Shown: one piece after another, positions 1 to 64,000 of the stretch
How positions within the stretch are numbered: the stretch's first letter is position 1
How the letters are laid out: every line of letters begins with the position of its first letter
Sequence record: MW760841.1
Strand: one strand, 5' to 3'
DNA: 64,000 nucleotides
Position numbers and translations under genes: made by a program
The notes under the pieces: model-generated
The model's input: the letters and a program-made list of their open reading frames with translations, nothing else
The model's database searches: none
Told to the model about the DNA's origin: nothing

Positions 1-690
1 CAAATCGAGCGCAGTCAACAGCAGAAAGAATTCGACGGAACGTGGTGGAGTAACGAAGCCACCCAGTTGATTATCCTGCCGTACCTGATGTGCCCGAAAG
101 AACAGTTCCATCGTACCCACACTCCGATTGAGCGTATCACGTTGCCTATCTTCGGTACCGATGTGTGCTTCGGGGAAGAGAATATGTCCAGTCCCGTGAT
201 TTGTACCACGGAAGACTTGCCGTATGTCTGGAACCCGGTGCTGTTGCCGTATATCGAACACTGTCGTGTGATTGACCCTACTGGCCAACGTGGGGTGTTC
301 CGCATGGAGCTGTTTGAGAACGGGGCGCGTATCGAGCCACAGTTCTATCACTGGGAAGGGGAGGAGTTTTCCCTGAAGAACCGGGAGATAGATGTCACGA
401 AGAACTACTTCCTGACCGAGCGGGTGATTTACGATTGGCGTGGGCTTGACATGTTCCCACTGTGGCGTTATCCGAAAGCAGCTGAACTGCTCGTCAAATG
501 GTTATTCCCGAAATGGGATACGCCGGACTGGTGGTGGGACTTGCCGGTGTTACCGCCGAGTGTGGTTGATGAAATTGAGAAGCAGACGGTGTATCCGGAG
601 AAAGGGTTGTACCTGACCATCTTCAACACGTCTATTCTGGCTATCCGAGGTGTGAGCGATGTTACAAGCGAAGGGGAAGGGGAACACTAA
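1..690 (+). CDS. hypothetical protein, 5'-truncated (probable virion gene block)
   Basis: Frame is open from base 1 (QIERSQQQKEFDGTWW...) to TAA at 688-690; lies upstream of virion-like genes. Confidence 0.6.
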   Translation, partial: QIERSQQQKEFDGTWWSNEATQLIILPYLMCPKEQFHRTHTPIERITLPIFGTDVCFGEENMSSPVICTTEDLPYVWNPVLLPYIEHCRVIDPTGQRGVFRMELFENGARIEPQFYHWEGEEFSLKNREIDVTKNYFLTERVIYDWRGLDMFPLWRYPKAAELLVKWLFPKWDTPDWWWDLPVLPPSVVDEIEKQTVYPEKGLYLTIFNTSILAIRGVSDVTSEGEGEH

Positions 691-1984
691 GTTTGTTCCC
701 GTGGAGCAGGAAACCCCGGCTCTGAATCAGCCCCAAGACGGGGTGAAAGAAAAAACCAATATCGTCACCAGTCCAGAACGTACCACCGTCATTGACATGG
801 AACGTATCCCGCAACGGCAACTGTTGGCGGTAGTCGAAGGGTCACCCTGGCCGACCGAACGCTGGTATCGGTCACTGAAAGGGAAGAACGATCCGAAGGT
901 GTTGTTTGACCCGAAGGTGGATACCCCCAGTCAGCAGTTCGATTGTATCCGCAACCTTGAGTTGCGGGTCACGCAGGCACTTGACCGCTCGCAGGAAGGC
1001 ACCAACAAAACCTACAGCATGACCGGGGCAGCGACGGTGGTGAACTCGGTACCGGTGAACGAAGGGGACTTCTTCACCGCCTCGATTGGAGACGGGCGTT
1101 TTGGCCTGTTTACCATTACCGCCTCGAACCGTCCGTCGAACAACAAAATCTCGACCTACACGGTTGAGTACGGGATGCTGTACGAAGTGATCCCGTTCCA
1201 TCGTCAGGTGCTGGATACCTGTACGGTGCGAACGTATTACTACATCAAGGAACGGGCGTTCACCGGAGGTGATACGTTACTGACCGAGAAAGAGTACCGT
1301 CGCTTCCTGGAGCTGGGTGAGCGCATTGACAGTATTGAGGAGACGTACGTCAAACGTTTCTACAACGCCGATGCCCAAACCCTGCTGTACCCGAACGATG
1401 TCTGGGGTTACGCCTACGACGTCTTCCTGGCGCTGTTCGTGAAAGCCTTGGGGTTACGTCAGGTTGGGAAAGATATCCGTATCTACCCACACCAGAGGAC
1501 GAATGTGAAGGACGTGGAGACACTGTTCTCCCTCATCATCAAACAAGACCCGTTATTCTTGCAAGATGCCAACCGTCCGAACAAACCGTTCCAGACCCGC
1601 AGCTTCCGTACGCTGCAAGTGGCCAACAACGTGGGCTGGTCGAAAATCTTCGTGACCCGTTTCTTCCAGTCTGACATGCCGCTGAATCAGCAGCTCGGTA
1701 ACTGGGAACCGTTCACGGCGTTTGAGCCTAAACTCTACCCACTCCTCGGGGCAGACGTGCCACTCTTTAATCCGATTACGTACGACCCGTACATCCTCTC
1801 TGAGGAGTTTTACAACGGCTCGTATTCTTCGGTAATTGAGTACGCCCTGCATCTGTATCTGAACAAACAACCGTTAGACAGTGCGATTGCCGCCGAGCTA
1901 GGCGTTGAAGTGCACAAGCTGCCGCGTGACAGTCAATTCTATTACGTGCCGCTGGTCTACGTGCTGTTGAAGCACGCGAGGTAA
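659..1984 (+). CDS. conserved phiKZ-like protein, probable virion structural protein
   Basis: 441-aa ORF in tight operon; position resembles the SPN3US/phiKZ virion block; start uncertain. Confidence 0.55.
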   Translation: MLQAKGKGNTKFVPVEQETPALNQPQDGVKEKTNIVTSPERTTVIDMERIPQRQLLAVVEGSPWPTERWYRSLKGKNDPKVLFDPKVDTPSQQFDCIRNLELRVTQALDRSQEGTNKTYSMTGAATVVNSVPVNEGDFFTASIGDGRFGLFTITASNRPSNNKISTYTVEYGMLYEVIPFHRQVLDTCTVRTYYYIKERAFTGGDTLLTEKEYRRFLELGERIDSIEETYVKRFYNADAQTLLYPNDVWGYAYDVFLALFVKALGLRQVGKDIRIYPHQRTNVKDVETLFSLIIKQDPLFLQDANRPNKPFQTRSFRTLQVANNVGWSKIFVTRFFQSDMPLNQQLGNWEPFTAFEPKLYPLLGADVPLFNPITYDPYILSEEFYNGSYSSVIEYALHLYLNKQPLDSAIAAELGVEVHKLPRDSQFYYVPLVYVLLKHAR

Positions 1985-1986
1985 TC

Positions 1987-2529
1987 ATGCCACAGAAACG
2001 CAGTGCGGCATTCTACTTGTTCCATGCCTGGATAGGTTGGCGGGTGCCGGAATACGTCACCCTCACTCGCTATGCGCGTGAAGAACAAGGGCTCTTCTTG
2101 CCGGAAGACAAGGATAAGGCCAAGGCCATATTGCTCAACAAGAAGTTCGTCATGTACCGTCCATCGGACATTGCCGAATACCTCACCACCGGTGGGGCGC
2201 TTGACATTAACGACCCGAACGACGCGATTAAAGTCTACGGGTGGATAATGGAGCATCTGTCCAATTGGCTACACCACCTGGAGAACCCGCAGATGTTCTT
2301 GCGGCATCCTCCGATGGATGGCCTGCGTAAGTTCAACCGCCTGGCAAACCAGCTGTTCCCGGTCGCTAACCGCTACGGGTATTTTAAGAAGCCGGAAATC
2401 ACCATGTCGGTTGCGCTCCAATCGCTGTTCACACCATCCGTGCGGGTGGAACAAACCCGTCACCGTTTCAACGACACGATTATGCGTCGTCTGGAAGTGG
2501 CCTATCGTCGTCTGGGAGGTAAGAAATGA
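1987..2529 (+). CDS. conserved jumbo-phage hypothetical protein
   Basis: 180 aa, GAGG SD, overlaps next gene (ATGA). Confidence 0.6.
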   Translation: MPQKRSAAFYLFHAWIGWRVPEYVTLTRYAREEQGLFLPEDKDKAKAILLNKKFVMYRPSDIAEYLTTGGALDINDPNDAIKVYGWIMEHLSNWLHHLENPQMFLRHPPMDGLRKFNRLANQLFPVANRYGYFKKPEITMSVALQSLFTPSVRVEQTRHRFNDTIMRRLEVAYRRLGGKK

Positions 2530-3830
2530 TTCCGCGTTTTCAGAAAATCGTGAACTCGCATATCGCCCAGGCTGTTGGGATGCCCGTCCTGAACTACGAT
2601 GCCATTGTCACGGTGAAAGGCAAACCGCTGACCATCATCAAAGTCCACTCGGTGATTAATGCCGGGAACTTTGTGAACGACATGACCGGTCTGGTGCACA
2701 TGACCATCGTGTTGCCATTAACCCAGCAACGAATCGCCACCTCTCGAGCTGACGGTGACTTACGCGTGCAGTTGATTGTCCGTACCGCCAATAAGCTGGT
2801 CGGTATCTTCCCGTATCGCGGGATTGCCATCAGTAACCGTGAGCAGGACATGGAAGCCCCTACCGCCTTTATGGGTGAGTCGGGGGACAAAGCCATTGCC
2901 ATGGTAACGTTTGAGTTAATGGACGAGTCCATGTGGTTTATGCGCACGGCTAACGTGCCGGTGAACTTCCATGACACCGATGCGTTAACGGTGGCGCGTA
3001 CCATTCTCGCCAAAACCATGCCGTCCTCCGGGGCGGACAAAGGTGAGGTGCAGTCGTTGCAGTACGAGGAAGAAGAACAGCAGGGGTACCGTGACATTAT
3101 CCTGCCGGACTCAACCACGTTCCTGGGGGTGTTCGATAAGCTCCAGGAGAACTACGGCATCTACAGCAAAGGCTTGGGCGTTTATCAGCATCTCCGTCGT
3201 TGGTACCTGTTCCAGTTGTACGACATCGAGAAGTTCAATACCGCGAAAGAAAAGCTGGTTGTCATGAACCTGCCGCGTGAGATGTCGGCCCACATCGACA
3301 AGACCATTCACATCACACCGGGTGTGCTCTATCTGATTACGGGCGGTGATAGCCGCACGCTATCGACCCGTGACGAGGATGCGTTGAATGTGGGTACTGG
3401 TTATCGGGTAGGTTCGATTCGTGCGCTTGACGGCCGTTCTACGTCGTTTACGCCGGGGGGCGTCAGTATGACCACCTCGGACAAGTTCGTCTCACAAGCG
3501 AACCCGGTCGATTACGCAGGCAAGATTCAGAATGCCCCGGTGGTCAAAGACCACTTTACCGATAACGACAAACCGCTGCGGGCTAAGTTAGCGCGCACGC
3601 AAGGGACGCTCACCAAAGTCACCTGGAACTATTCCATCCACGGATTGATTAAACCGGGCATGGCGGTGAAGTTCATGTTTGCCAACGAGTTCGGGATGTA
3701 TGCCCGTTACGGTACCGTGCTGGGTGAAGTCTACCAGGCCGGTCTGGACGGTGGTTCCATCGCCACCGGTCGCTACAACACCACCACCGAGTTAACGCTC
3801 TGGCTGGGGGAACAAAAATTTACGGCATAG
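2526..3830 (+). CDS. probable virion (tail/baseplate hub-like) protein
   Basis: 434 aa, beta-rich; ATGA coupling; synteny with phiKZ-like virion genes. Confidence 0.5.
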   Translation: MIPRFQKIVNSHIAQAVGMPVLNYDAIVTVKGKPLTIIKVHSVINAGNFVNDMTGLVHMTIVLPLTQQRIATSRADGDLRVQLIVRTANKLVGIFPYRGIAISNREQDMEAPTAFMGESGDKAIAMVTFELMDESMWFMRTANVPVNFHDTDALTVARTILAKTMPSSGADKGEVQSLQYEEEEQQGYRDIILPDSTTFLGVFDKLQENYGIYSKGLGVYQHLRRWYLFQLYDIEKFNTAKEKLVVMNLPREMSAHIDKTIHITPGVLYLITGGDSRTLSTRDEDALNVGTGYRVGSIRALDGRSTSFTPGGVSMTTSDKFVSQANPVDYAGKIQNAPVVKDHFTDNDKPLRAKLARTQGTLTKVTWNYSIHGLIKPGMAVKFMFANEFGMYARYGTVLGEVYQAGLDGGSIATGRYNTTTELTLWLGEQKFTA

Positions 3831-3842
3831 GCACTCTCTATG
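3819..3842 (+). promoter_or_regulatory. putative nvRNAP-type promoter (TTTACG-N14-TATG)
   Basis: ACG 3822-3824, 14-nt spacer, TATG 3839-3842, upstream of ORF 3872. Confidence 0.55.
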
Positions 3843-3871
3843 TCGAAGCAACCATAAGGACACGTCAAGTA

Positions 3872-4681
3872 ATGAAATCTGTTTTCACTCTCCGTATGCC
3901 TGGACACCTGATTCAGGCAATCGACGCGCACGAAGCCAAAGTCTTTAGCAAGCCTGCCCGCTTGTGGGATCGTATGGCCAAGGCCCTGCCACAGACTGGC
4001 ACCGTCGAACTCATGTACGTGATGGCAACCAACCTCGACCAGACCATCTCTATCATTCACCGTCACGATGGTGAAGAGAAGTGTGTGCGCCTGGCTATCG
4101 CCGATAAAGGTACCGTGGGTAACTTGCTGTTCATTCACTGCATGACCACGCTGCCTCTTTGGATGGCGTTGAGCGGACAGTACGAATTTGACTACATCTA
4201 CTACTACCACCAGAAACTGGCGGAGAATCTGGTTGTGGGCGATCCTTCTACGTACCCACGTTACGTAGAGCGTATCACCCCGCAGATTGCTTCCGAAGTG
4301 GAAAGTGAGCTGGAAGGTGAAGCCGAATGGAACATGTACCGCTTCCTGAAGATTGGTGAATCCCGTGACCCACAGAACACCGTGGCCTTGCGTGCGGTTG
4401 CGCGTTATGTCGCCCGTTCCGTGTCGCGTGAACTGTCCACCAACTTCAACGAAGTGTATCCGGTGGTGCAGTACGGTAACGTAATCACCTTCAACTCGTA
4501 CATTCCCCATCCGGCTCAGATTCTGGGGCCGTTCGATAATGAATGCACTTTGCCAGTCGCAGAAGACTACGGTCTGTACGCGAAGGACGCCGTTCACGCT
4601 GTCAGTGAAGAGCGTTTAGTCATTCATGCATTGAATGGCATGAGTGAACCTGATGTGCCGTATCTGACACAGCAGGGCTAA
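3872..4681 (+). CDS. hypothetical protein
   Basis: 269-aa ORF, AAGGA upstream. Confidence 0.65.
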   Translation: MKSVFTLRMPGHLIQAIDAHEAKVFSKPARLWDRMAKALPQTGTVELMYVMATNLDQTISIIHRHDGEEKCVRLAIADKGTVGNLLFIHCMTTLPLWMALSGQYEFDYIYYYHQKLAENLVVGDPSTYPRYVERITPQIASEVESELEGEAEWNMYRFLKIGESRDPQNTVALRAVARYVARSVSRELSTNFNEVYPVVQYGNVITFNSYIPHPAQILGPFDNECTLPVAEDYGLYAKDAVHAVSEERLVIHALNGMSEPDVPYLTQQG

Positions 4682-4688
4682 GGATCAG

Positions 4689-4721
4689 CCTGGCCTCCTC
4701 GTGAGGTCAGGTATTCTTATT
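4689..4721 (+). terminator. putative intrinsic terminator
   Basis: CCTGGCCTC/GAGGTCAGG stem, weak T-rich tail. Confidence 0.45.
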
Positions 4722-4825
4722 AAAAAACGTCCCTGGGGGCAGGAGATGTTTTTTCAGGTATTTCATCGTCTTAATGACGTAAGTCGCTCAGAGAGCTTCT
4801 GAGAGCGTTTTAGAGGGTATTACGC

Positions 4826-5236
4826 ATGAGCAAGCGGAACTTAAAGCATTTAGAAATCCCACAGCACACTTTACCACCGTTTACGTTCGTCCCGGACCGG
4901 AAGACCGACCGTCAGATTGCGGAAGGAAAATGTGACAACATTCCTCGTATTCAGGAGTTCATTCATCGCCGACGGCGGCAGATGATTATTCATTCGGTTA
5001 TCTACTATCGGATGGATGATTCGATTATCAGTGACTACACCTGGCAGGATTGGGCGAACGAATTGCGGGACGTGCAGAATCGGTGGCCGGAGTTAAAGGC
5101 CATGGGTTATCACGATGATTTGTTTGAGGAATGGGATGGGTCGACGGGGATGCATTTAGACCTGGTGCAGTATTACTCTCAGGCACAACGTATCCTGGGA
5201 TATCACCGTGAAAAGCACGGCGAGCTGCTACTTTGA
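4826..5236 (+). CDS. stand-alone NAD-dependent DNA ligase domain Ia-like protein
   Basis: IYYRMDDSIISDYTWQDWANELRDVQ matches the LigA Ia pattern YY-x2-D-x2-ISD-x5-EL; no adenylation domain follows. Confidence 0.6.
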   Translation: MSKRNLKHLEIPQHTLPPFTFVPDRKTDRQIAEGKCDNIPRIQEFIHRRRRQMIIHSVIYYRMDDSIISDYTWQDWANELRDVQNRWPELKAMGYHDDLFEEWDGSTGMHLDLVQYYSQAQRILGYHREKHGELLL

Positions 5237-5289
5237 TTAAAAAAGATTTCAGATATATATTACCTAGGTGAGATTAGAGTATTAATCTT
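5235..5289 (+). promoter_or_regulatory. putative early (virion RNAP) promoter, 55-bp repeat copy 1
   Basis: Contains TATATTAC, the phiKZ early consensus; 54/55 identical to 58012-58066. Confidence 0.75.
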
Positions 5290-5324
5290 AAATTAATCAT
5301 TCAATTTTACCTGGGGATTACATC

Positions 5325-5513
5325 ATGCCTAACGACGCACTGAACACTATGGCCCGTATCGAAGCAGCCCGTAAAGCCCGTATCACTGAAACCAATTCCA
5401 TGGGTCATCAGTCTGAAGCACTGCGTACCAGCACCAACACGCTGACCAGCAGCTTCCAACGTGGAAACGTGGCTGACCGTAATCTGGCCAATGCCATGGC
5501 TCGTCTGAAGTAA
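5325..5513 (+). CDS. small early protein
   Basis: 62 aa directly downstream of the early promoter; codon usage like highly expressed genes. Confidence 0.65.
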   Translation: MPNDALNTMARIEAARKARITETNSMGHQSEALRTSTNTLTSSFQRGNVADRNLANAMARLK

Positions 5514-5545
5514 TTCCCCCTATTCGACTATCAAGGAATATTATC

Positions 5546-6097
5546 ATGAAAACTGCACCTCGCTCTGTAATCAACTTCGGTACCACCATCGTTGAAGTCA
5601 TCACTCCTAAATTCTCCCCGTTCGTGGTCACTGTCACTGACCGTGGCGTGACCATTAACCATGGCGATACCGTCATCGCTCAGAAACACATCCACAATGT
5701 GATGGACAACATTGAACTGAATATCCAGGTCGCCCTGGATACCGCATACCGTCAAGCAATGCTGCACCTGGCATTCAATGACCGCTTCACTCTGCAAGCG
5801 CTGTACCGTCATCTGGTACGTGTGACCACCGAAGGTATGGTGGAACCAGAAAACATCAATGATGTCGCGGGTCAGATTACCGCCATCATGAAAATGACCA
5901 AACGTGCTAACGACGTCAATACGGTCATGATTAGTGAGACTGAGCTGGACAATCCAGAAGAGTCACAGTTCGACTTGGTACTGCGCCACGACGGTGAAAT
6001 CTTCACTGCGAACGGCAGCGCCTTCCAGATTGAACTGGCGAACATCTTAACTGGACTGCCGGTACTCGGTCGCCCAGAACTGTCTGAAACCAACTAA
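5546..6097 (+). CDS. hypothetical early protein
   Basis: 183 aa; GACTATCAAGGA RBS. Confidence 0.7.
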   Translation: MKTAPRSVINFGTTIVEVITPKFSPFVVTVTDRGVTINHGDTVIAQKHIHNVMDNIELNIQVALDTAYRQAMLHLAFNDRFTLQALYRHLVRVTTEGMVEPENINDVAGQITAIMKMTKRANDVNTVMISETELDNPEESQFDLVLRHDGEIFTANGSAFQIELANILTGLPVLGRPELSETN

Positions 6098-6155
6098 TAA
6101 AAACTCGGGGGTCACATGGCCCCCAACTTAACTTCGACTATCAAGGACTACTATC

Positions 6156-6296
6156 ATGACTATCATTCACAAACGTGCTATCATCACCATCGCTGTTGTT
6201 GTCGCTCTGGCGTGCTCTTACATCACCCTGAACAAAGACTACAACAAATGCCTGGACAACGGCAACTCTGTAGCTCAGTGCACAGGACGTGGCTAA
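6156..6296 (+). CDS. 46-aa membrane peptide (absent from ORF track)
   Basis: AAGGA SD; MTIIHKRAIITIAVVVALACSYITLNKDYNKCLDNGNSVAQCTGRG; stop overlaps next ATG (TAATG). Confidence 0.7.
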   Translation: MTIIHKRAIITIAVVVALACSYITLNKDYNKCLDNGNSVAQCTGRG

Positions 6297-6478
6297 TGGA
6301 ACTGGACTTCGACAAACCAAGCGTACGCCTCTCATCCATGACAGGCTCCTGGGTCAGTATCCCACACCCAGACCGTATTCCGCAAATCGAGGACGACACC
6401 GTTCTCGTTACTGCTACCATTTGTAATCCCGTTGAGCATATCCGCTCAGCGTTACTTCCGTTCCAGGAACTCTATTAA
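6296..6478 (+). CDS. 60-aa hypothetical protein
   Basis: MELDFDKPSV...; coupled to upstream peptide; followed by terminator. Confidence 0.6.
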   Translation: MELDFDKPSVRLSSMTGSWVSIPHPDRIPQIEDDTVLVTATICNPVEHIRSALLPFQELY

Positions 6479-6479
6479 G

Positions 6480-6504
6480 CCACCTTCGGGTGGTTTTATT
6501 TTTT
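6480..6504 (+). terminator. intrinsic terminator
   Basis: CCACC-TTCG-GGTGG plus T tract. Confidence 0.75.
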
Positions 6505-6527
6505 GTTATCCCACAAGGACAAATACC

Positions 6528-7256
6528 ATGTTAACACTCGCTCACTTTAATCCATCCGTCACCTTTCCGAAACTGAAAGGCGAATACGTCGACCTCGTCG
6601 CCACCGAAAACTTTAAGATCCAACGTGTGGTCACGGAGAACACTGTGTACTTCCTCGGCCTGTTGAAAGACGTCGGTGTTGCAGGCTCTAGCTGCCAGAA
6701 CAACAAAGAGAGTTATCCAAAGGTCTTCGCTGAAGACAATATGCGCTCGGGTTACAGCACCATCAGTCACCTGATGTCGTACGTCGTTTGCATGGTGCAC
6801 GATATTCAGCAACGTATCGCCTATCTGGGCGAACTGATTGAAATGACGCGTCAGTTAAACGACATGCCCGACTACGAAGAAGACCGCGTGAAGGCGCGTC
6901 TGGTGGCTGACCCGAAAGACACCAAGCTGACACCGAACGCACCAATTTCTGAAAACGAAACCATTATCGTGGCCAGCGAACTCTGGCATGTGCACCCAAT
7001 CATGAGTTCCCACTCCGCTTCCGGCAAGTACGAAGGTATCGGCCTGACCGTCACGGCCCACTGGGGCGTGGAGAAAGTCCGTTACTTTATCAGCCTGGAG
7101 CGTAACAACTACAAACTCGGCACCTTCATCGACGTTGGCTTCGAAGATGAAAACACCGTGAAGCTCGTCAACGAAAAACTGGAAGAGTTCAACGCTATCC
7201 AGGAGTTCATCCCATTCGCACCTGAGGAAGAAAATGCAACTGAAGAAGAAGTATAA
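6528..7256 (+). CDS. hypothetical protein
   Basis: AAGGA SD before ATG 6528 (MLTLAHF); acidic C-terminus. Confidence 0.7.
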   Translation: MLTLAHFNPSVTFPKLKGEYVDLVATENFKIQRVVTENTVYFLGLLKDVGVAGSSCQNNKESYPKVFAEDNMRSGYSTISHLMSYVVCMVHDIQQRIAYLGELIEMTRQLNDMPDYEEDRVKARLVADPKDTKLTPNAPISENETIIVASELWHVHPIMSSHSASGKYEGIGLTVTAHWGVEKVRYFISLERNNYKLGTFIDVGFEDENTVKLVNEKLEEFNAIQEFIPFAPEEENATEEEV

Positions 7257-7563
7257 GACTGTACTGGCTCGCCTAAAGAACAAGCTGTTCGGACGTAAAC
7301 GTAATCACCTGATTGAACCGTACACGGTGTGGACGGATAGAAACATCTGTGGCCAGACGGTCAGCTATCGTAAAGTGTACTACTGGTACGGTCGCAAGAA
7401 CTCACCCTTCCATCGTAAGTATCGCAAGGGGATTCAAATCACGGGAAAAGGAATCCTGGATTTCGAATCCATCGAAAGCTACATCAACAATGTCTGCATG
7501 ACCACGTTCATGGATGACAATGCTATCTGCGCGAATGACTGCGCAGAGATTGCCGCAGCGTAA
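7234..7563 (+). CDS. basic hypothetical protein
   Basis: 109 aa, overlaps upstream stop, followed by terminator. Confidence 0.55.
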   Translation: MQLKKKYKTVLARLKNKLFGRKRNHLIEPYTVWTDRNICGQTVSYRKVYYWYGRKNSPFHRKYRKGIQITGKGILDFESIESYINNVCMTTFMDDNAICANDCAEIAAA

Positions 7564-7576
7564 AAAAATATACTGG

Positions 7577-7666
7577 CTCATCCTCCGCAAGGGGGATGAG
7601 TTGGTACTACTTATTTTTTTTTGTGCCAATACGCATAACTCCCCTGTGCCGACCCGAAGGTCGGCA
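7577..7666. terminator. twin hairpins between convergent genes
   Basis: CTCATCCTCC-GCAA-GGGGGATGAG (7577-7600) with T run; TGCCGACC-CGAA-GGTCGGCA (7647-7666, TTCG loop on - strand). Confidence 0.7.
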
Positions 7667-7675
7667 GATGGCTCT

Positions 7676-9241
7676 TTAGCCAAACAGGTCGTCGCCCATA
7701 CCACCGGTAAAGTGGTTTATGCTTGAAGCTGATACTGTCATTTCTTTGTCGCAATCCCAGGGTAAAATCCCTACGTCAGCAAAAGGTAAAACGGTATAGT
7801 GATATTTTTCAGGGGTGTCAATAATCGTACGGTGTTTCCCACGCTGCACTTCGAGGAAGCTGTGACCACTTACAACGCGCTTGTTGAAGTAGAACTCACC
7901 ATCGGCCTCGTTATCCAAACTGGTACAGGTGTCGTACAGACCACGACCGGGCAGGTTCTTACAAAAACCAACAGGGTCAGCAGCCTTCAATCGTTTCCCT
8001 TCTGGGGAAATCTGGTGTGGTGCCAGCAGGAAGCCGTGGTTACGGACTACCTGGATGTTACGCGCGATACGGTAGATTTCTTTGATATCGCTACCCACGA
8101 TACCGTTACCGTGTCCGGCTTTGTTAATCGTGCCGAGGTAGTCAGCACGCATTCCAACCACATGGAAGCCTTCGCGTTTGTAATCACTAATCAGGTCGTT
8201 CAGGTAATGCACTTTGAAATCGGTGTTGGTGTGTTTCTCGAAAGAGTATTCCCAACCGTTTGCACGAATCTTGTCGACCAGGTAGTTTGCCATGTAAGCG
8301 ACGTGTGCTTGACGTTCTTCTTCGGTGGCAGACTCCGGCAGAGTCATGGTCGGTGCACGGCCTTCAAAGTGACCGTAGATTGCCTGGTATGCGTAGGCAA
8401 TATTTACATCCAGTTCGTTCTCGAGAGACAGGTCGAGAATCAACGGCATCAAGTCGCCCTTCACATCCGCCATGACTTTCTCAGGCGTATTGAACAATGG
8501 TATAGAGATAGCCGTTAACAAACTAAACAGCGATTTGCAGTTAAAGGGTAACGCAGGCATCAGCCAAAGTTCTTCGGTGATTCCGTTGTTACAGCCGGTC
8601 ATTTGGTTCACGGCTTTCCAGCCGGTACGCAGACCGTTACCTGCCACCTTCTTGTTAATGTCCGCAAACTTCTTCACAAATGGGGCACGGTTCGTTGTAA
8701 TTAATTTGCCAACTTGTGAAGGAATCTTATTATGAGGACGTTCACTGAACGTGGTTAACGATCCTTGGAGTTCGCCAATCGCTGTTAGCAAGTCCACACG
8801 GGACTCTGTGCCGTTCAGTACGCCGAGGGTGCGCCCTAGCTTTTGCTTCAACTGAACGCCTTGCAATGCTTGACGCAATTGGAAATAGCAATCCTGCTGC
8901 TGCTTGGTGAAGAAGTCTTCTAACTCTTCTTCCTTGGTTGGGACACCGTCCTCCAGGAATCTCTGTATCGTATCGTATAGAGAGCCGGTTTGCGTAGTAG
9001 CGAGTTTAATTCGCTTCATGACGGTGCTGTGTTGATACTTCATCCCGCCGTCAATGATTAATGTAATAATGTCCTTGATCTCAGCTAACGCTGATCGCTC
9101 ATCGCTGTCGTCGATATACTCCGGCAGCTTCACCTCAAGCAAAACTTTTCTTATGACGTCATGATCTTTCGTCGCGTCAGTCATAAAGCTTTCTGCGTAG
9201 AGGGTGGCCAAGGCTGTTATCAACATCATTTTACTATTCAT
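7676..9241 (-). CDS. dnaB: DnaB-like replicative helicase (phiKZ gp118-like)
   Basis: GLRTGWKAVNQMTG, variant Walker A (ALPFNCKS), DLSLEN, ADYLG, APHQIS, QRGKHR arginine finger; divergent from the capsid operon as in phiKZ-like phages. Confidence 0.85.
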   Translation of the reverse strand: MNSKMMLITALATLYAESFMTDATKDHDVIRKVLLEVKLPEYIDDSDERSALAEIKDIITLIIDGGMKYQHSTVMKRIKLATTQTGSLYDTIQRFLEDGVPTKEEELEDFFTKQQQDCYFQLRQALQGVQLKQKLGRTLGVLNGTESRVDLLTAIGELQGSLTTFSERPHNKIPSQVGKLITTNRAPFVKKFADINKKVAGNGLRTGWKAVNQMTGCNNGITEELWLMPALPFNCKSLFSLLTAISIPLFNTPEKVMADVKGDLMPLILDLSLENELDVNIAYAYQAIYGHFEGRAPTMTLPESATEEERQAHVAYMANYLVDKIRANGWEYSFEKHTNTDFKVHYLNDLISDYKREGFHVVGMRADYLGTINKAGHGNGIVGSDIKEIYRIARNIQVVRNHGFLLAPHQISPEGKRLKAADPVGFCKNLPGRGLYDTCTSLDNEADGEFYFNKRVVSGHSFLEVQRGKHRTIIDTPEKYHYTVLPFADVGILPWDCDKEMTVSASSINHFTGGMGDDLFG

Positions 9242-9254
9242 GGAGCATCCTTCA

Positions 9255-9794
9255 ATGCGAATTCGTTTTAGCCCACCGTGGGAAGTTCAACCTAACATAG
9301 ATAAAGTGGCCAGCGTTAAAAAGTTAGAAACGCTGCAAGCTGAATTCTTTAATTGGTTATATGACTGCAAACCCGTACGGTTTAGCTCTGCCATCCTCCC
9401 GGATTGCTCCCCGGTTGCTATCTACAAATCGTTGATGGCACCGCCGGTGCTTCCAGGTCAATATTATGACCAAGTGTTAAACTTGGTGCAAAAAGGTTCG
9501 AACGAATCCCTTGCTGATTTATATGGGGAAGCGTTCGCCGGTCGTCTTCGTTGGGTGTTCACTCAGCGTAACGATGTGATTGTGGCGTCGCTCGCCGAAG
9601 CGAAGCCGGATAAACCCGGTTTTACTTTGGACGAACAACACGCTGCGAAAAAGATGTTCTGCGCAGAACTTTTTAAATATGTGCGTACAAAAACCCGCGT
9701 TGTCGACGATACATTCAGTACCTCAACGCAGTTTGCTGCTCATGAAGTGCTGACGCAATTATACGCATGTCATTTACTTAACAAGGTACTTTGA
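9255..9794 (+). CDS. conserved hypothetical protein upstream of capsid gene
   Basis: GGAG before ATG 9255; alternative starts at 9204 and 9240. Confidence 0.6.
   Translation: MRIRFSPPWEVQPNIDKVASVKKLETLQAEFFNWLYDCKPVRFSSAILPDCSPVAIYKSLMAPPVLPGQYYDQVLNLVQKGSNESLADLYGEAFAGRLRWVFTQRNDVIVASLAEAKPDKPGFTLDEQHAAKKMFCAELFKYVRTKTRVVDDTFSTSTQFAAHEVLTQLYACHLLNKVL
9296..9323 (-). promoter_or_regulatory. putative nvRNAP-type promoter for helicase (TTTTTAACG-N14-TATG on - strand)
   Basis: Reverse complement reads CTTTTTAACG CTGGCCACTTTATC TATG, about 55 nt upstream of the helicase start. Confidence 0.55.
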
Positions 9795-9795
9795 A

Positions 9796-12093
9796 ATGAA
9801 AGAAACTCGTATCTCCAATATGGAGAAGCTGATTGAGCAGGGTAACCAACTCGTTACCAATGCGTCAGTGCAGAACTCCACTAAAGATTTGTGGTCCACC
9901 ATCGTTGCCGGTGAATCTATTCGCGGCAGTAAAGTAGCACATAGCTTCAGCCAGGTTTCCACCTCTGCTGACCAGGCTTTCGGTAATGTGTTCAGTGGTA
10001 AAACTCTGTCTCACGCGGCCCGTACTGCTTCTGCAATGATTCTGGCAGCTGCCGGTAACGAAGAAGAGTTCATGGCTAAACCAGCACGCGAGTCTTCTGA
10101 CAAGCGCTGGAACTCCTACATGGAAACCGCCATCCCTGGCCAGGCTTCCCTGAACGCTGACTACGGCAAAACGCCACTGGTTGCGACCGAATACTACACC
10201 AACAAAGACCTGGACAAAAACCTGGGCCTGACTTGGACCCTGAACGTACGTGCGCTGGAAACTCAGTCTGCTTTCGCAGAACGCCTGTTCCCAACCATCA
10301 CTGTTGAAACCAACGACGTTGGTATCACCGTGCGTACCAAAATCACCACCGTTACTCGCGGCGTGTTGAACGCACTGCTGGCTAAAGATTCCGTCATCGA
10401 CGATCGTAAGCCGCTGCACAACGCACTGACCGACCACACCGTTCTGCAAGATGACGCAATCCGCATCGTGCCGTACGTGATGGAAACTGGTGAAAACGCC
10501 GAATACTTCGTTGATGACCTGATCATCGAAAACGAAAACGTGCGTCTGGGCCGTGTGCCGTCTTACCCAACCAACTACCTGGATATCAAGAAAGAGAAGG
10601 GCAACCTGTTCCGTCTTTCTGCGCACCCTGGTATCGTGGCTGAAGGTTACGACGAAACTGACGAAATCGCACCTGGTGCTGCACTGGGTAGCATCCTGAT
10701 TTCTGTCCGTAAACCGACCGACGACGTGAAAGCTGGTTCTCTGATCAAGCTGAACACCCGTGACATGCAGTTCGCAAGCTTCCAGCGTCCTCCAGAAGGT
10801 GACGGCCGTGAGCTGGTCCTGCAATTCCGTCGTACTCAGTTCGCGCTGAACGGCAAGTCTGTTGACTGGAAAGGCAACGACATCCCGGCAATCGCTGCAC
10901 TGGAGCAGAACAAATACACTCTGCGCTACGTGATCAACATCTCCATGAGCCTGTTTACCAACGGCCCGCGTTCTGGTCAGTACGAAATCTCCGGCGCACG
11001 CCTGGATATCGAAGAACTGGTTGACGCAGCTGGTAACGAAGTGTCCATGGACAGCGGTACTGGTAAAACCATCGTTGACAACCTGAAACTCGAAATGCTG
11101 GGCTGGCGCTTCGACGGTACTCGTACCAACGAGAACCGGAGAACTCAAGGTCTGCTGCTCGACCCAGTTTGGGAACAAGAGAACTACAAGCTCCAGTACG
11201 GTTCTCCGATCATGACCAAAACTCCGGTCGGCGTTGAGTACGACGACGCTGAGCGTCTGGATGACCTGGTTTCTGCGGTTAACATCCGTAACGAAATGCT
11301 GGCCATCACTCAGACTCTGAGCTACACCGACGCGGTTAAGCAAGCGGTTGATACCCTGGTAACTCAGTGGGACAAATCTGCTATCCGTGGTCTGGGTCGT
11401 CACTGGGTGCGTCCATGGTACGAAGAAGTTGACTTCAAAGTTGACGAAATCGTCCAGTCTCTGGAAACCAAAGACGCGCTGATCAACGCCCGTCAGGCGC
11501 TGCTGCAACGTATCGCTGACCAGGTAACTCGTGCTATCCAGGATAGCCGTTACATGCCTGCTCTGCGTCTGTTGACTGCAAACCCACAAGCTGTGCCGAA
11601 AGTCATCATCGCAACTGACGAACCTACTGCTGCAATGCTGTTGCTGCAACTGGGTGAAACTCGTCTGCTGGGCGACCGCTACGAATACGAAGTGGTTACC
11701 ACGAACGATGACCGCTGGCGCATCAAGAACGAGGCTGACGGTTCTTGGACTCGTCGTCTGCAATGGGTTCTGAAAGTTGAAGGTACCGAAGAAGGCAGCT
11801 ACTGCGTTCTGAACTGGGGTAACCACTTCTGGTCTCCAATCATGGTTACCAACATCAACATCCAGCGTAACGGTTCTACCTCTAAAGAGCTGGCAGTACA
11901 GCCGCGTAACGCGCACATCTGCCACTGCCCAATCACTGGTCTGATTTGGGTTAAAGGTATCACCGATCTGGTTGCCAACAAACTGGCATACAACGTTACC
12001 ACTACCGCTAACGGTCAGACTGCTACCCCTGGTGGCAACGCTGGCGACGTAAACGGTTCTGGCGGTGACGCTGGTGCTGGCAGCAACCCTTAA
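9796..12093 (+). CDS. major capsid protein (phiKZ gp120/SPN3US gp75-like)
   Basis: 765 aa; very strong codon bias; A-T-E maturation-type site near residue 132 (VATE/YYT); C-terminal QPRNAHICHCPI; synteny with helicase and RNAP subunit; strong terminator follows. Confidence 0.88.
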   Translation: MKETRISNMEKLIEQGNQLVTNASVQNSTKDLWSTIVAGESIRGSKVAHSFSQVSTSADQAFGNVFSGKTLSHAARTASAMILAAAGNEEEFMAKPARESSDKRWNSYMETAIPGQASLNADYGKTPLVATEYYTNKDLDKNLGLTWTLNVRALETQSAFAERLFPTITVETNDVGITVRTKITTVTRGVLNALLAKDSVIDDRKPLHNALTDHTVLQDDAIRIVPYVMETGENAEYFVDDLIIENENVRLGRVPSYPTNYLDIKKEKGNLFRLSAHPGIVAEGYDETDEIAPGAALGSILISVRKPTDDVKAGSLIKLNTRDMQFASFQRPPEGDGRELVLQFRRTQFALNGKSVDWKGNDIPAIAALEQNKYTLRYVINISMSLFTNGPRSGQYEISGARLDIEELVDAAGNEVSMDSGTGKTIVDNLKLEMLGWRFDGTRTNENRRTQGLLLDPVWEQENYKLQYGSPIMTKTPVGVEYDDAERLDDLVSAVNIRNEMLAITQTLSYTDAVKQAVDTLVTQWDKSAIRGLGRHWVRPWYEEVDFKVDEIVQSLETKDALINARQALLQRIADQVTRAIQDSRYMPALRLLTANPQAVPKVIIATDEPTAAMLLLQLGETRLLGDRYEYEVVTTNDDRWRIKNEADGSWTRRLQWVLKVEGTEEGSYCVLNWGNHFWSPIMVTNINIQRNGSTSKELAVQPRNAHICHCPITGLIWVKGITDLVANKLAYNVTTTANGQTATPGGNAGDVNGSGGDAGAGSNP

Positions 12094-12129
12094 TCGCATC
12101 GCTTCATGTCTGAAGCATAATGCGTGATG

Positions 12130-12172
12130 AATCCCCCGCTTCGGCGGGGGATTTCTCTTTTCTTTTTTTTTT
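12130..12172 (+). terminator. intrinsic terminator after capsid gene
   Basis: AATCCCCCGC-TTCG-GCGGGGGATT plus long T tract. Confidence 0.85.
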
Positions 12173-12192
12173 GTTCTGCTCAAAAATTATTG

Positions 12193-12213
12193 AGATAGAT
12201 ATTATCTAAGGGA
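12193..12213 (+). promoter_or_regulatory. putative early promoter
   Basis: AGATAGATATTATCTAAGGGA. Confidence 0.6.
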
Positions 12214-12243
12214 ATGACTATCTTATTTTATCAAGGAGTAGCT

Positions 12244-12942
12244 ATGGATATCCCATTAAGTGCAATTAAAGCCATCCGCCAAACACGCGGTGGTATCGCA
12301 TTGAAGCTCAGTGAAGTAGACGAGTATTATTTTACCGAAGAACAATTTATTTGTTTCCACCAGGCTTTGCGCTACGTGGTTGAGAATTACGACGATCATA
12401 TTCAGCACCACGGTATTGGCTACGACGTCATTAGACCAGACTTCATGATTTGGGGCGACGACCGTTTCTTCGTAACGCCAAACTGGGAAAATAATCCGGA
12501 AGAGTCACTTGAAAACCAACTGCAACATATCGACCAACTGTTGGGCTTCTATTACCGCGAATCTGAGTTCGTTTACGTACCGCCTTTCATGGGCGGTGGA
12601 CACAACGACGATTTAATGGTTGCGGTTCGCCGCAGTGGCTCCCTTTCGTTAGATATCGGATTCACTTTCCGTCGCGACGGCAGCGCACGCACCATTGTGC
12701 CCGGCTACATCCGTACGGTTGTTGAAGCAGAAGCCAACAAGGTATATAACACCATTGAGCCATTCGTGAAGCTGCCCGCGTACTTCTCTTACGTCAGTGA
12801 CTTGTTGGGTGGTGTCACCGATACGAGCAGTTTGCCTGATGTGGGCTACAAACTGGCATTAGAGTGCGGCTTAGGCCAGCTTACACTCGGCAACCCCACG
12901 AAAGACGACCTCAGGGCTATTCAGAACAAACTCATGAAGTAA
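12244..12942 (+). CDS. hypothetical early protein (paralogue A)
   Basis: TATCAAGGAG RBS; C-terminus similar to next gene. Confidence 0.7.
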   Translation: MDIPLSAIKAIRQTRGGIALKLSEVDEYYFTEEQFICFHQALRYVVENYDDHIQHHGIGYDVIRPDFMIWGDDRFFVTPNWENNPEESLENQLQHIDQLLGFYYRESEFVYVPPFMGGGHNDDLMVAVRRSGSLSLDIGFTFRRDGSARTIVPGYIRTVVEAEANKVYNTIEPFVKLPAYFSYVSDLLGGVTDTSSLPDVGYKLALECGLGQLTLGNPTKDDLRAIQNKLMK

Positions 12943-12955
12943 TAAGGAGAATCAG

Positions 12956-13645
12956 ATGGAATACGACTTATCAAAGACACACATCACCGATCGTTTATTT
13001 GACGGTCGTGGTTTCTTACTTCAGACTCACGACACCAAACAACGTCGTGGGTTGATGAGCGCACTGGAAAGTGGCCATCAGCTGTATGTCACACGCGATG
13101 TTATTCTGGTATTGCGTAAGTGGTTAATGGTGTGGAAGGATCGGGTTGAACGCCGTGACTTCTCTTCTATTAGCACAACGCTGGCTATCGGTGAATACAG
13201 ATTCGTTACCCACAATTTCGAGCAACAGGAATACAAAGCCCTGGAAATGATAGAAAAGGATCAAGCATTGAAATTGCTTGACGAAGGCATAAATGGGCTG
13301 GCCGTAGGGTTCGATTGTGATGTGTGGCGTGAGAGTGAGGATTCGTTCTACTGGGACTACAGGGCATGCTCGGCTGACCGCCCACACATGGAAGTCATGC
13401 TGAGTGTCAACGAAGGCACTACCGAGTACAACTGCCGTATCAACCACGTACCCGCCTATCCGACGATACTCAAGGACTTGTCCGTTGTCCGCATTGCTGA
13501 ATCGCTTTTCAGTATTGCAAACACCAGAAGCTATCCACAAAGTGGGTATGTCTTAAACCTTCAACTGGGCTTTGGTAATATTGATTTGGCCTCAATGACT
13601 CGTGACAGCCTACGCGAGATGGCTGAGCGACTGATACCATTATGA
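12956..13645 (+). CDS. hypothetical early protein (paralogue B)
   Basis: TAAGGAG SD; 229 aa. Confidence 0.7.
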   Translation: MEYDLSKTHITDRLFDGRGFLLQTHDTKQRRGLMSALESGHQLYVTRDVILVLRKWLMVWKDRVERRDFSSISTTLAIGEYRFVTHNFEQQEYKALEMIEKDQALKLLDEGINGLAVGFDCDVWRESEDSFYWDYRACSADRPHMEVMLSVNEGTTEYNCRINHVPAYPTILKDLSVVRIAESLFSIANTRSYPQSGYVLNLQLGFGNIDLASMTRDSLREMAERLIPL

Positions 13646-13646
13646 G

Positions 13647-13716
13647 TTTTTTACGTGGAGACCAAGTGATATGGGCATTCACTCCACGTATTTTGGGATA
13701 GATATTATCCATGTGA
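13647..13716 (+). promoter_or_regulatory. tandem promoters (ACG-N14-TATG plus early motif)
   Basis: TTTTTTACG..TATG 13647-13673; GGATAGATATTATCCATGTGA 13696-13716. Confidence 0.6.
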
Positions 13717-13747
13717 ACTGTTCGTTGGTTTTATAATTGGGTACCTC

Positions 13748-14845
13748 ATGAATTATCAAAAACTGGATGTCGCACCGGTAGTTGTGTCACGGCCCGTGCA
13801 GCACGGTGCCATGACCAAAACCATTAGCTACGCGAATAATACCGGTATCCCTTTGTACGTTACTGAGAACCATGGCGGTAGTTTCATACTGGAACCAAAA
13901 CGGAATCGTGTCGTCAGTCCCAACGCGATAGAGATTTACGTGACGTACAAAGTACCAGCTGGGGTAGCGAATCTGGCAATGATGGCAGAATCGTTCTCAG
14001 ACGTTGTCTTTCGAAACATGGCCAACGAGCTGAGGCAGTATGGCGAAACCACATTGATGTACGTGGTGGAAAGTCCTGTCCCTATTTTACGTGGAGATGC
14101 AGTAGTATTGAGTGATCTGGGTTTGGCATTCTCCCGAGACCCTATCGGGATTAACCGAACTCCGGTGACCAAAACTCACGGCGACCGTACCAACATCACA
14201 TTAGGCGTGGTGGTGGTGCAGCGCTATGACGACCCAAAGAATTATACGTGGGTAAGGTATTACACCACGATGGTCAAAGTGGACTCTGTGCGCTCTAAGT
14301 ATTACGATGAGGGCGTATACATGGTGATGATGTCCGGCGAGATTGCCGAAGGTGGTCGACTGTTGCACTTTAAGTTCGATGACCCATTATCACCGTTCCG
14401 GGTATTTGAGAGTGAAGACGATGCACGTAGTTTTCGTTGGATGGCGGAAGCGATTCCGGATCTCGCCAATATGCGACAGCAGCTGGCGGATAAGATTCGG
14501 GATGTTGACCGTGAACTCGTAGACCGGAAAGCGCAGCAGGATTTGGAACATCGCCAACGCATGAATGACTTAGCCTTTAATAAAGAAGAGGTATTGGCTG
14601 AGTACCGTGTGATGGAGTTGAAACAGAAACAGCAGTCCGACGAGCGGAAAGATCAACTGGAAGAGAAGTCACTTACCCGTAAGGATACTTACGATGAGCG
14701 GTCGACATCCAGAAAGGATCAGTCAGAGGAGCGCAAAGAGAGCTATGACCGCCGTGCCACGGTAAGGAAAGATGGGTCTGATTTTCTCAAGGCTATTCCC
14801 ACGTACTTAGCAGCGGGTATGGCATTACTGGCGATTATGAAATAA
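13748..14845 (+). CDS. conserved phiKZ-like protein with C-terminal coiled coil and hydrophobic tail
   Basis: 365 aa immediately upstream of the RNAP subunit (phiKZ gp122-like position). Confidence 0.6.
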   Translation: MNYQKLDVAPVVVSRPVQHGAMTKTISYANNTGIPLYVTENHGGSFILEPKRNRVVSPNAIEIYVTYKVPAGVANLAMMAESFSDVVFRNMANELRQYGETTLMYVVESPVPILRGDAVVLSDLGLAFSRDPIGINRTPVTKTHGDRTNITLGVVVVQRYDDPKNYTWVRYYTTMVKVDSVRSKYYDEGVYMVMMSGEIAEGGRLLHFKFDDPLSPFRVFESEDDARSFRWMAEAIPDLANMRQQLADKIRDVDRELVDRKAQQDLEHRQRMNDLAFNKEEVLAEYRVMELKQKQQSDERKDQLEEKSLTRKDTYDERSTSRKDQSEERKESYDRRATVRKDGSDFLKAIPTYLAAGMALLAIMK

Positions 14846-14856
14846 GGAGGGTCAGT

Positions 14857-16626
14857 GTGTTTGCAGATTCGATTAAGCGATTAAAGACGGAAGGTAAAAT
14901 CGTTCCGTTTAATCGCGCTGTGGCAGAAGGAATCGGATACACACAAGCGAAGGACGGGATTCACGAGCGAGTTTACAGTATTCTTCGACGTGAACTGACG
15001 TATGACCCGGAAACTAACCCACGGTTACCTATCGGGTTAGCGGTACAGCAGTTCCGCTTCATGCAACCGTTCGAAACATTTGTCTTTAAAGTGGCGAAGG
15101 CAGATAACCGTCAAGCCCGTGGTCGTGCACCAATTTCGATTGCGCGTACCGACCAGTACATGATCATGGCCAACTTCAAGATACCGGGCGAGAACCGCCT
15201 GACTCCGCGTCCGATGTACTTACCGTTCATTCGTCGTGGTGGATTGATGCACAGCTGGGGCACACTGTACCATGTGGCTCCGGTTATTCACCAACCGGGT
15301 ATCTGTCGTGAACACGGCGGCATCTTCATTAACTTTGACTTCACCCGTAAAGTGTCGTTGAAGTTCTGTAAGAATCCAGCCCGTATTCTGGTCAACGGGA
15401 AAAAGGAAGAGATTTACCTGCCGGGTACGAATAACCTGTACGTGCCTAAAACCACGCAGGGCAACGATTCCGATGAAAAGCCACTGATGTATTGGCTGTT
15501 CGGGAAATATGGCTTCAGTGAGGCTGTGAAGCGTTGTACGGGGGCCGATGTGAAGATATGGCCAGCGTATCGTGTGAAAGAACTGGATCTGGACAAGCAA
15601 GTGGTGATTTCGTCAGGTGAGCAACAGCTGGCGAAGAACATTCAGTACGTGCTGGTGACGGATAAAGAGAACTTCCCGAACGTCGACCGTTCTCGTTGGG
15701 AACAGAATGAACACCTTCTGTTGGTAGTGTGTGCTGCCTTCTTCAAAGCTGCGCACTATTACGCTGGGAAACAATCTGCCCGTTCTCCACAGCGTACCAC
15801 GTTAACCCCACTCTTTACCCGTATCAATGAATTTGATGAAGCGGACGATCTGGCTAACCTGGACTCTCCGGAAATCTGGAAAGAAATCCTGGGTCGCAGC
15901 ATTCAGGGTACCAAACCGTTAGACGTGGAATTGCTGCGAAGCATGAACAGTCACTTCATGGAGTGCGAGCGTTATGTGAATAATACGTTCCGTGCAGAAT
16001 TGATGGTGACCGATCCGGATATTGATCCGGACATCGACATGTTCGACTTCCTGTACTACACGACCAAACTGATGGTACGGACTCGACTTACCAAACAGGA
16101 CGACATCCCGTCCATGTACGGTAAGCGTTTGACCGTTGTCGATTACCTGCTGTTGGGTCAGACCGGGTTCACGAGCACCATCTCCTTTATACGTTGGCGT
16201 CTCAGCCAGCTGGAGAACCGGAGCGCGGAAACCTGCCATGAAACCATCCGTGATGAACTGAACAAGAAGATTGTTCCGAACCTGGTGTGCCGTGGTATTA
16301 CCAGCAACGGCGCGATTAACTTCTTCAATGCCTCTACGGAATCCATGGTACTGGCGGTCTCAACGCACGCTATCGGCCAAACCGAAACGGATAACAAACG
16401 CAGTAAGAAAGGTAAAACCGTTAACTTGAATGACCGCACTAAACATGCGTCGGCGTCACATCTGGAATTGGGTAACGTTTACTACATTCCGAAGTCCGCA
16501 CCGTTCAAGTCCAACATCCTCAACCCGTACATGATGACGAACCGCAATTTGGTCATGTTACGAAATCCAGCCCTCGATCCGATCATTCGAGAAGCTGAGG
16601 CCGACATTGCACAAATCGGCCGTTAA
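14857..16626 (+). CDS. non-virion RNA polymerase beta-like subunit (phiKZ gp123-like)
   Basis: LPFIRRGGLMHSWGTLYHVAPV, MYGKRL, DRTKHASASHLELG segment; synteny after capsid gene. Confidence 0.8.
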   Translation: MFADSIKRLKTEGKIVPFNRAVAEGIGYTQAKDGIHERVYSILRRELTYDPETNPRLPIGLAVQQFRFMQPFETFVFKVAKADNRQARGRAPISIARTDQYMIMANFKIPGENRLTPRPMYLPFIRRGGLMHSWGTLYHVAPVIHQPGICREHGGIFINFDFTRKVSLKFCKNPARILVNGKKEEIYLPGTNNLYVPKTTQGNDSDEKPLMYWLFGKYGFSEAVKRCTGADVKIWPAYRVKELDLDKQVVISSGEQQLAKNIQYVLVTDKENFPNVDRSRWEQNEHLLLVVCAAFFKAAHYYAGKQSARSPQRTTLTPLFTRINEFDEADDLANLDSPEIWKEILGRSIQGTKPLDVELLRSMNSHFMECERYVNNTFRAELMVTDPDIDPDIDMFDFLYYTTKLMVRTRLTKQDDIPSMYGKRLTVVDYLLLGQTGFTSTISFIRWRLSQLENRSAETCHETIRDELNKKIVPNLVCRGITSNGAINFFNASTESMVLAVSTHAIGQTETDNKRSKKGKTVNLNDRTKHASASHLELGNVYYIPKSAPFKSNILNPYMMTNRNLVMLRNPALDPIIREAEADIAQIGR

Positions 16627-16656
16627 AGAATACAAATCTAAAGGAGAATCAAGAAC

Positions 16657-18255
16657 ATGGCAATTACCACACAAGCTGTAGCAAAACTCTGCGAATCCCG
16701 TCTGAACTCTGACGAAAACCTGGTGATGATTAACAACGCTGTTATCAATAACCAGATTGACGTTACCGAAGCTTTGGACATCGCGGTTCGTTTTGGTAAC
16801 GTGATGGCTACACGCTCCGGTGTGACCGAGCAGAAACTGGCAGATGCAATTGTGGCCGCTTACAAATCAGCAGCCTACAAGAAGTTGCAACAGTACAACA
16901 TCGGCTTTAATAATGATCCGCAGCTGCACAATGGCCTGAACAATATGTTCCAGGAAGTGGTTACGGTAATTAAGAACAGCGAGCAGAGCGCAAGTGCCGG
17001 TGGTTTGACCGGTGGCCTGCGTCTGGGTGGTTTAGGTGGTGGCGGTATTAATGCAGGCGGTTCGCTGTCGATTGATACTACTCCAACGCTGACCAGCTCC
17101 CCAGGCTTGCCTATCGAAGCCAGTGGTGGTCTGAACGTAAGTACCGGTCTCCCGGTAACACCTGCGCAGATTCCTGCTGTACAACCGACGTCACCGCTGG
17201 CATCCATGCCGGTTGCTACGTTGGTTCCGGACGCCAACCAACCGATCCCGGCATTGACCCAACCTGTTGGCAATGTCAACGAACCTGTCTTTAGCCCAAT
17301 TGAGGAACTGGCTTTGGAAAGTTACGCAGAGCACGAACTGGAGGCACCAAAACGTCGTACCTCCATCACCGCGAAAGAAGCTAACGACCGTGTAATCGAA
17401 TACGCGGAATCGAAAGACTGGAAGCAGCCACTGGAAGACCTGATTCTGGGTACCGAACCAGCCGTCTATTACAGTGGTGCAGACATTGCTGTGCGTCTGC
17501 GTGAACAGAAACGTTCCTATCTGGTTGGTATTGATGCGGATTCCAGCGAACGCTTCAAAGCGTTTGTGCTTAGCCACAACAACCACATTGAGGCGCTGCG
17601 TGATCTCGTCACGCTGAACCATGATGCGGATAAAGTGATTAAGATGGTATCCGATACCCTCGACGCGATGAAGCTGAATGTGGTACAGCTGTATGTGGCG
17701 TCTGTGAAAGAGAATGAAGAAGTGACCGAAACCATCGTGTCCGAAGCTGTGCGTTTCACTAACGCCTACCTCGGCATGTTGAGCATGACGGTACACAACG
17801 GCATTTCTCTGGCGACTGACCGCTGCACAGAGCTGCCTGGGAAATTCAAGGGCGTTGAGTTAGAACGTAACATGGACGACCTGAAATTCTTCAGTGGCCA
17901 ACTGTATCAATCTACGATCGGCGACAACGGTTACACCAATCTCCCGGATTTCTTCCGTGATTTGTTCATGACCGTGGCCAACTCTGTCTCAACACTGACC
18001 GTGAAAATGGAAGGTAGCGCGACTGTCTCGATTGTGCAGAAGGCATTTGACATCTTGATTCCGGGTAACTACCCAACCCTGACTCGTAACAGCATGGTAG
18101 GTAAACATTCCCTGGGGGCTACCGAAGTCCCAGTGACTGAAATCTACGAATACCTGCGTCATGGTATTCCGGATGCCAACGTCTATCTGGTGGCTCCGCA
18201 AGCACGTTACTTGCTGCTGTCTAACGGCGAGCCAACTGCGGCTATCCGTTACTAA
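16657..18255 (+). CDS. hypothetical protein with Gly/Pro-rich linker
   Basis: 532 aa; AAAGGAG SD. Confidence 0.7.
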   Translation: MAITTQAVAKLCESRLNSDENLVMINNAVINNQIDVTEALDIAVRFGNVMATRSGVTEQKLADAIVAAYKSAAYKKLQQYNIGFNNDPQLHNGLNNMFQEVVTVIKNSEQSASAGGLTGGLRLGGLGGGGINAGGSLSIDTTPTLTSSPGLPIEASGGLNVSTGLPVTPAQIPAVQPTSPLASMPVATLVPDANQPIPALTQPVGNVNEPVFSPIEELALESYAEHELEAPKRRTSITAKEANDRVIEYAESKDWKQPLEDLILGTEPAVYYSGADIAVRLREQKRSYLVGIDADSSERFKAFVLSHNNHIEALRDLVTLNHDADKVIKMVSDTLDAMKLNVVQLYVASVKENEEVTETIVSEAVRFTNAYLGMLSMTVHNGISLATDRCTELPGKFKGVELERNMDDLKFFSGQLYQSTIGDNGYTNLPDFFRDLFMTVANSVSTLTVKMEGSATVSIVQKAFDILIPGNYPTLTRNSMVGKHSLGATEVPVTEIYEYLRHGIPDANVYLVAPQARYLLLSNGEPTAAIRY

Positions 18256-18261
18256 GTGAAA

Positions 18262-18291
18262 AGGGGACCTTCGGGTTCCCTCTTCTTTTTT
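18262..18291 (+). terminator. intrinsic terminator
   Basis: AGGGGACC-TTCG-GGTTCCCT plus T tract. Confidence 0.75.
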
Positions 18292-18308
18292 GTTTTGAGG
18301 AGAGTACA

Positions 18309-18533
18309 ATGGAAACGAATGAAGTTTTAGCATCAGTATCCGCAGAACGTGACGATCTGGACGCCAAGCTTAATGCATTAAGCGACTACCGCAACGGTTC
18401 AGATTTCAGCGCTCTGCCCGCGAAACAACAGGCGTTACTGCTGATGCAACTTAACGCGATGACTTTGTATCTTGACGTGCTGAACATGCGCATCGATGAG
18501 ATGGAACCGGAAGCCTCGCCCCCTGAGGAATAA
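18309..18533 (+). CDS. small two-helix protein, crAss001_48/T4 Y16Q-like (possible nucleotide-signal sponge)
   Basis: AERDDLDAKLNALSDYRNGSDFSALPAKQQALLLMQLNAMTLYLDVLNMRI pattern; GAGGAG SD. Confidence 0.6.
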   Translation: METNEVLASVSAERDDLDAKLNALSDYRNGSDFSALPAKQQALLLMQLNAMTLYLDVLNMRIDEMEPEASPPEE

Positions 18534-18577
18534 TTATTATAGATAGAAGCTGAATACTCCGTAAATGAGGTACGAGT

Positions 18578-18880
18578 ATGGTGAAACTGTTTGTAATAGA
18601 AATGAATCAGTGGCGAGATGTCTTGCTGCGATTCGAACTCCCGGACAACGACGCTACCACAGCGTTCCTGGAGCGCTTTCAACAAGTGAAGTCAGGGATA
18701 AGTGGTGGTAGACGTTTCCATGTCTATTACAACGTACGCCGTGCCCTCGTTCCGGCATTAGAAGCCGCCCAATTGCCCAAGGTTCTCAAGTTTCTTGAGA
18801 AGTATGAGAAAGACCCTTTGGCCATTGGTATCATGAAGGAAGATAAGGAGTTGGTCGGGAAACCTGCCGCAGCCGATTAA
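18578..18880 (+). CDS. hypothetical protein
   Basis: 100 aa; GAGG SD. Confidence 0.6.
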   Translation: MVKLFVIEMNQWRDVLLRFELPDNDATTAFLERFQQVKSGISGGRRFHVYYNVRRALVPALEAAQLPKVLKFLEKYEKDPLAIGIMKEDKELVGKPAAAD

Positions 18881-18891
18881 AAATAAGTAAG

Positions 18892-18939
18892 CCTCTACTC
18901 GCCCGAAGGCGAGTAGAGGTACATCACTTATTTTTTTTT
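18892..18939. terminator. terminator between convergent genes
   Basis: 12-bp stem CCTCTACTCGCC-CGAA-GGCGAGTAGAGG, A-rich left flank, T run on right. Confidence 0.75.
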
Positions 18940-18944
18940 GTTAC

Positions 18945-21737
18945 TTACTGCGGAATGTCGTCCGTGTTTTCTTCTTGCGAAGCGCCGTCAAGACCATCAC
19001 CGCCAGCATCAGCGCTGAGAGCATCAGCGTCCCCGCTATCGCCCCCAGTATCGTCTCCGCCAAGGCCATCGTCTTGAGTATCTCCATCATTTCCACCATC
19101 GAGATTGTCGTCTCCACCTAATCCGTCATCGCCTCCGAGTCCATCGTCACCTAAACCATCATCCCCACCTAAGCCGTCGTCACCGCCACCCAGACCATCA
19201 TCTCCACCGCCAAGGTCATCACCACCACCGAAACCACCACCATTGCCATCGACAACGTCAGCAGCTTTCGCCAGTGTTTCTACTTTACCTTGTGCACGCT
19301 TCGCCAGCTGAATAATGGTTTTGCTTGCGCCAGCCACATCGTCCGACATCATCTTCACGTTCTCTGGACGTTTCTCATCGTCGTAGATAAGGTCGAAGAA
19401 GTCGTTCTCAATGCCCTGACGACGTAACCAGTTACGTGCGTAGAACGTTTTCACCATCGACTTGACCGTATTCGGGTCCATGGATACGCCAGCTTCTTGC
19501 AGCATGGTACCGATATCCTCGGTCACCACCAGGTCAGCCAGTTTCTCGAAGAACTCCATACGTTTGTCGAACAGATCCATCTGAGAGTTCGCCGCCGAGG
19601 TATCCGGCGGTGGCAGACTGACCTTAATCCCGTTAATGAATTGACCCATGTACGCAGACGCTTTCGCCACGTAATCGGTTTCCTGGGTATCCGGCTCGTT
19701 CTCTTTGATGTACGTCACAATGGCTTCCAGCATTTCTGCTTGCAGCCTTGGTGAGGACAACGTCGAGGTCACCACATAACGCGTCAGTGGCTTTTGCAGA
19801 ATCTCTTGCTTCTTCACAATCTGCTGAGTGACCAGCAAGGACTTGGAGAAGATTTGAGAGGCGAATTCAATGTTGTCCGGTGTCAGTACCAGGTCAGGGT
19901 CAACCCCGGCGATGTGACAGGTACGGCGCAACAGCGATTCATCCAACTGCTGGTCAGGAACTTTGTAGTCCGGGGTGGTATCCGATACCGAGATTTTGTG
20001 AGAGGAATAGTGTTCGTTCCCTTCCACGTTAAAGGCAATCCCGGCATTGGTGGACATCGCCCACACATCGTCCATGTTACCCCACATCGGCTGACGACGG
20101 TTATAGCTGTTCAGAATATCAGACTTGATTTTCGCAACCGCTTCTTCACCGTTCATCGCATCCGGCGATAACTGGATATCGTACTGCATGTGACGGGCAG
20201 AGTTCAGAATCGCTGAGTTCATGGTCGCAAACAGCAGCGCCATACGCACAGAGGAGATAATGAACGCACGTTCAGTAATGGACACACCGATACCGTCTTC
20301 ATCGAAGTCGGTGGCAAAGTAGCACAGGCTCTCTGCGGGAATGTACACCACCTGGGTGTGACGTTTGGCCAAGTGACGAGTCAGCATCACGCGACCGAAG
20401 GTTTCGGTTACGTTAATGTCCAGCTCAGCACCGCCCAGCGCATCACCTAACGACAGCGCCAGTTGGTTCTCGGCAATCTCACCGAAACGGCTGACCAGAC
20501 GGTTAGCAATCTCTGGTGTGACTTTGGCATTGCCTTCACCCATGCCGATAGCTGCACGGTTAATGGTGGAGTCAATCATCCCGTCGTTGTTCAGGTAGTT
20601 CATGAAGTTCGCATCACCGTACAGTGAAGAACGAGCATTAATGAAGTTACCTTGTTCATCCACGATGGCCAGGTAGCCAATCGGGTTCATCACATCATCG
20701 CCCAGAATCAACGGCAGGGTGGACTCCGCAGGCAGGATACGTTCAACGTATTCCAGGCGGTTCACATCATCCATCTGCGCTTTCTTCATCTCAGCGTACA
20801 GCATCTGTTCAGGCGGTGTACGATAAGTTTCATTCAGATCGGCGATATTAATCTGATTGGGAATCTTGTTCTCTTCCTGGTCACGAACAGGTCGTGGGTC
20901 GAAAGTTCCGCCCCCAGTTGGCGTTCTTGGCTTTTCATATGCAGCCTGCTCTAACTGGCCGTAAAATGAACTGCTGGCGTTCTCGCGTGCCACACGACGC
21001 ACCACTTCTGGCATCATGAACACGTTACGGTTATCAGTGAGCATCACCTTCATTTCAGTGAAGCCAGAGTCCTTACCGAACATATCCGACAAGTCGAACT
21101 TGATTTCTTGTGGGCCTTCGGGTTTGGTATGGCTACTCAGAATACTTTCGATACCAACCTTCTGCTCGTCCGGTTTGGCAATCTTGCGCAGAATGCCTTT
21201 TTGTTCGTTGAAGAAGTTAATTTGTTTGCTGCGCAGCTGCGCTTTCGCAGATTCCTGGGCGACCTTAGTGTCTAACCCGAACAGGCTATCGAAACCAGAG
21301 TCAGACAGCAGCAAAACCGGAGTTGCACCTTTAGACTTCAAAGCGTCGTAAATCCACTTGTACAGCTTCGTAGGAAGCTTACGCACGTTGTCGTGGTATT
21401 CGCGTTCAATCCCCAGCAGAATCTCTTTTAAGTCTAACGGTACGTCAGTGACGCAGTCGTAGATTAAGCTGGTATTAATCAGGTCTTTTGACGAGAGAAG
21501 AGAGGACGTCGCAATGGTGACAATCGTTTCTAACTCAGGCAGGGCCTGATAAATGCGCTGCGCGTTCTTCGTTGTACGAATACGCGAACTCGCAATCCCG
21601 GTTAGTTCAGACCGGGTGGGCGTCGTGCCGCCTTCCTGGCGTTTACCGCGCTCTTGTGTCGCGGATGGGCCTGTAGCTTTGATCAATATCGCGCTTACGG
21701 CGGGGTCACGCGCAGTTAATTTACTAATATCGTCCAT
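18945..21737 (-). CDS. portal protein (phiKZ gp129/SPN3US gp81-like)
   Basis: Start MDDISK with GGAG SD; IYQALPELETIV, KLPTKLYKWIYDALKSKGATPV, DGIGVSITE segments; - strand, divergent from baseplate gene. Confidence 0.75.
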   Translation of the reverse strand: MDDISKLTARDPAVSAILIKATGPSATQERGKRQEGGTTPTRSELTGIASSRIRTTKNAQRIYQALPELETIVTIATSSLLSSKDLINTSLIYDCVTDVPLDLKEILLGIEREYHDNVRKLPTKLYKWIYDALKSKGATPVLLLSDSGFDSLFGLDTKVAQESAKAQLRSKQINFFNEQKGILRKIAKPDEQKVGIESILSSHTKPEGPQEIKFDLSDMFGKDSGFTEMKVMLTDNRNVFMMPEVVRRVARENASSSFYGQLEQAAYEKPRTPTGGGTFDPRPVRDQEENKIPNQINIADLNETYRTPPEQMLYAEMKKAQMDDVNRLEYVERILPAESTLPLILGDDVMNPIGYLAIVDEQGNFINARSSLYGDANFMNYLNNDGMIDSTINRAAIGMGEGNAKVTPEIANRLVSRFGEIAENQLALSLGDALGGAELDINVTETFGRVMLTRHLAKRHTQVVYIPAESLCYFATDFDEDGIGVSITERAFIISSVRMALLFATMNSAILNSARHMQYDIQLSPDAMNGEEAVAKIKSDILNSYNRRQPMWGNMDDVWAMSTNAGIAFNVEGNEHYSSHKISVSDTTPDYKVPDQQLDESLLRRTCHIAGVDPDLVLTPDNIEFASQIFSKSLLVTQQIVKKQEILQKPLTRYVVTSTLSSPRLQAEMLEAIVTYIKENEPDTQETDYVAKASAYMGQFINGIKVSLPPPDTSAANSQMDLFDKRMEFFEKLADLVVTEDIGTMLQEAGVSMDPNTVKSMVKTFYARNWLRRQGIENDFFDLIYDDEKRPENVKMMSDDVAGASKTIIQLAKRAQGKVETLAKAADVVDGNGGGFGGGDDLGGGDDGLGGGDDGLGGDDGLGDDGLGGDDGLGGDDNLDGGNDGDTQDDGLGGDDTGGDSGDADALSADAGGDGLDGASQEENTDDIPQ
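18948..19260 (-). repeat. Gly/Asp low-complexity repeat (GGDDGLG)n in portal C-terminus
   Basis: Translated repeats DDLGGGDDGLGGGDDGLGGDDGLGDDGLGGDD. Confidence 0.85.
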
Positions 21738-21752
21738 TGGGGTCTCCGAATA

Positions 21753-23939
21753 ATGCAGAGGTTCAATATCTTTAGAGACCAGAACATCGAGCTGGCGAAA
21801 TCGCTGATTATCAAATCGGATACGATCGCACAGCAGATGAATCTGGCCATAACCGAGAATGGCGGTTATGTGTCGAGTGACCGCAACACATGGCGGTATT
21901 ACCTGCACCTGGCAGGCAGACGACATGATGCCGACCAACCAATCCTTATCACATCGTTAGATACACAAGAGTTAATCGAGCTGACGACAGCTAACCTGTC
22001 TATTCATAAGAAAACCTCGAACGTGTATCGCTCCAACACCGAGTATATCGACCAGCTCATTTTAACGAATCCGGACTACGCGGTCTATATAAAGGGATGC
22101 TTCTGGCCGGTCCCCTTGACGGTGTCAATTAACGTCAATGACTGCTCTATCCTTTATTACAACCCGGCTCTGGTGGAGTCCCAGGAGCAGTCGTTAGTCC
22201 ACGACATGGAGAAGTTGATTAACGCCGCCCACGTTCGCTATATGGCGGATGGCTGGAAGGTGAACAACGATGCCTTCGTGTTAGGCTTCTACGTGATGCT
22301 GTACCCACAGTTGCCGAGTATGTTGATGCGCTTGCGTGCCTGTAAGCAGTTCACGCTGGAAACGCACACCTACTACGTCACGGAATTCCTGGCCTCACAC
22401 CAGGAGCTGCACGAGTTCATTCCGTACATGACCCGTACCATGATGTTCACGGTGTACCGTAACATTCGCTACTGGGAACGTAACTCCGGGAAGAAAGAAA
22501 TCTTTGACTGGATGGTAGAGACCTTCTTCACAGGCTGGAGTATGCCTGCGGTCGCGTACCGTGTCGGACAACAGATTCATGACCCGTCGACGGGGAATGA
22601 TGAAGACCTGACGCCACGCCCAGTGGGTTACCAGGAAGCGCTCAACTATACCGAGCGTAACTCGGGCCGTGACCTGGACTTGGTCAGTACCGCCGACATC
22701 ATCCAGAAAGAGATTCCGCTGGCGTATAACAACGCCGTGCACCAACCGGAATACCAGGCAGACGTTGACCGCCGGTTAGGTTTGACGCAGTACCCGAACC
22801 TGACCACCAAACTGGTGGAAGTCACCGCCATCGACCCAGAGGCTATCGAGCGTTGGGAGTTCACGCACGCCATCTTTAATGAATGGCTGCACCTGACAGC
22901 GAAAGGCCAGTATAACGTCTCCCACGAGTTCCTGAACCCGACGAACGGTGACACCATCAAGATTTCCACCAAGGAGCTGATGGCGTTGTATTTGTACGCG
23001 GGCTTCAAAGGGTTCTCAGGTGTGGCGTTAGAGAAGATTCCGGCGTTCCATGCGCTCGGGGTGCAAATCAAACGTTGGGTCAGTGTACCGGAGATGCGCA
23101 ACTACCTGGTGAACGATAGCTGGGAAGGGCGCTACGACAAAACCATCAACTACTACGCCGACACGCAGTACGAAGTGGTTGGCGATGTGTTGAGTAACGA
23201 TGAGTTTTACGATGCTGCGTTTGCGATGATTAACAACAAACGTCGTCGTTACAACTACACGTACAACCGTCGCAAGATTAAAGACCGCGCTGCTGCACTC
23301 CAGCTGTTCGCGTACCACTACAAAGATTACCGCTGTGATTTGGAACTCCCGTATCGTGATTACGAAGAGTTCTTCCAAAACCTGGGATTTGATTACACGA
23401 TTATCTCAGACGAAACCTGGCAAGATATTGCGACCGATGCGTTTAACATGGGTACCAATATGGAAAACCGTGCGACCTTGTCTCACGGAGAAATCCAACG
23501 TGCAATGGTGAAGTTGATGGGGAAACTTTCCTCGTACACCATTCACTTTGCTGCCAGGATGTCCGCTGACTCGTACGACATCACTGACCCTATTACCCCG
23601 ATACTTGGAGATATTCCAATGTCGGCGGGAATGAGTACCGATGTCGATGACCCGCACGTTGGGGTTGTGTCAGTGCGTGCCCGCGCCACAATGACGACCG
23701 CTAACCCGCTCGCCGTGATGCCGGAAATCACCAAGATGTCCATGCCGAGAAAGTACAAATTCTGCATGAACGTCTTCCTGGGTATTCAGGTACGTGTCCA
23801 TCAGAACATTCGCGTTGATATTGAAACGAATGCCGTGGGGGTTGTTTCCCAGGAGCTGACGAATACGAAAATCACACTTGCAGACAAAGTGAAGAAATAC
23901 GCACTGGACGGCTTCCGTTCTGATGAGTTCTTTAACTGA
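21753..23939 (+). CDS. virion structural protein, probable baseplate wedge (phiKZ gp128-like)
   Basis: 728 aa; TWRYYLHLAG, RNIRYWERNSGK segments; head-to-head with portal. Confidence 0.65.
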   Translation: MQRFNIFRDQNIELAKSLIIKSDTIAQQMNLAITENGGYVSSDRNTWRYYLHLAGRRHDADQPILITSLDTQELIELTTANLSIHKKTSNVYRSNTEYIDQLILTNPDYAVYIKGCFWPVPLTVSINVNDCSILYYNPALVESQEQSLVHDMEKLINAAHVRYMADGWKVNNDAFVLGFYVMLYPQLPSMLMRLRACKQFTLETHTYYVTEFLASHQELHEFIPYMTRTMMFTVYRNIRYWERNSGKKEIFDWMVETFFTGWSMPAVAYRVGQQIHDPSTGNDEDLTPRPVGYQEALNYTERNSGRDLDLVSTADIIQKEIPLAYNNAVHQPEYQADVDRRLGLTQYPNLTTKLVEVTAIDPEAIERWEFTHAIFNEWLHLTAKGQYNVSHEFLNPTNGDTIKISTKELMALYLYAGFKGFSGVALEKIPAFHALGVQIKRWVSVPEMRNYLVNDSWEGRYDKTINYYADTQYEVVGDVLSNDEFYDAAFAMINNKRRRYNYTYNRRKIKDRAAALQLFAYHYKDYRCDLELPYRDYEEFFQNLGFDYTIISDETWQDIATDAFNMGTNMENRATLSHGEIQRAMVKLMGKLSSYTIHFAARMSADSYDITDPITPILGDIPMSAGMSTDVDDPHVGVVSVRARATMTTANPLAVMPEITKMSMPRKYKFCMNVFLGIQVRVHQNIRVDIETNAVGVVSQELTNTKITLADKVKKYALDGFRSDEFFN

Positions 23940-23962
23940 TGCATTAACCCGGTGAGAAAATT

Positions 23963-24484
23963 ATGCCATACCGTGTAGACCTATCGAAATCCCCGAAAGA
24001 AATACTGTTGAATCGTATTAACTACGTCTTCGGTACATCTTATAGACCGGATCAGATTGAATTTAACAGCCGAGGTGCGTGGCCGCTCACGAAGGATGAG
24101 CGTCGTGCTAAGGGTGTTGAGTCAAAGATTGCGGCGTCCTTTAAGAACGGGGTGGCGGGTACGCGTGAGTTCTACCTGACGCGTGCTAACCTGACTGAAC
24201 TGTTGGATGGGGAAGTGGTGGAGGTGCCGCAAGGAGTGGCTGAATGGAGTCACTACCTGGTACCGTACATCCGTGATTCCTTAGGGCTGGATTTGGGCGA
24301 CTATGACCTGGTCGTAGAACCGATTGACAGTACCAAAGAATTGTACCTGGCCAAAATCGAACCACATCATCCTTCTTTTAAAGGGACGATTGTAATCACC
24401 TTTATCGACCCGACCCCACGCCGTCTCGCAGAGCTGGTTACCTTGCGCAGCCTCGATGGATTCAATATTGGAGAATTTTTCTAA
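23963..24484 (+). CDS. virion structural protein
   Basis: 173 aa; N-terminus resembles the tail paralogue domain (LLNRIN...F...P). Confidence 0.55.
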   Translation: MPYRVDLSKSPKEILLNRINYVFGTSYRPDQIEFNSRGAWPLTKDERRAKGVESKIAASFKNGVAGTREFYLTRANLTELLDGEVVEVPQGVAEWSHYLVPYIRDSLGLDLGDYDLVVEPIDSTKELYLAKIEPHHPSFKGTIVITFIDPTPRRLAELVTLRSLDGFNIGEFF

Positions 24485-25371
24485 TGGCAAACAGTAAAAC
24501 GTACGACGGGAAGCTGTCGACGGCTACCTTGAGCGCGATGCGTTTATCCGCCGCACTGATTTGTGGTGCGCCGGTACAGTATCCGCAGAACTCAACCTTG
24601 AATGAGTTCTATAAGCTGATGACTGCCCGTCAGCCTGACCCAGCCGACCGCCCGACACTGAAGTATCTGGCGATTGGTAATCGTGGTCACCGTGCAGAAA
24701 GCGACGGGGATATCGATGACTTCGTGCCAGTTGGCAAAAGCCCAACCGTCTCCGGGATGTTCTCCGATGTACCTTGGGTACTGCGTCCACTGGACAATGA
24801 CCTGAGTGACGAGCAGCGTAAGAACTACCGTTTCCGTACTCAGGTGAACATCAACGGCCGTAACTACTGGGCGTACTACCTGCGTACGCTGGATATGCGT
24901 ACCGTGAAGACCACGGATATCGAAACCATCCGTACCAACGGGGTGCCGGTACCGGACGACTTCGTATACACCGATGCTGACCTGCATCCAGTGCCAGGAC
25001 GTCTGCCAGACTACGATTACGATGATGACGGCACCGTGGAAATGCCGGATGGTCGTTACGTGGAATCCGGTGCAGACATCTTCATCTCGTGGACTGAGTT
25101 CGACGTGCAGGAATACCTGAACGTGGCCTCTATCATGCGTGGCTCGGCTAACAAAGCGCTGATTTCTGAAATCTCCATGTGCTCTGGCCTGGACGTTCCG
25201 GAAACCGGACAGTCAGCATCAGGTTCTCCGTTCAGCTACACCGAAGCTATCGGTGTGCAGGCGTTGTACCATATCTCGCTGTTTGTTAACCTGGCACAGA
25301 CCAATGAGAATCTCGGTCTGACTATCCGCGTGGGTCAGCCTGCACCGTTCTTCTTAGGGGACGCGTCGTAA
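24484..25371 (+). CDS. virion structural protein (phiKZ gp139-like)
   Basis: NSTLNEFY, YLAIGNRGH, PWVLRPLDNDLS, YWAYYLR motifs. Confidence 0.65.
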   Translation: MANSKTYDGKLSTATLSAMRLSAALICGAPVQYPQNSTLNEFYKLMTARQPDPADRPTLKYLAIGNRGHRAESDGDIDDFVPVGKSPTVSGMFSDVPWVLRPLDNDLSDEQRKNYRFRTQVNINGRNYWAYYLRTLDMRTVKTTDIETIRTNGVPVPDDFVYTDADLHPVPGRLPDYDYDDDGTVEMPDGRYVESGADIFISWTEFDVQEYLNVASIMRGSANKALISEISMCSGLDVPETGQSASGSPFSYTEAIGVQALYHISLFVNLAQTNENLGLTIRVGQPAPFFLGDAS

Positions 25372-26030
25372 TGCTGATTCCTGAACCGCGGTTGCCAGAT
25401 AGAATGGTGCGGATTGTGGCGGTTGACCCCGGCACAAGTCACCTGGGCTTAGCGGTTCTGGATTGGGAATACGGTACGCCTCAGGCCGAAGTGGTCTGGG
25501 CGAAAACGATACATGCCCGTGACCCGACGCACGACAGTGCGTTCGGGGAATGTGTGGGTCGCCGTGATTCCCGATTGGTGTATCTGGAGAAGATGTGGGA
25601 AGAGTTCTTACGTTTGGCCTCTCCCACATTTGCTTGTACAGAAACGCCGTTTATGCAACGCTCCAAGCTTTCCGCCTATGAATCTGGTGTCGAACTGCAA
25701 TTGATGTTACGCCGCACGTTGTGGCGGGTCTACCCCGGTATGTCGTTGCATGGTTATAATCCCATTATTGTGAAATCCTTCGTCGGCGTAGAGGCCAAGG
25801 GGACCGATAAAACGCATATGTTCGCGGCGGTCACCAAGCTGTACAAAGACAACACGTTAATAGACCTGACAGCCTTAGATGAGCACAGCATCGATGGCAT
25901 TGCCGTTGGGAATATCTTTGTTAGGGTTTCACTACTCAATTTAAATAGTCTGCTCCCTCCGAGGGAGAAAAAGCCCAAGCAATCGAAGTCGGGTAAATCT
26001 CGCCGGAGACGTAGACGCACCAGGGGCTAA
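25371..26030 (+). CDS. ruvC: RuvC-like Holliday junction resolvase
   Basis: VAVDPGTSHLG (catalytic D), TETPF (E), HSIDGIAV (D); basic C-terminal tail. Confidence 0.85.
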   Translation: MLIPEPRLPDRMVRIVAVDPGTSHLGLAVLDWEYGTPQAEVVWAKTIHARDPTHDSAFGECVGRRDSRLVYLEKMWEEFLRLASPTFACTETPFMQRSKLSAYESGVELQLMLRRTLWRVYPGMSLHGYNPIIVKSFVGVEAKGTDKTHMFAAVTKLYKDNTLIDLTALDEHSIDGIAVGNIFVRVSLLNLNSLLPPREKKPKQSKSGKSRRRRRRTRG

Positions 26031-26034
26031 AACC

Positions 26035-26610
26035 ATGTCACAAACCATACAGGAAGCCACCTCCACGGTCTTAGATGTTCTTATCCAGGCAGGCGATAAA
26101 CCGCTGAGCGCTGATGATGCAGCTAAGGTGAAAGAGGCGGCTGTGGTGGCCGTCGGTTCCGCTGTTCAGATTGATACCGCACAACCGGCAAGCGTAATCT
26201 TGTCGTCTCTCCGGCCGCTGATTGTAGAGCAAGTCAGCAATTTCGGGAAGTCGATGGAGAACCTGGCTGTGGGGTCAATCGAAGGGATGGATGCCAAGTA
26301 CGGCAAAGAAACCATCATGACATTGTGGCCAAGCCTGTCTTTCCCGGTGAAAGCAATTATCTGGATTCTGGTACTCTTTACCATTGGTACGGATGTATAC
26401 ATGATGACAGATATCCTGCGCCGGGAAGCTGTGGACCTGTTCGATGCTGCAACCATCGGACTGCTGCCACTGATTGGGTTGCTGCTGTTTTGCACCGTGC
26501 CGATTAAGACACTGGCCTACACCTCACTAAGCGTGGGAGCCAAGGTAGTAGAGGCGAGACTCCAGAAGTCCACCGCATCGAACCCGTCGAAGTCGAACAC
26601 ACCGAAGTAA
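26035..26610 (+). CDS. membrane protein with two predicted TM helices
   Basis: Hydrophobic runs AIIWILVLFTIGTDVYMM and ATIGLLPLIGLLLFCTVPI. Confidence 0.65.
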   Translation: MSQTIQEATSTVLDVLIQAGDKPLSADDAAKVKEAAVVAVGSAVQIDTAQPASVILSSLRPLIVEQVSNFGKSMENLAVGSIEGMDAKYGKETIMTLWPSLSFPVKAIIWILVLFTIGTDVYMMTDILRREAVDLFDAATIGLLPLIGLLLFCTVPIKTLAYTSLSVGAKVVEARLQKSTASNPSKSNTPK

Positions 26611-26613
26611 CAC

Positions 26614-26672
26614 ACTCGCTCCTTCGGGGGCGAGTTTTATTTTTTCTTTTTACGTCATATTGCTTTTATGTG
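26614..26672 (+). terminator. terminator overlapping ACG-N14-TGTG promoter
   Basis: ACTCGCTCC-TTCG-GGGGCGAGT plus T tract; ACG 26652-26654, TGTG 26669-26672. Confidence 0.7.
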
Positions 26673-26694
26673 TAAACCATAACAGGACCGCACT

Positions 26695-27294
26695 ATGAAA
26701 CCACAATTGAGAGTCCGTACTCTGCTGTTGCCTGGCGCGCACCTCCTCAAGTCTGTCGGGCGACTGGAAAAGCGCACCTTTACCGACACCGAACAAAAAC
26801 AGATGGTCTTAGCCGCATTAGAAGAGATTACGTTCACTGCGTATGCCGCTGTCCCGTGGGACTACAGTCACGATAAACCCCCGTACCAGGGCATGGCATT
26901 CGTAAAACTGAAAGCGCTGTTACCGAACGTTGGCGAAGACGACATCAAAACCATTGTTGCGCGTGTCAAAGCCGAAGCCACACGGTTGTTGCATCCGGAC
27001 ATTCTGAAGAACCCAGACTGGCGGGAAATCGACGCTAATGTGGTACCGCGTGGTGCTCCGCTTATCTTCGACCACGGCGTCAGCTATCATTGGTACAAAT
27101 CGTTTCTCCAAGTGCGTTGGATACGTCCGACCGTGGATTACCGCGAGATGTCCGTGACTACTTATTTCCAATCTCTGCACAGTTACTACTTGAAAGCCGG
27201 TAATGGCGTTCATGGCGTAGCAATGGCCGGGAGCCTTCTTACCCTTCCCATGAACAAATTACTGACCTCCGAGTATGAGGTTGATATTCTTTAG
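26695..27294 (+). CDS. hypothetical protein
   Basis: 199 aa; CAGGA SD. Confidence 0.65.
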   Translation: MKPQLRVRTLLLPGAHLLKSVGRLEKRTFTDTEQKQMVLAALEEITFTAYAAVPWDYSHDKPPYQGMAFVKLKALLPNVGEDDIKTIVARVKAEATRLLHPDILKNPDWREIDANVVPRGAPLIFDHGVSYHWYKSFLQVRWIRPTVDYREMSVTTYFQSLHSYYLKAGNGVHGVAMAGSLLTLPMNKLLTSEYEVDIL

Positions 27295-27302
27295 GAGCAC
27301 CC

Positions 27303-27782
27303 ATGCTGATTATCTCTGTCAGTATCGATAAGATATCCCCGGAGACTTATCCGGGATTGCGCAGTTGGATTGAAGAACTAAACGCGATTCGCCAAACACC
27401 GGTGAAAGTTGTCATGGCCGTTGAAGATGACAACGTGATGGGGATAATGGTGTGGGAGCCAGGTCATTTGATTTACCTGGTAGTGCCGGAAGCAGCTCGC
27501 CATTGTGGCGCAGGAACCTTCTTGGTCAAATACCTACTCCAGCAGTCCGAGGGTAAGAAAGCCTCGTGTAAAGTGCTGCCTTCTGCCGTCGATGCAATTT
27601 GTTTCTTTCACAAGCTAGGCTGGCAAATCGTGAGCTGGTATACCGATGTCGAGGGCCGCCGATACTTTCGTATGACGAATGCAGTTTCGCAGCCGTCAAC
27701 GATTCCATCGGAGGAGAAGCAGTTAGAAACGTTTGCTTCCAGCGTGCCTATCTTCCTCTCGATGGCCGGAGGTATTTACTAG
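27303..27782 (+). CDS. GNAT-family acetyltransferase
   Basis: Motif A VVPEAARHCGAGTFL; AICFFHKLGW. Confidence 0.8.
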   Translation: MLIISVSIDKISPETYPGLRSWIEELNAIRQTPVKVVMAVEDDNVMGIMVWEPGHLIYLVVPEAARHCGAGTFLVKYLLQQSEGKKASCKVLPSAVDAICFFHKLGWQIVSWYTDVEGRRYFRMTNAVSQPSTIPSEEKQLETFASSVPIFLSMAGGIY

Positions 27783-27798
27783 CCGCGAGAGTACAATA

Positions 27799-28284
27799 AT
27801 GATACGTGTTATATACGAGACACGAAGCCTGGATGATATTCAGGCAAAGCCAGTACGCTGTGCGGAAATTGTATCGGGGTGTGAGTTGAATATCGCTAAT
27901 TCAACGCTACGAGGAGTACCGGTACGTATCGTTTCCACAGAGTCCTGGCGTGAAGACAAAACTTACAAGACTACACCAGCAATAAGGCCCAGTAATAGAA
28001 AATGTTTTACCGAACTCAAGACCCACTTGAGTCGGCACTTCCGACGCAGCAGATGGAAGGCGTTAGTCCTGATGGTTGTGGACGATTTCATTCGCGAGTT
28101 GGAATGGGAAGAAGTTTTAAGAGAGGCGGGTTACCGTACAAAACCATTTTCTTATCACTGGCATCACTTCAAAAAACAGTTCACTGAAGCTCTGCGTTGG
28201 TCACCTGCAACACAAAAGATGATTCCACGGTTAGAGCAACAGGACTGGCTTCAACCCTATATGGTCGAGGATAACAAGATATGA
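27799..28284 (+). CDS. hypothetical protein
   Basis: ATG 27799 (MIRVIYE); overlaps next gene. Confidence 0.55.
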   Translation: MIRVIYETRSLDDIQAKPVRCAEIVSGCELNIANSTLRGVPVRIVSTESWREDKTYKTTPAIRPSNRKCFTELKTHLSRHFRRSRWKALVLMVVDDFIRELEWEEVLREAGYRTKPFSYHWHHFKKQFTEALRWSPATQKMIPRLEQQDWLQPYMVEDNKI

Positions 28285-28676
28285 TGCGTACCTTATTGGC
28301 TGCTTTTCTAGCAGTAATTTCATTTACAGTTTCCGCAACGTTTGACCCGAGCCAGATAGTGGGCTTTAAGCCAGCTAATCCGGGCGACGTTCGCGTGGAG
28401 TTCAGTAAAATCGACAACCCAAAGACCGTGGCAGAGAATGGTGGGTTTGCGGTGGTGAACTTCGGTCGTGAGGAGAAGTGTCCGAGCGGCGGTTTTTATC
28501 TGATCAATATCCAGCGACAGACGTATCAGTTTATCGATGCAGGAAGTTGCAATGGTAAGCTTACGACGACGTTGACTGACCCGACTATTCTCGGCAAGAA
28601 AACGATCGTTACCCAGGTGTTAACCTTCTACCTGGGGGATGTGATTACTGCCCGGTATCCGTTGTACGGCTACTAG
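28281..28676 (+). CDS. putative exported/periplasmic protein
   Basis: Signal-peptide-like MMRTLLAAFLAVISFTVSA; two Cys in mature part. Confidence 0.65.
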   Translation: MMRTLLAAFLAVISFTVSATFDPSQIVGFKPANPGDVRVEFSKIDNPKTVAENGGFAVVNFGREEKCPSGGFYLINIQRQTYQFIDAGSCNGKLTTTLTDPTILGKKTIVTQVLTFYLGDVITARYPLYGY

Positions 28677-28684
28677 GATTTGAC

Positions 28685-28739
28685 CCTCTCCCTTCGGGGA
28701 GAGGTTCTCTTATTTTTTTCGTAACGGGTCAGTGATATA
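28685..28739 (+). terminator. terminator followed by TTTTCG-N14-TATA promoter variant
   Basis: CCTCTCCC-TTCG-GGGAGAGG plus T tract. Confidence 0.7.
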
Positions 28740-28752
28740 GGAGGACACACCC

Positions 28753-29352
28753 ATGTCGAAACTGTACCGTATTGCCGTTATTGGTTCCCGTGAAACTGAC
28801 AACGACACCATGCACGAGATGTACATGACGTTGTTACGCGGTTTCAATGCCCTGCATCACCGCGGGTATGTTATTGAGTACACTTCCGGCGGTTGCTGGA
28901 AAGGCCCTGACCAACTCCAGTTCCGTTTTGCTCGCCAGTGGCGTACAACGTACGACCAGGACACCGGTAAACGAGTGGAGTGGGATGACAAGTTCATCTG
29001 TTATCTGCCGGATGATAAAAAGCTGTGGCTCAAGCAGCAGAACCCCAACGTAGAGTTCCGTGTCATCGCACAGGACGCACGCTACCGCAATATCGTCCGT
29101 GAGCTGCATGATTACCCCGACAAGCTGAAAGACTTCGCCTGGGCGCTTCACGGGCGTAATTTGAATATCATTATGGGTGACCAACTGGACACCCCGGTGG
29201 ATGCTGTCTATTACTCGGCACCATTGAATAAACGCGGGGAACCTACCGGCGGTACTGCTATGGGCGTTAAGTACGCCAAGCAGTGTGGTATTCCTTGTTA
29301 CAATCATGTCGATGATGGAGCGGCCTGGCTAGAGTCCCTGCGTTTATTATGA
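28753..29352 (+). CDS. SLOG-superfamily (DprA/YspA-like) nucleotide-binding protein
   Basis: IAVIGSRE, TSGGCWKGPD, GGTAMGVKYAKQCGIPCYN. Confidence 0.7.
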   Translation: MSKLYRIAVIGSRETDNDTMHEMYMTLLRGFNALHHRGYVIEYTSGGCWKGPDQLQFRFARQWRTTYDQDTGKRVEWDDKFICYLPDDKKLWLKQQNPNVEFRVIAQDARYRNIVRELHDYPDKLKDFAWALHGRNLNIIMGDQLDTPVDAVYYSAPLNKRGEPTGGTAMGVKYAKQCGIPCYNHVDDGAAWLESLRLL

Positions 29353-29383
29353 CCTGGCCTGCCGCTACACAGGAGCTGCCGCT

Positions 29384-29653
29384 ATGAAACAGAAACCTTT
29401 TGCTGTACGTCTGTTCGAATACTTTTTCCCGGATGAAGTGAAACCAAAGATTCCACGAATCCGCGAGTTCCACGGGGACGAGGATGCATTCTGGGAACAC
29501 ATGGAGAAGAACCATAAAGGTTGGACCCCGGTGTACCCTATCGAAGAGAACAAAGCCCGTGTGGTGCATTACCACAGCGAGGAGGGAGATCTGGTAGCCG
29601 TCTGTGTGCGCTGGCCAAATCGTAATTATTACTACACGGTGTCCGTGTACTGA
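29384..29653 (+). CDS. hypothetical protein
   Basis: 89 aa; AGGAG SD. Confidence 0.6.
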   Translation: MKQKPFAVRLFEYFFPDEVKPKIPRIREFHGDEDAFWEHMEKNHKGWTPVYPIEENKARVVHYHSEEGDLVAVCVRWPNRNYYYTVSVY

Positions 29654-29660
29654 GGTAGTC

Positions 29661-30014
29661 ATGCGCGTAAAAGGAACGTCTGACGGCAAACTGTCGTTCC
29701 TCTGTCCTGGTTGTGAGGTGCGACATACCGTCAACGTGAAGACGTCAAGCGGCCCTCAATGGCAGTGGAATGGAAATACGGATAAGCCTACGTTGTCTCC
29801 GTCGGTGCTGGTGCGCTCCGGGCATTATGTTGATGGGCACACCGGCGATTGCTGGTGCACCTATTTAGCGGAACATCCGGAAGAAGACCCAGCGGATGTC
29901 TTTACTTGTGGTGTATGCCATTCGTTTGTTCGGGACGGTCGGATTGAATTCTTATCTGACTGCACCCATGCATTAGCAGGGCAAACGGTAGACTTGCCGG
30001 AACTGGAGGAGTAA
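29661..30014 (+). CDS. DUF6527-like Cys/His (Zn-binding) protein
   Basis: FLCPGCEVRH, WQWNGNTDKPTLSPSVL, CHSFVRDGRIEFLSDCTHALAG; GAGG SD before ATG 29661. Confidence 0.7.
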   Translation: MRVKGTSDGKLSFLCPGCEVRHTVNVKTSSGPQWQWNGNTDKPTLSPSVLVRSGHYVDGHTGDCWCTYLAEHPEEDPADVFTCGVCHSFVRDGRIEFLSDCTHALAGQTVDLPELEE

Positions 30015-30016
30015 CC

Positions 30017-31183
30017 ATGTCGGCTGATTTTGATTTCAACACCCTGTGGGAGGACTTCGACACAGTTGTCGCGTTAGAGTCTCGCGGGCGTGGTATTGAA
30101 GACCCGATGGTGCGCTCTATCGCCCAGCGTTGGGGCGTGCTGCAAAGCATCGAGCAGGAATGGGACGAACAGGTGGCGCGTGAATCGCGGGCCATGATGG
30201 AACGTGCCCAGGTGATGGCGGATGCGGCGGTCGAAGGTAAAACAGCAACCCGTTTTGCCAAGAAGACCGTGAAGATTGCAGCCAAGGGTACAGCCGGTGC
30301 CACTAAGCTTGCCGCTAAAGGCACTGCGAAGGGCGCTAAGGCAATCGGTAAAGCCAGTGGTAAGGTGTCTGTTGCCTTGTCTGGTAAGATCAAAGAGTGG
30401 GCTGCCCACTATGGGCCGAAGTTCAAAGCCAAACTCCATGAGCTGGCAGAGAAGGCTCCATCCGTTGAGAAGAAACGTCAGAAGCTTGACCGTGCTCTCG
30501 ACGAGACCAAAGAGCTACCCGGCACTCCGATCAAAACCATGACCTGGGCATCCTGCGTCTGTTTGCTGGATAAGGTTGACCTGGATGCCTGTCTCTGGCT
30601 GGCAAACCATTCCGATGACCTCAACAACATGGTGAAATCATACACCGTGAAAGTACGGCAGATGGAAGGATTGCTGGTTGGGCGTTATCAGGAACAGGCA
30701 GACGGTACTTTGTCGAAGTTGGGCTATGGTTCCAACGCGGCCATTCACCGTGCATCTGGTTTGCTTGGTCGTTTCACACAGAACGATGTGAAGGCTCGTC
30801 CAATTGCTGGTAACGTCATTATCGTAAACCACGGTAAAGGCGTGAAAGAAAAGATTGAGTTCGGGATAGCCCGCGAAGCCAAGCTTGGTGCCACCATCGA
30901 CCCACTGACGCGTGACCAGTGTAAGAAAGCACTGAACGCGGTGAGTGAGTTGGTGAAGGCGATGGAAGCCCGTGGTGCGCGTCATGGGGTGTTCAGCTAT
31001 ACCGGTATCTATCACGAGATGGAAGAGATGCAGAAGAACATGGAAGACATGGAGGGTGATGAACTCCGTGCGGCCATGCTGCTCTACAAAAACTCGATGG
31101 CACTGGAAGATGCGTTCACCACGGCCATGGCGCGTGTTAGCGATGGTCTGCTCAACTGGGTCGCGGCCAGCCTCAAAGGCTAA
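30017..31183 (+). CDS. probable internal head (ejection-type) protein
   Basis: N-terminal acidic propeptide with A-L-E-S site typical of phiKZ-like prohead protease substrates; Ala/Lys-rich segment. Confidence 0.6.
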   Translation: MSADFDFNTLWEDFDTVVALESRGRGIEDPMVRSIAQRWGVLQSIEQEWDEQVARESRAMMERAQVMADAAVEGKTATRFAKKTVKIAAKGTAGATKLAAKGTAKGAKAIGKASGKVSVALSGKIKEWAAHYGPKFKAKLHELAEKAPSVEKKRQKLDRALDETKELPGTPIKTMTWASCVCLLDKVDLDACLWLANHSDDLNNMVKSYTVKVRQMEGLLVGRYQEQADGTLSKLGYGSNAAIHRASGLLGRFTQNDVKARPIAGNVIIVNHGKGVKEKIEFGIAREAKLGATIDPLTRDQCKKALNAVSELVKAMEARGARHGVFSYTGIYHEMEEMQKNMEDMEGDELRAAMLLYKNSMALEDAFTTAMARVSDGLLNWVAASLKG

Positions 31184-31192
31184 GGAGTCGAG

Positions 31193-31660
31193 ATGGATGT
31201 AAAGCTCATTTTGAAACCTGACTCCCGTCTCGGTAAACTCTACTACAACAGTCTGTTACAATTACACAACGATTTGTACGCTGACCAGCGTGCCAAGCTC
31301 AGCGACCTCACTGGTCGTGATGGGTTTGGGGGTGCAGATTCCTTAGACGGGATTTGGACGCCGCTCGATGTGATGGCGGTCGCCTTAGATGAGAAGCAAG
31401 AAGCCGTGGGTTTCTTGTCCTTCGCCATCAGCGGCAAGAACGCGCAGAAATGGTTATGGATTCACAACTTCTTCGTCAGTGACAGTCAACGCGGTAAAGG
31501 CGTCGGCTCGATGTTGATGGATACGGTACGGGACTATGGCAAACAGAAAGGCTGTCGCTTTATGCAGCTGACTGTGCTCGATAACAACGAGGCGGCCTTG
31601 TCCATGTACCAGCGGTTGGGTTTCCGAACTGAAATGCAGGATATGGTTAAGGAGTTGTGA
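31193..31660 (+). CDS. GNAT-family acetyltransferase
   Basis: FFVSDSQRGKGVGSMLM; NEAALSMYQRLGF. Confidence 0.9.
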   Translation: MDVKLILKPDSRLGKLYYNSLLQLHNDLYADQRAKLSDLTGRDGFGGADSLDGIWTPLDVMAVALDEKQEAVGFLSFAISGKNAQKWLWIHNFFVSDSQRGKGVGSMLMDTVRDYGKQKGCRFMQLTVLDNNEAALSMYQRLGFRTEMQDMVKEL

Positions 31661-31661
31661 T

Positions 31662-32309
31662 ATGGCGTCAGTTCGTAGCGTACCGCATTCGACCGGTTCG
31701 CGATTTACTTTTGCAGTGAAACGTTTCGGCTTCGTCCGGAGACCGGGTTGGAAAGTGGTGCGTGTGGCTGGCACCTTTTGGCAACTTCCCCCAGGTATTG
31801 AAAAGTACCTGACCATCGAACAAATCCAAACCTTTGTAAAGGGCATGGACAGCAGTCAGAAGTACAGCTTCGGTTCTGCCGTCTTAGCGCGTAGTAAGAG
31901 CAAGACGACCAATGCCACCGAGCGTGGTGTGTATTGGACGGGACAGAAAGCGTTCCAGGTTGACATGGAATGTGCCAAGTGCGTGGTGACGCCGTTCAAT
32001 GAAGAGATTGACGGCGATATCATGACCGGGATTCATATCCAGTTCCCGGATTCACCAGAAGACGATTACGTACTCGGTACCGTCAAAGACGTCACCATTG
32101 CGACGTTGTATAAATATCTTCTGTTCTATAATCGCCATGTCTATTGGCACAATGTCCAGGATGCAGGTTACAATCGTATGAACCTGCCTTACGGGCGGAA
32201 TAGGAGACTACTGGGATGTTCTATTCTGAACTTGAAAAATACACCGCCATCTTGCGAGATGCCCCCACCAAGCACGACGCCTCCTTCACAGATGTCGTTA
32301 GCGCTTTAA
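31662..32309 (+). CDS. hypothetical protein
   Basis: 215 aa; last ~30 aa overlap next ORF. Confidence 0.55.
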   Translation: MASVRSVPHSTGSRFTFAVKRFGFVRRPGWKVVRVAGTFWQLPPGIEKYLTIEQIQTFVKGMDSSQKYSFGSAVLARSKSKTTNATERGVYWTGQKAFQVDMECAKCVVTPFNEEIDGDIMTGIHIQFPDSPEDDYVLGTVKDVTIATLYKYLLFYNRHVYWHNVQDAGYNRMNLPYGRNRRLLGCSILNLKNTPPSCEMPPPSTTPPSQMSLAL

Positions 32310-32584
32310 GTGGCATTCCTGACCTGAGAGTTGACGTGCATTACGACAACGTTCAGGGGGACGCGATGTTAGCGAACCTGACCTTCACGAACAAGCATGG
32401 GTCGATTGAACTGCGCTATCGCTATAACACGCATTATTTCCTCACCTTAATGTGTTACGTTAAACACGATGGCCACACCTATCCTGTGAGATGGTGGGAC
32501 GACAAATCGAGGTTCAAGTATGCGTTGGCTGAACACAGTCACACCGTACATGACTTTATGCGAGCCGTAGGTAACGGTTTCTAA
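32216..32584 (+). CDS. hypothetical protein
   Basis: AGGAG SD before ATG 32216. Confidence 0.6.
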   Translation: MFYSELEKYTAILRDAPTKHDASFTDVVSALSGIPDLRVDVHYDNVQGDAMLANLTFTNKHGSIELRYRYNTHYFLTLMCYVKHDGHTYPVRWWDDKSRFKYALAEHSHTVHDFMRAVGNGF

Positions 32585-32588
32585 GAGA

Positions 32589-33197
32589 GTGAGAAAAATG
32601 CCTGAGATGATTTTGGATTCTCTGTTTTTGATCACCAATGCGTACATCGACAAGCACAAGAAGCTGCCGATTCGGGTTTGCGTTCGCCGTAAAGGGGTGA
32701 GCCGCCTGTATCACATTGCGACTGTTCTGGAGATTGCGTGTAAGGTGACCGGGATGGCCAAACCCAAATCCCTGAACAACTTTAAGCACGTCCGTGGGAT
32801 TCTCCACAAAGCAGTGTGTGTGATGCACCGCCATCGTCGTCAGTCGCCGTATCGTTTCCTGTTAAAGGACGGTGTGGATGCCACTGATTACCGTGATAAC
32901 CTGGTTGACCTGCGCGATGCGTTCTGTAACGTCGCTGGCTTAGCCCGTGAACGTCTGGTGTCGGTTGCACAAGGTAACACGCGTGCACCTACGCAACAAG
33001 AAGCCGAAGCCGCTATCGAAATGATGAAACGTGCTGAGCTGGTAGTCGTGAATGACGAGAAGGAAGCTTTCCGTCTGCAACACTACCTGGCTGAGCGTGC
33101 GTTGACTCCGCTGGTTGTCCATGCGGAAGTGGCAGCACCCCTGAACCAACCGGTAACGGAAGGTGAATGGTCAGAGCCCACGGTTGCGCACCAATAA
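32589..33197 (+). CDS. hypothetical protein
   Basis: 202 aa, basic; alternative ATG at 32598. Confidence 0.65.
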   Translation: MRKMPEMILDSLFLITNAYIDKHKKLPIRVCVRRKGVSRLYHIATVLEIACKVTGMAKPKSLNNFKHVRGILHKAVCVMHRHRRQSPYRFLLKDGVDATDYRDNLVDLRDAFCNVAGLARERLVSVAQGNTRAPTQQEAEAAIEMMKRAELVVVNDEKEAFRLQHYLAERALTPLVVHAEVAAPLNQPVTEGEWSEPTVAHQ

Positions 33198-33201
33198 GTA
33201 T

Positions 33202-33260
33202 CCCACCCTTCGGGGTGGGTGTACTCTATATTTTTTTGGATAGATATTACTTAGGTGAGA
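33202..33260 (+). terminator. terminator immediately followed by early promoter
   Basis: CCCACCC-TTCG-GGGTGGG plus T tract; GGATAGATATTACTTAGGTGAGA 33238-33260. Confidence 0.7.
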
Positions 33261-33301
33261 ATACAATCTATTCTTTTACCCTAGCCTATCAAGGAACATT
33301 T

Positions 33302-33625
33302 ATGGACATTCATCTGTACAGCAGCATCAGTAGTTTCTTCCGTAATCACCAGGACACTGACAAGTACCAAGACTGTTTATCAGAATGGGACTACGTGACC
33401 CAAGACGCTAACTTCTGGGCCAAGTACATGGCCATTACAGAAGGGGAAGAAGTTATCGCGGCATGCCATGTTATTCTTGGCGACGACAGCGAGCGCACGG
33501 TAACGACAATATTAGTTACCTACGAAGGTAATCTGGATGACTTCAAAGAACATGTCATTGCATATTTGGATGAACTGTACCATCCAACACTTATCGAATT
33601 CGAAGCGGCTGACGAGTGTCTCTAG
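33302..33625 (+). CDS. small acidic early protein
   Basis: 107 aa; CTATCAAGGA RBS; about 23 D/E vs 5 K/R (hand count). Confidence 0.7.
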   Translation: MDIHLYSSISSFFRNHQDTDKYQDCLSEWDYVTQDANFWAKYMAITEGEEVIAACHVILGDDSERTVTTILVTYEGNLDDFKEHVIAYLDELYHPTLIEFEAADECL

Positions 33626-33652
33626 TTTTTTACGTCACCGCTAAGTGGTATG
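33626..33652 (+). promoter_or_regulatory. putative nvRNAP-type promoter
   Basis: TTTTTTACG-TCACCGCTAAGTGG-TATG. Confidence 0.6.
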
Positions 33653-33700
33653 CCGTAGTGCGTCGGTTAAAACGCACCAACTTAACTAAGAGAGAAACCT

Positions 33701-34525
33701 ATGTCCTTAAATCTGACCGAAATCACCAAAACCCCATTCGTCACTATCCCTACCGATGACGGTAAGTATCAGTTTATCTTCTTCCGCAACGGCGAGGATT
33801 GTACAGCGAAGGGTCTACCGAGACACATCAGCCATCGTCTGGTGAATGCGGAGACCGGGGCTACATTGGTGGGTGGTAACATGTTCCCAGTACCGTCAAG
33901 TTGGGAGCTTCCTGATTTACAGGCCAAAATGCTCAAAGTGTTACGCGATGCTTCTGCGCGAATGTTCTTCAAGACTGTCGCTCGGAAAGTAGACTTGTGG
34001 ACGCCTTGGGAATACCATGACCATGACGCTTTGCGTGAACACGCGCCGCGTTACGTGTATATGGAAGAAGTTATTCGTCGTTTCTACAAAGAGGTTTTAG
34101 GTAAAGAATATGTTCGACGTACCCCGCAGGAGGGTGAGAGTTTCTTCCATCGGGTGAAGTGTACAGAGAACATTCGTGGCAGTTATAAGGACTACACCAT
34201 TCACGTCCACCGTGAACTGGAGTTGTTCTGCCCGAGCAGTAATTTGGTTAACCTCCGTGGTATGTATGTATCGTGCGAGTTCGCGGCACCGTTCTTGGTC
34301 GGTAGTAAAGATCGCAACGCCAACCAACTCTCGATGCGCTTTGAGTACCCGATTGATAAATGGCCGGGTCTGAAAGCCTTCCTTGCTGAGCCACGCGTCG
34401 AAGCGGTGCTTGATGCTTGGATTGCCGCAGCGTGGAGCGAAGAACAACGCGTCCAGGCAAAGAACCCTAACGCTCGTGAATCACCGAATGCGGTCTTCAT
34501 GGCGAAAGAGGTTTCGGAAGGGTAA
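33701..34525 (+). CDS. hypothetical protein (paralogue of next gene)
   Basis: 274 aa; shares C-terminal YP-x3-WP-x2-KAF motif with next gene. Confidence 0.7.
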   Translation: MSLNLTEITKTPFVTIPTDDGKYQFIFFRNGEDCTAKGLPRHISHRLVNAETGATLVGGNMFPVPSSWELPDLQAKMLKVLRDASARMFFKTVARKVDLWTPWEYHDHDALREHAPRYVYMEEVIRRFYKEVLGKEYVRRTPQEGESFFHRVKCTENIRGSYKDYTIHVHRELELFCPSSNLVNLRGMYVSCEFAAPFLVGSKDRNANQLSMRFEYPIDKWPGLKAFLAEPRVEAVLDAWIAAAWSEEQRVQAKNPNARESPNAVFMAKEVSEG

Positions 34526-34532
34526 TTAATAC

Positions 34533-34567
34533 CAGGCATCCTTCGGGGTGCCTGTTTTGATTTTTTT
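34533..34567 (+). terminator. intrinsic terminator
   Basis: CAGGCATCC-TTCG-GGGTGCCTG plus T tract. Confidence 0.75.
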
Positions 34568-34619
34568 AACTCCGATGTGTGCCGGATAAAGCACACCCAA
34601 CCTATCAAGGTAAATAAAG

Positions 34620-35372
34620 ATGATTCCGAAGAAGCACCACATCAATCTCGAGAAGTCCATTAACGAACCTATCGGGGGACTACAAACCAACCCGTATCTC
34701 GAAGAAGTCGGGGTATTTGATAACCCCGACGCCGTGTACAGCATTCATTTCTTTAGAGACGTTGAGACGAAGTACAGCGCAAAGGGTGTGGTCGTTCTTA
34801 AAGAGACCAAGAACATCTGCCGTGTCCTGCCGAGTATGGCGGATATGGTGAAGGTGAAGGGCAAGATGGTGTGGAAACCAGAGAGCTTTTATTATCCGAT
34901 GTACATCTTACTGGGCGAGATAGCGTTCAAGCGCTGGTTGGGCAAACCCGATGTCCGGGAAGCATTAGCGATAAATGATGAGCAGTTCATCAAAGATGTT
35001 GATGCGCTATGGCACAGCTTACTGGTGCATTACAAAGCGGCGTGTGCGGTAGTGCGTCCTAACCGCCGTGGTTTGTGGGATTATGAAATACTAACCTGGG
35101 GCACGAATATTCGCTTCCAGTACGACGGGAAAGAACGTCGCGGGCACCGCAAGCTGACGTACAGGTTCTCTAAAGACCCCCGTAAACCGAACCGGGTTGA
35201 AGTGGAGTACCGTTTCGATGTTAACAAGCGCGACACCGACCTCCCAACGCTGACCCTCCGCCGCAAGTACCCGCTAGAGAGTTGGCCAAACACCAAAGCC
35301 TTTGTCACTAACCCGAAGAATATGCGTTACCTGGATATTCTGTACGAAGAAGCGGCAGAGGCCAACAAATAA
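34620..35372 (+). CDS. hypothetical protein
   Basis: 250 aa; CTATCAAGG upstream. Confidence 0.7.
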   Translation: MIPKKHHINLEKSINEPIGGLQTNPYLEEVGVFDNPDAVYSIHFFRDVETKYSAKGVVVLKETKNICRVLPSMADMVKVKGKMVWKPESFYYPMYILLGEIAFKRWLGKPDVREALAINDEQFIKDVDALWHSLLVHYKAACAVVRPNRRGLWDYEILTWGTNIRFQYDGKERRGHRKLTYRFSKDPRKPNRVEVEYRFDVNKRDTDLPTLTLRRKYPLESWPNTKAFVTNPKNMRYLDILYEEAAEANK

Positions 35373-35374
35373 AC

Positions 35375-35432
35375 GAGGTGCCCTTCGGGGCACTTCTTTT
35401 TTTTTTGTTTTACGGGAGTTGCTCATTATGTG
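35375..35432 (+). terminator. terminator followed by ACG-N14-TGTG promoter
   Basis: GAGGTGCCC-TTCG-GGGCACTTC plus long T run; ACG 35412-35414. Confidence 0.75.
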
Positions 35433-35466
35433 AACACACTTGCTAATTTGAAATGGGGATAGAACA

Positions 35467-36132
35467 ATGACGATTACCGTGGCTTTTGATGGCCCGGATT
35501 ATTCCGGCAAATCCACTACCGTCGCGAAGGTTGCGAAGATTCTGGAGGGGCTGGGTCTGCGTGTGGGGATTGCTAACCATCCGCAGGCATTGACAGAGAC
35601 GGGGCGTTATGCTCGTCTACAATTGGTGACGGGTAAGTCGAATGATATCGTCGCTCGTGCCATGTGTCAGGATTTTGAATACACACTGCACAACCTGGTA
35701 CCGATGTATGACGTGGTGCTGTGTGACCGCTGGGCACCAGTGACCATTGCTAACCAGGGGGATGAAGGGAAGGAAGAAGTGTTCCGTTCGGGCATCTGCA
35801 ATATGCCAGGCGCACCTTCCATCTACGTCTCCATGGATGTCGGCTTTAAGACCGCTCAGGAACGCAACAGGAAGCGTCTGGAAGAGAAAGGACAGGACTG
35901 GGATGAATCGGTCAGTGCGAAGATGTTCATCTCTCCAGAAGCCTGGGAAGCGGCCTGTGCACGCTATCGTTACGCGTTCCAGATCCTGACCGAAGGCGGC
36001 AACAAGTTCCAGTGGATTCAGCTGGACGAGCAGTCTTCTGAGTTCGCAGCGTTAGACGTGGCAGCAAAGATTACACATGCCTATGCGATGCAGTTAAAAG
36101 AACGTAACCCTACGGCTACGATGATCGCCTAA
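35467..36132 (+). CDS. tmk: thymidylate kinase (dTMP kinase)
   Basis: P-loop AFDGPDYSGKST; VLCDRW motif. Confidence 0.85.
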   Translation: MTITVAFDGPDYSGKSTTVAKVAKILEGLGLRVGIANHPQALTETGRYARLQLVTGKSNDIVARAMCQDFEYTLHNLVPMYDVVLCDRWAPVTIANQGDEGKEEVFRSGICNMPGAPSIYVSMDVGFKTAQERNRKRLEEKGQDWDESVSAKMFISPEAWEAACARYRYAFQILTEGGNKFQWIQLDEQSSEFAALDVAAKITHAYAMQLKERNPTATMIA

Positions 36133-36138
36133 GCAGTG

Positions 36139-36235
36139 CCCCTTACCTTCGGGTAAGGGGTTGCTTATTTTTTACGTTACCGCCCCCTCCTATGCTCTAA
36201 ATAATCTCAGATAGATATTATTTAGGTGACATTAG
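36139..36235 (+). promoter_or_regulatory. terminator plus tandem promoters
   Basis: CCCCTTACC-TTCG-GGTAAGGGG; TTTACG-N14-TATG (36174-36194); CAGATAGATATTATTTAGGTGAC (36208-36230). Confidence 0.65.
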
Positions 36236-36241
36236 AAATTA

Positions 36242-36517
36242 ATGTTGGAAATTATAACTATAACAAAGGAGTTCGCTATGAACAGACAAGACGTAAAAAT
36301 CACATTGAAGAAGTTAAACTGGATTAATAGATTCACCTCACGCCTACTTGCACTTCATGGTATCAAGCCAGAAGACTTGGGACTATCCCGAGCAGACTTG
36401 ATGAAGTATGCAGGTGAGGAACGTGACATTGATGAGCTTATTAAGAAGTTGATGGAGGAGTTCGACGCAACGTCCGCACCACCATCAACTCCTGCACCAC
36501 GTAAACCTAAAATGTAA
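36242..36517 (+). CDS. small hypothetical protein
   Basis: AAGGAG precedes alternative ATG at 36278 (MNRQDVK). Confidence 0.6.
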   Translation: MLEIITITKEFAMNRQDVKITLKKLNWINRFTSRLLALHGIKPEDLGLSRADLMKYAGEERDIDELIKKLMEEFDATSAPPSTPAPRKPKM

Positions 36518-36523
36518 ACCCCA

Positions 36524-36556
36524 GGCACTACTCTTTCGGGGGTAGTGCCTTCTTTT
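36524..36556 (+). terminator. intrinsic terminator
   Basis: GGCACTACTCT-TTCG-GGGGTAGTGCC plus short T tract. Confidence 0.65.
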
Positions 36557-36577
36557 GATTATCAAGGAGTATCTATC

Positions 36578-36931
36578 ATGCGTTACCAACACGTTGCTAC
36601 CCGTGCGGCCAAAGAAACTTTCATGACCCACTTGTCCTTCATCATTGAAGAACTGAATACCAAAACTACACAGCGCGAATTAGCCCAGCTGTGTCAGGTC
36701 TCCGTCTCGACCATCGGAGCCATTAAGAACGGCCACAGCAAGAACGTTTCCTTCGAAACTATTCTGCGTGTCGCCGATGCTATCCGCCTGACTTACGAAG
36801 TGGTGTTGTCTTCGAAGTTCGGCAAAGCTCGTTACACCGTGAAGTGCGAAGCGGGCTACGAGTACATGAAGGCCGCTCGTGTTAAAGTCACTGAGCAGGG
36901 TCGTATTGTTCAAGCTAGAATGAGAGGATAA
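36578..36931 (+). CDS. XRE-family helix-turn-helix protein
   Basis: TQRELAQLCQVSVSTIGAIKNGHSKNVSFETILRVADAI. Confidence 0.8.
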   Translation: MRYQHVATRAAKETFMTHLSFIIEELNTKTTQRELAQLCQVSVSTIGAIKNGHSKNVSFETILRVADAIRLTYEVVLSSKFGKARYTVKCEAGYEYMKAARVKVTEQGRIVQARMRG

Positions 36932-36934
36932 ACC

Positions 36935-37309
36935 ATGAAGCCGATTTACTACCACGGGGCATATAAGACCCCAGTAATCATTCACGGCGATAACCACTGC
37001 AAGCACCAACACAAAGGCGGCTGGTCACAACGCACGGTTACCCAAATCATGAACGGTAAGGCTGAGACACACCATCTCTGTCGTAACTGTAATGATGCCT
37101 TATTGCAAGAACTCTATGGCACTCCGGTCGCCTGTGGGGACTGCGGTAAGATGATGGCTAAACGTGACGCTATTCCCTGGTCGTCCTACGGACACAATCC
37201 AGCTGACCCGCAGATGCATCTGTGCAGCGACTGCATTCACGAACCAACCCATTTCACCCGCATCGAACGTGACCGTGAAACATTCATGGCACAATTCGAA
37301 GCAAAATAA
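36935..37309 (+). CDS. Cys/His-rich putative zinc-binding protein
   Basis: HCKH, LCRNC, ACGDC, LCSDC pairs. Confidence 0.65.
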   Translation: MKPIYYHGAYKTPVIIHGDNHCKHQHKGGWSQRTVTQIMNGKAETHHLCRNCNDALLQELYGTPVACGDCGKMMAKRDAIPWSSYGHNPADPQMHLCSDCIHEPTHFTRIERDRETFMAQFEAK

Positions 37310-37318
37310 TCCATCCCA

Positions 37319-38011
37319 ATGAGGAGCATCAAAATGGTTGCAACTACACGTTTGACCCAACCCCCTAAGAGCCGCAACGCAACGGACAAAAAGAAATTAG
37401 ATGTCCGCCCAAGCAACACCGGTACCGGTAAAAGTGCTGAGCCAGAAAAGCCAGCAGTGATTGAGCCAGAAGTGCTCATCTTCCCACCGCAGGCACCTGT
37501 TCACGGTAAGCTCATCATCAACCTGTACCAGGGTGATTACCGTCTGTCCGTGTTCCAGGACTCCACCATCAATACCTTTGTGGTCTACCACAAAGACGTT
37601 ATCCTGGGTGTGATTCGCGGACACCGTCGTACGTCTATCTCCACGTACGCCCTGCATGTGTCGGTTATCGCGCGCCTGGCCATTAACGTATCGGAAGAAG
37701 CAGCATCCGAATACCTGGCCGTCGCGGCGTTCTTCGATAACAACCTGCGCGCTTATACCGCTAAGCAACCACTTTACGTGGACTTGCAGTACAGCTACAC
37801 CACCCCGAATGGTCAACATACGGGCTACATGTTCATCGCCGGTAAGAACGTGGCGTATGATGATGAAGTCGGCGATGACGCGAAAGAAATCTTGTTCCGT
37901 GCGATGCCGTACATCAAGAATTTCGCTGACCGTTATGCCAACGTTGAGCATGAGCACGACACGTTGTTAGTGGGTGCCAATCTCTCCACGGACCTGTCCT
38001 GGAAACAATAA
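37319..38011 (+). CDS. hypothetical protein
   Basis: 230 aa; basic disordered N-terminus. Confidence 0.65.
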   Translation: MRSIKMVATTRLTQPPKSRNATDKKKLDVRPSNTGTGKSAEPEKPAVIEPEVLIFPPQAPVHGKLIINLYQGDYRLSVFQDSTINTFVVYHKDVILGVIRGHRRTSISTYALHVSVIARLAINVSEEAASEYLAVAAFFDNNLRAYTAKQPLYVDLQYSYTTPNGQHTGYMFIAGKNVAYDDEVGDDAKEILFRAMPYIKNFADRYANVEHEHDTLLVGANLSTDLSWKQ

Positions 38012-38019
38012 CAATTAAT

Positions 38020-38077
38020 AAGGGGGCTTCGGCCTCCTTATATTTTTTGTCTTTTTACGTTTGCTATAGATCTTGTG
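38020..38077 (+). terminator. terminator followed by TTTTTACG-N14-TGTG promoter
   Basis: AAGGGGGC-TTCG-GCCTCCTT plus T tract; ACG 38057-38059, TGTG 38074-38077. Confidence 0.7.
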
Positions 38078-38103
38078 TAGACTACACACTCTTGGGGTAA
38101 AAC

Positions 38104-39051
38104 ATGTATACCATTGCGCGAGTATTTTGGGGCGGTCCTCATGCCCGTAAACTGCGCGAGTTGTTACAACCGGGCACAGACTCGGCATACCGGCTCGATG
38201 CGTTCTTAAAGAATCCTTCCATCTGCGTTTACGGCCTTAAAATGGGCGACGAGTGGGGCGGGTATTTCGCCACCTCCAACGTACCGGGTGATGAGACCCT
38301 GGCCTGCCATCATTTCACACAGTTGAAAGCCCACGCTATTCGTCCCTCGACGATTCAACTGCTGCTTGACCACACCGGGACTTCCAATCTCATGATACTG
38401 GGTGAGACTGAGAAGCAAATCTCCCGTCTGGAGAACCTGGGCTTTATTCTGATTGAGAACAACTGGTCTGCGCAAACGAAACCGTATGCGGAGCTGGAAG
38501 TGGATAAACACGCTGTGGATATCTCACTGGCCCTGGCTGATAATGAACTCAGTGATTCCGAACTGCATGAACTGAACGTGGTGCTCTCCTGCTCGATTAT
38601 GCAAGAGGGCGAATACGACCCGCTGGAACGTTGGATTCTGAGTTCGATTCGTCCTGACCAGGTTATTGAACGTGGGCGTACCGGTCAATACCGCACCGTG
38701 GTGTGGCGGGAAGACGGACATATTCTCGGTATCGCACAGCTGGAGTACACCAACTGGGGTGGCGTGTCCTTAACCGGGATGGGTGTACACCCTGACCATC
38801 AGAAACGCCGTATTGGTCGTAATCTGGTTGCCGCTGCCATGAAGCTGGCTTCGCAGTCCCACGAAGAAATCAGCGCGACCACTTTCGCGGGCAATCTTCC
38901 GGCGGAACACTTGCTGGGTACCTTATTACGCTACACCAAGCTACCCGGTTCGTACGGTATCGGTAAGACCGAAGACACGGTGTCCTGGAAACGTACCAAG
39001 GGCTTCAAAAAACTTGCTGACCGTGAACTCGGACCGATGTTAACTGAATAA
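38104..39051 (+). CDS. tandem GNAT-domain acetyltransferase
   Basis: C-terminal motif A GVHPDHQKRRIGRNL and GNLPA; N-terminal half ends RLENLGF. Confidence 0.75.
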   Translation: MYTIARVFWGGPHARKLRELLQPGTDSAYRLDAFLKNPSICVYGLKMGDEWGGYFATSNVPGDETLACHHFTQLKAHAIRPSTIQLLLDHTGTSNLMILGETEKQISRLENLGFILIENNWSAQTKPYAELEVDKHAVDISLALADNELSDSELHELNVVLSCSIMQEGEYDPLERWILSSIRPDQVIERGRTGQYRTVVWREDGHILGIAQLEYTNWGGVSLTGMGVHPDHQKRRIGRNLVAAAMKLASQSHEEISATTFAGNLPAEHLLGTLLRYTKLPGSYGIGKTEDTVSWKRTKGFKKLADRELGPMLTE

Positions 39052-39060
39052 GAGGTAAGG

Positions 39061-39885
39061 ATGCAGCGCGCTATTTTAAAATGGGTCGGCGGTAAGTCCC
39101 GTGTGATACCGGCCTTAAAAAAAGTTCTGCCAGAAGGTGATTGTCTGGTCGAACCGTTCGTTGGCAGTGGTTCCGTGTTCCTGAATACGGATTATGCCCA
39201 GTATCGCCTGTCGGATTCCAATCCTGACTTGGTACTGGTGCTTAAAGTGGCCTCAGAAGCTCCTGACGACCTTATAGAAGCTTGCGAAGAGCTATGGGGC
39301 ATGGGATTCGATGAAGACACCTACGCGACGCTGAAGGCCAAATTCAACGACCGTAAGAATATCACCATTGAAGACAGCATTGACCGCGCTGCACTGTTCA
39401 TTTACCTGAACCGTCATGGCTATAACGGTCTGTGTCGTTACAATGGTAGTGGGGGCTACAATGTCCCACACGGTAAGCCGGAGTCTGCTCCGTATTTACC
39501 ACGGGCGGAAATTCACGCATTCTGGAAGAAATGCTCCGAGTGCGAAGTGATTATTACCTGTCAGGATTTCACCGAGTCATTGGTGAACCTGCCCAAGAAC
39601 GCGGTGGTCTATTGTGACCCGCCCTATATTCCTCGCTCGAAAACCGCAGCATTTGCGCAGTACCACAAAAGTCCTTTCGGACAACAGCAGCATCGTGTGC
39701 TGGCTAAGCTGTTAAAGGCGGCCCACAAAGACGGTGCAAAGGTTGTGCTGTCGAACTCGGATACGTTGTTGACCAAAGACATCTATTACGGGTTCGAATG
39801 GCAGACGATTGTTGTCGGACGTTACGTGGGGGCAAAAGCTGACAAGCGGGGCAAGGTTAACGAACTTATCGGGATTCTGAAATGA
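39061..39885 (+). CDS. dam: Dam-family N6-adenine DNA methyltransferase
   Basis: LKWVGGKS, VEPFVGSGSV, YLNRHGYNGLCRYN, VYCDPPY. Confidence 0.93.
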   Translation: MQRAILKWVGGKSRVIPALKKVLPEGDCLVEPFVGSGSVFLNTDYAQYRLSDSNPDLVLVLKVASEAPDDLIEACEELWGMGFDEDTYATLKAKFNDRKNITIEDSIDRAALFIYLNRHGYNGLCRYNGSGGYNVPHGKPESAPYLPRAEIHAFWKKCSECEVIITCQDFTESLVNLPKNAVVYCDPPYIPRSKTAAFAQYHKSPFGQQQHRVLAKLLKAAHKDGAKVVLSNSDTLLTKDIYYGFEWQTIVVGRYVGAKADKRGKVNELIGILK

Positions 39886-40685
39886 AACTGGTTCAATACC
39901 AAATTGATAACGACCAGATGGCGGTGCAGTTCAACGGCAAGATGGCGCGTATCGATAAAGTCTGGACTGCTCTCTCGCAGTTTCGAGGCGGTCTGTGTGA
40001 CCACACTGAACACTACATGATTCTATCAAACAGTGACCGTGTGTTGATGTACTTTAACGGCACGCGTAGTGGCCGTCATTTTTATATCCAGGGTTTCAGC
40101 CCGTTGGCTGACCAACCGTTCAAGCAGTGGAATGCACTGCGTCGTGAACTGGAAGTCAGTTATCTGGAACTGATAACGGGTGCAGAAGGAGGGAGTGTTC
40201 GTGCGCAGTTTGAGTCAATGGGGTTGTCGTTTGTGACGAAGCGTGTGCTCTTCACCATCACAGACCCAAGCCTCGTCTCATTCCCAACGTGCGGCATTCA
40301 GTTGCAGGACAACAGCTCGCTTGACGAGATTGCTGCTTTGTGTGAACTGGCTAAGAAAAAGCTGGCAGGTGCCGAGGATGTCTTAGCCAGTGCTGCTGCC
40401 GGGGCAACCAGTGTGCAGATGCGCTTTACCGGCAACGTCTTAACCAGTGCCATGTTCTACAGTGAGCTGGGGAAAGAGATGTTGGTGAGCGAAGCCTTCG
40501 TGTCCGTGTACCCAGTTGGGAGCATGGAATACGCCGGTGAATTCATCGAGCACTTCCGGGGGATGTTGGGGCGTTGTGCGAATGAAGGGCGTGAGTTCTC
40601 TATCGCATTAGCAGCCGAAGCCAAGATTCCAGAATACGAGGGTATTAAGCACGAGGTACGGTCTCACCACTACACCTTCACCTAG
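39882..40685 (+). CDS. degenerate tandem GNAT-like protein
   Basis: 267 aa; mid-protein FESMGL motif; ATGA overlap with dam. Confidence 0.45.
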   Translation: MKLVQYQIDNDQMAVQFNGKMARIDKVWTALSQFRGGLCDHTEHYMILSNSDRVLMYFNGTRSGRHFYIQGFSPLADQPFKQWNALRRELEVSYLELITGAEGGSVRAQFESMGLSFVTKRVLFTITDPSLVSFPTCGIQLQDNSSLDEIAALCELAKKKLAGAEDVLASAAAGATSVQMRFTGNVLTSAMFYSELGKEMLVSEAFVSVYPVGSMEYAGEFIEHFRGMLGRCANEGREFSIALAAEAKIPEYEGIKHEVRSHHYTFT

Positions 40686-40693
40686 GAGCCTGA

Positions 40694-41494
40694 ATGAAAC
40701 AGTTACGCCTGGTAGAAGAAACAGAGTACCTCTCTAGCCGCGAATGGCTACGGAAGCACAATGTAGAATATTTTCAGAGGCAGTGCGTGAATTACGAGCG
40801 CGATATTGACGAGGACGTGTTCCGTCTTGTCACGGTGTTCGTCGGTGAAGAAAGGGCAATGATGCTCTTGTTACTTGACCGCCTTTTCATGCTGGAAATA
40901 CTGGCCATTAACACCAATCCAGAAATCCCGGTGCCCAGTATTACCAAACTGCTTCTGCGGCAGCTGCAACGTCCCCGCATCATCACGTATGCGCGGGAGT
41001 ACGAAGAGCAGTATGTCGAGATGGGGTTGCCGGTTGTGTCCATCAACTACGCCCGCCCCATCATCCCAGGTAGACGTGACGATAAACGTTTCACGGCAAA
41101 CGTCGCTTCGCTGTACCACGATAAAGAACAGTTCCGCATCTATGTGCGCACCACCCTGGGAGAAGACCCGGCGGTTGAATCGGTACTCAACTCCAATGGG
41201 TTGTTCTCCCTGTTGATTACTGAGGAAGGTGCACAGGTTGCGGCAATTGTGAGTCGTGGTGAAAATCGTTGGGTGATGTCTGACCCACAGATTCTTCGTG
41301 TGTCTGGAAATGTACCGGTATCCGATGCGGTCTTTGGCCGCTTTATCGAATGCCTGATGGCCTGCTTACCGAAAGGAGATACCCTCGTGTATTCTTCGAC
41401 GATACAGGCAGCGAACAACCGGGTAACGTGGCTGATTATGAACGGCTTCGTCCCTGAAAGCTATTTGCACCATCGTGCCCTAAAGGAGAATTGA
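40694..41494 (+). CDS. degenerate tandem GNAT-like protein
   Basis: YVEMGL mid-protein and ANNRVTWLIMNGF at C-terminus. Confidence 0.5.
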   Translation: MKQLRLVEETEYLSSREWLRKHNVEYFQRQCVNYERDIDEDVFRLVTVFVGEERAMMLLLLDRLFMLEILAINTNPEIPVPSITKLLLRQLQRPRIITYAREYEEQYVEMGLPVVSINYARPIIPGRRDDKRFTANVASLYHDKEQFRIYVRTTLGEDPAVESVLNSNGLFSLLITEEGAQVAAIVSRGENRWVMSDPQILRVSGNVPVSDAVFGRFIECLMACLPKGDTLVYSSTIQAANNRVTWLIMNGFVPESYLHHRALKEN

Positions 41495-42252
41495 TGAGAG
41501 AGATTACCGAAGAGGTTGTCAAAGGCAACTACCCTAAACCGCTTGGCCGGGGTTTATTGAAGTGGCGTATTGATGACCTGGATACCGAACGCGGTGAAAC
41601 CAAACATATCGTGGAACTCGATAATGGCGACATTGCTTATGTGCGCAAGTTGGCAAACAGCCTGCTGGTCACTGACATCGATATCCTCTATGGATTGACT
41701 GGCGCTACGCTGGTAGGGTTACCAGAGTGTCTGGGGGCACAACATGCCTTCCTGTACAGCTCGAAAATTGACGACCCGATGCCGAAGCAGCTGGGCATGG
41801 CCTTGCGTACCGTCACCATGCGTAAAGACGGCCAGTACGAAATGGACTGCCCGGAAGGTTTCGAAGTAGACGTGGTGTTGTCTGACGCTGAAATGGCTGC
41901 GCTGTTGAGCGGTGCGGAAACCAGCGAAGGTCTACGTCTGGCCATCGGTGACATTGGCCGGGGTATCTCTTTCCTGTGTCGTGTCAAAAGCCAACTTGGT
42001 GATGCGTTGCTGATTGTTGACCGTGACCCTGATAACGGCTTAACCCTGAACTGCTTCACCGCCGCCGGTACCCAGGATGTGTTACGTATCCTGGACGGGT
42101 TTGATTACCTGGTATCGAAAGCCCCGTACGGTTATTACAATGCCGTGCATGACCATGAAGTAGAAGTAGACCTTGCCGACTACATGGCAAGTAAAGGCTT
42201 TAAACCTAAAACCTCTGTATTCGCTGTTACTGCTGCCCCTAAAGGAGAATAA
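41491..42252 (+). CDS. degenerate tandem GNAT-like protein
   Basis: PKQLGM mid-protein and DYMASKGFKP at C-terminus. Confidence 0.5.
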   Translation: MMREITEEVVKGNYPKPLGRGLLKWRIDDLDTERGETKHIVELDNGDIAYVRKLANSLLVTDIDILYGLTGATLVGLPECLGAQHAFLYSSKIDDPMPKQLGMALRTVTMRKDGQYEMDCPEGFEVDVVLSDAEMAALLSGAETSEGLRLAIGDIGRGISFLCRVKSQLGDALLIVDRDPDNGLTLNCFTAAGTQDVLRILDGFDYLVSKAPYGYYNAVHDHEVEVDLADYMASKGFKPKTSVFAVTAAPKGE

Positions 42253-42253
42253 G

Positions 42254-42562
42254 ATGTCCATTAATCGTTCCGTATCTCGCTCTAAAGAAATCGTGTACAC
42301 CGTTGAAACCAAAGACGAAGTCGGTCAGTTCCATGCGGTTATCGATGATCGTCATATCCTGCTGGTGACTTTCCCTGGCGACACCATGAGCAGCCGCCGT
42401 CACACTGGCCTGCTGGATGATCTGTTGAAGAAAGCCAAAGCCCGTGATGGGATTGCTGACCATCAGATGCTGTACACCAAGGTACTGAAGGCCGAAGGTA
42501 AAGAACTGTTGATCGTACCGGCTGACCCTGAACTGCGGGCAGCGGCTAACGCGCTCAATTAA
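42254..42562 (+). CDS. hypothetical protein
   Basis: AAAGGAG SD before ATG 42254 (MSINRS). Confidence 0.65.
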   Translation: MSINRSVSRSKEIVYTVETKDEVGQFHAVIDDRHILLVTFPGDTMSSRRHTGLLDDLLKKAKARDGIADHQMLYTKVLKAEGKELLIVPADPELRAAANALN

Positions 42563-42600
42563 TGGTCATTCTATGAACCTTTAAACGATGAGGAAAGGCG

Positions 42601-43089
42601 ATGGAAGTTATTGACTTCGAGCAGTTGCCTCAACATGACTTCGACCTTGACGTTCGTAGCGAAGACAATGCTGATGCTAACCTGTTAATGCAGCGCTATT
42701 ACGCGCTAGTGACAGGCAATGAAAAAGACGAGGTTAGCCTTGGCGATTTCGAGAAAATGTTGGTAGGTCTGATTGGGTCAAATGCCTCACATGTGGCGTT
42801 ACTCAATGAGCTGAACTTCACTACGGTCGAACCATCTGATGCAGCCATGGTTCTCCGCGAGAGTATCGTTCCGAACGAGGAAATCCTCGATAAGATCGCT
42901 GCTCTTCGTGGCCCGTTCGATGAAGCGGTAGAAGACTACACGGAACAACTGAAAGAAGCAGGGTTGACCCTGTGTGCTCCGGTTGACCCGAATCCTAGCA
43001 TTGAGCAGGAAGAGGAAGCCCGTGGTCGTCTTGCGCGTTATGTCATTACCAGCGTGCTGGTTGACGACCGCGAAGAAACCCAGCTTTAA
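42601..43089 (+). CDS. acidic helical hypothetical protein
   Basis: 162 aa; about 36 D/E vs 12 K/R (hand count). Confidence 0.7.
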   Translation: MEVIDFEQLPQHDFDLDVRSEDNADANLLMQRYYALVTGNEKDEVSLGDFEKMLVGLIGSNASHVALLNELNFTTVEPSDAAMVLRESIVPNEEILDKIAALRGPFDEAVEDYTEQLKEAGLTLCAPVDPNPSIEQEEEARGRLARYVITSVLVDDREETQL

Positions 43090-43092
43090 GAT

Positions 43093-43127
43093 AATCCCTC
43101 ACTTAGCGGTGAGGGATTCTTTTTTTA
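43093..43127 (+). terminator. intrinsic terminator ending the GNAT/dam operon
   Basis: AATCCCTCAC-TTAGCG-GTGAGGGATT plus T tract. Confidence 0.75.
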
Positions 43128-43187
43128 TTTAAATACAGATGGGGTTATCTATATGTACAAACCCCCATCAATTAGAGGAATACAAGA

Positions 43188-43523
43188 ATGTGGCTTAGCG
43201 CTATTCACCGTGACCTGCCGAAAGTAGTTGACTTTGGAACGACCGTAACTGGCGACCCGCACACTGACCCGGTACAGGTTGACGTTGGACTGGCTCGCTT
43301 CGACCGTATGGAAGAAGGCCAGTTCGTTGTCATGGACAATGACGACAATGAGTTCATGCTGTTCCACCCTGAGGTGGACGTGTCTGATATCAAAGACGGC
43401 GTATGGTTGGCATCCTGGCAGGATAAAGAAACCCAGAAGTGGATGTGGGCAATTGCAACTTGCACTGCACCAGATTGCTTCACTATCTCGACGAAACATC
43501 ATGTCGAACCCAAACCTCACTAA
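43188..43523 (+). CDS. acidic hypothetical protein
   Basis: 111 aa; GAGGA SD. Confidence 0.55.
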   Translation: MWLSAIHRDLPKVVDFGTTVTGDPHTDPVQVDVGLARFDRMEEGQFVVMDNDDNEFMLFHPEVDVSDIKDGVWLASWQDKETQKWMWAIATCTAPDCFTISTKHHVEPKPH

Positions 43524-43785
43524 CGTTGCGTTTCGTCGCATGTTCATGCGACCGATGGGGGCGGAGAAGGCCGGTAAGGTTGAAGCCCGCGTTGACCGTA
43601 TTCTTCCCCATCTTGTCTATCTGCGTAACGTTGTGGATGACCATCCGTTTATGATGCTGATAGGTGCCTTCAATTTAATCCCGGCTCCTGGTCGCACGGT
43701 GACAATTGATCGTCGTAACTTCACCATGACGGTTCCCGAAGGTAATAAGGTACGTCGTCCTGTGCGGATTGATGCCCTATCGTAA
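43501..43785 (+). CDS. hypothetical protein
   Basis: ATG 43501 (MSNPNLT), 94 aa. Confidence 0.55.
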   Translation: MSNPNLTNVAFRRMFMRPMGAEKAGKVEARVDRILPHLVYLRNVVDDHPFMMLIGAFNLIPAPGRTVTIDRRNFTMTVPEGNKVRRPVRIDALS

Positions 43786-43792
43786 TTCTTTT

Positions 43793-43878
43793 CAGATAGA
43801 TATTATTTAAGTGAGAGTACCTACTCTTGCCGGACTCGTCCTACCCTTAATCGGGTAGGACGTAGTTTTATATTTTTT
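43793..43878 (+). promoter_or_regulatory. early promoter followed within ~25 nt by a terminator-like hairpin
   Basis: CAGATAGATATTATTTAAGTGAG; CGTCCTACCC-TTAATC-GGGTAGGACG plus T-rich tail. Confidence 0.6.
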
Positions 43879-43893
43879 CGAGAGGAAGAATTC

Positions 43894-44346
43894 ATGTTCC
43901 AGAACTCCGTTGTGAGTGATTCTGATTTAACACAGTTTCGCGAACGTACCCAGTTGATGATTGACAACGGCGACTTGGCACGAAGCAAACTGAAAGACGT
44001 TATCGTCGAATTGCAGAAGGTGCCAGATATTGCGACCGTGTGGTCATGCGAGGGCTTAGTCCGTGTGGAGAAGGGCCGTCCTCGCACTCGTCAAGCGCAT
44101 TACTTATCGTTCGTCGTGAACGAGAAGGGTCTTAAACTGCTGGAGGTGATTTGGCAGGTGTGGCAAGCCGGTCCCGATGGACAACGGATGAGCCTAACCT
44201 TACAACACCAACAGTACCAACATCGTCCCACCGCTACCTATCCGGCGTGGACGTTTAAGCTGAATCGCAGACCGGACGACGATGTGGTCGAGCAAGCCTG
44301 CGAGTATTGGTTGATGATGGCGAAAGTCATGTCAGCCCAATCGTAA
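43894..44346 (+). CDS. hypothetical protein with TYW3-like T-x-x-S-C-x-G motif
   Basis: LQKVPDIATVWSCEG...YLSF; GAGGA SD. Confidence 0.5.
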   Translation: MFQNSVVSDSDLTQFRERTQLMIDNGDLARSKLKDVIVELQKVPDIATVWSCEGLVRVEKGRPRTRQAHYLSFVVNEKGLKLLEVIWQVWQAGPDGQRMSLTLQHQQYQHRPTATYPAWTFKLNRRPDDDVVEQACEYWLMMAKVMSAQS

Positions 44347-44372
44347 TTTTTACGTCAGCAATCAATCTAATG
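44347..44372 (+). promoter_or_regulatory. putative nvRNAP-type promoter
   Basis: TTTTTACG-N14-AATG. Confidence 0.5.
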
Positions 44373-44395
44373 TATACCATAACAGGAGCATCACC

Positions 44396-45007
44396 ATGCA
44401 ATCTATCGCTATCCCTTTAGCACCCGTCGAGTTCCCAAAATTCAGCGGTGTGCAGATGTACATGAAGAAAGTCATGGCGTCTGTCGCCCATTTTGCTGTG
44501 CCGTTGGAGTATCGCATAATGGTGCGTGACATGATCGCTATCTCCGATATTCCGGGTGACCAGGATGTCTGGATTACCATTGACGAATCTCGCGTGCAGA
44601 AAGGTCAGAAGCATCGCCGTGGCGGTGCCCACATCGACGGTTGCTACGAAACCATGGGCTGGAACGGTTGGGGTGGCGGTTGGTTGAACGGTGTGCCGGG
44701 TCGTATGTTGTCCGAAGCAGAGCACACTCGCTCTTACCGTAACCCAAATGGCGGGATGATTATCGCATCTAACTTTGCAGCCTGTCAGGTCTGGCAAGGC
44801 GAAGTTGATGGCATCGCGGGTCAGGGTGGTGACTGTGAACATCTGCGAGACCAGTTCGATAAACTGGAAACCGACGTCATGGTGCCGAACAAAGCCTACA
44901 TGACCAATTCCACCTGCATCCACGAGTCGCTGCCATTAGGCCGCACGTACAACCGTCAGCTTATTCGTATCACCCTGTCCGAACAGTTCCAATTCCCAAT
45001 TCAGTAA
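44396..45007 (+). CDS. 2OG-Fe(II) dioxygenase-like protein
   Basis: H-x-D (AHIDG), distal His (IHESLP), downstream R-x-x-x-R (RQLIR). Confidence 0.65.
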   Translation: MQSIAIPLAPVEFPKFSGVQMYMKKVMASVAHFAVPLEYRIMVRDMIAISDIPGDQDVWITIDESRVQKGQKHRRGGAHIDGCYETMGWNGWGGGWLNGVPGRMLSEAEHTRSYRNPNGGMIIASNFAACQVWQGEVDGIAGQGGDCEHLRDQFDKLETDVMVPNKAYMTNSTCIHESLPLGRTYNRQLIRITLSEQFQFPIQ

Positions 45008-45034
45008 TTGTTTACCCCTAAAGGAGAATCTAGA

Positions 45035-45670
45035 ATGGCTAAGATTAAGAAACCACGTAACAAAAAGTACAGCCCGAAAATGGCCCTTGCTGAAACCTCA
45101 CGCATGGTGGCCGAGAATGCGTTAAACCGCATTGCGTTTATCGGGGCGTCTAACCGCCGCTTACAACCGTTCGGCGGGCGTGGTTTCCAGTACACCGTGG
45201 GTACCCGAGTCCGTGTGACGGTCAGTGCTGCATTGGCCGAAACCCTCTTTGAGGATGAACGCCATTGGAACCTGTGGATGTGTCACTACGCGAACAGCCC
45301 AAACGGTGTGCAAGCAATGTCCTCGTTGTTGTCGCTCGATGATTACACCCTCGGTGATTTCAACGAACATATCCAGACTCTGGTTGACCACACTCGCCCA
45401 GAAGAGATTGCTGATGAAGATTACATCGGCTTTGCGTTCTTCTGTGCACCAAACGACCGTTGGGATTTCGAAGGCCCAGCAGATGAACGTCTCATTGAGA
45501 ACTTCATGGCGTCTGGGGTGTTAGAGAAAGACACCCATGTTCCGATGTCTGTGTGGCCAGTGGAACGTGAAGAACTCATCATTAAACTGATGGCTGACCA
45601 TGCCAAGTTTGATGTGTCGATGAAAGTTCATGCGCGCGGTGAAGGTGACGATTACAAACTGGTGGACTAA
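45035..45670 (+). CDS. conserved hypothetical protein
   Basis: AAAGGAG SD; MAKIKKPRNKKYSPK start. Confidence 0.7.
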   Translation: MAKIKKPRNKKYSPKMALAETSRMVAENALNRIAFIGASNRRLQPFGGRGFQYTVGTRVRVTVSAALAETLFEDERHWNLWMCHYANSPNGVQAMSSLLSLDDYTLGDFNEHIQTLVDHTRPEEIADEDYIGFAFFCAPNDRWDFEGPADERLIENFMASGVLEKDTHVPMSVWPVEREELIIKLMADHAKFDVSMKVHARGEGDDYKLVD

Positions 45671-46218
45671 TGAACTACTGGAAACGTTTTAAGCAGCTGT
45701 GGGTGAAGGAGCGGAAGGTTGACTTCACGCCCATTGAGCGGGCGGTCGAGGAATACTTTAACGCGGGAAATCACGACATCATCGCATTAGCCGATTCGAT
45801 GAACCTGACCCCGCGTGAATTGTATTTCATGATGTCAACGGACAACCTGCGTTGTAATATTCTCCCGGCACTCCCGGAGAAAGAGCGCAAGGAGTTGACG
45901 TCGGAGATTTGTGCTCGCGTGTTCAGTCGTAACCCGGTGCAGTTCTCCATGTCGTTTCACGGAAAGCTGGAACCGCATGATTTGCACGAGCTGGTGTCTA
46001 AGTTCGACATGATACGGGCAAATACCTACATCGTCGGCGATCTGGATAAAATGCCGGAGATTCAATTAACCGACTTCACCACCCCACAAGGTGAACGAGC
46101 GTGTTACATCACCCTCGTCTGTGAAGAGTTCGATAAATTACTCGGTCGGGTCGTGGGTATGACCGACGTCCAACAAAACATGCTGGCGGTACGCTATGGA
46201 CAATCTAACCCCTGTTGA
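45670..46218 (+). CDS. hypothetical protein
   Basis: 182 aa; TAATG coupling. Confidence 0.65.
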   Translation: MNYWKRFKQLWVKERKVDFTPIERAVEEYFNAGNHDIIALADSMNLTPRELYFMMSTDNLRCNILPALPEKERKELTSEICARVFSRNPVQFSMSFHGKLEPHDLHELVSKFDMIRANTYIVGDLDKMPEIQLTDFTTPQGERACYITLVCEEFDKLLGRVVGMTDVQQNMLAVRYGQSNPC

Positions 46219-47938
46219 AATCGTCAAAGTCTTTGACCAGTTTGTCCACGGGCAACACATGGCGAAGAAGATGTTGGCGATTGCTTTGCGTAACCGCTTT
46301 CGTGTAGCCTCGTTAGGCTTACGTGACCGTGGTAGCGTGAAGAAGCAGAACCTTCTGCTGATTGGCCCGACAGGTTCGGGCAAGACGGCGTTGATGCGTG
46401 TCCTACGCCAACGTTTTGGTTTGCCGGTATTAGAGCTGGACATGACAGGGTTCTCTGAGACGGGTTACGTTGGACGCAACGTTAACACCATCGGTGCAGA
46501 CTTGTCAGAACTGGTACGGGCGACTCCGTTACCGGACTGGTATGTGAAACTGCGTACTGGGATGGAAGTGGAAAAGGACGAAGCACGTTACACTCGTCAG
46601 GAGTGGGATGCCCTCCAGCGCAAAGAGTACGAAGCGGAGAAGCAGGAAGAAGACACAGAGCGTCGTGCACTTCGTGAAGCTAAGCAAAAGCACACGTTGC
46701 AATTGCAAAGCATGGGTATCTTACCTGACGATGCTGAGTACGCGCAGATTCAACGTATCTTCTATCTACGTGCCATGTTGTTGGGTTACTCCAACATTCA
46801 AGGTATTCCGTACGATGACTTCGACATCCGGACGTTGGAACTGATGCCTGGCCAGACGGTTCAGACCATTGTGCGTAAAGTTCTCAGTCTGTTGGAAGGC
46901 GTACTCGGTAGAGACATCACCGGAATGCGTGACCTGAATGCGGATACGATGGGGGACATGGATCTCGAATCGGCCATCGAGGAGAAGCCGGAATTCATGG
47001 CAGACGTCATGGGTTTGATGGGCCTGGCGAACACGCTCGAGATGTACATGGAGCGTGGCCTGGAGTTGATGGGCAGCAATCCAGTTGCAGCTTGCGTCTC
47101 TGGCGGCGATTGGTACGATGCAGCGTATACGCTCGACGGTGAGAAGCAAGACATTCCGCCGGGGATTCTCTGGAAGTACAGCGACTCTACCGGACATCTG
47201 TTGCACTGGATATTCCAGATTGCGTTCGAATACGAAGCGATGATGGATGAGTTCTGGTCAGTTGAAGACTTCACCCGTTTTGCCGATGAGAAACTCTGGA
47301 CGTTTGACATTCCTAAAGCGAAACCGGAGTTCGCCCACAAAACCGGTGTCATTAGCAAGAAGGATTTGCTGAAGGTTGACAACTGTAACGGGCGTGACTT
47401 CGTGGAGAACTTCGCTGTCGTGTTCCTGGATGAGTTTGATAAGCTGGTTGAATCTGACCGAGCGAACCACGCCCAGGTATCCCGCAGTGGTGTCCAACGC
47501 AGTCTGCTGAAAATGGTTGAAGGAGGATTATACGGTGCCATCGATACAACCAATGTGCTTTTTGTCGCTGCTGGGACGTTTGCTGAAGCGCCTCTTGCTA
47601 AACTCCTTCCAGAACTCCAAGGGCGTTTCCCGCTAAGGGCTAACCTGGAACCGCTGGATAAAGATGCCCTCGAAGCTATCTGTCGTCTGGACAGCAGTGA
47701 CTTCCACGGCATGATTAAACTGTTGGCTTTAGAAGGGGTGAAGGTGTTGTTTGACAATGATACCTACAGCTACATTGCCGAGCAAACGATTGAAGCCAAC
47801 CGGGAGAACAACCTGGGTGCTCGTCGTTTAGACGCAATAGTAGAACGCATCTTCCAGGCCGCACTTTACGAACCGGAGAAATACCTTGAACATGGATACG
47901 ACGTTACCGGAGCAACCCTCCGCAGAATTAGTGATTGA
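46196..47938 (+). CDS. hslU: HslU/ClpY-like AAA+ ATPase
   Basis: LAIALRNRFR, Walker A GPTGSGKT, pore loop ETGYVG, Walker B VFLDEFDK, GVQRSLLKMVEG, PELQGRFP, NLGARRL. Confidence 0.88.
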   Translation: MDNLTPVEIVKVFDQFVHGQHMAKKMLAIALRNRFRVASLGLRDRGSVKKQNLLLIGPTGSGKTALMRVLRQRFGLPVLELDMTGFSETGYVGRNVNTIGADLSELVRATPLPDWYVKLRTGMEVEKDEARYTRQEWDALQRKEYEAEKQEEDTERRALREAKQKHTLQLQSMGILPDDAEYAQIQRIFYLRAMLLGYSNIQGIPYDDFDIRTLELMPGQTVQTIVRKVLSLLEGVLGRDITGMRDLNADTMGDMDLESAIEEKPEFMADVMGLMGLANTLEMYMERGLELMGSNPVAACVSGGDWYDAAYTLDGEKQDIPPGILWKYSDSTGHLLHWIFQIAFEYEAMMDEFWSVEDFTRFADEKLWTFDIPKAKPEFAHKTGVISKKDLLKVDNCNGRDFVENFAVVFLDEFDKLVESDRANHAQVSRSGVQRSLLKMVEGGLYGAIDTTNVLFVAAGTFAEAPLAKLLPELQGRFPLRANLEPLDKDALEAICRLDSSDFHGMIKLLALEGVKVLFDNDTYSYIAEQTIEANRENNLGARRLDAIVERIFQAALYEPEKYLEHGYDVTGATLRRISD

Positions 47939-48662
47939 TTACGTCTTTGATGTTAAATGCGAAATCAAAGATAACACCTGTGGGGCAACCCGCACCCAGC
48001 AAGAAACGGTGTACGCGGAAGGTATTGCTTTCCAGATTCCAGAAAGTCAGTTGTCACCCGGCTTCGATCCGCGCGTTATCTTCCAGCGTTGGCAGCGTCA
48101 ATCCGTAATGGTGGGAATGAGCCCGGTTACTGGTGCAGCACCGTATAACAATCCAATGGCCCTGGAAAGCTATCGCCGTGTAGACATGAGTCGGGTCTGC
48201 GGTAAATTCCACGGCGGGTCGTTGTGTACGTTCGACAGTAAGGTTGTACTGGAAACCAACTTCATTCCAGATGGCCCATACGGCGAACGGGTTCGCCGCT
48301 ACATGAAAGTGGTGCCGCACATCACACTGCGTGCTCGCTGCCTGGTCGATGAAAATGGACTCTTAACTGGCGTTCCCGGTTGGGATATCGTACTGCCGGA
48401 GAACTGGGAGATTGTAGGCCGCAAGCGTCAAACGGCGTATAACACCCCAACCCATCCAGACTTCGTGAAAGCCCTTGGCCTTATTCACGAACGTTGTAAA
48501 GAAGATGGGCTGGATTATTCTCTGCATTACGAAGAAGGTCTCGATATGTGGAATATCAGCATACGTCCGATGGAGCACGCTAAATGGTTCAGAACGGGCG
48601 ATTGCTCGCTGTCAAATGCGGTTGAAGAAGCTTTAGATCATTTAAATATTTCTGGGGATTAA
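47886..48662 (+). CDS. hypothetical protein
   Basis: 258 aa; start uncertain (47892 or 47931). Confidence 0.6.
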   Translation: MNMDTTLPEQPSAELVIDYVFDVKCEIKDNTCGATRTQQETVYAEGIAFQIPESQLSPGFDPRVIFQRWQRQSVMVGMSPVTGAAPYNNPMALESYRRVDMSRVCGKFHGGSLCTFDSKVVLETNFIPDGPYGERVRRYMKVVPHITLRARCLVDENGLLTGVPGWDIVLPENWEIVGRKRQTAYNTPTHPDFVKALGLIHERCKEDGLDYSLHYEEGLDMWNISIRPMEHAKWFRTGDCSLSNAVEEALDHLNISGD

Positions 48663-48663
48663 C

Positions 48664-49137
48664 ATGGAAAAGAATAACGACTTGCGCGGATTACAAATCA
48701 CGGGACAAGGCGAAGACAACAACGGTAAGTTCTACTCTGTTGTGTTGCTGGATACAACTCGCATGTCAGCTGACGGTCGCCAGTACAACGGCGATATCGC
48801 CCACCTGATTCGTGGCATTAAGCGTCAGCCGCGTGTGCTGTGTGAAGTTGATCCGTATCACGACTACCGTTTCCAAATCCCGATGTCGGATGACAAACAC
48901 ATTCCTGCGGTCTGCACCATTGACCAAAAGAACGTGTGTGCGTCTATCGAGAACATCCGTCACGAGAAACTGAACGGTAAGGTGAAAGCCGAACTGCGTC
49001 CGTTTGGGCCACACGCCCGTATGGTAAACGATTTGTTGGAAGGTCGTAACCAGAACGTCACTTTCGGGATGCGTGCGCTGTCTACACCGGCGGGTGCGAT
49101 TGACAAAGTTATCTGTTGGGACCTTTTACCAGAATGA
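48664..49137 (+). CDS. prohead-protease (T4 gp21/phiKZ gp175-fold)-like protein lacking catalytic residues
   Basis: TIDQKNVCASI, KAELRPFGPHARMVNDLL, VTFGMRAL resemble the protease core; GExxHP and F-S-I-R motifs substituted. Confidence 0.55.
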   Translation: MEKNNDLRGLQITGQGEDNNGKFYSVVLLDTTRMSADGRQYNGDIAHLIRGIKRQPRVLCEVDPYHDYRFQIPMSDDKHIPAVCTIDQKNVCASIENIRHEKLNGKVKAELRPFGPHARMVNDLLEGRNQNVTFGMRALSTPAGAIDKVICWDLLPE

Positions 49138-49334
49138 CACTTATCGAACTGATCCAGTGGGTCATAATGGTTCTGGCTGGGTACTTCCTCATCCAGTGCG
49201 TACGTGGCAGCGTGAAGGATTTGATTAAGGGTGACTTGATGGGCATGTTTGTGGAGCTTGTTTTTGCGCTTATTGCGTGGAACGTTCACAAGTGGGCCTT
49301 CATTGAGCTTGCCCCGCTGCAAACCCTGTTCTAA
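49134..49334 (+). CDS. small membrane protein
   Basis: Two hydrophobic segments. Confidence 0.6.
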   Translation: MTLIELIQWVIMVLAGYFLIQCVRGSVKDLIKGDLMGMFVELVFALIAWNVHKWAFIELAPLQTLF

Positions 49335-49346
49335 CTAAAAGAAGCT

Positions 49347-49369
49347 CAGATAGATATTATCTTGATGAG
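49347..49369 (+). promoter_or_regulatory. putative early promoter
   Basis: CAGATAGATATTATCTTGATGAG. Confidence 0.55.
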
Positions 49370-49601
49370 CTTCGGTTATTTCTTTTTTTCGAATGGAGGA
49401 CGGATGGTGGCGTTCTATTGGATTGTGTTAGTGGTCTCAGCGTTGTTCACTGGGATGAAAGGTGCGCAGCTTCAACATTGCTTGAAGCGACGTAAACGTT
49501 TGGGCGTGGATGGGAAACAACAACTCATCGGCGTGAGTATCGCCTTCATTATCGGTGCCGGTTTATTAACCTGGTCACTGTATCACATTTGGCAACTGTA
49601 A
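49362..49601 (+). CDS. small membrane protein
   Basis: Two TM-like segments; true start probably MVAFYW after GGAGGA. Confidence 0.6.
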   Translation: MMSFGYFFFSNGGRMVAFYWIVLVVSALFTGMKGAQLQHCLKRRKRLGVDGKQQLIGVSIAFIIGAGLLTWSLYHIWQL

Positions 49602-49621
49602 ATTACCCCTAAGGAGTATCA

Positions 49622-49918
49622 ATGAAAACGTTATTAGTGGTGGGACTGCTGTTTGCTGTCCCGGCTATGGCAGCAGAAACAAAGATTGTGTCGGAAACCA
49701 AGTTCGCAGGGACTATCGACCAGTTGGCTCGCGAGCGTGTGTTCCTCGGTTGTGTTAACGCCATCAAGAGCACGAACATCAAAGAATACGAAGGTCTTGA
49801 TGATGCTATCTCACAGTGCTCAACCGAAGCAGAGAAGATTGCTTTGCGTAGCACCCACGTTGTCAGTGATGGCCACTGGTATATTAGCGTCACTCCAGTA
49901 GAAGGAACTAAACAATGA
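49622..49918 (+). CDS. putative exported protein
   Basis: Signal-peptide-like MKTLLVVGLLFAVPAMA; two Cys. Confidence 0.65.
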   Translation: MKTLLVVGLLFAVPAMAAETKIVSETKFAGTIDQLARERVFLGCVNAIKSTNIKEYEGLDDAISQCSTEAEKIALRSTHVVSDGHWYISVTPVEGTKQ

Positions 49919-50973
49919 CCCGTGTCGTAACCTTAACCGGCGGTTTAGATTCTACCTGGGTGATGCATAAGCTGCTGACTCTGCCGGACGATATGCCAGC
50001 AGAACTCATTCGTCCTGTATACCTGGACTTTAATCAGGGGATTCGTGCAGCCTGGCTGGAGTACATGCTCAGTTCTGAATCGGCGTTGCGAATGCTGATG
50101 AAAACCGAGATGTATCAACGTACTCTGGATTGGCGTAGTCCACCGCACAATGTCTTCAATCATATTCGCGGGAACAATACCGCCCGCCTGGTTCAGCAGG
50201 GTAACGTCATTACGTCGTTGGCGTTTGTAATGAACGAAGAGCAATGTCGCGATAACGAACCAGTGACAGCGTACGTTGGGTGGAACAAAGGCGATTGTAT
50301 CGAGCGTAACTATACTCGTGGTGAATGGAGCGAGGCAGACTACGAACGTTTGCGCGTGATGTACGAAAGCCTCATCTATTTCCAGGACCATGCCCCACGG
50401 CCACATCCACTGATGACACCGGCGTGGGATAAAACCAAGATGGAAATGTGGATGGAGTTACCACATGACATCCGTGAATTGGTAACGGTGGCGTCGCACT
50501 ACTCTATTGAGTTTATCCCGTGTCCGGAAATCGACATGTTGTACGTTGAAATCAATCTGGAGAACTCGGCGAAACATATCCGTTACAGTAAGATGGGTAT
50601 CGAGCTGTCCGTAGCTTGGCGTTTCTCATTGACGGAAGCGTTCTGGAAACGTATCCAGAAAACCACCTGCCCGTTAAATGGCATCGGGCCGTCGTTACCG
50701 TCGGAGTTATTGAAAATCCCCGAAGAATACAAAGTCAAAGAAGGTTGGGCTGGGCCATTAAGTCTCGATTCGAAGTCTGACACGCTGGCGATCAGAGCAT
50801 ACTCCCGTGAAGAATGGGCAGACTATCGCCCGAAACTGAAAAGTTATCTGAGGGAACGTGATGATAGAGAACGAGAGCGACAAAAGCTCGAAGCCGCGTC
50901 TGGAAATCTGGACAGTGCAGATGGCAAAGTGGCGCAAAGTGTGGGAGTTTCAACCACCGGTCCGGCTAATTGA
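49915..50973 (+). CDS. QueC-like PP-loop ATP pyrophosphatase
   Basis: N-terminal VVTLTGGLDSTW (SGGxDS variant), VYLDFNQG; no QueC Zn-binding Cys cluster. Confidence 0.65.
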   Translation: MTRVVTLTGGLDSTWVMHKLLTLPDDMPAELIRPVYLDFNQGIRAAWLEYMLSSESALRMLMKTEMYQRTLDWRSPPHNVFNHIRGNNTARLVQQGNVITSLAFVMNEEQCRDNEPVTAYVGWNKGDCIERNYTRGEWSEADYERLRVMYESLIYFQDHAPRPHPLMTPAWDKTKMEMWMELPHDIRELVTVASHYSIEFIPCPEIDMLYVEINLENSAKHIRYSKMGIELSVAWRFSLTEAFWKRIQKTTCPLNGIGPSLPSELLKIPEEYKVKEGWAGPLSLDSKSDTLAIRAYSREEWADYRPKLKSYLRERDDRERERQKLEAASGNLDSADGKVAQSVGVSTTGPAN

Positions 50974-51277
50974 TATCACCGTCAAAACGGGTAATAAATT
51001 ATTAGCCCCGACCTGGGACTTCCTGATGGAGTATAAAAACTCCAATAAGGACGCCGAGGCCGAGGCTGTGTATACCCGTAAGTACCGTGCGAAGATTAAG
51101 CAGCTCTATCGGACGGAACCTGATGTTCTGTTAGAGCTGTTGTACGCAGGGCGTATTGCCCTGATGTGTTTCTGTCCGGCTGGCAAATTCTGCCACCGTC
51201 ATTTACTTGTCCAAACCTTCCAAGCACTCGGCGAACGCTATGGCGTCGAAATTGTCTTGATGGGTGAAATTACCTAA
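50858..51277 (+). CDS. DUF488-like protein
   Basis: LAPTWDFL...YTRKY...IALMCFCPAGKFCHRHLL. Confidence 0.7.
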   Translation: MMIENESDKSSKPRLEIWTVQMAKWRKVWEFQPPVRLIDITVKTGNKLLAPTWDFLMEYKNSNKDAEAEAVYTRKYRAKIKQLYRTEPDVLLELLYAGRIALMCFCPAGKFCHRHLLVQTFQALGERYGVEIVLMGEIT

Positions 51278-51289
51278 AGGAGTATTACC

Positions 51290-52144
51290 ATGTTTAAAGC
51301 CCCTATTCATCGTCCGGGTCATCTGCTCTCTACCGCCTCTCGCATTAACAAGCTGGCTGAAATCACCCAACTGAAGCACTCCATCGATTTGATTTGCTGC
51401 ATCAATGTCAGTATGCATCCGCGTTTCGACTGGAACCGCTTCCTTCGTAACTCTTATCTGGCGCTGAATCGTTTACCGGAAGACGATGTGGAAGCGCACC
51501 ACATCAAGAACATGCTGACCAAAGCGGTCGATATGTTCAACAACGAGATTCCGTTCCATCCGCTGGAAGCCTCCACCACTATGTTGATTTGCGACAAGCT
51601 GGAAGACTGGGAGGCGGATGTCCTGGCCGGTAAGATTCATCCTGACGATGTGTTGCAAGATGGAACCCGTCGTCTTGAACCAACCGAAAACAACTTGCGT
51701 TTGAAATTCCGTCTGGATGTCAGTCGGGATATCGGTCTTGTACCGATGCAGGAACTGCATCGCGCATTAGAAACTCTGCCGTTCGATATTGAACTCACCT
51801 CACCGCTGCAACGCGCAACGGTCTTTGAACAAAAGGTATATGTCGAATCGGCTAATGCCAACATGGTGCGGGTCGGGGAATCTTCACTACACCGCACACG
51901 CGTGGCCTTTACCTTCACATCCCCTATCGGTGAACTGGCACGTAGCTTGATTGTAGAGCGCATGTTGGAACGTAAACTCGGTGCTCCAGGCGCATGGCGT
52001 GGTGATGAATTAGTCTTCACTCGCGGTTCCGCAGGTGACAAGGTTCTTTCCGACAGTGCAGACTGGCGTCGTGCTCTTGAAGAAGAGCTGACCGAAGTAA
52101 TAAACGGCCTGACCTCTTCGGTTGCAGTTAATCTCACGCATTAA
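51290..52144 (+). CDS. hypothetical protein
   Basis: 284 aa; AAAGGAG SD. Confidence 0.7.
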   Translation: MFKAPIHRPGHLLSTASRINKLAEITQLKHSIDLICCINVSMHPRFDWNRFLRNSYLALNRLPEDDVEAHHIKNMLTKAVDMFNNEIPFHPLEASTTMLICDKLEDWEADVLAGKIHPDDVLQDGTRRLEPTENNLRLKFRLDVSRDIGLVPMQELHRALETLPFDIELTSPLQRATVFEQKVYVESANANMVRVGESSLHRTRVAFTFTSPIGELARSLIVERMLERKLGAPGAWRGDELVFTRGSAGDKVLSDSADWRRALEEELTEVINGLTSSVAVNLTH

Positions 52145-52153
52145 GGATTCATC

Positions 52154-52543
52154 ATGACGATTGACCACACCACGAAAGTGAAGTTGGTTTTCCCCGCTAC
52201 TGACCAGGACTTCTACTCCACAGTCTGTGCGGTGCAAGCTCGACTCCGCGAACAGGGTTTCATCAATACGGAAATCGTTGAACGTCCGTTCGGTTTCTTC
52301 CGTCATGCGAATCTCGATGATACCGTACGTAATCGCATGATTGAGCAATATCGTCTAACGTTAGCAGGTTGCTTAGACCTGCACGTTACCGAACCGGAAA
52401 CTTGTAAGCATATCGCGATGATTAACGTGTGGCATGATGTCTTCACGCACGTCATCCCGACTGGTACCTCTATTGTGTTTTCTCCGACGTTGGCCATGCT
52501 GAATGTTGCGGCATTGAGAAACGTCTACAACACCTTTAATTAA
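52154..52543 (+). CDS. hypothetical protein
   Basis: 129 aa; TAAGGA SD. Confidence 0.65.
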   Translation: MTIDHTTKVKLVFPATDQDFYSTVCAVQARLREQGFINTEIVERPFGFFRHANLDDTVRNRMIEQYRLTLAGCLDLHVTEPETCKHIAMINVWHDVFTHVIPTGTSIVFSPTLAMLNVAALRNVYNTFN

Positions 52544-52567
52544 AATACCCCCAGAAGGATAATCGAA

Positions 52568-53479
52568 ATGGCTAAAGAACCGTTAATCATCGTCCCGCTG
52601 TTTGAAGAACACATTCCTGTTCGTGACCCTGTTATTCATGCCCAGATGTGCATGTTGCGCAAAGCTTATACTCTGGCGTACCGTAAACGTCATCGTATCA
52701 CCATCGGCGTGATTCCGGCTACCCCGGAGGCAGTGTCGTTTGTCTGTGACCTTGGCATGTATGGCTATCTGGCATTAAACCGCCTCAAGAAGGATACCCC
52801 AGAATCCCTGGAGATTATCCAGATGCTGAGCGACATGTACAAAGAGTTCACCACCGGCGAGAAGAAAGAATATCGCCACACGGACATGATGTACAAGCTT
52901 GCCTGTGAAGACGAAGCATTCGGGTTACACCCTTCGCTTATCTTGCAGAAAGGCCATCCCACAGGCGATATGGTAAAGAAAAACAAACCCGAGTTTCCTC
53001 CATTAGGTAAGCAGCGGAACATGGGCGATATTTTCCTGACCACGACCGGTAACTTACCGGAAGAAATGAAGTTAGAATTGGCGGAAGTGTTAGACCGTTG
53101 GAACTCAGGGCGAAACCATGTCCTTGACCAGGCTGATATGGACCTCATCCCGTCCCCCACGGCGGTCATCGTCGAATGGGAGGGCGAAGGTGTGTTCCGC
53201 GTGACGCTGCACGCTGTCGGTCATGAGATTAGCGAAACCGCTATGCGAATGATCAGGGCACGTCTGCTTGGTAAAGCCGAACGTGGTTGCAGTTACCACC
53301 TCGAAGGCAAGGGCCAGATGTTTGTCGAAATAGACAGCATGAAGAACCCAAGTAATGCCCAGCCGATGATTATCGACCTGGTGAAAACCGGCATCCAAAA
53401 CAACGTGGTTCACACCGTCCTCGATATTTGTGCTAAACGCTACGAATGCGAGATTGTGTTGAACCCACGCAAGAAGTAA
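52568..53479 (+). CDS. hypothetical protein
   Basis: 303 aa; AAGGA SD. Confidence 0.7.
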   Translation: MAKEPLIIVPLFEEHIPVRDPVIHAQMCMLRKAYTLAYRKRHRITIGVIPATPEAVSFVCDLGMYGYLALNRLKKDTPESLEIIQMLSDMYKEFTTGEKKEYRHTDMMYKLACEDEAFGLHPSLILQKGHPTGDMVKKNKPEFPPLGKQRNMGDIFLTTTGNLPEEMKLELAEVLDRWNSGRNHVLDQADMDLIPSPTAVIVEWEGEGVFRVTLHAVGHEISETAMRMIRARLLGKAERGCSYHLEGKGQMFVEIDSMKNPSNAQPMIIDLVKTGIQNNVVHTVLDICAKRYECEIVLNPRKK

Positions 53480-53500
53480 ATACCCCATTAGGAGAATCAA

Positions 53501-54025
53501 ATGCAAATGAGTTTCTTTACGAAGCGCGAGCGCGCTTTCTTGTCGAAGTGTACTACGATTGGTTTAAACATCAAACGTACCGCTGCCGACGAGCAACTGA
53601 CGATTGAGCCGATTAAGGCATATATCGCCAGTAACTTCCCAGAAAAGGAATGGGATGATGTGTATCGTCTCGCCTTTACGGTACACCACGCTTTAATCAC
53701 GTTGGCGGAATACAATACCTGCAAACGTCTTGATGGCTGGACGTGGTTTGTGCCACGGACACCTGACCACTTCCACATGGCGGGTGTGACGGAACCGGTG
53801 TTTGTTAAACCTATCGCTCACCCGGAACGTCTTGACGAATCCCTGGAAATGCTTTGGGATCGTCCACGGCAGGAATTGATGAAGGCCGTCAATATCCTGC
53901 GGGAGTCCGGGAAGTTCCCTGACGTTCAGATGCAAACGCCTGACCGTAAGAGCATGTACTGGCGACTGTCCTGGTATGCGGGGGAGTTCCATAACCGCAA
54001 CGTCATCTATCTGAACCGGAGATAA
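53501..54025 (+). CDS. hypothetical protein
   Basis: 174 aa; AGGAG SD. Confidence 0.65.
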   Translation: MQMSFFTKRERAFLSKCTTIGLNIKRTAADEQLTIEPIKAYIASNFPEKEWDDVYRLAFTVHHALITLAEYNTCKRLDGWTWFVPRTPDHFHMAGVTEPVFVKPIAHPERLDESLEMLWDRPRQELMKAVNILRESGKFPDVQMQTPDRKSMYWRLSWYAGEFHNRNVIYLNRR

Positions 54026-54027
54026 TC

Positions 54028-54384
54028 ATGGCGGTCTCTTTATGCACTGTGCGTGATCGTATTCGTAAGTATTTTGGGCTTCCTGTAGAACCGACACGCG
54101 AACAGCTGGAACGGCAGATAGTGGAACTCCAACGCGATCGCCGTTTTTTAATCCGAATGACTCACGATGCATTGAAGCGTGCAGAACAGGCTGATAGTCG
54201 CGCGGTGAAACACGCGGGTATCGCTGCAACGGTTGTTCGTTGGCCTAAAGCCCGTAAGGTAATGGTGGATAATTTGCTCCTCTATGCGCGTGCAGTACGT
54301 CAGCGGAGAAACAGAACGCGAAGTCAGTTAAAAGCGTTCTGCGTGAAATACGATATCCGAGGGTGGGAGGACGCCAATGATTAA
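54028..54384 (+). CDS. basic coiled-coil protein
   Basis: 118 aa; GGAG SD. Confidence 0.6.
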   Translation: MAVSLCTVRDRIRKYFGLPVEPTREQLERQIVELQRDRRFLIRMTHDALKRAEQADSRAVKHAGIAATVVRWPKARKVMVDNLLLYARAVRQRRNRTRSQLKAFCVKYDIRGWEDAND

Positions 54385-54661
54385 GAAACTGTTAAAGCAT
54401 ATCTTTCAACCGCAGAAAGTTATTGATGAAATGGATTTAAGTCTGCGGTTGCAAACGGCCATCAAGCATATCGATTCTTTGGAAAAGATAGCGGATGGCC
54501 ATGCGGGGGTTCTGGTTGACATCGTGAACCGAATGAAAGAATCAACCGATCCTGAAATGCGCCTGCTGGCCGGTAACATCAAAAAGAACACCGTCGGAGC
54601 AATCAACGTCATGAAGGAGATGCATAACTTCCGCGTCATCTTCAACATCGATAAGGTCTGA
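54377..54661 (+). CDS. small coiled-coil protein
   Basis: 94 aa; GGAGG SD. Confidence 0.6.
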   Translation: MIKKLLKHIFQPQKVIDEMDLSLRLQTAIKHIDSLEKIADGHAGVLVDIVNRMKESTDPEMRLLAGNIKKNTVGAINVMKEMHNFRVIFNIDKV

Positions 54662-54663
54662 CT

Positions 54664-55008
54664 ATGTTGAACTGGTTGGTAGCAAAGATTAACAAACGGC
54701 AGAAGTACCTCTACGAGGAGAATGCCCGCCTGCGTAAACAACTGCGCAGTGAAAAACTAAAGTCCGAGGTACTGGAGAACTGTCTGGACGACCTCAAGAC
54801 AGGGGCGACCCAGGCGATAACGCTTATCCAGAAGGGCGATGTGACCATTGAAAATGGCCGCCGCCAGGTTCAGGTTGTCGACCATGACCTGGGTATGGAA
54901 TACATCCGCACAGCCTGCGGAGAACTGAACGGGAAACTCTACTGGGTTGAACGTGAAATTGAAACTCTTAAACGTAAGGAAGAACCGCGTGAAAAACGAG
55001 CATACTGA
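54664..55008 (+). CDS. small coiled-coil protein
   Basis: 114 aa; MLNWLVAKI start. Confidence 0.6.
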   Translation: MLNWLVAKINKRQKYLYEENARLRKQLRSEKLKSEVLENCLDDLKTGATQAITLIQKGDVTIENGRRQVQVVDHDLGMEYIRTACGELNGKLYWVEREIETLKRKEEPREKRAY

Positions 55009-55336
55009 AGAACTGGCTTTGGCCATTGAGCACATGAAAGTCCATCAGCTGACCACGCTGCAAGCGAAGACCGAAAGTGCTCGCCACACAGCTGTGACCA
55101 TGATTCGTCATGGCATTGCCCGCAACAAAGAACTCATCCAGGAATTCAATGAGTTGCAGACCTATGTGTTGAACAACCCAGGGCACGAATCGTTCGACCG
55201 TATCGGTGAGCTGCTGCGTAAGCATGAAGCTTGGGCTGAGCAGTTTGCCGATGAGCTGTCTTGTTCGTTGGGTATTGACCCACGTAAAACTGACGAACCG
55301 ATGGCACCGCTGGTGTTCCTCAAAGCGAAGGAGTAA
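54989..55336 (+). CDS. helical hypothetical protein
   Basis: AAGGA SD before GTG 54989. Confidence 0.6.
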   Translation: MKNEHTEELALAIEHMKVHQLTTLQAKTESARHTAVTMIRHGIARNKELIQEFNELQTYVLNNPGHESFDRIGELLRKHEAWAEQFADELSCSLGIDPRKTDEPMAPLVFLKAKE

Positions 55337-55339
55337 TCG

Positions 55340-55663
55340 ATGGGCGAATTGGTGAGTCTTTATACTGACCTCACGGGTAAGTCTCCTCAGGAAGTTCTGG
55401 AGGCGTTACAGCGTGGGGAACGTGTGCAGGATACCGATGCCAACGCCGATGCGATTCTGATGACGCTCGTTCCTCTACGGGGCGAGCATTACCAAATCGC
55501 ACTGTTAGGTAGCGAGTATGTGGTACGCACGCCAGGACGCGAATACGAGGCTTTTAGAGCCCCTCGCACGATAGGCGGCGTAGTGTTGGTGATTTGTGGA
55601 TTGGAACGTGCCATACGGGAATGTGCTATTTACATTGCCAGTGGCGGACAGGGGCATTTCTGA
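55340..55663 (+). CDS. hypothetical protein
   Basis: 107 aa; AAGGAG SD. Confidence 0.6.
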   Translation: MGELVSLYTDLTGKSPQEVLEALQRGERVQDTDANADAILMTLVPLRGEHYQIALLGSEYVVRTPGREYEAFRAPRTIGGVVLVICGLERAIRECAIYIASGGQGHF

Positions 55664-56085
55664 TGGGCTGGTTAGATTGGTTAAAGCGTGATGAGCTGCG
55701 CCGCATCGACGGACTTCGGGTACAGGTACAAGAACAACGTAGCCTGCGGAAGGAGTCTGAAAGCGCACACGAACTCACCGAAGAACTACTTCATACGGTT
55801 CTGGCACACATCAACGTCAAGATGCAAGCCGGTGAACCGTGGGCGGAAGTGTACAACGGTGTTATTGAAAAGCTGGGTGATAAATCCCAGATAGCCGTAC
55901 GGGAGGCTACCTTACAGATGATGCATCAGCACCAACTGAAGGGGAGCAACCTCAACATGATACAAGACCCAGTGTTCGAGTTCCCAGAACCGAAACGGGT
56001 GGTGTTCCCTAACGGAACAGAAGTCACGGCACTGAATTCAGGTGCAGCAGATAACGACTGGTGGAAAGAACACTCAGGTCGTTAA
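55663..56085 (+). CDS. coiled-coil hypothetical protein
   Basis: TGATG coupling; MGWLDWLKR start. Confidence 0.6.
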   Translation: MGWLDWLKRDELRRIDGLRVQVQEQRSLRKESESAHELTEELLHTVLAHINVKMQAGEPWAEVYNGVIEKLGDKSQIAVREATLQMMHQHQLKGSNLNMIQDPVFEFPEPKRVVFPNGTEVTALNSGAADNDWWKEHSGR

Positions 56086-56108
56086 TAATACCCATTAAGG
56101 AGAATCAC

Positions 56109-57059
56109 ATGTCTGTAAAACAACGTAAGCTTCGCGCCGCTAAGCGCGCACACCACGCCAAGAAAAGTAAAGCAGAGCGTGTACAATACAACCTTTCCCG
56201 TGTTGGGATTAATGCGCATCTCGACGGTGGTAAGCTGTCGACTATGGACAGAATCCTGGCACCGCGACCATCGTTGAGCTTGAACTCGCCAACGTTTGAT
56301 CTCGATATGACAGAATTGCACCGCAGTTCGAACCGCCACGCAATCATCCGCGCATTAGATGAACTGGATGTCCAGCACGTCGAACCGAAACTGCGCGATG
56401 ATGTGATTAGAGCGGTAAATGACGAACTCTGTCGCGGCAGCTCTATCGATATTGATAATCCGGCGATTCAGCATCCCTTCCACTTTTTGGAAGCCTGGTT
56501 ACCGACCCAGGGGGAATTCGTATTGGTTGACGTAAAGTCCGGTTTTCCGCCTCCGTCCCAGACGATTGAAATGATCATGGCGCAAGCCCGTGTTGTTTGG
56601 GAGACGAGTGATGAGAAGCTGATTACGCCAACCGCTGACAATATTGTCGATTGGCTGATTTCCTACGGTCAGAAAATCTGTAAGGGTAAAATCCAGGACT
56701 ATTTAGGTATTCTCAATACCGGAACGCCACGCGGGTGGTTCGATGATATCGACCCGGAGATGTTTAGCCGTATTCGTGCACTGGCGGGTAGCATGTCCTT
56801 CTTCCCACATTTTCCACAAATGCAGCACGACGTACCGAATCCGGGCGAAGTGATACTCGATATGGAAGCACCGTTGGGTGAGGGTTTCTTCAAGATTATC
56901 AAAGGTCGAATGGGTGAGTTGGGAGATGAACGATTCATCATTGACTCGTTATCTGAATTAGTACCAGACGCACTGAAAGATACCGATGTCGGCGAACCGA
57001 AGAAATCACCGTATGGCAACATCTTCCAGACCACCCCGAAAGGAAAAAACAATGCTTAA
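56109..57059 (+). CDS. hypothetical protein with basic N-terminus
   Basis: TAAGGAG SD before ATG 56109. Confidence 0.7.
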   Translation: MSVKQRKLRAAKRAHHAKKSKAERVQYNLSRVGINAHLDGGKLSTMDRILAPRPSLSLNSPTFDLDMTELHRSSNRHAIIRALDELDVQHVEPKLRDDVIRAVNDELCRGSSIDIDNPAIQHPFHFLEAWLPTQGEFVLVDVKSGFPPPSQTIEMIMAQARVVWETSDEKLITPTADNIVDWLISYGQKICKGKIQDYLGILNTGTPRGWFDDIDPEMFSRIRALAGSMSFFPHFPQMQHDVPNPGEVILDMEAPLGEGFFKIIKGRMGELGDERFIIDSLSELVPDALKDTDVGEPKKSPYGNIFQTTPKGKNNA

Positions 57060-57960
57060 ACCACGTAAGTGCCGCAAACTGCTGTTAATCATTAGCCCGC
57101 AACTGAAAGCAGCGATTGGTAAGAAACTCTTTGCCATTAATGGTGAGTGGTCAGGGAAAGAATTCATTAAGTACGTCAATGCCTCCCCGTCCATTCGTCC
57201 ACAGCTCGGAATGGTAGCCCGTAAGCTGGGTACTATCTACGCCCGGCACATGGAAAAGCATTTCGGTGTCGGTAGAAAGGCAGACTGGACGAAGATACGC
57301 AATGTTGGTGAGGAGGAACTGCCTCAACGTCAAACGGGTCAGAAAGCACTGGCGCAACTGTTAGCGGGTAAGCCAGGGTTCGCTCGCTCAAAACCGACAT
57401 CGCTGGGTGGCGGGAACGTCGCCACCCGACTCGACTTTAACTATCACGACCATGTACCCAATACCGACCAGAAGCATTACTTCGCCACGCCGGAGAAAAA
57501 TACGACAATGATGCAACACACGCGTGACTCGATTGCGCACCTTACATTGACAGGGCGTCCGCCTGAAACCGTTACCCCAGCTAGTGAACTAAACGAGCGT
57601 CTTCTGTCGGAACCTCGTAGCAGTCACAGTGTCCTGACGTCTGAATGCCGTACAGAACTTTCCCGTCCTAAACTGTCTGAGCTGACAATGAGTGATGCCG
57701 AGTGCAGCGTACCGGCTCCTTATCAAGAGCCCAAAGAAGGGGAGTTACTTTCCCCGGAACTGGAAATCAAAGGCGTCCATCTGAAGCAGTCCAAGTTAGA
57801 CCCCAGCGAAGTTCGCCGTCTGGTTGAAGCTTATGGTGATATCGCTGAGAAGCAACTTATTGAAAAGTTCTTCTCTGAAGTGGTAACAAGTGAACGTGAC
57901 GACGAAGCCTTCCAAAAGGTAGGCCGTGCGTGCCTGTTCCGTATGCTGGAAGCTAAATGA
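57052..57960 (+). CDS. hypothetical protein
   Basis: AAAGGA SD before ATG 57052 (MLKPRK). Confidence 0.65.
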   Translation: MLKPRKCRKLLLIISPQLKAAIGKKLFAINGEWSGKEFIKYVNASPSIRPQLGMVARKLGTIYARHMEKHFGVGRKADWTKIRNVGEEELPQRQTGQKALAQLLAGKPGFARSKPTSLGGGNVATRLDFNYHDHVPNTDQKHYFATPEKNTTMMQHTRDSIAHLTLTGRPPETVTPASELNERLLSEPRSSHSVLTSECRTELSRPKLSELTMSDAECSVPAPYQEPKEGELLSPELEIKGVHLKQSKLDPSEVRRLVEAYGDIAEKQLIEKFFSEVVTSERDDEAFQKVGRACLFRMLEAK

Positions 57961-57964
57961 GCAG

Positions 57965-58001
57965 TACCCACTCCTTCGGGAGTGGGTATTCTTCTTTTTT
58001 T
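57965..58001 (+). terminator. intrinsic terminator
   Basis: TACCCACTCC-TTCG-GGAGTGGGTA plus T tract. Confidence 0.8.
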
Positions 58002-58011
58002 GTCCAGATTC

Positions 58012-58066
58012 GATTAAAAAATATTTCAGATATATATTACCTAGGTGAGATTAGAGTATTAATCTT
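58012..58066 (+). promoter_or_regulatory. putative early promoter, 55-bp repeat copy 2
   Basis: 54/55 identical to 5235-5289. Confidence 0.75.
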
Positions 58067-58108
58067 TTCTCCTAACCTTATTTTAATTGACTATCAAGGA
58101 TTACTATC

Positions 58109-58531
58109 ATGGCTACTATCACTCTGAACGATTCAATCCGGGCCGCCGCTAAAGCTAACCCAGCATCACTGATGATGATTGTTGGACTGTACACTTCAAC
58201 CGGCAAGGTCAACAATATCGACCGCTGCATGATTGAACGCGAATCCGAAAACTTCATGCGTAAAGCGCAGGAAGAAGTTGTACTGGTACGTAAAGACTTC
58301 GACACTGACGAAGCTTACAACGACCAGGTTAATCACCAAATCATCCTGAAGGCTCTGGCCACTGAGCTGAGTGACCAGTTCCGTGCCAGCACCATCCCAG
58401 GCATGGTTAAAGAAATGTACGCCCGCATCAAAGGTAACGTGGAGACACACAAAGCGTGGAACTCGCTGACTGAGTCTACCCGTGCACTGGAAGATGCATT
58501 CATCAATAAAGCTATCGCTGAGCTTTACTAA
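58109..58531 (+). CDS. helical early protein
   Basis: 140 aa; GACTATCAAGGA RBS; highly expressed-type codons. Confidence 0.7.
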   Translation: MATITLNDSIRAAAKANPASLMMIVGLYTSTGKVNNIDRCMIERESENFMRKAQEEVVLVRKDFDTDEAYNDQVNHQIILKALATELSDQFRASTIPGMVKEMYARIKGNVETHKAWNSLTESTRALEDAFINKAIAELY

Positions 58532-58596
58532 TCGCACTACCTCCCTACCCAAACGGGTAGGGAGTCAACTTTAATAAACTTAATAAGGAATTCACC

Positions 58597-58824
58597 ATGC
58601 GCAATCTGTTCACTAAAACTGAAGTAACTCCAGTTGTTCCAGCAACCAAAACTGTTGCTAAGAAAAACGAAGACATGCTCGACATCCTGCTGAAGCTCTC
58701 TCACACTGAGCGTGAAGCAGTAATGAAAACCATCAAAGAAGGTAACAAGATGGTGAACGAGCTGGAGGTAATCTACGGAAAAAAGGACAAACCAAAAAGT
58801 AATGGTTTGGTCTGGATGTGTTAA
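58597..58824 (+). CDS. small early protein
   Basis: 75 aa; TAAGGA SD. Confidence 0.65.
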   Translation: MRNLFTKTEVTPVVPATKTVAKKNEDMLDILLKLSHTEREAVMKTIKEGNKMVNELEVIYGKKDKPKSNGLVWMC

Positions 58825-58865
58825 TGAAAGGTAAAAGCAATGCGCAAATACAACTTGCGATGTTA

Positions 58866-58921
58866 GCGTACGAGGAGACTCGTACGCGATGCTTTTATTT
58901 TTTTGTTCCTTCTTTTTTTTT
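58866..58921 (+). terminator. intrinsic terminator
   Basis: GCGTACGAG-GAGA-CTCGTACGC plus T-rich tail. Confidence 0.65.
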
Positions 58922-58942
58922 GTCCTCGGGCGAATCTTCGGT

Positions 58943-58965
58943 CGACGTAGTCAACCTTTAATATG
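58943..58965 (+). promoter_or_regulatory. putative late promoter for tail paralogue array
   Basis: CGACG-TAGTCAACCTTTAA-TATG (N14). Confidence 0.5.
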
Positions 58966-59031
58966 CTGGCAGGGGGTTATCGCTACCAAGGTAGTGTTGG
59001 CCTTAGGAAACCTAATAACCGAGTTAACGCG

Positions 59032-59826
59032 ATGTCTTTTCAATCTAAACAGAATCTGCTTAAACTCATCAACAAAGAGAACGCCATTGCTCCGGCACTG
59101 ACGTTTGACGATGTTGATATCTCTCTGCCGGAGGTGGTTTCAGTCGACGGTCGTGATTCAAAGGTAACACTTACCTCGAAAATCAAGGGCGACGAAGGAT
59201 CGCAAATTGACGTGACATACCACCGTCGCGATTTGCCTGACTATGTCAAAGACGATCTGTCGTTTGATGCAATCGGTGTGGTCTCGACCCACGATTATAT
59301 TCCCGCGCTCAACGATCGTTTCAATCTGAACCTGCTTCCGGAAGACCTGGAAGACGCCCCGGTCTCGGGTGACTCGCATACGGTTGTTGCCGTACCGACT
59401 TCACACGAATGGCGCGGGAACGTCACATTACAAATCATACAAGCGGTGCCTTTAGCGTCTGTTATCCCGTTGAACGAATTAGATGGTCTGAAATATCCCG
59501 ACCACCAAACCATCGCCGTTGGTCAAGCCTCCACGTACTCATACGACCTGGATGCCACACGCCTGGCGAGTTGGATTCCTCAGCTTCGTGCTGGAACCGC
59601 TGACATGACAGCCTTTGCGAAGGAACTGTCTACCGTGGTACCAGAGCTGTGGGTGAATGATCTCAACGCTGCGCCGTATAACTTACAGCAGGCGTCCTTT
59701 GCGTTCTACGGTTCGCCGTCGACCATTCCAGGGACGAATCCTGAATATACCAACGTACTCGGCTTAAACCTGAGCGTGTTGTGTAGCAACTTCCAGGGTA
59801 CCTTGCTGCTCCACTTTAACAACTAG
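59032..59826 (+). CDS. tail/baseplate fibre-associated paralogue 1
   Basis: LLKLINKEN...RDSKVTL...YHRRDL...LNDRFNLNL domain; C-terminal GTLLLHFN. Confidence 0.65.
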   Translation: MSFQSKQNLLKLINKENAIAPALTFDDVDISLPEVVSVDGRDSKVTLTSKIKGDEGSQIDVTYHRRDLPDYVKDDLSFDAIGVVSTHDYIPALNDRFNLNLLPEDLEDAPVSGDSHTVVAVPTSHEWRGNVTLQIIQAVPLASVIPLNELDGLKYPDHQTIAVGQASTYSYDLDATRLASWIPQLRAGTADMTAFAKELSTVVPELWVNDLNAAPYNLQQASFAFYGSPSTIPGTNPEYTNVLGLNLSVLCSNFQGTLLLHFNN

Positions 59827-59835
59827 GAGGGCTGA

Positions 59836-60678
59836 GTGTCTATCTACAATAAACCCTCACGCGAAATGTTGTTGGATGCCATCAACAAGCAGAATAACTT
59901 GTTGGCGAATCCATTAACGTGGAACCAAATCGCCTCCGGTTATCCGGAGACGGTCTCGACCCCTGGTGCTGACCGTAATACCCGCGTGCTGTTATACGGC
60001 CTTAACGGGCAGGGTTACAAAGGCAACGTCACTATCGAGTACGACCGTATTCAGATGCCGGTGTTGTTCCGTAACGTGATTCCGGTGGTGATTACCAATC
60101 CCGTTAACAAACTCTCTGAGTTGTTACCGTTCCTGAACAAAAAGTATGGCCTGTCGCTCATTGCAGATGACGTGGAAGACTTTTCCGTTGCAGCAATGGG
60201 TGAGAGCTGGATTGCGGACGTGACCATCAAGCCGGGCTGTTTAGCGTGGCAGGGTACGTTCAAAATGCGTTACGCGAAGTTCTTCCCGAACTTAGCCGAT
60301 GTGGTTACGGATGTGGCATTAGCCGCGATTGCACCACCCTTTACCCTGGGCGCTAAGCCTCAGGCCGACTACGTGTCCTACGGTTACGACTGGACGGAGA
60401 TGGCGCAACAGTTCAATACCGACTGGGCGTACAACCGAGCCATTACCGCAGCGGATGTGGACTTACTGAATGAAGTAGTGCCGTTGAAGTTTGCGTATGT
60501 GCTTGGCTCTGCGGCCCAGCCTGGTCAGATTGCTTTGCAGGGTGCGCGTTTTCAGGGTGTGGCGTCTGTGACACCGGGTGACCGGTATGACAATACGTAC
60601 AATCGTGTGGCGGTTATCAGGTTAGCGGCGAACAGCAACTACACCGGTGACCTCATCCTTCACTATCAGCCGATATAA
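59836..60678 (+). CDS. tail/baseplate paralogue 2
   Basis: LLDAINKQN...RNTRV...GYKG...YDRI; C-terminal GDLILHY. Confidence 0.65.
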   Translation: MSIYNKPSREMLLDAINKQNNLLANPLTWNQIASGYPETVSTPGADRNTRVLLYGLNGQGYKGNVTIEYDRIQMPVLFRNVIPVVITNPVNKLSELLPFLNKKYGLSLIADDVEDFSVAAMGESWIADVTIKPGCLAWQGTFKMRYAKFFPNLADVVTDVALAAIAPPFTLGAKPQADYVSYGYDWTEMAQQFNTDWAYNRAITAADVDLLNEVVPLKFAYVLGSAAQPGQIALQGARFQGVASVTPGDRYDNTYNRVAVIRLAANSNYTGDLILHYQPI

Positions 60679-60686
60679 GGATTCCC

Positions 60687-61532
60687 ATGCCACTCTTAGC
60701 CACCGCAGAAGAAGTGATTCTGAAAGAGCTAAACACCGAGAACCATCTCGACCTCAAAGTCGTGGATGTGGTGTTTGGCTTGCCGGGTACCCCAACGGAA
60801 CCCGACGACATTACCAAAGCCCAAGGCTGTAACAGCATGGTGCGTATTCAAGCACTGGCAACAGCAAATGCGATTGGTGCCACGACGGTGTATTACGACC
60901 GAGTAGACTTTGCAGAGATGTTCACCGACATTGACGGTGTGCAACCTATGCGGGTGCCTGCTCGTTTGGACACAGTCTTTACGGCGCATGACATCGTGGG
61001 TTTGATTAACCAGTATTACGGCCTCAAGCTGCGTACCAGCGACGTGGAGAACACGGAGATTGACCGCAGAACGTGGATGATGGATTTGATTGCGATGCCA
61101 GAAGCCTTAGGGTGGATTGGTCAGCAGCAAGTGCAGCTTCTGCCTGGGGATGCGCTGTTACCGATTAACTTTGAACCAGTAACCGTTGCGCCGTATAGCT
61201 ATCCGTATTTCAACACCAAAGTCGGTCAGGGTGCGGTGTATTCGTATCCATGGCGTTTCGATAACTACGCGGCAGAATTTAAGGCATACGGCTTGGGTAT
61301 CACTACCGACCGCTTAGCCCAGATTCTGAAAACAGTCACGGGCGACGGGTGGTCAGTTTACCGCAACCCAATAAACTACAACCTCAAAGAAGCGGCGGTG
61401 GTTTATAACGGGGTGAACAAAGCGGAGTTCCCAACGAACCCTTCTGTCGACAACGTCCTGATTGTTGAGTTGTCGCTGTATAGTCTAAACCTTGGCGGTC
61501 GCTTGTACCTACATTACAACGACCCTGATTAA
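60687..61532 (+). CDS. tail/baseplate paralogue 3
   Basis: Same domain; GQGAVYSY; C-terminal GRLYLHY. Confidence 0.65.
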   Translation: MPLLATAEEVILKELNTENHLDLKVVDVVFGLPGTPTEPDDITKAQGCNSMVRIQALATANAIGATTVYYDRVDFAEMFTDIDGVQPMRVPARLDTVFTAHDIVGLINQYYGLKLRTSDVENTEIDRRTWMMDLIAMPEALGWIGQQQVQLLPGDALLPINFEPVTVAPYSYPYFNTKVGQGAVYSYPWRFDNYAAEFKAYGLGITTDRLAQILKTVTGDGWSVYRNPINYNLKEAAVVYNGVNKAEFPTNPSVDNVLIVELSLYSLNLGGRLYLHYNDPD

Positions 61533-61553
61533 TCCTGAGTAAAGGAAGTTAGA

Positions 61554-62465
61554 ATGAAACCTTTAAACAAAACGTCCGATCTGCTGGTTCTCGACCTCAT
61601 CAATGAAAAGAACCCGGATGCAGACCTCGAGCTGGGCAAAATCAAACTGGGTGTTCCTTCACCTATCGCTGACGAAGGTGCGGATCGCAACACCTCGATG
61701 GTGCTGACTGCGCGTAAGAACTCCGGCTATATCGGCGACCAGACTGTGACCTATGACCGTCTTGACGGTGTGTCACTGTTCCGCAACGTCACTGCATACC
61801 TGGACGTTAAGTCTCCGAAGAAAACTGAAGACCTGCTGGCGACGCTGAACGCCCAATACGGCCTGAAAGTGACTGAAGACGACATCGTGTCTGCGCCAAT
61901 CGCTGACGGCACTAACCCGCCACTGACTGACCCGGATGCGCCAGACCCGGTTCCGGTTGACCACACCATCACCTTCGATGCCGGTTGCTACGCATACCTC
62001 GGTACCATCCCGGTTAAAATCGGTCCTAAGCCCCAGGTTGGTGAACGTCTGAGCCTGGTTGTGACTCAAACCAAACTGGACGGTCTGGTGTACCCAGATG
62101 GCCCAAGCGATGCGAAAGGCCAGGGTTACATCTACTCCTACGGCGTAGACTGCACCGCGATTGCTGACTTCCTGAAAGTTCAGGCCGAAGGTGTTATCGC
62201 AGAAGACTCTGCATTCCCGGTTGAACTGAACAAAGTGGTTCCGGAACTGTGGGTTGACAGCGACACGGCGGCAGACTACAACCTACACGGGGCGAACGTC
62301 CTGTACGTTGGCCCAACTGCGGATGACGGTACTGCCACTGGCGAAGAGCCGAAGAAACCTGTGGAAGGCGCAAACACTGCGTACAACCAGGTGCTGAAAC
62401 TGCAACTGTCTGACACCCTGTGCTCCAACTTCCAGGGCATCATGTTCCTGCACTTCAATGCCTAA
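61554..62465 (+). CDS. tail/baseplate paralogue 4
   Basis: RNTSM...GYIG...YDRLD; GQGYIYSY; C-terminal GIMFLHF. Confidence 0.65.
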   Translation: MKPLNKTSDLLVLDLINEKNPDADLELGKIKLGVPSPIADEGADRNTSMVLTARKNSGYIGDQTVTYDRLDGVSLFRNVTAYLDVKSPKKTEDLLATLNAQYGLKVTEDDIVSAPIADGTNPPLTDPDAPDPVPVDHTITFDAGCYAYLGTIPVKIGPKPQVGERLSLVVTQTKLDGLVYPDGPSDAKGQGYIYSYGVDCTAIADFLKVQAEGVIAEDSAFPVELNKVVPELWVDSDTAADYNLHGANVLYVGPTADDGTATGEEPKKPVEGANTAYNQVLKLQLSDTLCSNFQGIMFLHFNA

Positions 62466-62474
62466 TTAGGCCGC

Positions 62475-62521
62475 GCTGGGAGGAGGGATTCCTCCTCCTG
62501 GCACACTCCTTTCTTTTTTTA
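62475..62521 (+). terminator. intrinsic terminator within tail array
   Basis: GCTGGGAGGAGG-GATT-CCTCCTCCTGGC plus T tract. Confidence 0.65.
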
Positions 62522-62537
62522 GGCCGAGGAGGCTACT

Positions 62538-63377
62538 ATGGCTTTATATAGTCTGTCTCAGCGACAATTCCTGTACGATGCGATTAACGCCGAGAACCCT
62601 GGTGCGATTATGCCCATGGACCTGGACAACGCCAACTTTGGCGTGCCGAAGGCTATCACACCGACAGCAAGCGGAGCCAACACCGAGATTACCGTGCGCG
62701 GACGTCAAGGTCGTGGTTACGTGGGCGTGCAGACGTTCCGCTATAAACGCTTGTCGCTGAACGACTTGTTCAGGAACATGACCCCACAGGTCACTGCGCC
62801 GAATGCGTACGGCTGGTTGAACGTGCCGTCCAAACGGTTGGCTTTTGCCCAGAACCTGAACGGCCGTTATGGATTGAACCTGGAAGCAGATGATATCCCT
62901 GAGCAGTACATCTACCTGAACCTGAGCAATACCTTGCGAGTAAACGCGAGCTGTATTCAGTACACGGGTACCATCACCTTCATGTCGATTCGTGGGAAGA
63001 ACAACCTCGAAGAACTGGTGGTGAACGATATCCTGCTGGCACTGTCTCACCCGACCGATGCGAAGCTCGACAAGAAATACATGGGCTTCCTGACCTACGG
63101 GGAAGACTTCACGGATGAAGTGCAGGTTATGGCGTCGTTCAAAGACGGTCGTCTGGACGTGGGTGGCAACTTCGACAGCGGGTACACCACAAACTTGATG
63201 GCGACTTTAGTAGCGCGAGGCATTCCGGCGTTCGATCCTACCGGGGCAAGTATTAAGCGGTATAAAACCACTGCACTCCCGGCAGCGAATCAGGCGTACG
63301 ATAACGTATTGTACATCACGCAGATTCAAAAGGATGCTAACGTCATCGGCGAGTGCATGCTGCACTACAACAATTAG
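62538..63377 (+). CDS. tail/baseplate paralogue 5
   Basis: LYDAINAEN...NTEI...GYVG...YKRLSL; C-terminal GECMLHY. Confidence 0.65.
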   Translation: MALYSLSQRQFLYDAINAENPGAIMPMDLDNANFGVPKAITPTASGANTEITVRGRQGRGYVGVQTFRYKRLSLNDLFRNMTPQVTAPNAYGWLNVPSKRLAFAQNLNGRYGLNLEADDIPEQYIYLNLSNTLRVNASCIQYTGTITFMSIRGKNNLEELVVNDILLALSHPTDAKLDKKYMGFLTYGEDFTDEVQVMASFKDGRLDVGGNFDSGYTTNLMATLVARGIPAFDPTGASIKRYKTTALPAANQAYDNVLYITQIQKDANVIGECMLHYNN

Positions 63378-63388
63378 GAACTAAGCGA

Positions 63389-64000
63389 ATGGCAATTTAT
63401 CAACCTTCAAAAGACGTCCTGTTGGCGGTTTTGAACTCTGCGAACTCGCTGAGTGTCAAGATGACCGACATCACTTGGTCTGCGCCGAAGGACATTCGTG
63501 GGACGGAGAAAGAAACCACGACTGGCCGTAACACGCAGATTAAAATCACTGCCGATGGTGTAGTGGGTTCTACCTGGTCAGGTAAGAAGAACATCTACTA
63601 TAATCGCATGAAAGTGGAAGACCTGGTTATCCTGCTGGGTGACACCCTGGCTATCGGGCCATCCAACGCCAGCCTGTATGCCGCTATTCCTGGTCTGAAC
63701 CAGCGTTATGGCTTCGTGCTGGAAACTGCCGACCTGGTGGATGCTGAAATCGAATGGAACCCGGAGAAAACCGCCGGTACAGTTCGTGTGGCAGCCGCGC
63801 ATGATTCTATCGGTTGGATTGGGGCTTACACCTTCAAAGTCGTCCGTGGCGATGAATCTCTGGTGTCTGCGGTCACGACCAACGTCCTGACGGGTCTGAA
63901 ATACCCGAACGGTCAGATGGGTTCCGAAACCGTCAACGGTATCATTGCGCCAGTGTACTCTTACCCGTACAACTTCACCAAGTACCGCGACCAGATGCTG
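63389..64000 (+). CDS. tail/baseplate paralogue 6, 3'-truncated (absent from ORF track)
   Basis: AGGA SD; MAIYQPSKDVLLAVLNSAN...GRNTQI...YYNRM...LNQRYGF; open to window end. Confidence 0.65.
   Translation, partial: MAIYQPSKDVLLAVLNSANSLSVKMTDITWSAPKDIRGTEKETTTGRNTQIKITADGVVGSTWSGKKNIYYNRMKVEDLVILLGDTLAIGPSNASLYAAIPGLNQRYGFVLETADLVDAEIEWNPEKTAGTVRVAAAHDSIGWIGAYTFKVVRGDESLVSAVTTNVLTGLKYPNGQMGSETVNGIIAPVYSYPYNFTKYRDQML

Follow-up and report, generated by a model that had tools for sequence, protein, structure and literature searches.

The closest described systems are the promoter classes of phage phiKZ. Its late promoters consist of the tetranucleotide T(-3)ATG(+1), all four bases of which are required and upstream of which nothing is conserved (PMC4666361); they are read by the five-subunit non-virion RNA polymerase (nvRNAP), whose beta-like subunit gp123 binds TATG (PMC4666361, PMC12809450). 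According to the account of Ceyssens 2014 given in Yakunina 2015 (PMC4666361), the middle promoters carry the motif AAanTTACc near -24, and two of them, P62M and P78M, also have TATG at +1. Purified nvRNAP does not transcribe the middle class in vitro (PMC4666361), and the enzyme or factor that reads phiKZ-like middle promoters is still being sought (PMC10612078). The subunits of the phiKZ virion RNA polymerase (vRNAP) are middle gene products (PMC10612078), tRNA genes are served by the middle class in 201phi2-1 (PMC11512511), and early promoters are expected before the nvRNAP genes of phiKZ-like phages (PMC7598289). In a 2020 review, middle and late promoters were considered not predictable from sequence (PMC7598289).

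The window analysed here is a 64,000-nucleotide stretch of the Erwinia jumbo phage pEa_SNUABM_8 (Machinavirus, SPN3US-like; record MW760841.1); the 249,194 bp genome was rebuilt from the same record for genome-wide counts. An original prediction had placed a bipartite element, a T-rich WCG box followed after 14 nt by a TATG-type tetranucleotide, at 11 coordinates. The letters are present at all 11, and ten of these sites have the core consensus; the one at 28719 (TCG/TATA) is degenerate, and one good site (window 43136) had been missed, giving 12 in the window. The T-rich AC box stands, its conserved form being TTTTTAC followed by G or A and not W-C-G, and the consensus of this A-type motif is TTTTTAC(G/A)-N14-T(A/G)TG. 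The TAC-N15-TRTG spacing used below equals the predicted ACG-N14-TRTG, counted from another base. The sites, with their position weight matrix (PWM) scores, are:

3817..3842, plus strand: predicted A-type promoter 5' of gp81 (start 3872); box AATTTACG, N14, TATG; 16.1 bits.
9296..9321, minus strand: predicted A-type promoter of the helicase gene, which occupies 7676-9241 on the same strand; box TTTTAACG, N14, TATG.
13648..13673, plus strand: predicted A-type promoter 5' of gp95 (start 13748); 22.3 bits; an early-type motif B lies at 13697, 24 nt past the site.
26647..26672, plus strand: predicted A-type promoter with TGTG, 5' of gp106 and an acetyltransferase gene; 30.9 bits; its T-run extends the tail of a terminator hairpin (26614-26635).
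28714..28739, plus strand: degenerate A-type copy 5' of gp110; TTTTTTCG, N14, TATA; directly follows terminator 28685-28704, and its TATA abuts the ribosome-binding site.
33627..33652, plus strand: predicted A-type promoter 5' of gp119 (start 33701); 27.0 bits; no upstream terminator, with a conserved leader hairpin 3' of the site.
35407..35432, plus strand: predicted A-type promoter with TGTG, 5' of thymidylate kinase (start 35467); 30.9 bits; fused to terminator 35375-35396.
36169..36194, plus strand: predicted A-type promoter 5' of gp122 and the HTH regulator gp123; 23.7 bits; fused to terminator 36138-36161, with early-type motif B next, at 36210.
38052..38077, plus strand: predicted A-type promoter with TGTG, 5' of the GNAT / Dam methylase operon (start 38104); 30.6 bits; fused to terminator 38018-38041.
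43130..43155, plus strand: predicted A-type promoter 5' of gp133 (start 43188), the site added to the earlier 11; TAAATACA, N14, TATG; 26.6 bits; comes after terminator 43093-43118.
44347..44372, plus strand: predicted A-type promoter with an AATG initiator, 5' of gp136 (start 44396); 24.4 bits; no upstream terminator.
58940..58965, plus strand: weak variant 5' of the virion-protein gene array (start 59032); GGTCGACG, N14, TATG, no T-run; below 8 bits.

A position just after a terminator, which together with gene ends the prediction had given for nearly all sites, holds for six of the 12 sites, the rest directly following a stop codon; as had been proposed, at roughly half of the window sites a terminator U-tract passes without a break into the box's T-run. 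Nor is the T-run universal, being absent at 58945, although this site and the degenerate 28719 are still conserved in relatives. The box at 3817..3842 overlaps the final codons of the preceding gene. When the G of TRTG is set as +1, an assumed start site, the T5AC(G/A) box lies at -25 to -18. Position -2 of the initiator is A in 10 of the 18 seed sites and G in 8. From -17 to -4, the columns of the spacer are close to uninformative and often GC-rich; they lack an AT-rich -10 core, and A-type sites have no conserved -10-like hexamer.

The A-type motif is real and far above chance. Within the window, exact TTTTWCG-N14-TRTG occurs six times against 0.20 expected, and none of 100 shuffles reaches six. 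Genome-wide, the word TTTTTAC is found 30 times in upstream gaps (0.3 expected), and intergenic TTTTAC-Nd-TRTG occurs 16 times at d=15, 4 times at d=16 and 0–2 times at each other d from 6 to 26; TTTTAC-N15-TRTG is absent from coding DNA across the genome. Enrichment over shuffled upstream DNA, named as a check when the motif was proposed, is likewise evident genome-wide: in 145 upstream regions, compared with 1000 dinucleotide-preserving shuffles of them, TTTAC-N15-TRTG occurs 18 times against 0.19 (maximum 3), the TTWCG-N14-TRTG form originally put forward 12 times against 0.21, and the bare core AC[GA]-N14-TRTG 29 times against 3.05. A PWM scan at 12 bits or more returns 32 intergenic matches versus 7 in coding DNA, which is 16-fold larger, and 28 of the 32 lie 17–157 nt (median ~52 nt) 5' of a co-oriented gene start.

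Motif and spacing recur in ChrisDB, Caitlin, SNUABM_9/10, SPN3US, phiEaH2 and CR5. The N15 spacing peak comprises 12 sites in SPN3US, 20 in Caitlin and 15 in SNUABM_10, and the motif outnumbers a reversed-pattern control by 15–23 to 1–3 in five relatives, 24 to 2 in phiEaH2 and 15 to 3 in CR5; phiKZ, 201phi2-1 and Ea35-70 show no enrichment of the composite pattern. The distance between the motif and the start of the orthologous gene agrees to within ±6 nt in 22 of 30 cases in Caitlin, 10 of 28 in SNUABM_10 and 13 of 28 in SPN3US, where ~0.2 would be expected. At orthologous sites the spacer is ~40–50% identical and the boxes 85–100%, a profile that is partly built in because these sites were picked by a relaxed form of the motif. 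No earlier description of the motif in the SPN3US-like group was found in the literature.

Caitlin, SNUABM_10 and SPN3US keep AC[GA]-N14-TATG at an unchanged distance to the start at 3817..3842, ACA-N14-TATG at 43130..43155, and the boxes with a diverged spacer at 13648..13673; boxes and spacing are identical in all three at 9296..9321, where conservation is less telling because the site lies within coding DNA, the 5' end of the divergent gp91. At 33627..33652, ChrisDB, Caitlin, SNUABM_9/10 and SPN3US retain boxes and spacing around a spacer of different sequence, and the site at 38052..38077 is conserved as far as SPN3US, again with a diverged spacer. ChrisDB, Caitlin and SNUABM_9 share the site at 26647..26672 and the AATG variant at 44347..44372. 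SPN3US has a canonical CTTACG-N14-TATA at the place orthologous to the degenerate 28714..28739. At 58940..58965, Caitlin, SNUABM_10 and SPN3US keep TATG and the next 16 nt, with AC[GA] exactly 14 nt upstream too; this site could belong to the late-type TATG promoters or be a weak A-type promoter.

In the Erwinia phage and its Salmonella relatives, the motif stands before ~30–35 genes of replication, nucleotide metabolism and tRNA, whose middle-type label rests on annotation rather than expression. They include DNA polymerase, helicase, SbcC, UvsX, RNase H, thymidylate kinase (dTMP kinase), Dam and tRNAs, and one is a homologue of the phiKZ vRNAP subunit gp80. Among structural genes, 11 starts have a gap upstream, and a strong copy precedes none of them (p ~0.08, an estimate, and not significant alone); only the weak site 58940..58965 precedes a structural operon. 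Homologues of phiKZ gp55, gp68 and gp71-74 (nvRNAP) and of gp80, gp178 and gp180 (vRNAP) are detected by tblastn, and the phage thus has both phiKZ-type RNA polymerase sets. All tested nvRNAP-gene homologues (gp55, gp68, gp71-74) are preceded by a distinct AT-rich motif B, GATAGATATTATC-N4-TGA, which has the highly conserved AT-rich core of ~10 nt near -10 that marks jumbo-phage early promoters and that the A-type motif lacks. Motif B ends in (G/A)TGA, which superimposes on the A-type TRTG where both overlap (record 244814-244816). Judged by its sequence, motif B is the early promoter class, as its position before nvRNAP genes leads one to expect.

We consider it probable, at roughly 65%, that the A-type motif is a phage-specific promoter class, which in the SPN3US group corresponds to the 'middle' promoters of phiKZ. 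The equivalence rests on geometry, a shared TTAC core and gene context, and we infer the start site, timing and polymerase. A phage multisubunit RNA polymerase, and not the host enzyme, would start at the initiator T(A/G)TG, the final G of which is the predicted first RNA base. The box T5-A-C-(G/A), at about -25 to -18 and separated from the initiator by exactly 14 unconstrained bp, would lie about two helical turns away and hence on the same DNA face. The likeliest enzyme to read the initiator would be the nvRNAP, a candidate only, as sequence does not decide the polymerase; its sigma-like subunit or another factor may help at the upstream box. The resulting mRNAs would carry 5' leaders of about 20–50 nt; the genes expressed in this way would be those of replication, recombination, nucleotide metabolism and tRNA, together with one or more vRNAP subunit genes. 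At about one third of the sites the T-run would double as the U-tract of the preceding terminator, forming compact terminator-promoter cassettes.

The original prediction of a bipartite promoter-like element with a TATG-type initiator is upheld, but its reading as a late nvRNAP promoter, with a TATG start as in phiKZ and a phage-specific T-rich ACG specificity box, now appears unlikely. About half of the sites do fit the phiKZ late consensus T(-3)ATG(+1), and an extra element is plausible since TATG alone is insufficient for specificity in phiKZ (PMC4666361); the phiKZ sigma-like gp68 makes backbone contacts with the DNA from -17 to -24, the region of the box (PMC12809450), and one weak copy lies 5' of the virion-protein array. 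The served genes, from DNA polymerase, helicase, SbcC, UvsX and RNase H to thymidylate kinase, Dam and tRNAs, speak against it, as do the P78M-like geometry and the lack of a strong copy at all 11 gapped structural-gene starts. The conserved TGTG, AATG and TATA variants would be dead as phiKZ late promoters, and a TTAC-type box put into a phiKZ late promoter lowered nvRNAP transcription 3-fold (PMC4666361).

It is quite improbable that the motif has no part in initiation and is a regulator binding site, for example for an XRE-type HTH protein, or an RNA processing site that makes new 5' ends. An HTH_3 protein of this type (gp123), conserved to SPN3US, is encoded directly behind two A-type sites, RNA processing has been put forward as another possible source of the middle 5' ends of phiKZ (PMC10612078), and a conserved copy at record 178570 extends over a start codon, a position left unaccounted for if the motif is simply a promoter and better suited to a regulator site. 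Fixed spacing, a free spacer, strict co-orientation and a 20–50 nt leader are nevertheless promoter anatomy, the motif lacks the symmetry typical of operators bound by HTH dimers, and many sites follow strong terminators that leave little read-through RNA to process; moreover, middle-class 5' ends in phiKZ (PMC10914365) and 201phi2-1 (PMC11512511) were captured by a triphosphate-enriching method. Host sigma-70 promoters, with TTTACG or TTTACA as a -35-like hexamer, or terminator tails plus chance are very improbable sources of the pattern. TTTACA does match TTGACA at five of six positions, and half of the window sites adjoin terminators, but the 14 bp from hexamer to TRTG fall outside the 16–18 bp range, a conserved -10-like hexamer is missing, sigma-70-like sites are not enriched (15 observed, 17.6 in shuffles), and transcription of phiKZ-type phages is independent of host RNA polymerase (PMC7598289, PMC4666361). 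The T-run is kept at the half of the sites that have no hairpin, and the spacing profile and shuffle counts exclude chance.

A middle-type promoter of this kind in the SPN3US group would be sharp, bipartite and predictable from sequence, against the view of the 2020 review (PMC7598289). It would permit operon maps of ~240-kb genomes annotated mostly as 'hypothetical', place many genes of undefined function into a temporal class, and provide defined templates (box, fixed spacer, initiator) on which the missing factor could be identified biochemically. Because SPN3US can be manipulated genetically, the prediction is open to a direct test. More tentatively, the T5AC(G/A) box could be the docking site of the middle-transcription specificity determinant in nucleus-forming jumbo phages, whether that determinant is an accessory factor or the sigma-like nvRNAP subunit (pEa8 gp47) with its N-terminal domain. 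If so, the box in the SPN3US group would be obligatorily coupled to an nvRNAP initiator, the nvRNAP with its factor, rather than the vRNAP or RNA processing, would make middle transcripts, and the sharp consensus would be a handle for identifying the docking factor.

Several described classes were compared with the A-type motif and fit it poorly: the phiKZ late promoter, which precedes virion and lysis genes, as the motif varies within the four required bases, has an upstream element and has no strong copy before the 11 gapped structural-gene starts; the jumbo-phage early (vRNAP) promoter, for want of an AT-rich core near -10; and the sigma-70 promoter, since TTTACR and TRTG are 14 bp apart and a -10 consensus is missing. 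With phiKZ late promoters the motif shares a four-base initiator over the predicted start, G being the likely first base, but it differs in accepting A or G at -2, in its conserved AATG and TATA variants, in its strong upstream box and in its non-structural genes. Motif B and the A-type motif would both be phage-polymerase promoters, with different gene sets. Compared with the phiKZ middle class, the flank of the box is T-rich (T5) rather than A-rich (AAanTTAC), a fixed-distance T(A/G)TG is nearly always coupled to the box whereas most phiKZ middle promoters lack TATG, which is noted in only two, and the phiKZ 5' ends are experimental whereas the A-type motif is known from sequence alone. Like that class, the motif has a conserved TTAC-containing box centred some 22–24 bp before the start, here an assumed one, stands before middle-type genes that are not structural, among them tRNA genes and a gene for a vRNAP subunit, and is distinct from an AT-rich early motif, which in pEa_SNUABM_8 too precedes the nvRNAP genes. 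The region upstream of phiKZ gene 78 reads AAAATTACC-N14-TATG, an identical TAC-N15-TATG geometry, and P78M and the A-type motif have in common the TTAC core, whose C lies at -19 when the G of TATG is taken as +1.

The A-type motif, a predicted promoter of the form TTTTTAC(G/A)-N14-T(A/G)TG, recurs throughout the genome. The window is 100% identical to the Erwinia phages pEa_SNUABM_8 (MW760841.1, 249,194 bp) and pEa_SNUABM_4, Machinavirus jumbo phages with ChrisDB and Caitlin as relatives and Salmonella phage SPN3US as a more distant one. For genome-wide counts, the MW760841.1 record was rebuilt from six annotated stretches (record position equals window position plus 62,000), and the gene set comprises the 292 deposited annotated features, with all start and stop codons checked. 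Coding density is 94%, and intergenic DNA totals 14.6 kb.

The letters of the original prediction, (T)nWCG-N14-TRTG, are present at all 11 of its sites, and the window contains six copies of the strict form TTTTWCG-N14-TRTG, where 0.2 are expected. In an unbiased comparison of k-mers between upstream gaps and the rest of the genome, TTTTTAC ranks first (30 observed, 0.3 expected); it is followed by G in 15 and by A in 10 of the 30. The upstream box is thus T5-A-C-(G/A); the predicted ‘WCG’ box exists, with a slightly different consensus. Genome-wide, intergenic TTTTAC-Nd-TRTG is found 16 times at d=15 (the same spacing as N14 after ACG or ACA), four times at d=16, and at most twice at each other d from 6 to 26, with no N15 copy in coding DNA. 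This spacing histogram is the strongest single result for the motif. In 145 upstream regions compared with 1000 dinucleotide-preserving shuffles, TTTAC-N15-TRTG occurs 18 times versus 0.19; the pattern as first proposed, which was to be abandoned if not enriched over shuffled sequence, occurs 12 times versus 0.21. At a threshold of 12 bits, a PWM built from the sites gives 32 intergenic hits versus seven in coding DNA, which is 16-fold larger, and 28 of the 32 lie 17–157 nt upstream of a co-oriented start. Counting weak copies and N16 variants as well, the total for the genome is ~30–35 A-type sites, 12 of them within the window. Reasoning from phiKZ, +1 would be the G of TRTG; the box would then span -25 to -18, some two helical turns away from the initiator. 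On this numbering, the column profile confines information to -25 to -18 (TTTTTACR), -6 (T, weak) and -3 to +1 (T-R-T-G), and the 14-bp spacer is unconstrained.

At six of the 12 window sites, the T-tract that ends a strong hairpin runs into the box; the loop of these hairpins is usually CTTCGG. At the remaining sites the T-run is present with no hairpin, and often a stop codon immediately precedes it, so the T-run is part of the predicted promoter itself. The proposal that terminator U-tracts double as promoter sequence therefore holds at the six hairpin sites and not at the others. Intrinsic-terminator hairpins in the window include:

26614-26635, intrinsic-terminator hairpin
28685-28704, intrinsic-terminator hairpin
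34533-34554, intrinsic-terminator hairpin
35375-35396, intrinsic-terminator hairpin
36138-36161, intrinsic-terminator hairpin
38018-38041, intrinsic-terminator hairpin

Almost all such hairpins in the window have a C-TTCG-G type tetraloop, and terminator-like sites occur at twice the shuffle frequency (38 vs 18.7 in 19 kb).

Comparison with related phages reveals conservation of both the pattern and its placement. The A-type pattern exceeds a reversed-pattern control in ChrisDB (21 vs 3), Caitlin (23 vs 2), SNUABM_9 (20 vs 2), SNUABM_10 (18 vs 2), SPN3US (15 vs 1), phiEaH2 (24 vs 2) and CR5 (15 vs 3), and the N15 spacing peak recurs in SPN3US, Caitlin and SNUABM_10. The composite pattern is not enriched over the same control in phiKZ, 201phi2-1 or Ea35-70; a spacing count in phiKZ gives a slight N15 excess alone (6 of 32 matches). 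When orthologues of the downstream genes were located by tblastn, the distance between motif and orthologous start agreed to within ±6 nt in 22 of 30 cases in Caitlin, 10 of 28 in SNUABM_10 and 13 of 28 in SPN3US, where ~0.2 are expected by chance. At orthologous sites spacer identity falls to ~40–50% and the boxes and their distance are retained, a profile that is partly built in by the site-picking procedure. Clear conserved examples precede gp95, the GNAT/Dam operon, SbcC, the UvsX operon and DNA polymerase. Even weak sites have counterparts: site 58945, which has no T-run, retains AC[GA]-N14-TATG in all four phages compared, and site 28719 takes the canonical form in SPN3US. A copy at record 178564-178589 (outside the window, in stretch L004) is kept in four phages and has the gp221 start codon within its TATG and the gp221 ribosome-binding site within its spacer; a simple promoter reading fails to account for it.

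Separately, the leader of gp119, behind an A-type site, is conserved far above the level of the predicted promoter's spacer:

Window 33652-33700, + strand, gp119 leader
ChrisDB L007 ~8222-8275, orthologous leader
SPN3US record ~92590-92650, orthologous leader

The hairpin in this leader, GTGCG-TCGGTTAAAA-CGCAC, shows a compensatory change to GTGAG...CTCAC in ChrisDB and SPN3US. Each genome has one copy, which may act as a regulatory element of the 5’ UTR.

By annotation, the genes behind A-type motifs include those for replication and recombination (DNA polymerase B, helicase, SbcC, UvsX, RNase H/exonuclease), nucleotide metabolism (thymidylate kinase, the thymidylate synthase and DHFR operons, deoxyribonucleotidase), Dam methylase, a tRNA array and tRNA-Trp. 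This gene set is of middle type. The phage encodes homologues of the phiKZ virion RNA polymerase (vRNAP) subunits gp80, gp178 and gp180, and the gp80 homologue also lies behind an A-type motif; vRNAP subunits of phiKZ are middle gene products (PMC10612078), and a middle promoter drives a tRNA in 201phi2-1 (PMC11512511). A further A-type site at record 248347 (CCAATTACA-N14-TATG), much like the one before tRNA-Trp at record 918, falls in 1.5 kb without an annotated gene (record 247657-249194; L005 36657-38194). This segment has no tRNA or Rfam match and may code for an unannotated RNA or small genes.

A second motif, motif B, is very strongly conserved as GATAGATATTATC-N4-TGA, with consensus GATA(G/T)ATATTA(T/C)C-N4-TGA. 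The genome has approximately 24 intergenic copies, each in the orientation of the gene behind it; those in the window are:

5252-5272, + strand, motif B
12194-12214, + strand, motif B
13697-13717, + strand, motif B
33239-33259, + strand, motif B
36210-36230, + strand, motif B
43795-43815, + strand, motif B
49349-49369, + strand, motif B
58029-58049, + strand, motif B

Early promoters of phiKZ have an AT-rich core of ~10 nt near -10 and are read by vRNAP (PMC7598289, PMC4666361), and motif B agrees with this description. Since it lies upstream of the homologues of phiKZ non-virion RNA polymerase (nvRNAP) genes, which in this phage are those of gp55, gp68 and gp71-74, motif B is probably the early (vRNAP) promoter class. 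Separately, gp44 (record 23328-24515, outside the window in stretch L002) is annotated as an RNA polymerase beta’ subunit; this looks wrong by homology, because its best phiKZ match is gp65, an SbcD-like nuclease subunit and not an RNA polymerase subunit. At several genes A-type and B motifs stand in tandem (window 13648/13697 and 36169/36210), and at record 244814-244816 they overlap, the TGTG of one forming the (T)GTGA of the other, which suggests a start-site context common to both. Directly behind predicted tandem A- and B-type promoters lies gp123 (window 36578-36931, + strand), an XRE/Cro-type HTH_3 protein (E = 8e-8). Caitlin, SNUABM_10 and SPN3US (43% identity) have it too, and tblastn gives no phiKZ match. 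The protein is a candidate regulator of transcription for these related phages.

The A-type motif had initially been taken for a late nvRNAP promoter. Late promoters of phiKZ consist of T(-3)ATG(+1) alone and are read by nvRNAP (PMC7598289, PMC4666361), and the TRTG element resembles this tetranucleotide. The gene context and the conserved TGTG, AATG and TATA variants contradict a late assignment. No strong copy precedes structural genes (0 of 11 starts with an upstream gap), and among structural and late genes, the 23 upstream regions inspected share no late-promoter box and show just scattered TATG. Recognition by host sigma-70 is rejected because of the 14-bp hexamer spacing and the absence of enrichment. 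A binding site for a regulator or an RNA-processing site fits less well, being a poorer match to the motif anatomy than a promoter.

If the A-type motif is a promoter, structural work on phiKZ offers a plausible mode of recognition. In the phiKZ nvRNAP promoter complex (2026), reading TATG is the task of the beta-like subunit, and gp68, the sigma-like subunit, grips the DNA backbone between -17 and -24 (PMC12809450). Given these contacts, the simplest model is that nvRNAP would read the initiator, and recognition of the box would fall to its sigma-like subunit (here gp47) or to an added factor. In vitro, phiKZ nvRNAP alone fails to use middle promoters (PMC4666361), and a missing factor for middle transcription has been postulated (PMC10612078).

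A literature search of incomplete coverage returned no account of the A-type motif in SPN3US-like or Machinavirus phages. Middle promoters of phiKZ carry AAanTTACc centred near -24 (PMC7598289, PMC4666361); their positions were taken from Yakunina 2015 (PMC4666361) and then verified on the phiKZ sequence. There, P78M, the middle promoter upstream of gene 78, reads AAAATTACC, 14 bases and TATG, which is TAC-N15-TATG, exactly the geometry of the A-type motif. Judged from sequence, the A-type sites are most likely promoters of the phiKZ middle class, in a sharper and obligatorily bipartite form.

Follow-up and report, generated by a model that had tools for sequence, protein, structure and literature searches.

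Tandem-GNAT genes around an orphan dam methylase gene in an SPN3US-like Erwinia jumbo phage

Several described systems combine the GNAT fold with an altered or missing cofactor site. Tandem GNAT proteins in which one domain is inactive and binds the substrate are established (MshD and VipF). FemABX-type enzymes are not known to have the CoA loop (motif A). Among phage proteins, Mom of phage Mu is a single-domain enzyme that has the GNAT fold and no known classical CoA site, and in phage Mu there is a regulatory link between Dam and mom. Rac of phiKMV-like phages is a single-domain GNAT that was proposed to acetylate host proteins. Acetylation of host proteins has also been predicted for the GNATs of jumbo phages in general (Iyer et al. 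2021, PMC7824862).

We analyzed a stretch of 64,000 nucleotides (the window) from MW760841.1, which is from the Erwinia jumbo phage pEa_SNUABM_4/8. This is an SPN3US-like phage (genus Machinavirus) that probably forms a nucleus. The window includes a gene for a Dam-family methylase between genes for tandem-GNAT proteins. On balance, we lean towards reading p1 to p7 (Table 1) as a co-transcribed accessory cassette, with an active tandem GNAT, an independent orphan Dam, and pseudo-GNAT paralogues, rather than as a Dam-linked machine.

Layout of the unit

Between positions 38043 and 43118, the window has seven genes, all on the + strand, which appear to form one transcription unit (Table 1). The initial annotation had also described a single unit with a terminator at 43093, which agrees with our results, but p6 and p7 had gone unmentioned. 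The hairpin just upstream, which is also present at this position in relatives, closes another unit (an HTH regulator, a zinc-ribbon protein, and p0). Within the unit, the stop codon of dam and the start codon of p3 overlap (ATGA). If TTG at 41491 is the start codon of p5, then the protein has 253 amino acids instead of 252 from the ATG.

Table 1. Genes and putative regulatory elements of the unit and its upstream boundary (positions in the window).
Feature	Position	Strand	Description
Intrinsic-terminator-like hairpin	38018-38041	+	10-bp stem with 5 GC pairs, then T-run
Promoter-like motif TTTTTTGTCTTTTTACG	38043-38059	+	Conserved block 5' of the unit
p1	38104-39051	+	315 aa, tandem GNAT
dam	39061-39885	+	274 aa, Dam-family orphan N6-adenine DNA methyltransferase
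p3	39882-40685	+	267 aa, tandem-GNAT fold, without acetyl-CoA loop
p4	40694-41494	+	266 aa, probably tandem-GNAT fold
p5	41494-42252	+	252 aa, tandem-GNAT fold, acidic
p6	42254-42562	+	102 aa, conserved, motif KAKxRDGI
p7	42601-43089	+	162 aa, conserved, very acidic
Intrinsic-terminator-like hairpin	43093-43118	+	11-bp stem, then TTTTTTT; closes the p1-p7 unit

A conserved block, TTTTTTG[TC]CTTTTTAC[GA], lies 5' of the unit in 15 of 15 aligned relatives; it varies slightly in the most distantly related loci, and the sequence that flanks it diverges. In Asesino and phiEaH2, the block is ~230 nt upstream of dam. The motif would probably serve a phage RNA polymerase. A promoter had previously been placed at 38052-38077. 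A scan for sigma-70 promoters found none there, so this segment is not of that type, but it starts with TTTTTACG, which is a piece of the conserved block. The window holds 8 copies of TTTTTACG (2.7 expected), most of them upstream of genes.

All of the genes in the unit are under purifying selection (dN/dS of 0.03-0.26). p6 belongs to PHROG 7896 and is found in all of the relatives, including Derbicus (gp105, E = 1.2e-17); it had no match in PDB or Pfam. p7 belongs to PHROG 8221 and had no match in PDB. It has a pI of 4.1, a net charge of -24, and an invariant DDRE at its C terminus.

Folds and motifs of p1, p3, p4, and p5

The only Pfam match to a GNAT in p1 is at residues 191-270 (Acetyltransf_1, E = 4.6e-11), and when the profile of p1 was compared to solved GNATs, the matches were confined to residues 184-277. 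As motif A, we considered the acetyl-CoA pyrophosphate-binding loop, Q/R-x-x-G-x-G/A. The C-terminal domain of p1 has a near-canonical loop, Q-K-R-R-I-G (R-K-R-G-I-G in the SPN3US counterpart), in agreement with the initial annotation, which had reported an intact acetyl-CoA motif in p1. The N-terminal GNAT domain is degenerate. Kwan gp131 is a homologue of p1 (E = 5.8e-56 with an HMM for p1), and its database model aligns with our model of p3 across 276 columns in both halves (TM of 0.61), so the N-terminal half of p1 very probably has the GNAT fold. The dN/dS of p1 is 0.05-0.09. We infer from its sequence that p1 is likely to be active, as an acetyltransferase with two domains, like MshD and VipF. 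The C-terminal domain would bind acetyl-CoA and catalyze the transfer, and the degenerate N-terminal domain would help to hold the acceptor, which might be a protein or a small molecule.

For p3, p4, and p5, sequence searches of Pfam, NCBIfam, and PDB found no match, so their membership in the GNAT superfamily is invisible to sequence tools. For p3, a set of 1.84 billion proteins yielded only 11 representatives. AlphaFold gave confident models for p3 (pLDDT of 85, pTM of 0.70) and p5 (pLDDT of 83, pTM of 0.72). We defined a tandem GNAT as two consecutive domains with the order beta1-alpha1-alpha2-beta2-beta3-beta4-alpha3-beta5-alpha4-beta6, and as modelled, p3 and p5 have this two-domain fold. 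When we compared the model of p3 to PDB with Foldseek, the best match was VipF (6wqb, E = 9e-9), followed by 3tt2, MAB_4324, ORF14, MshD, and FemX. The model of p5 matched ORF14 (2wpw, E = 1.5e-7), MAB_4324, and VipF (TM of 0.52). The top PDB matches of both models were all tandem GNATs (probability of 1.00, E of 1e-7 to 9e-9). For p4, we used a model from BFVD, J7KKF1, which we verified is the homologue of p4 in phiEaH2. It matches the model of p3 over 247 columns (E = 1.3e-5, probability of 1.00, TM of 0.52), and through this homologue p4 probably has the tandem-GNAT fold as well. The shared two-part, GNAT-like layout that had been noticed in the four proteins thus held up in the models of p3 and p5 themselves, and for p4 and p1 in homologues' models that match the model of p3. 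These proteins are new members of an already known fold.

The initial annotation was also right that motif A is missing from p3, p4, and p5. No acetyl-CoA loop is recognisable in either half of these proteins, and in alignments that were read against the models of p3 and p5, the beta4-alpha3 loops are unconserved even inside each family. All of the x-G-[FLM] strings that it had quoted are present; in the models of p3 and p5, these turns lie between helix alpha4 and strand beta6, which is the site of GNAT motif B.

The loss of a sequence motif does not prove that cofactor binding or catalysis was lost. p3, p4, and p5 each have several invariant polar residues (in p3, for example, H44, N50, R88, R121, C154, H263, and Y264), which could make up an active site, and p4 and p5 have in common an invariant E-x-T motif near the N terminus. 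These proteins might be active transferases that do not draw on acyl-CoA but on another donor (for example, aminoacyl-tRNA or acyl-ACP), by analogy to FemX-type enzymes or Sbb17. FemX, FemA, and Sbb17/Sba18 (aminoacyl-tRNA-dependent peptide synthases) are among the significant structural matches (E of 1e-5 to 1e-6), and none of these enzymes is known to carry motif A. However, the matches of p3 and p5 to tandem GNATs that use acetyl-CoA are ~1000-fold stronger, the matched Fem proteins have 335-402 residues and are 60-150 residues longer than p3, p4, and p5, and we found no sequence similarity to them. We consider a different donor to be unlikely.

BLASTP did not detect paralogy among p1, p3, p4, and p5. 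Comparisons of profiles gave a probability of 61% for p3 and p5 (E = 8e-5), 40% for p4 and p5 (E = 3e-4), and 3% for p1 and p3. All of these alignments are collinear, which argues only moderately for common descent. We suggest that p3, p4, and p5 arose by local duplication of the same kind of tandem-GNAT gene, that the pyrophosphate-binding loop was lost from both halves, and that the products are most likely non-catalytic binding proteins (pseudoenzymes) that act on host or phage targets. Three features are consistent with this role: the proteins are acidic (pI of 4.5-6.9, and 4.7 for p5); the number of degenerate copies after dam varies from 1 to 3 among the relatives; and p5 diverges rapidly. 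p5 evolves the fastest in the array, with 64% identity to ChrisDB and 47% to Caitlin, as compared to 96% and 85% for dam. The lost cofactor motifs and the variable copy number would also be expected if p3, p4, and p5 were functionless duplicates that are decaying, and variants of p4 are truncated in some SPFM Salmonella phages. But this seems highly improbable because we measured purifying selection on these genes (dN/dS of 0.06-0.2). Also, the reading frames are intact and full-length in at least 5 genera, each family has invariant residues, and the AlphaFold models are confident.

Dam and its neighbors in related phages

The product of dam matches PF02086 (E = 3e-52, 178 bits versus a cut-off of 22) and TIGR00571 (243 bits versus a cut-off of 115), and it matches E. 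coli Dam (2g1p) over its full length (1.3e-62). It carries the catalytic DPPY (VVYCDPPY) and the SAM-binding FxGxG (EPFVGSGSVF). The NRxGYNGLCRYN hairpin of E. coli Dam is conserved, and in the alignment, both the hairpin region (LNRHGYNGLCRYN...NVP) and the N-terminal LKW-GGK are nearly identical to E. coli Dam; we take these residues to be DNA-contacting positions. Based on these similarities, the target of the phage Dam is very probably GATC. The best PADLOC model was "orphan methyltransferase," and the dN/dS of dam is 0.025. GATC is strongly depleted in the phage genome (observed/expected of 0.26), but depletion is just as strong in Derbicus, at a locus without dam. We propose that the phage Dam is an unremarkable orphan methylase for GATC, of the type found in enterobacteria. 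The ancestor shared by Seoulvirus, Machinavirus, Erskinevirus, and Wellingtonvirus probably acquired the gene by insertion downstream of p1, and the enzyme would methylate the few GATC sites that remain. It had been considered odd that a probable nucleus-forming phage keeps a methylase in such an operon; for nucleus-forming phages, a methylase is uncommon, but not unique.

The initial annotation asked whether the order of dam and the GNAT-fold genes is conserved in related phages. It is kept across those four genera, but the parts separate in Derbicus, RisingSun, and Erskinevirus. Derbicus has two GNAT genes (gp102 and gp103, which match the HMM for p1 with E of 2.5e-21 and 1e-17), a gene for a protein of 296 aa, and p6; dam is absent from the fetched locus. 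RisingSun has a solitary dam on the strand opposite to its neighbors. In Asesino and phiEaH2 (Erskinevirus), the order is dam-p3-p4, and p1 is absent at the locus. Similarly, a related metagenomic phage has p3 and p4 at the locus without p1, and in one metagenomic relative, p3 alone follows dam. The rule that all of the components occur together therefore failed (in Derbicus, RisingSun, and Erskinevirus). The only constant is in the SPN3US-like clade, where dam and p3 are directly adjacent in every dam-carrying relative that we examined (four genera and metagenomic contigs), with an overlap or at most ~10 nt between them. Because the genomes are collinear overall, both the synteny and its exceptions carry little weight.

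The initial annotation proposed a single system of Dam and GNAT-fold proteins, either for Mom-like hypermodification of adenine or for Dam-dependent acylation of protein or RNA. In the first case, Dam would mark or present adenine, to which a GNAT-fold subunit would attach a larger group. Indeed, dam is inside one transcription unit, it is translationally coupled or nearly so to p3 in all of the dam-carrying SPN3US-like relatives, and GATC is strongly depleted. Since no classical CoA site is known in Mom itself, the missing motif A would be no bar for p3, p4, and p5. But dam and acetyltransferase-like genes are found apart in relatives, which makes a joint system for DNA modification unlikely: Derbicus has the array without dam at the fetched locus, RisingSun has dam alone, and p1 is dispensable in Erskinevirus. 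Furthermore, GATC is equally depleted at the Derbicus locus, the proteins p3, p4, and p5 are acidic, the Mom family is absent from Pfam and PHROGs scans of p1 and p3 to p7, and the 50 best structural matches of p3 in BFVD include no entry for Mom. We give this proposal little chance.

The same annotation suggested a complex of one catalytic and three pseudo-GNAT subunits. An obligate complex does not fit with the absence of p1 from Erskinevirus or with the varying copy number. A looser version is that p1 is the catalytic subunit of a hetero-oligomeric acetyltransferase, independent of Dam, and that p3, p4, and p5 are regulatory or substrate-selecting subunits that steer p1 to different host proteins. 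The unit would co-transcribe one likely active protein with three degenerate versions of its fold, and MshD and VipF are precedents for inactive substrate-binding domains. However, the same two observations count against it (p3 and p4 occur without p1 at the locus in Asesino, phiEaH2, and the metagenomic phage, and relatives differ in having between 1 and 3 degenerate copies), and we view it as unlikely.

The adjacency of dam and p3 in every dam-carrying SPN3US-like relative leaves room for a partnership between them, and it counts against our reading of the unit as an accessory cassette. Because p3 is the one gene that always follows dam so closely in these phages, p3 could cooperate with Dam on phage DNA, either as a CoA-independent GNAT-fold enzyme or as a specificity factor, and p4 and p5 could be diversified variants. 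For example, N6-methyladenine may be converted or extended, or methylation may be redirected. This seems quite improbable to us, but if true, it would be a new pathway for adenine modification in nucleus-forming phages.

Comparison with known systems

The phage Dam shares the full-length D12 class, the DPPY, and the SAM loop with E. coli Dam and with the orphan Dams of phages (P1 Dmt and T4 Dam). Its recognition hairpin is of the E. coli type, and it has no nuclease partner. Unlike those enzymes, it sits in an array of GNAT-fold genes, in a genome with a quarter of the expected GATC. Like Mom, p3, p4, and p5 are phage proteins with a fold from the GNAT superfamily and no classical acetyl-CoA motif, but they are acidic and have two domains instead of one. 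FemABX-type aminoacyl-tRNA-dependent transferases have a tandem GNAT-like fold, as do p3 and p5. Rac is another phage-encoded GNAT.

The closest structures are MshD (1ozp and 2c27), VipF (6wqb and 7wx5), MAB_4324 (7q3a), and ORF14 from the clavulanate cluster (2wpw), which have two GNAT domains per chain of ~250-330 residues, as in this unit. p1 resembles tandem GNATs with one degenerate domain: its N-terminal domain is degenerate, and its C-terminal domain has the acetyl-CoA loop. For p3 and p5, too, tandem acetyltransferases of this type gave the strongest structural matches. However, p3, p4, and p5 are just ~10% identical to them, with TM of only 0.4-0.5 and a different orientation of the domains. 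And unlike the known tandem acetyltransferases, they lack a recognisable cofactor loop in both halves and form a local array of paralogues in a phage.

The fold of p3, p4 and p5

The unit contains a tandem GNAT (p1), the dam gene, and then three genes, p3, p4 and p5, that are hypothetical in all of the relatives we examined. They belong to PHROG families 9941, 13677 and 15621, which are of unknown function. (p3 is present in 53 phage records.) Searches of p3 to p7 against Pfam, NCBIfam, PADLOC and the PDB, by sequence or by profile, gave no meaningful match, and an all-against-all BLASTP of p1 to p7 gave nothing below E ~0.1. Word-indexed searches with p3, p4 and p5 found proteins from the same phage clade only. 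An exhaustive HMMER search of 1.84 billion representatives with the p3 profile gave 11 matches, of which 10 were full-length p3-type proteins, and no connection to p4, p5 or known GNATs.

We then considered predicted structures. The AlphaFold model of p3 (built from 13 sequences; pLDDT 85, pTM 0.70) has two GNAT-type beta/alpha units, and its best matches in the PDB are all two-domain GNATs, namely VipF (E = 9e-9), 3tt2, MAB_4324, ORF14 and MshD, followed by FemX-type enzymes. The model of p5 (pLDDT 83, pTM 0.72) gives the same list (ORF14, 1.5e-7; MAB_4324; VipF, TM 0.52). We assessed p4 and the N-terminal half of p1 indirectly, through models of their homologues, with the p3 model as the query against BFVD. 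Beyond the p3 family, the best matches were annotated GNATs from Derbicus (289 aa, 7e-11) and Kwan (317 aa, 2e-10). The Kwan protein, which aligns with TM 0.61 over 276 columns, is a homologue of p1 (HMM, 5.8e-56). Another entry, J7KKF1 (1.3e-5, TM 0.52 over 247 columns), is the p4 homologue from phiEaH2, as found by exact-sequence look-up. The initial annotation had proposed the GNAT fold from sequence alone, and this was correct: p3 and p5 model as GNAT folds directly, p4 probably has the fold as well (via J7KKF1), and the p1 homologue matches the p3 model. The x-G-[FLM] strings that it had noticed lie at the alpha4-to-beta6 turn, which is the motif B position, in both the p3 and p5 models. 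The new point is that, judging from these models, three phage families of "unknown function" can be assigned to the tandem-GNAT fold.

In GNATs, the pyrophosphate of CoA is bound at the beta4-alpha3 loop. When we read the family alignments against the p3 and p5 models, these loops were unconserved in both halves of p3, p4 and p5. Only one copy in the array retains the cofactor loop: p1 has a near-canonical motif A (Q-K-R-R-I-G, or R-K-R-G-I-G in its SPN3US counterpart), and its Pfam GNAT match is confined to residues 191-270. All genes of the unit are under purifying selection (dN/dS 0.03-0.26), so they are functional. The p3, p4 and p5 proteins are acidic (pI 4.5-6.9), and each family retains polar residues that are invariant, which makes catalysis with another donor conceivable.

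p5 diverges much faster than the genes next to it. It is 64% identical to its counterpart in ChrisDB and 47% identical to that in Caitlin (vs. 96% and 85% for dam), and between ChrisDB and pEa_SNUABM_9, its dN is 0.43 (vs. at most 0.10 for the other genes of the unit). p5 is an allelic hot spot, which suggests either allele exchange or diversifying pressure. Separately, several SPFM Salmonella phages have a shortened or rearranged p4 (gp107, 158-262 aa) that matches the p4 profile only partially.

Are these genes paralogues? With 7-13 sequences per family, all profile comparisons gave probabilities below 8%, and only deeper alignments (14-30 sequences per family) raised them. At that depth, p3 and p5 matched collinearly over their whole length (61% probability, E = 8e-5) and p4 and p5 matched collinearly (40%, E = 3e-4), while p1-p3 and p3-p4 were collinear and not significant. 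An N-terminal E-x-T motif is invariant in both p4 and p5, and Derbicus has a neighbouring pair of genes that each match the p1 profile. The economical reading of the array would be local duplication with later divergence, and it is moderately supported. We rejected p0, the gene just upstream, as a fifth paralogue: it has no profile similarity and it lies before the terminator. (p0 is conserved, and its 40-60 N-terminal residues are basic and of low complexity.)

Elsewhere in the window, Pfam recognizes two more, single-domain GNATs, so the window carries at least three sequence-recognizable GNATs, plus the cryptic ones. Another two genes seem to form a paralogous pair, via Kwan gp128, gp129 and gp130 (E = 5e-10 to 2e-3). 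Separately, gp127 (215 aa), which belongs to this stretch of Kwan genes, matches the p3 model structurally (E = 5.5e-6), so there may be further GNAT-like genes upstream.

Boundaries of the unit and promoter-like motifs

The 5.15-kb interval matches pEa_SNUABM_4 and pEa_SNUABM_8 (Erwinia phages of the genus Machinavirus with 249-kb genomes) at 100% identity and is 75-84% identical to ChrisDB, pEa_SNUABM_9 and Caitlin. These phages are placed in the SPN3US-like group, and by relatedness, describing the window's phage as probably nucleus-forming is reasonable. Seven co-oriented genes fill the unit, including p6 and p7, which were absent from the initial annotation. dam and p3 do overlap by ATGA.

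Features of the GNAT-dam unit and related features in the window
Feature	Position	Strand	Size or remark
p0	37334-38011		225 aa
terminator-like hairpin	38018-38041		upstream flank of unit
p1	first gene of 38104-43089	+	315 aa
dam	after p1	+	274 aa
p3	after dam	+	267 aa
p4	after p3	+	266 aa
p5	41494-42252	+	252 aa counted from ATG
p6	after p5	+	102 aa
p7	42601-43089	+	162 aa
terminator-like hairpin	43093-43118		downstream flank of unit
TTTTTAC(G) motif	13648, 26647, 33627, 35406, 36169, 38052, 44347	+	intergenic
AGATAGATATTAT[TC]TA motif	5250, 12192, 33237, 36208, 43793, 49347, 58027	+	intergenic
single-domain GNAT	27303-27782		Pfam E = 1e-5
single-domain GNAT	31193-31660		Pfam E = 1e-19
apparent paralogue	33701-34525		274 aa
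apparent paralogue	34620-35372		250 aa

The unit had been described as a single one, with a promoter of its own and a terminator at its end. We rejected a sigma-70 promoter at 38052-77, as a promoter scan found none of that type, but the pattern of motifs does support a single unit. This region starts with TTTTTACG, which is part of a block, TTTTTTG[TC]CTTTTTAC[GA], that lies upstream of the unit in all aligned relatives. These range from ChrisDB through SPN3US and Kwan to two metagenomic contigs, and the most distant of the loci show small variants of the block. The sequence around the block diverges between relatives while the block stays. Where p1 is missing (Asesino and phiEaH2), the block is ~230 nt upstream of dam. 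In the window, TTTTTACG occurs 8 times (2.7 expected), and the TTTTTAC(G) motif is often directly past a terminator hairpin and 42-93 nt ahead of a gene start. The motif recurs ahead of other + strand genes and has no copy inside the GNAT-dam unit, so a single unit is supported at the level of sequence pattern. TTTTTAC(G) is a candidate class of promoter for a phage RNA polymerase. A GATC at 38069 was considered as a site for autoregulation by Dam and rejected, as it is conserved only in the closest relatives.

In Asesino (4153-4440 of the locus examined) and phiEaH2 (4156-4354 of its locus), dam is separated from the promoter motif by ~230 nt that carry no annotated gene. This stretch, which occupies the place of p1 in other genera, might be an untranslated leader or the scar of a deletion.

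A second intergenic motif, AGATAGATATTAT[TC]TA, occurs 7 times in the window (0.06 expected). It resembles the consensus for early promoters of AR9, AAATATATATTAT (PMC5312081). The GNAT-dam unit has no copy of this motif upstream, suggesting a different temporal class for the unit.

The array and the methylase

The dam product is, by its sequence, unambiguously a Dam methylase: it aligns with E. coli Dam from end to end (1.3e-62, vs. ~1e-7 for T4 Dam, which is far weaker), and its conserved features include the DPPY motif, the SAM loop and a recognition hairpin of the E. coli type.

Within the clade, the order of genes is kept with variations. SPN3US, SPAsTU, pEa_SNUABM_29 and Proteus phage 7 have p1-dam-p3-p4-p6-p7; the Machina type and Kwan have p1-dam-p3-p5-p6-p7; and the window's subgroup has all three degenerate copies (p3, p4 and p5). 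One metagenomic contig has p1-dam-p3-p6-p7 only, while Asesino, phiEaH2 and a related metagenomic contig have dam-p3-p4-p6-p7, without p1. These genomes are collinear throughout, so the shared gene order is weak evidence. The more distant Erwinia jumbo phages Derbicus and RisingSun are more informative. The Derbicus locus encodes a thymidylate kinase, two Pfam-positive GNATs of tandem length, a protein of 296 aa that Pfam does not recognize and a homologue of p6, and it has no dam. In RisingSun, the Dam homologue (36% identical) is a solitary gene on the strand opposite to its neighbours. In other words, the array and the methylase exist independently, and the proposal that they form an undescribed modification system is unsupported. 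The simplest history would be that dam inserted into a pre-existing GNAT array. The sole constant feature within the clade is the adjacency of dam and p3, so there is a small remaining chance that those two are real partners.

GATC is strongly depleted in the window (79 sites vs. 302 expected, a ratio of 0.26), while CATG, GTAC, AGCT, TCGA, CCGG, TTAA and ATAT are each within 10% of expectation. (CTAG, AATT and TATA are also low, at 0.34, 0.64 and 0.73.) There are no GATC sites within 38104-42252, and they are denser at 8-20 kb. All of the related jumbo-phage loci are depleted (ratios of 0.15-0.60), including the Derbicus locus without dam, so depletion characterizes the clade and does not result from the operon. 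The few sites that are left would be methylated by Dam. Strong depletion of GATC in a clade that encodes Dam is relevant to the question of why these phages retain the enzyme.

As for the small genes, p7 is conserved and very acidic (pI 4.1, with a family range of 4.1-4.3, and a net charge of -24). DDRE is invariant at its C-terminus, and a QLPQHDFDL block lies at its N-terminus. It has no known relatives by Pfam, NCBIfam, PADLOC or PDB searches. Our guess is that p7 might be a DNA mimic or an anti-restriction protein.

We found nothing specific in the literature about the three PHROG families, the SPN3US gene products of this unit or tandem GNATs in phages. SPN3US is a genetic model for nucleus-forming phages, and viewing p3, p4 and p5, together with the annotated GNAT, as a duplicated array gives a testable handle on its accessory genes. 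Are p3, p4 and p5 pseudoenzymes that bind host factors, and where are they and Dam located relative to the phage nucleus? Our results also remove a tempting annotation as a modification system. Overall, from sequences and models, the cassette is best read as a probably active acetyltransferase similar to MshD and VipF, an orphan Dam of the enterobacterial type, three degenerate tandem-GNAT paralogues and two conserved small proteins.
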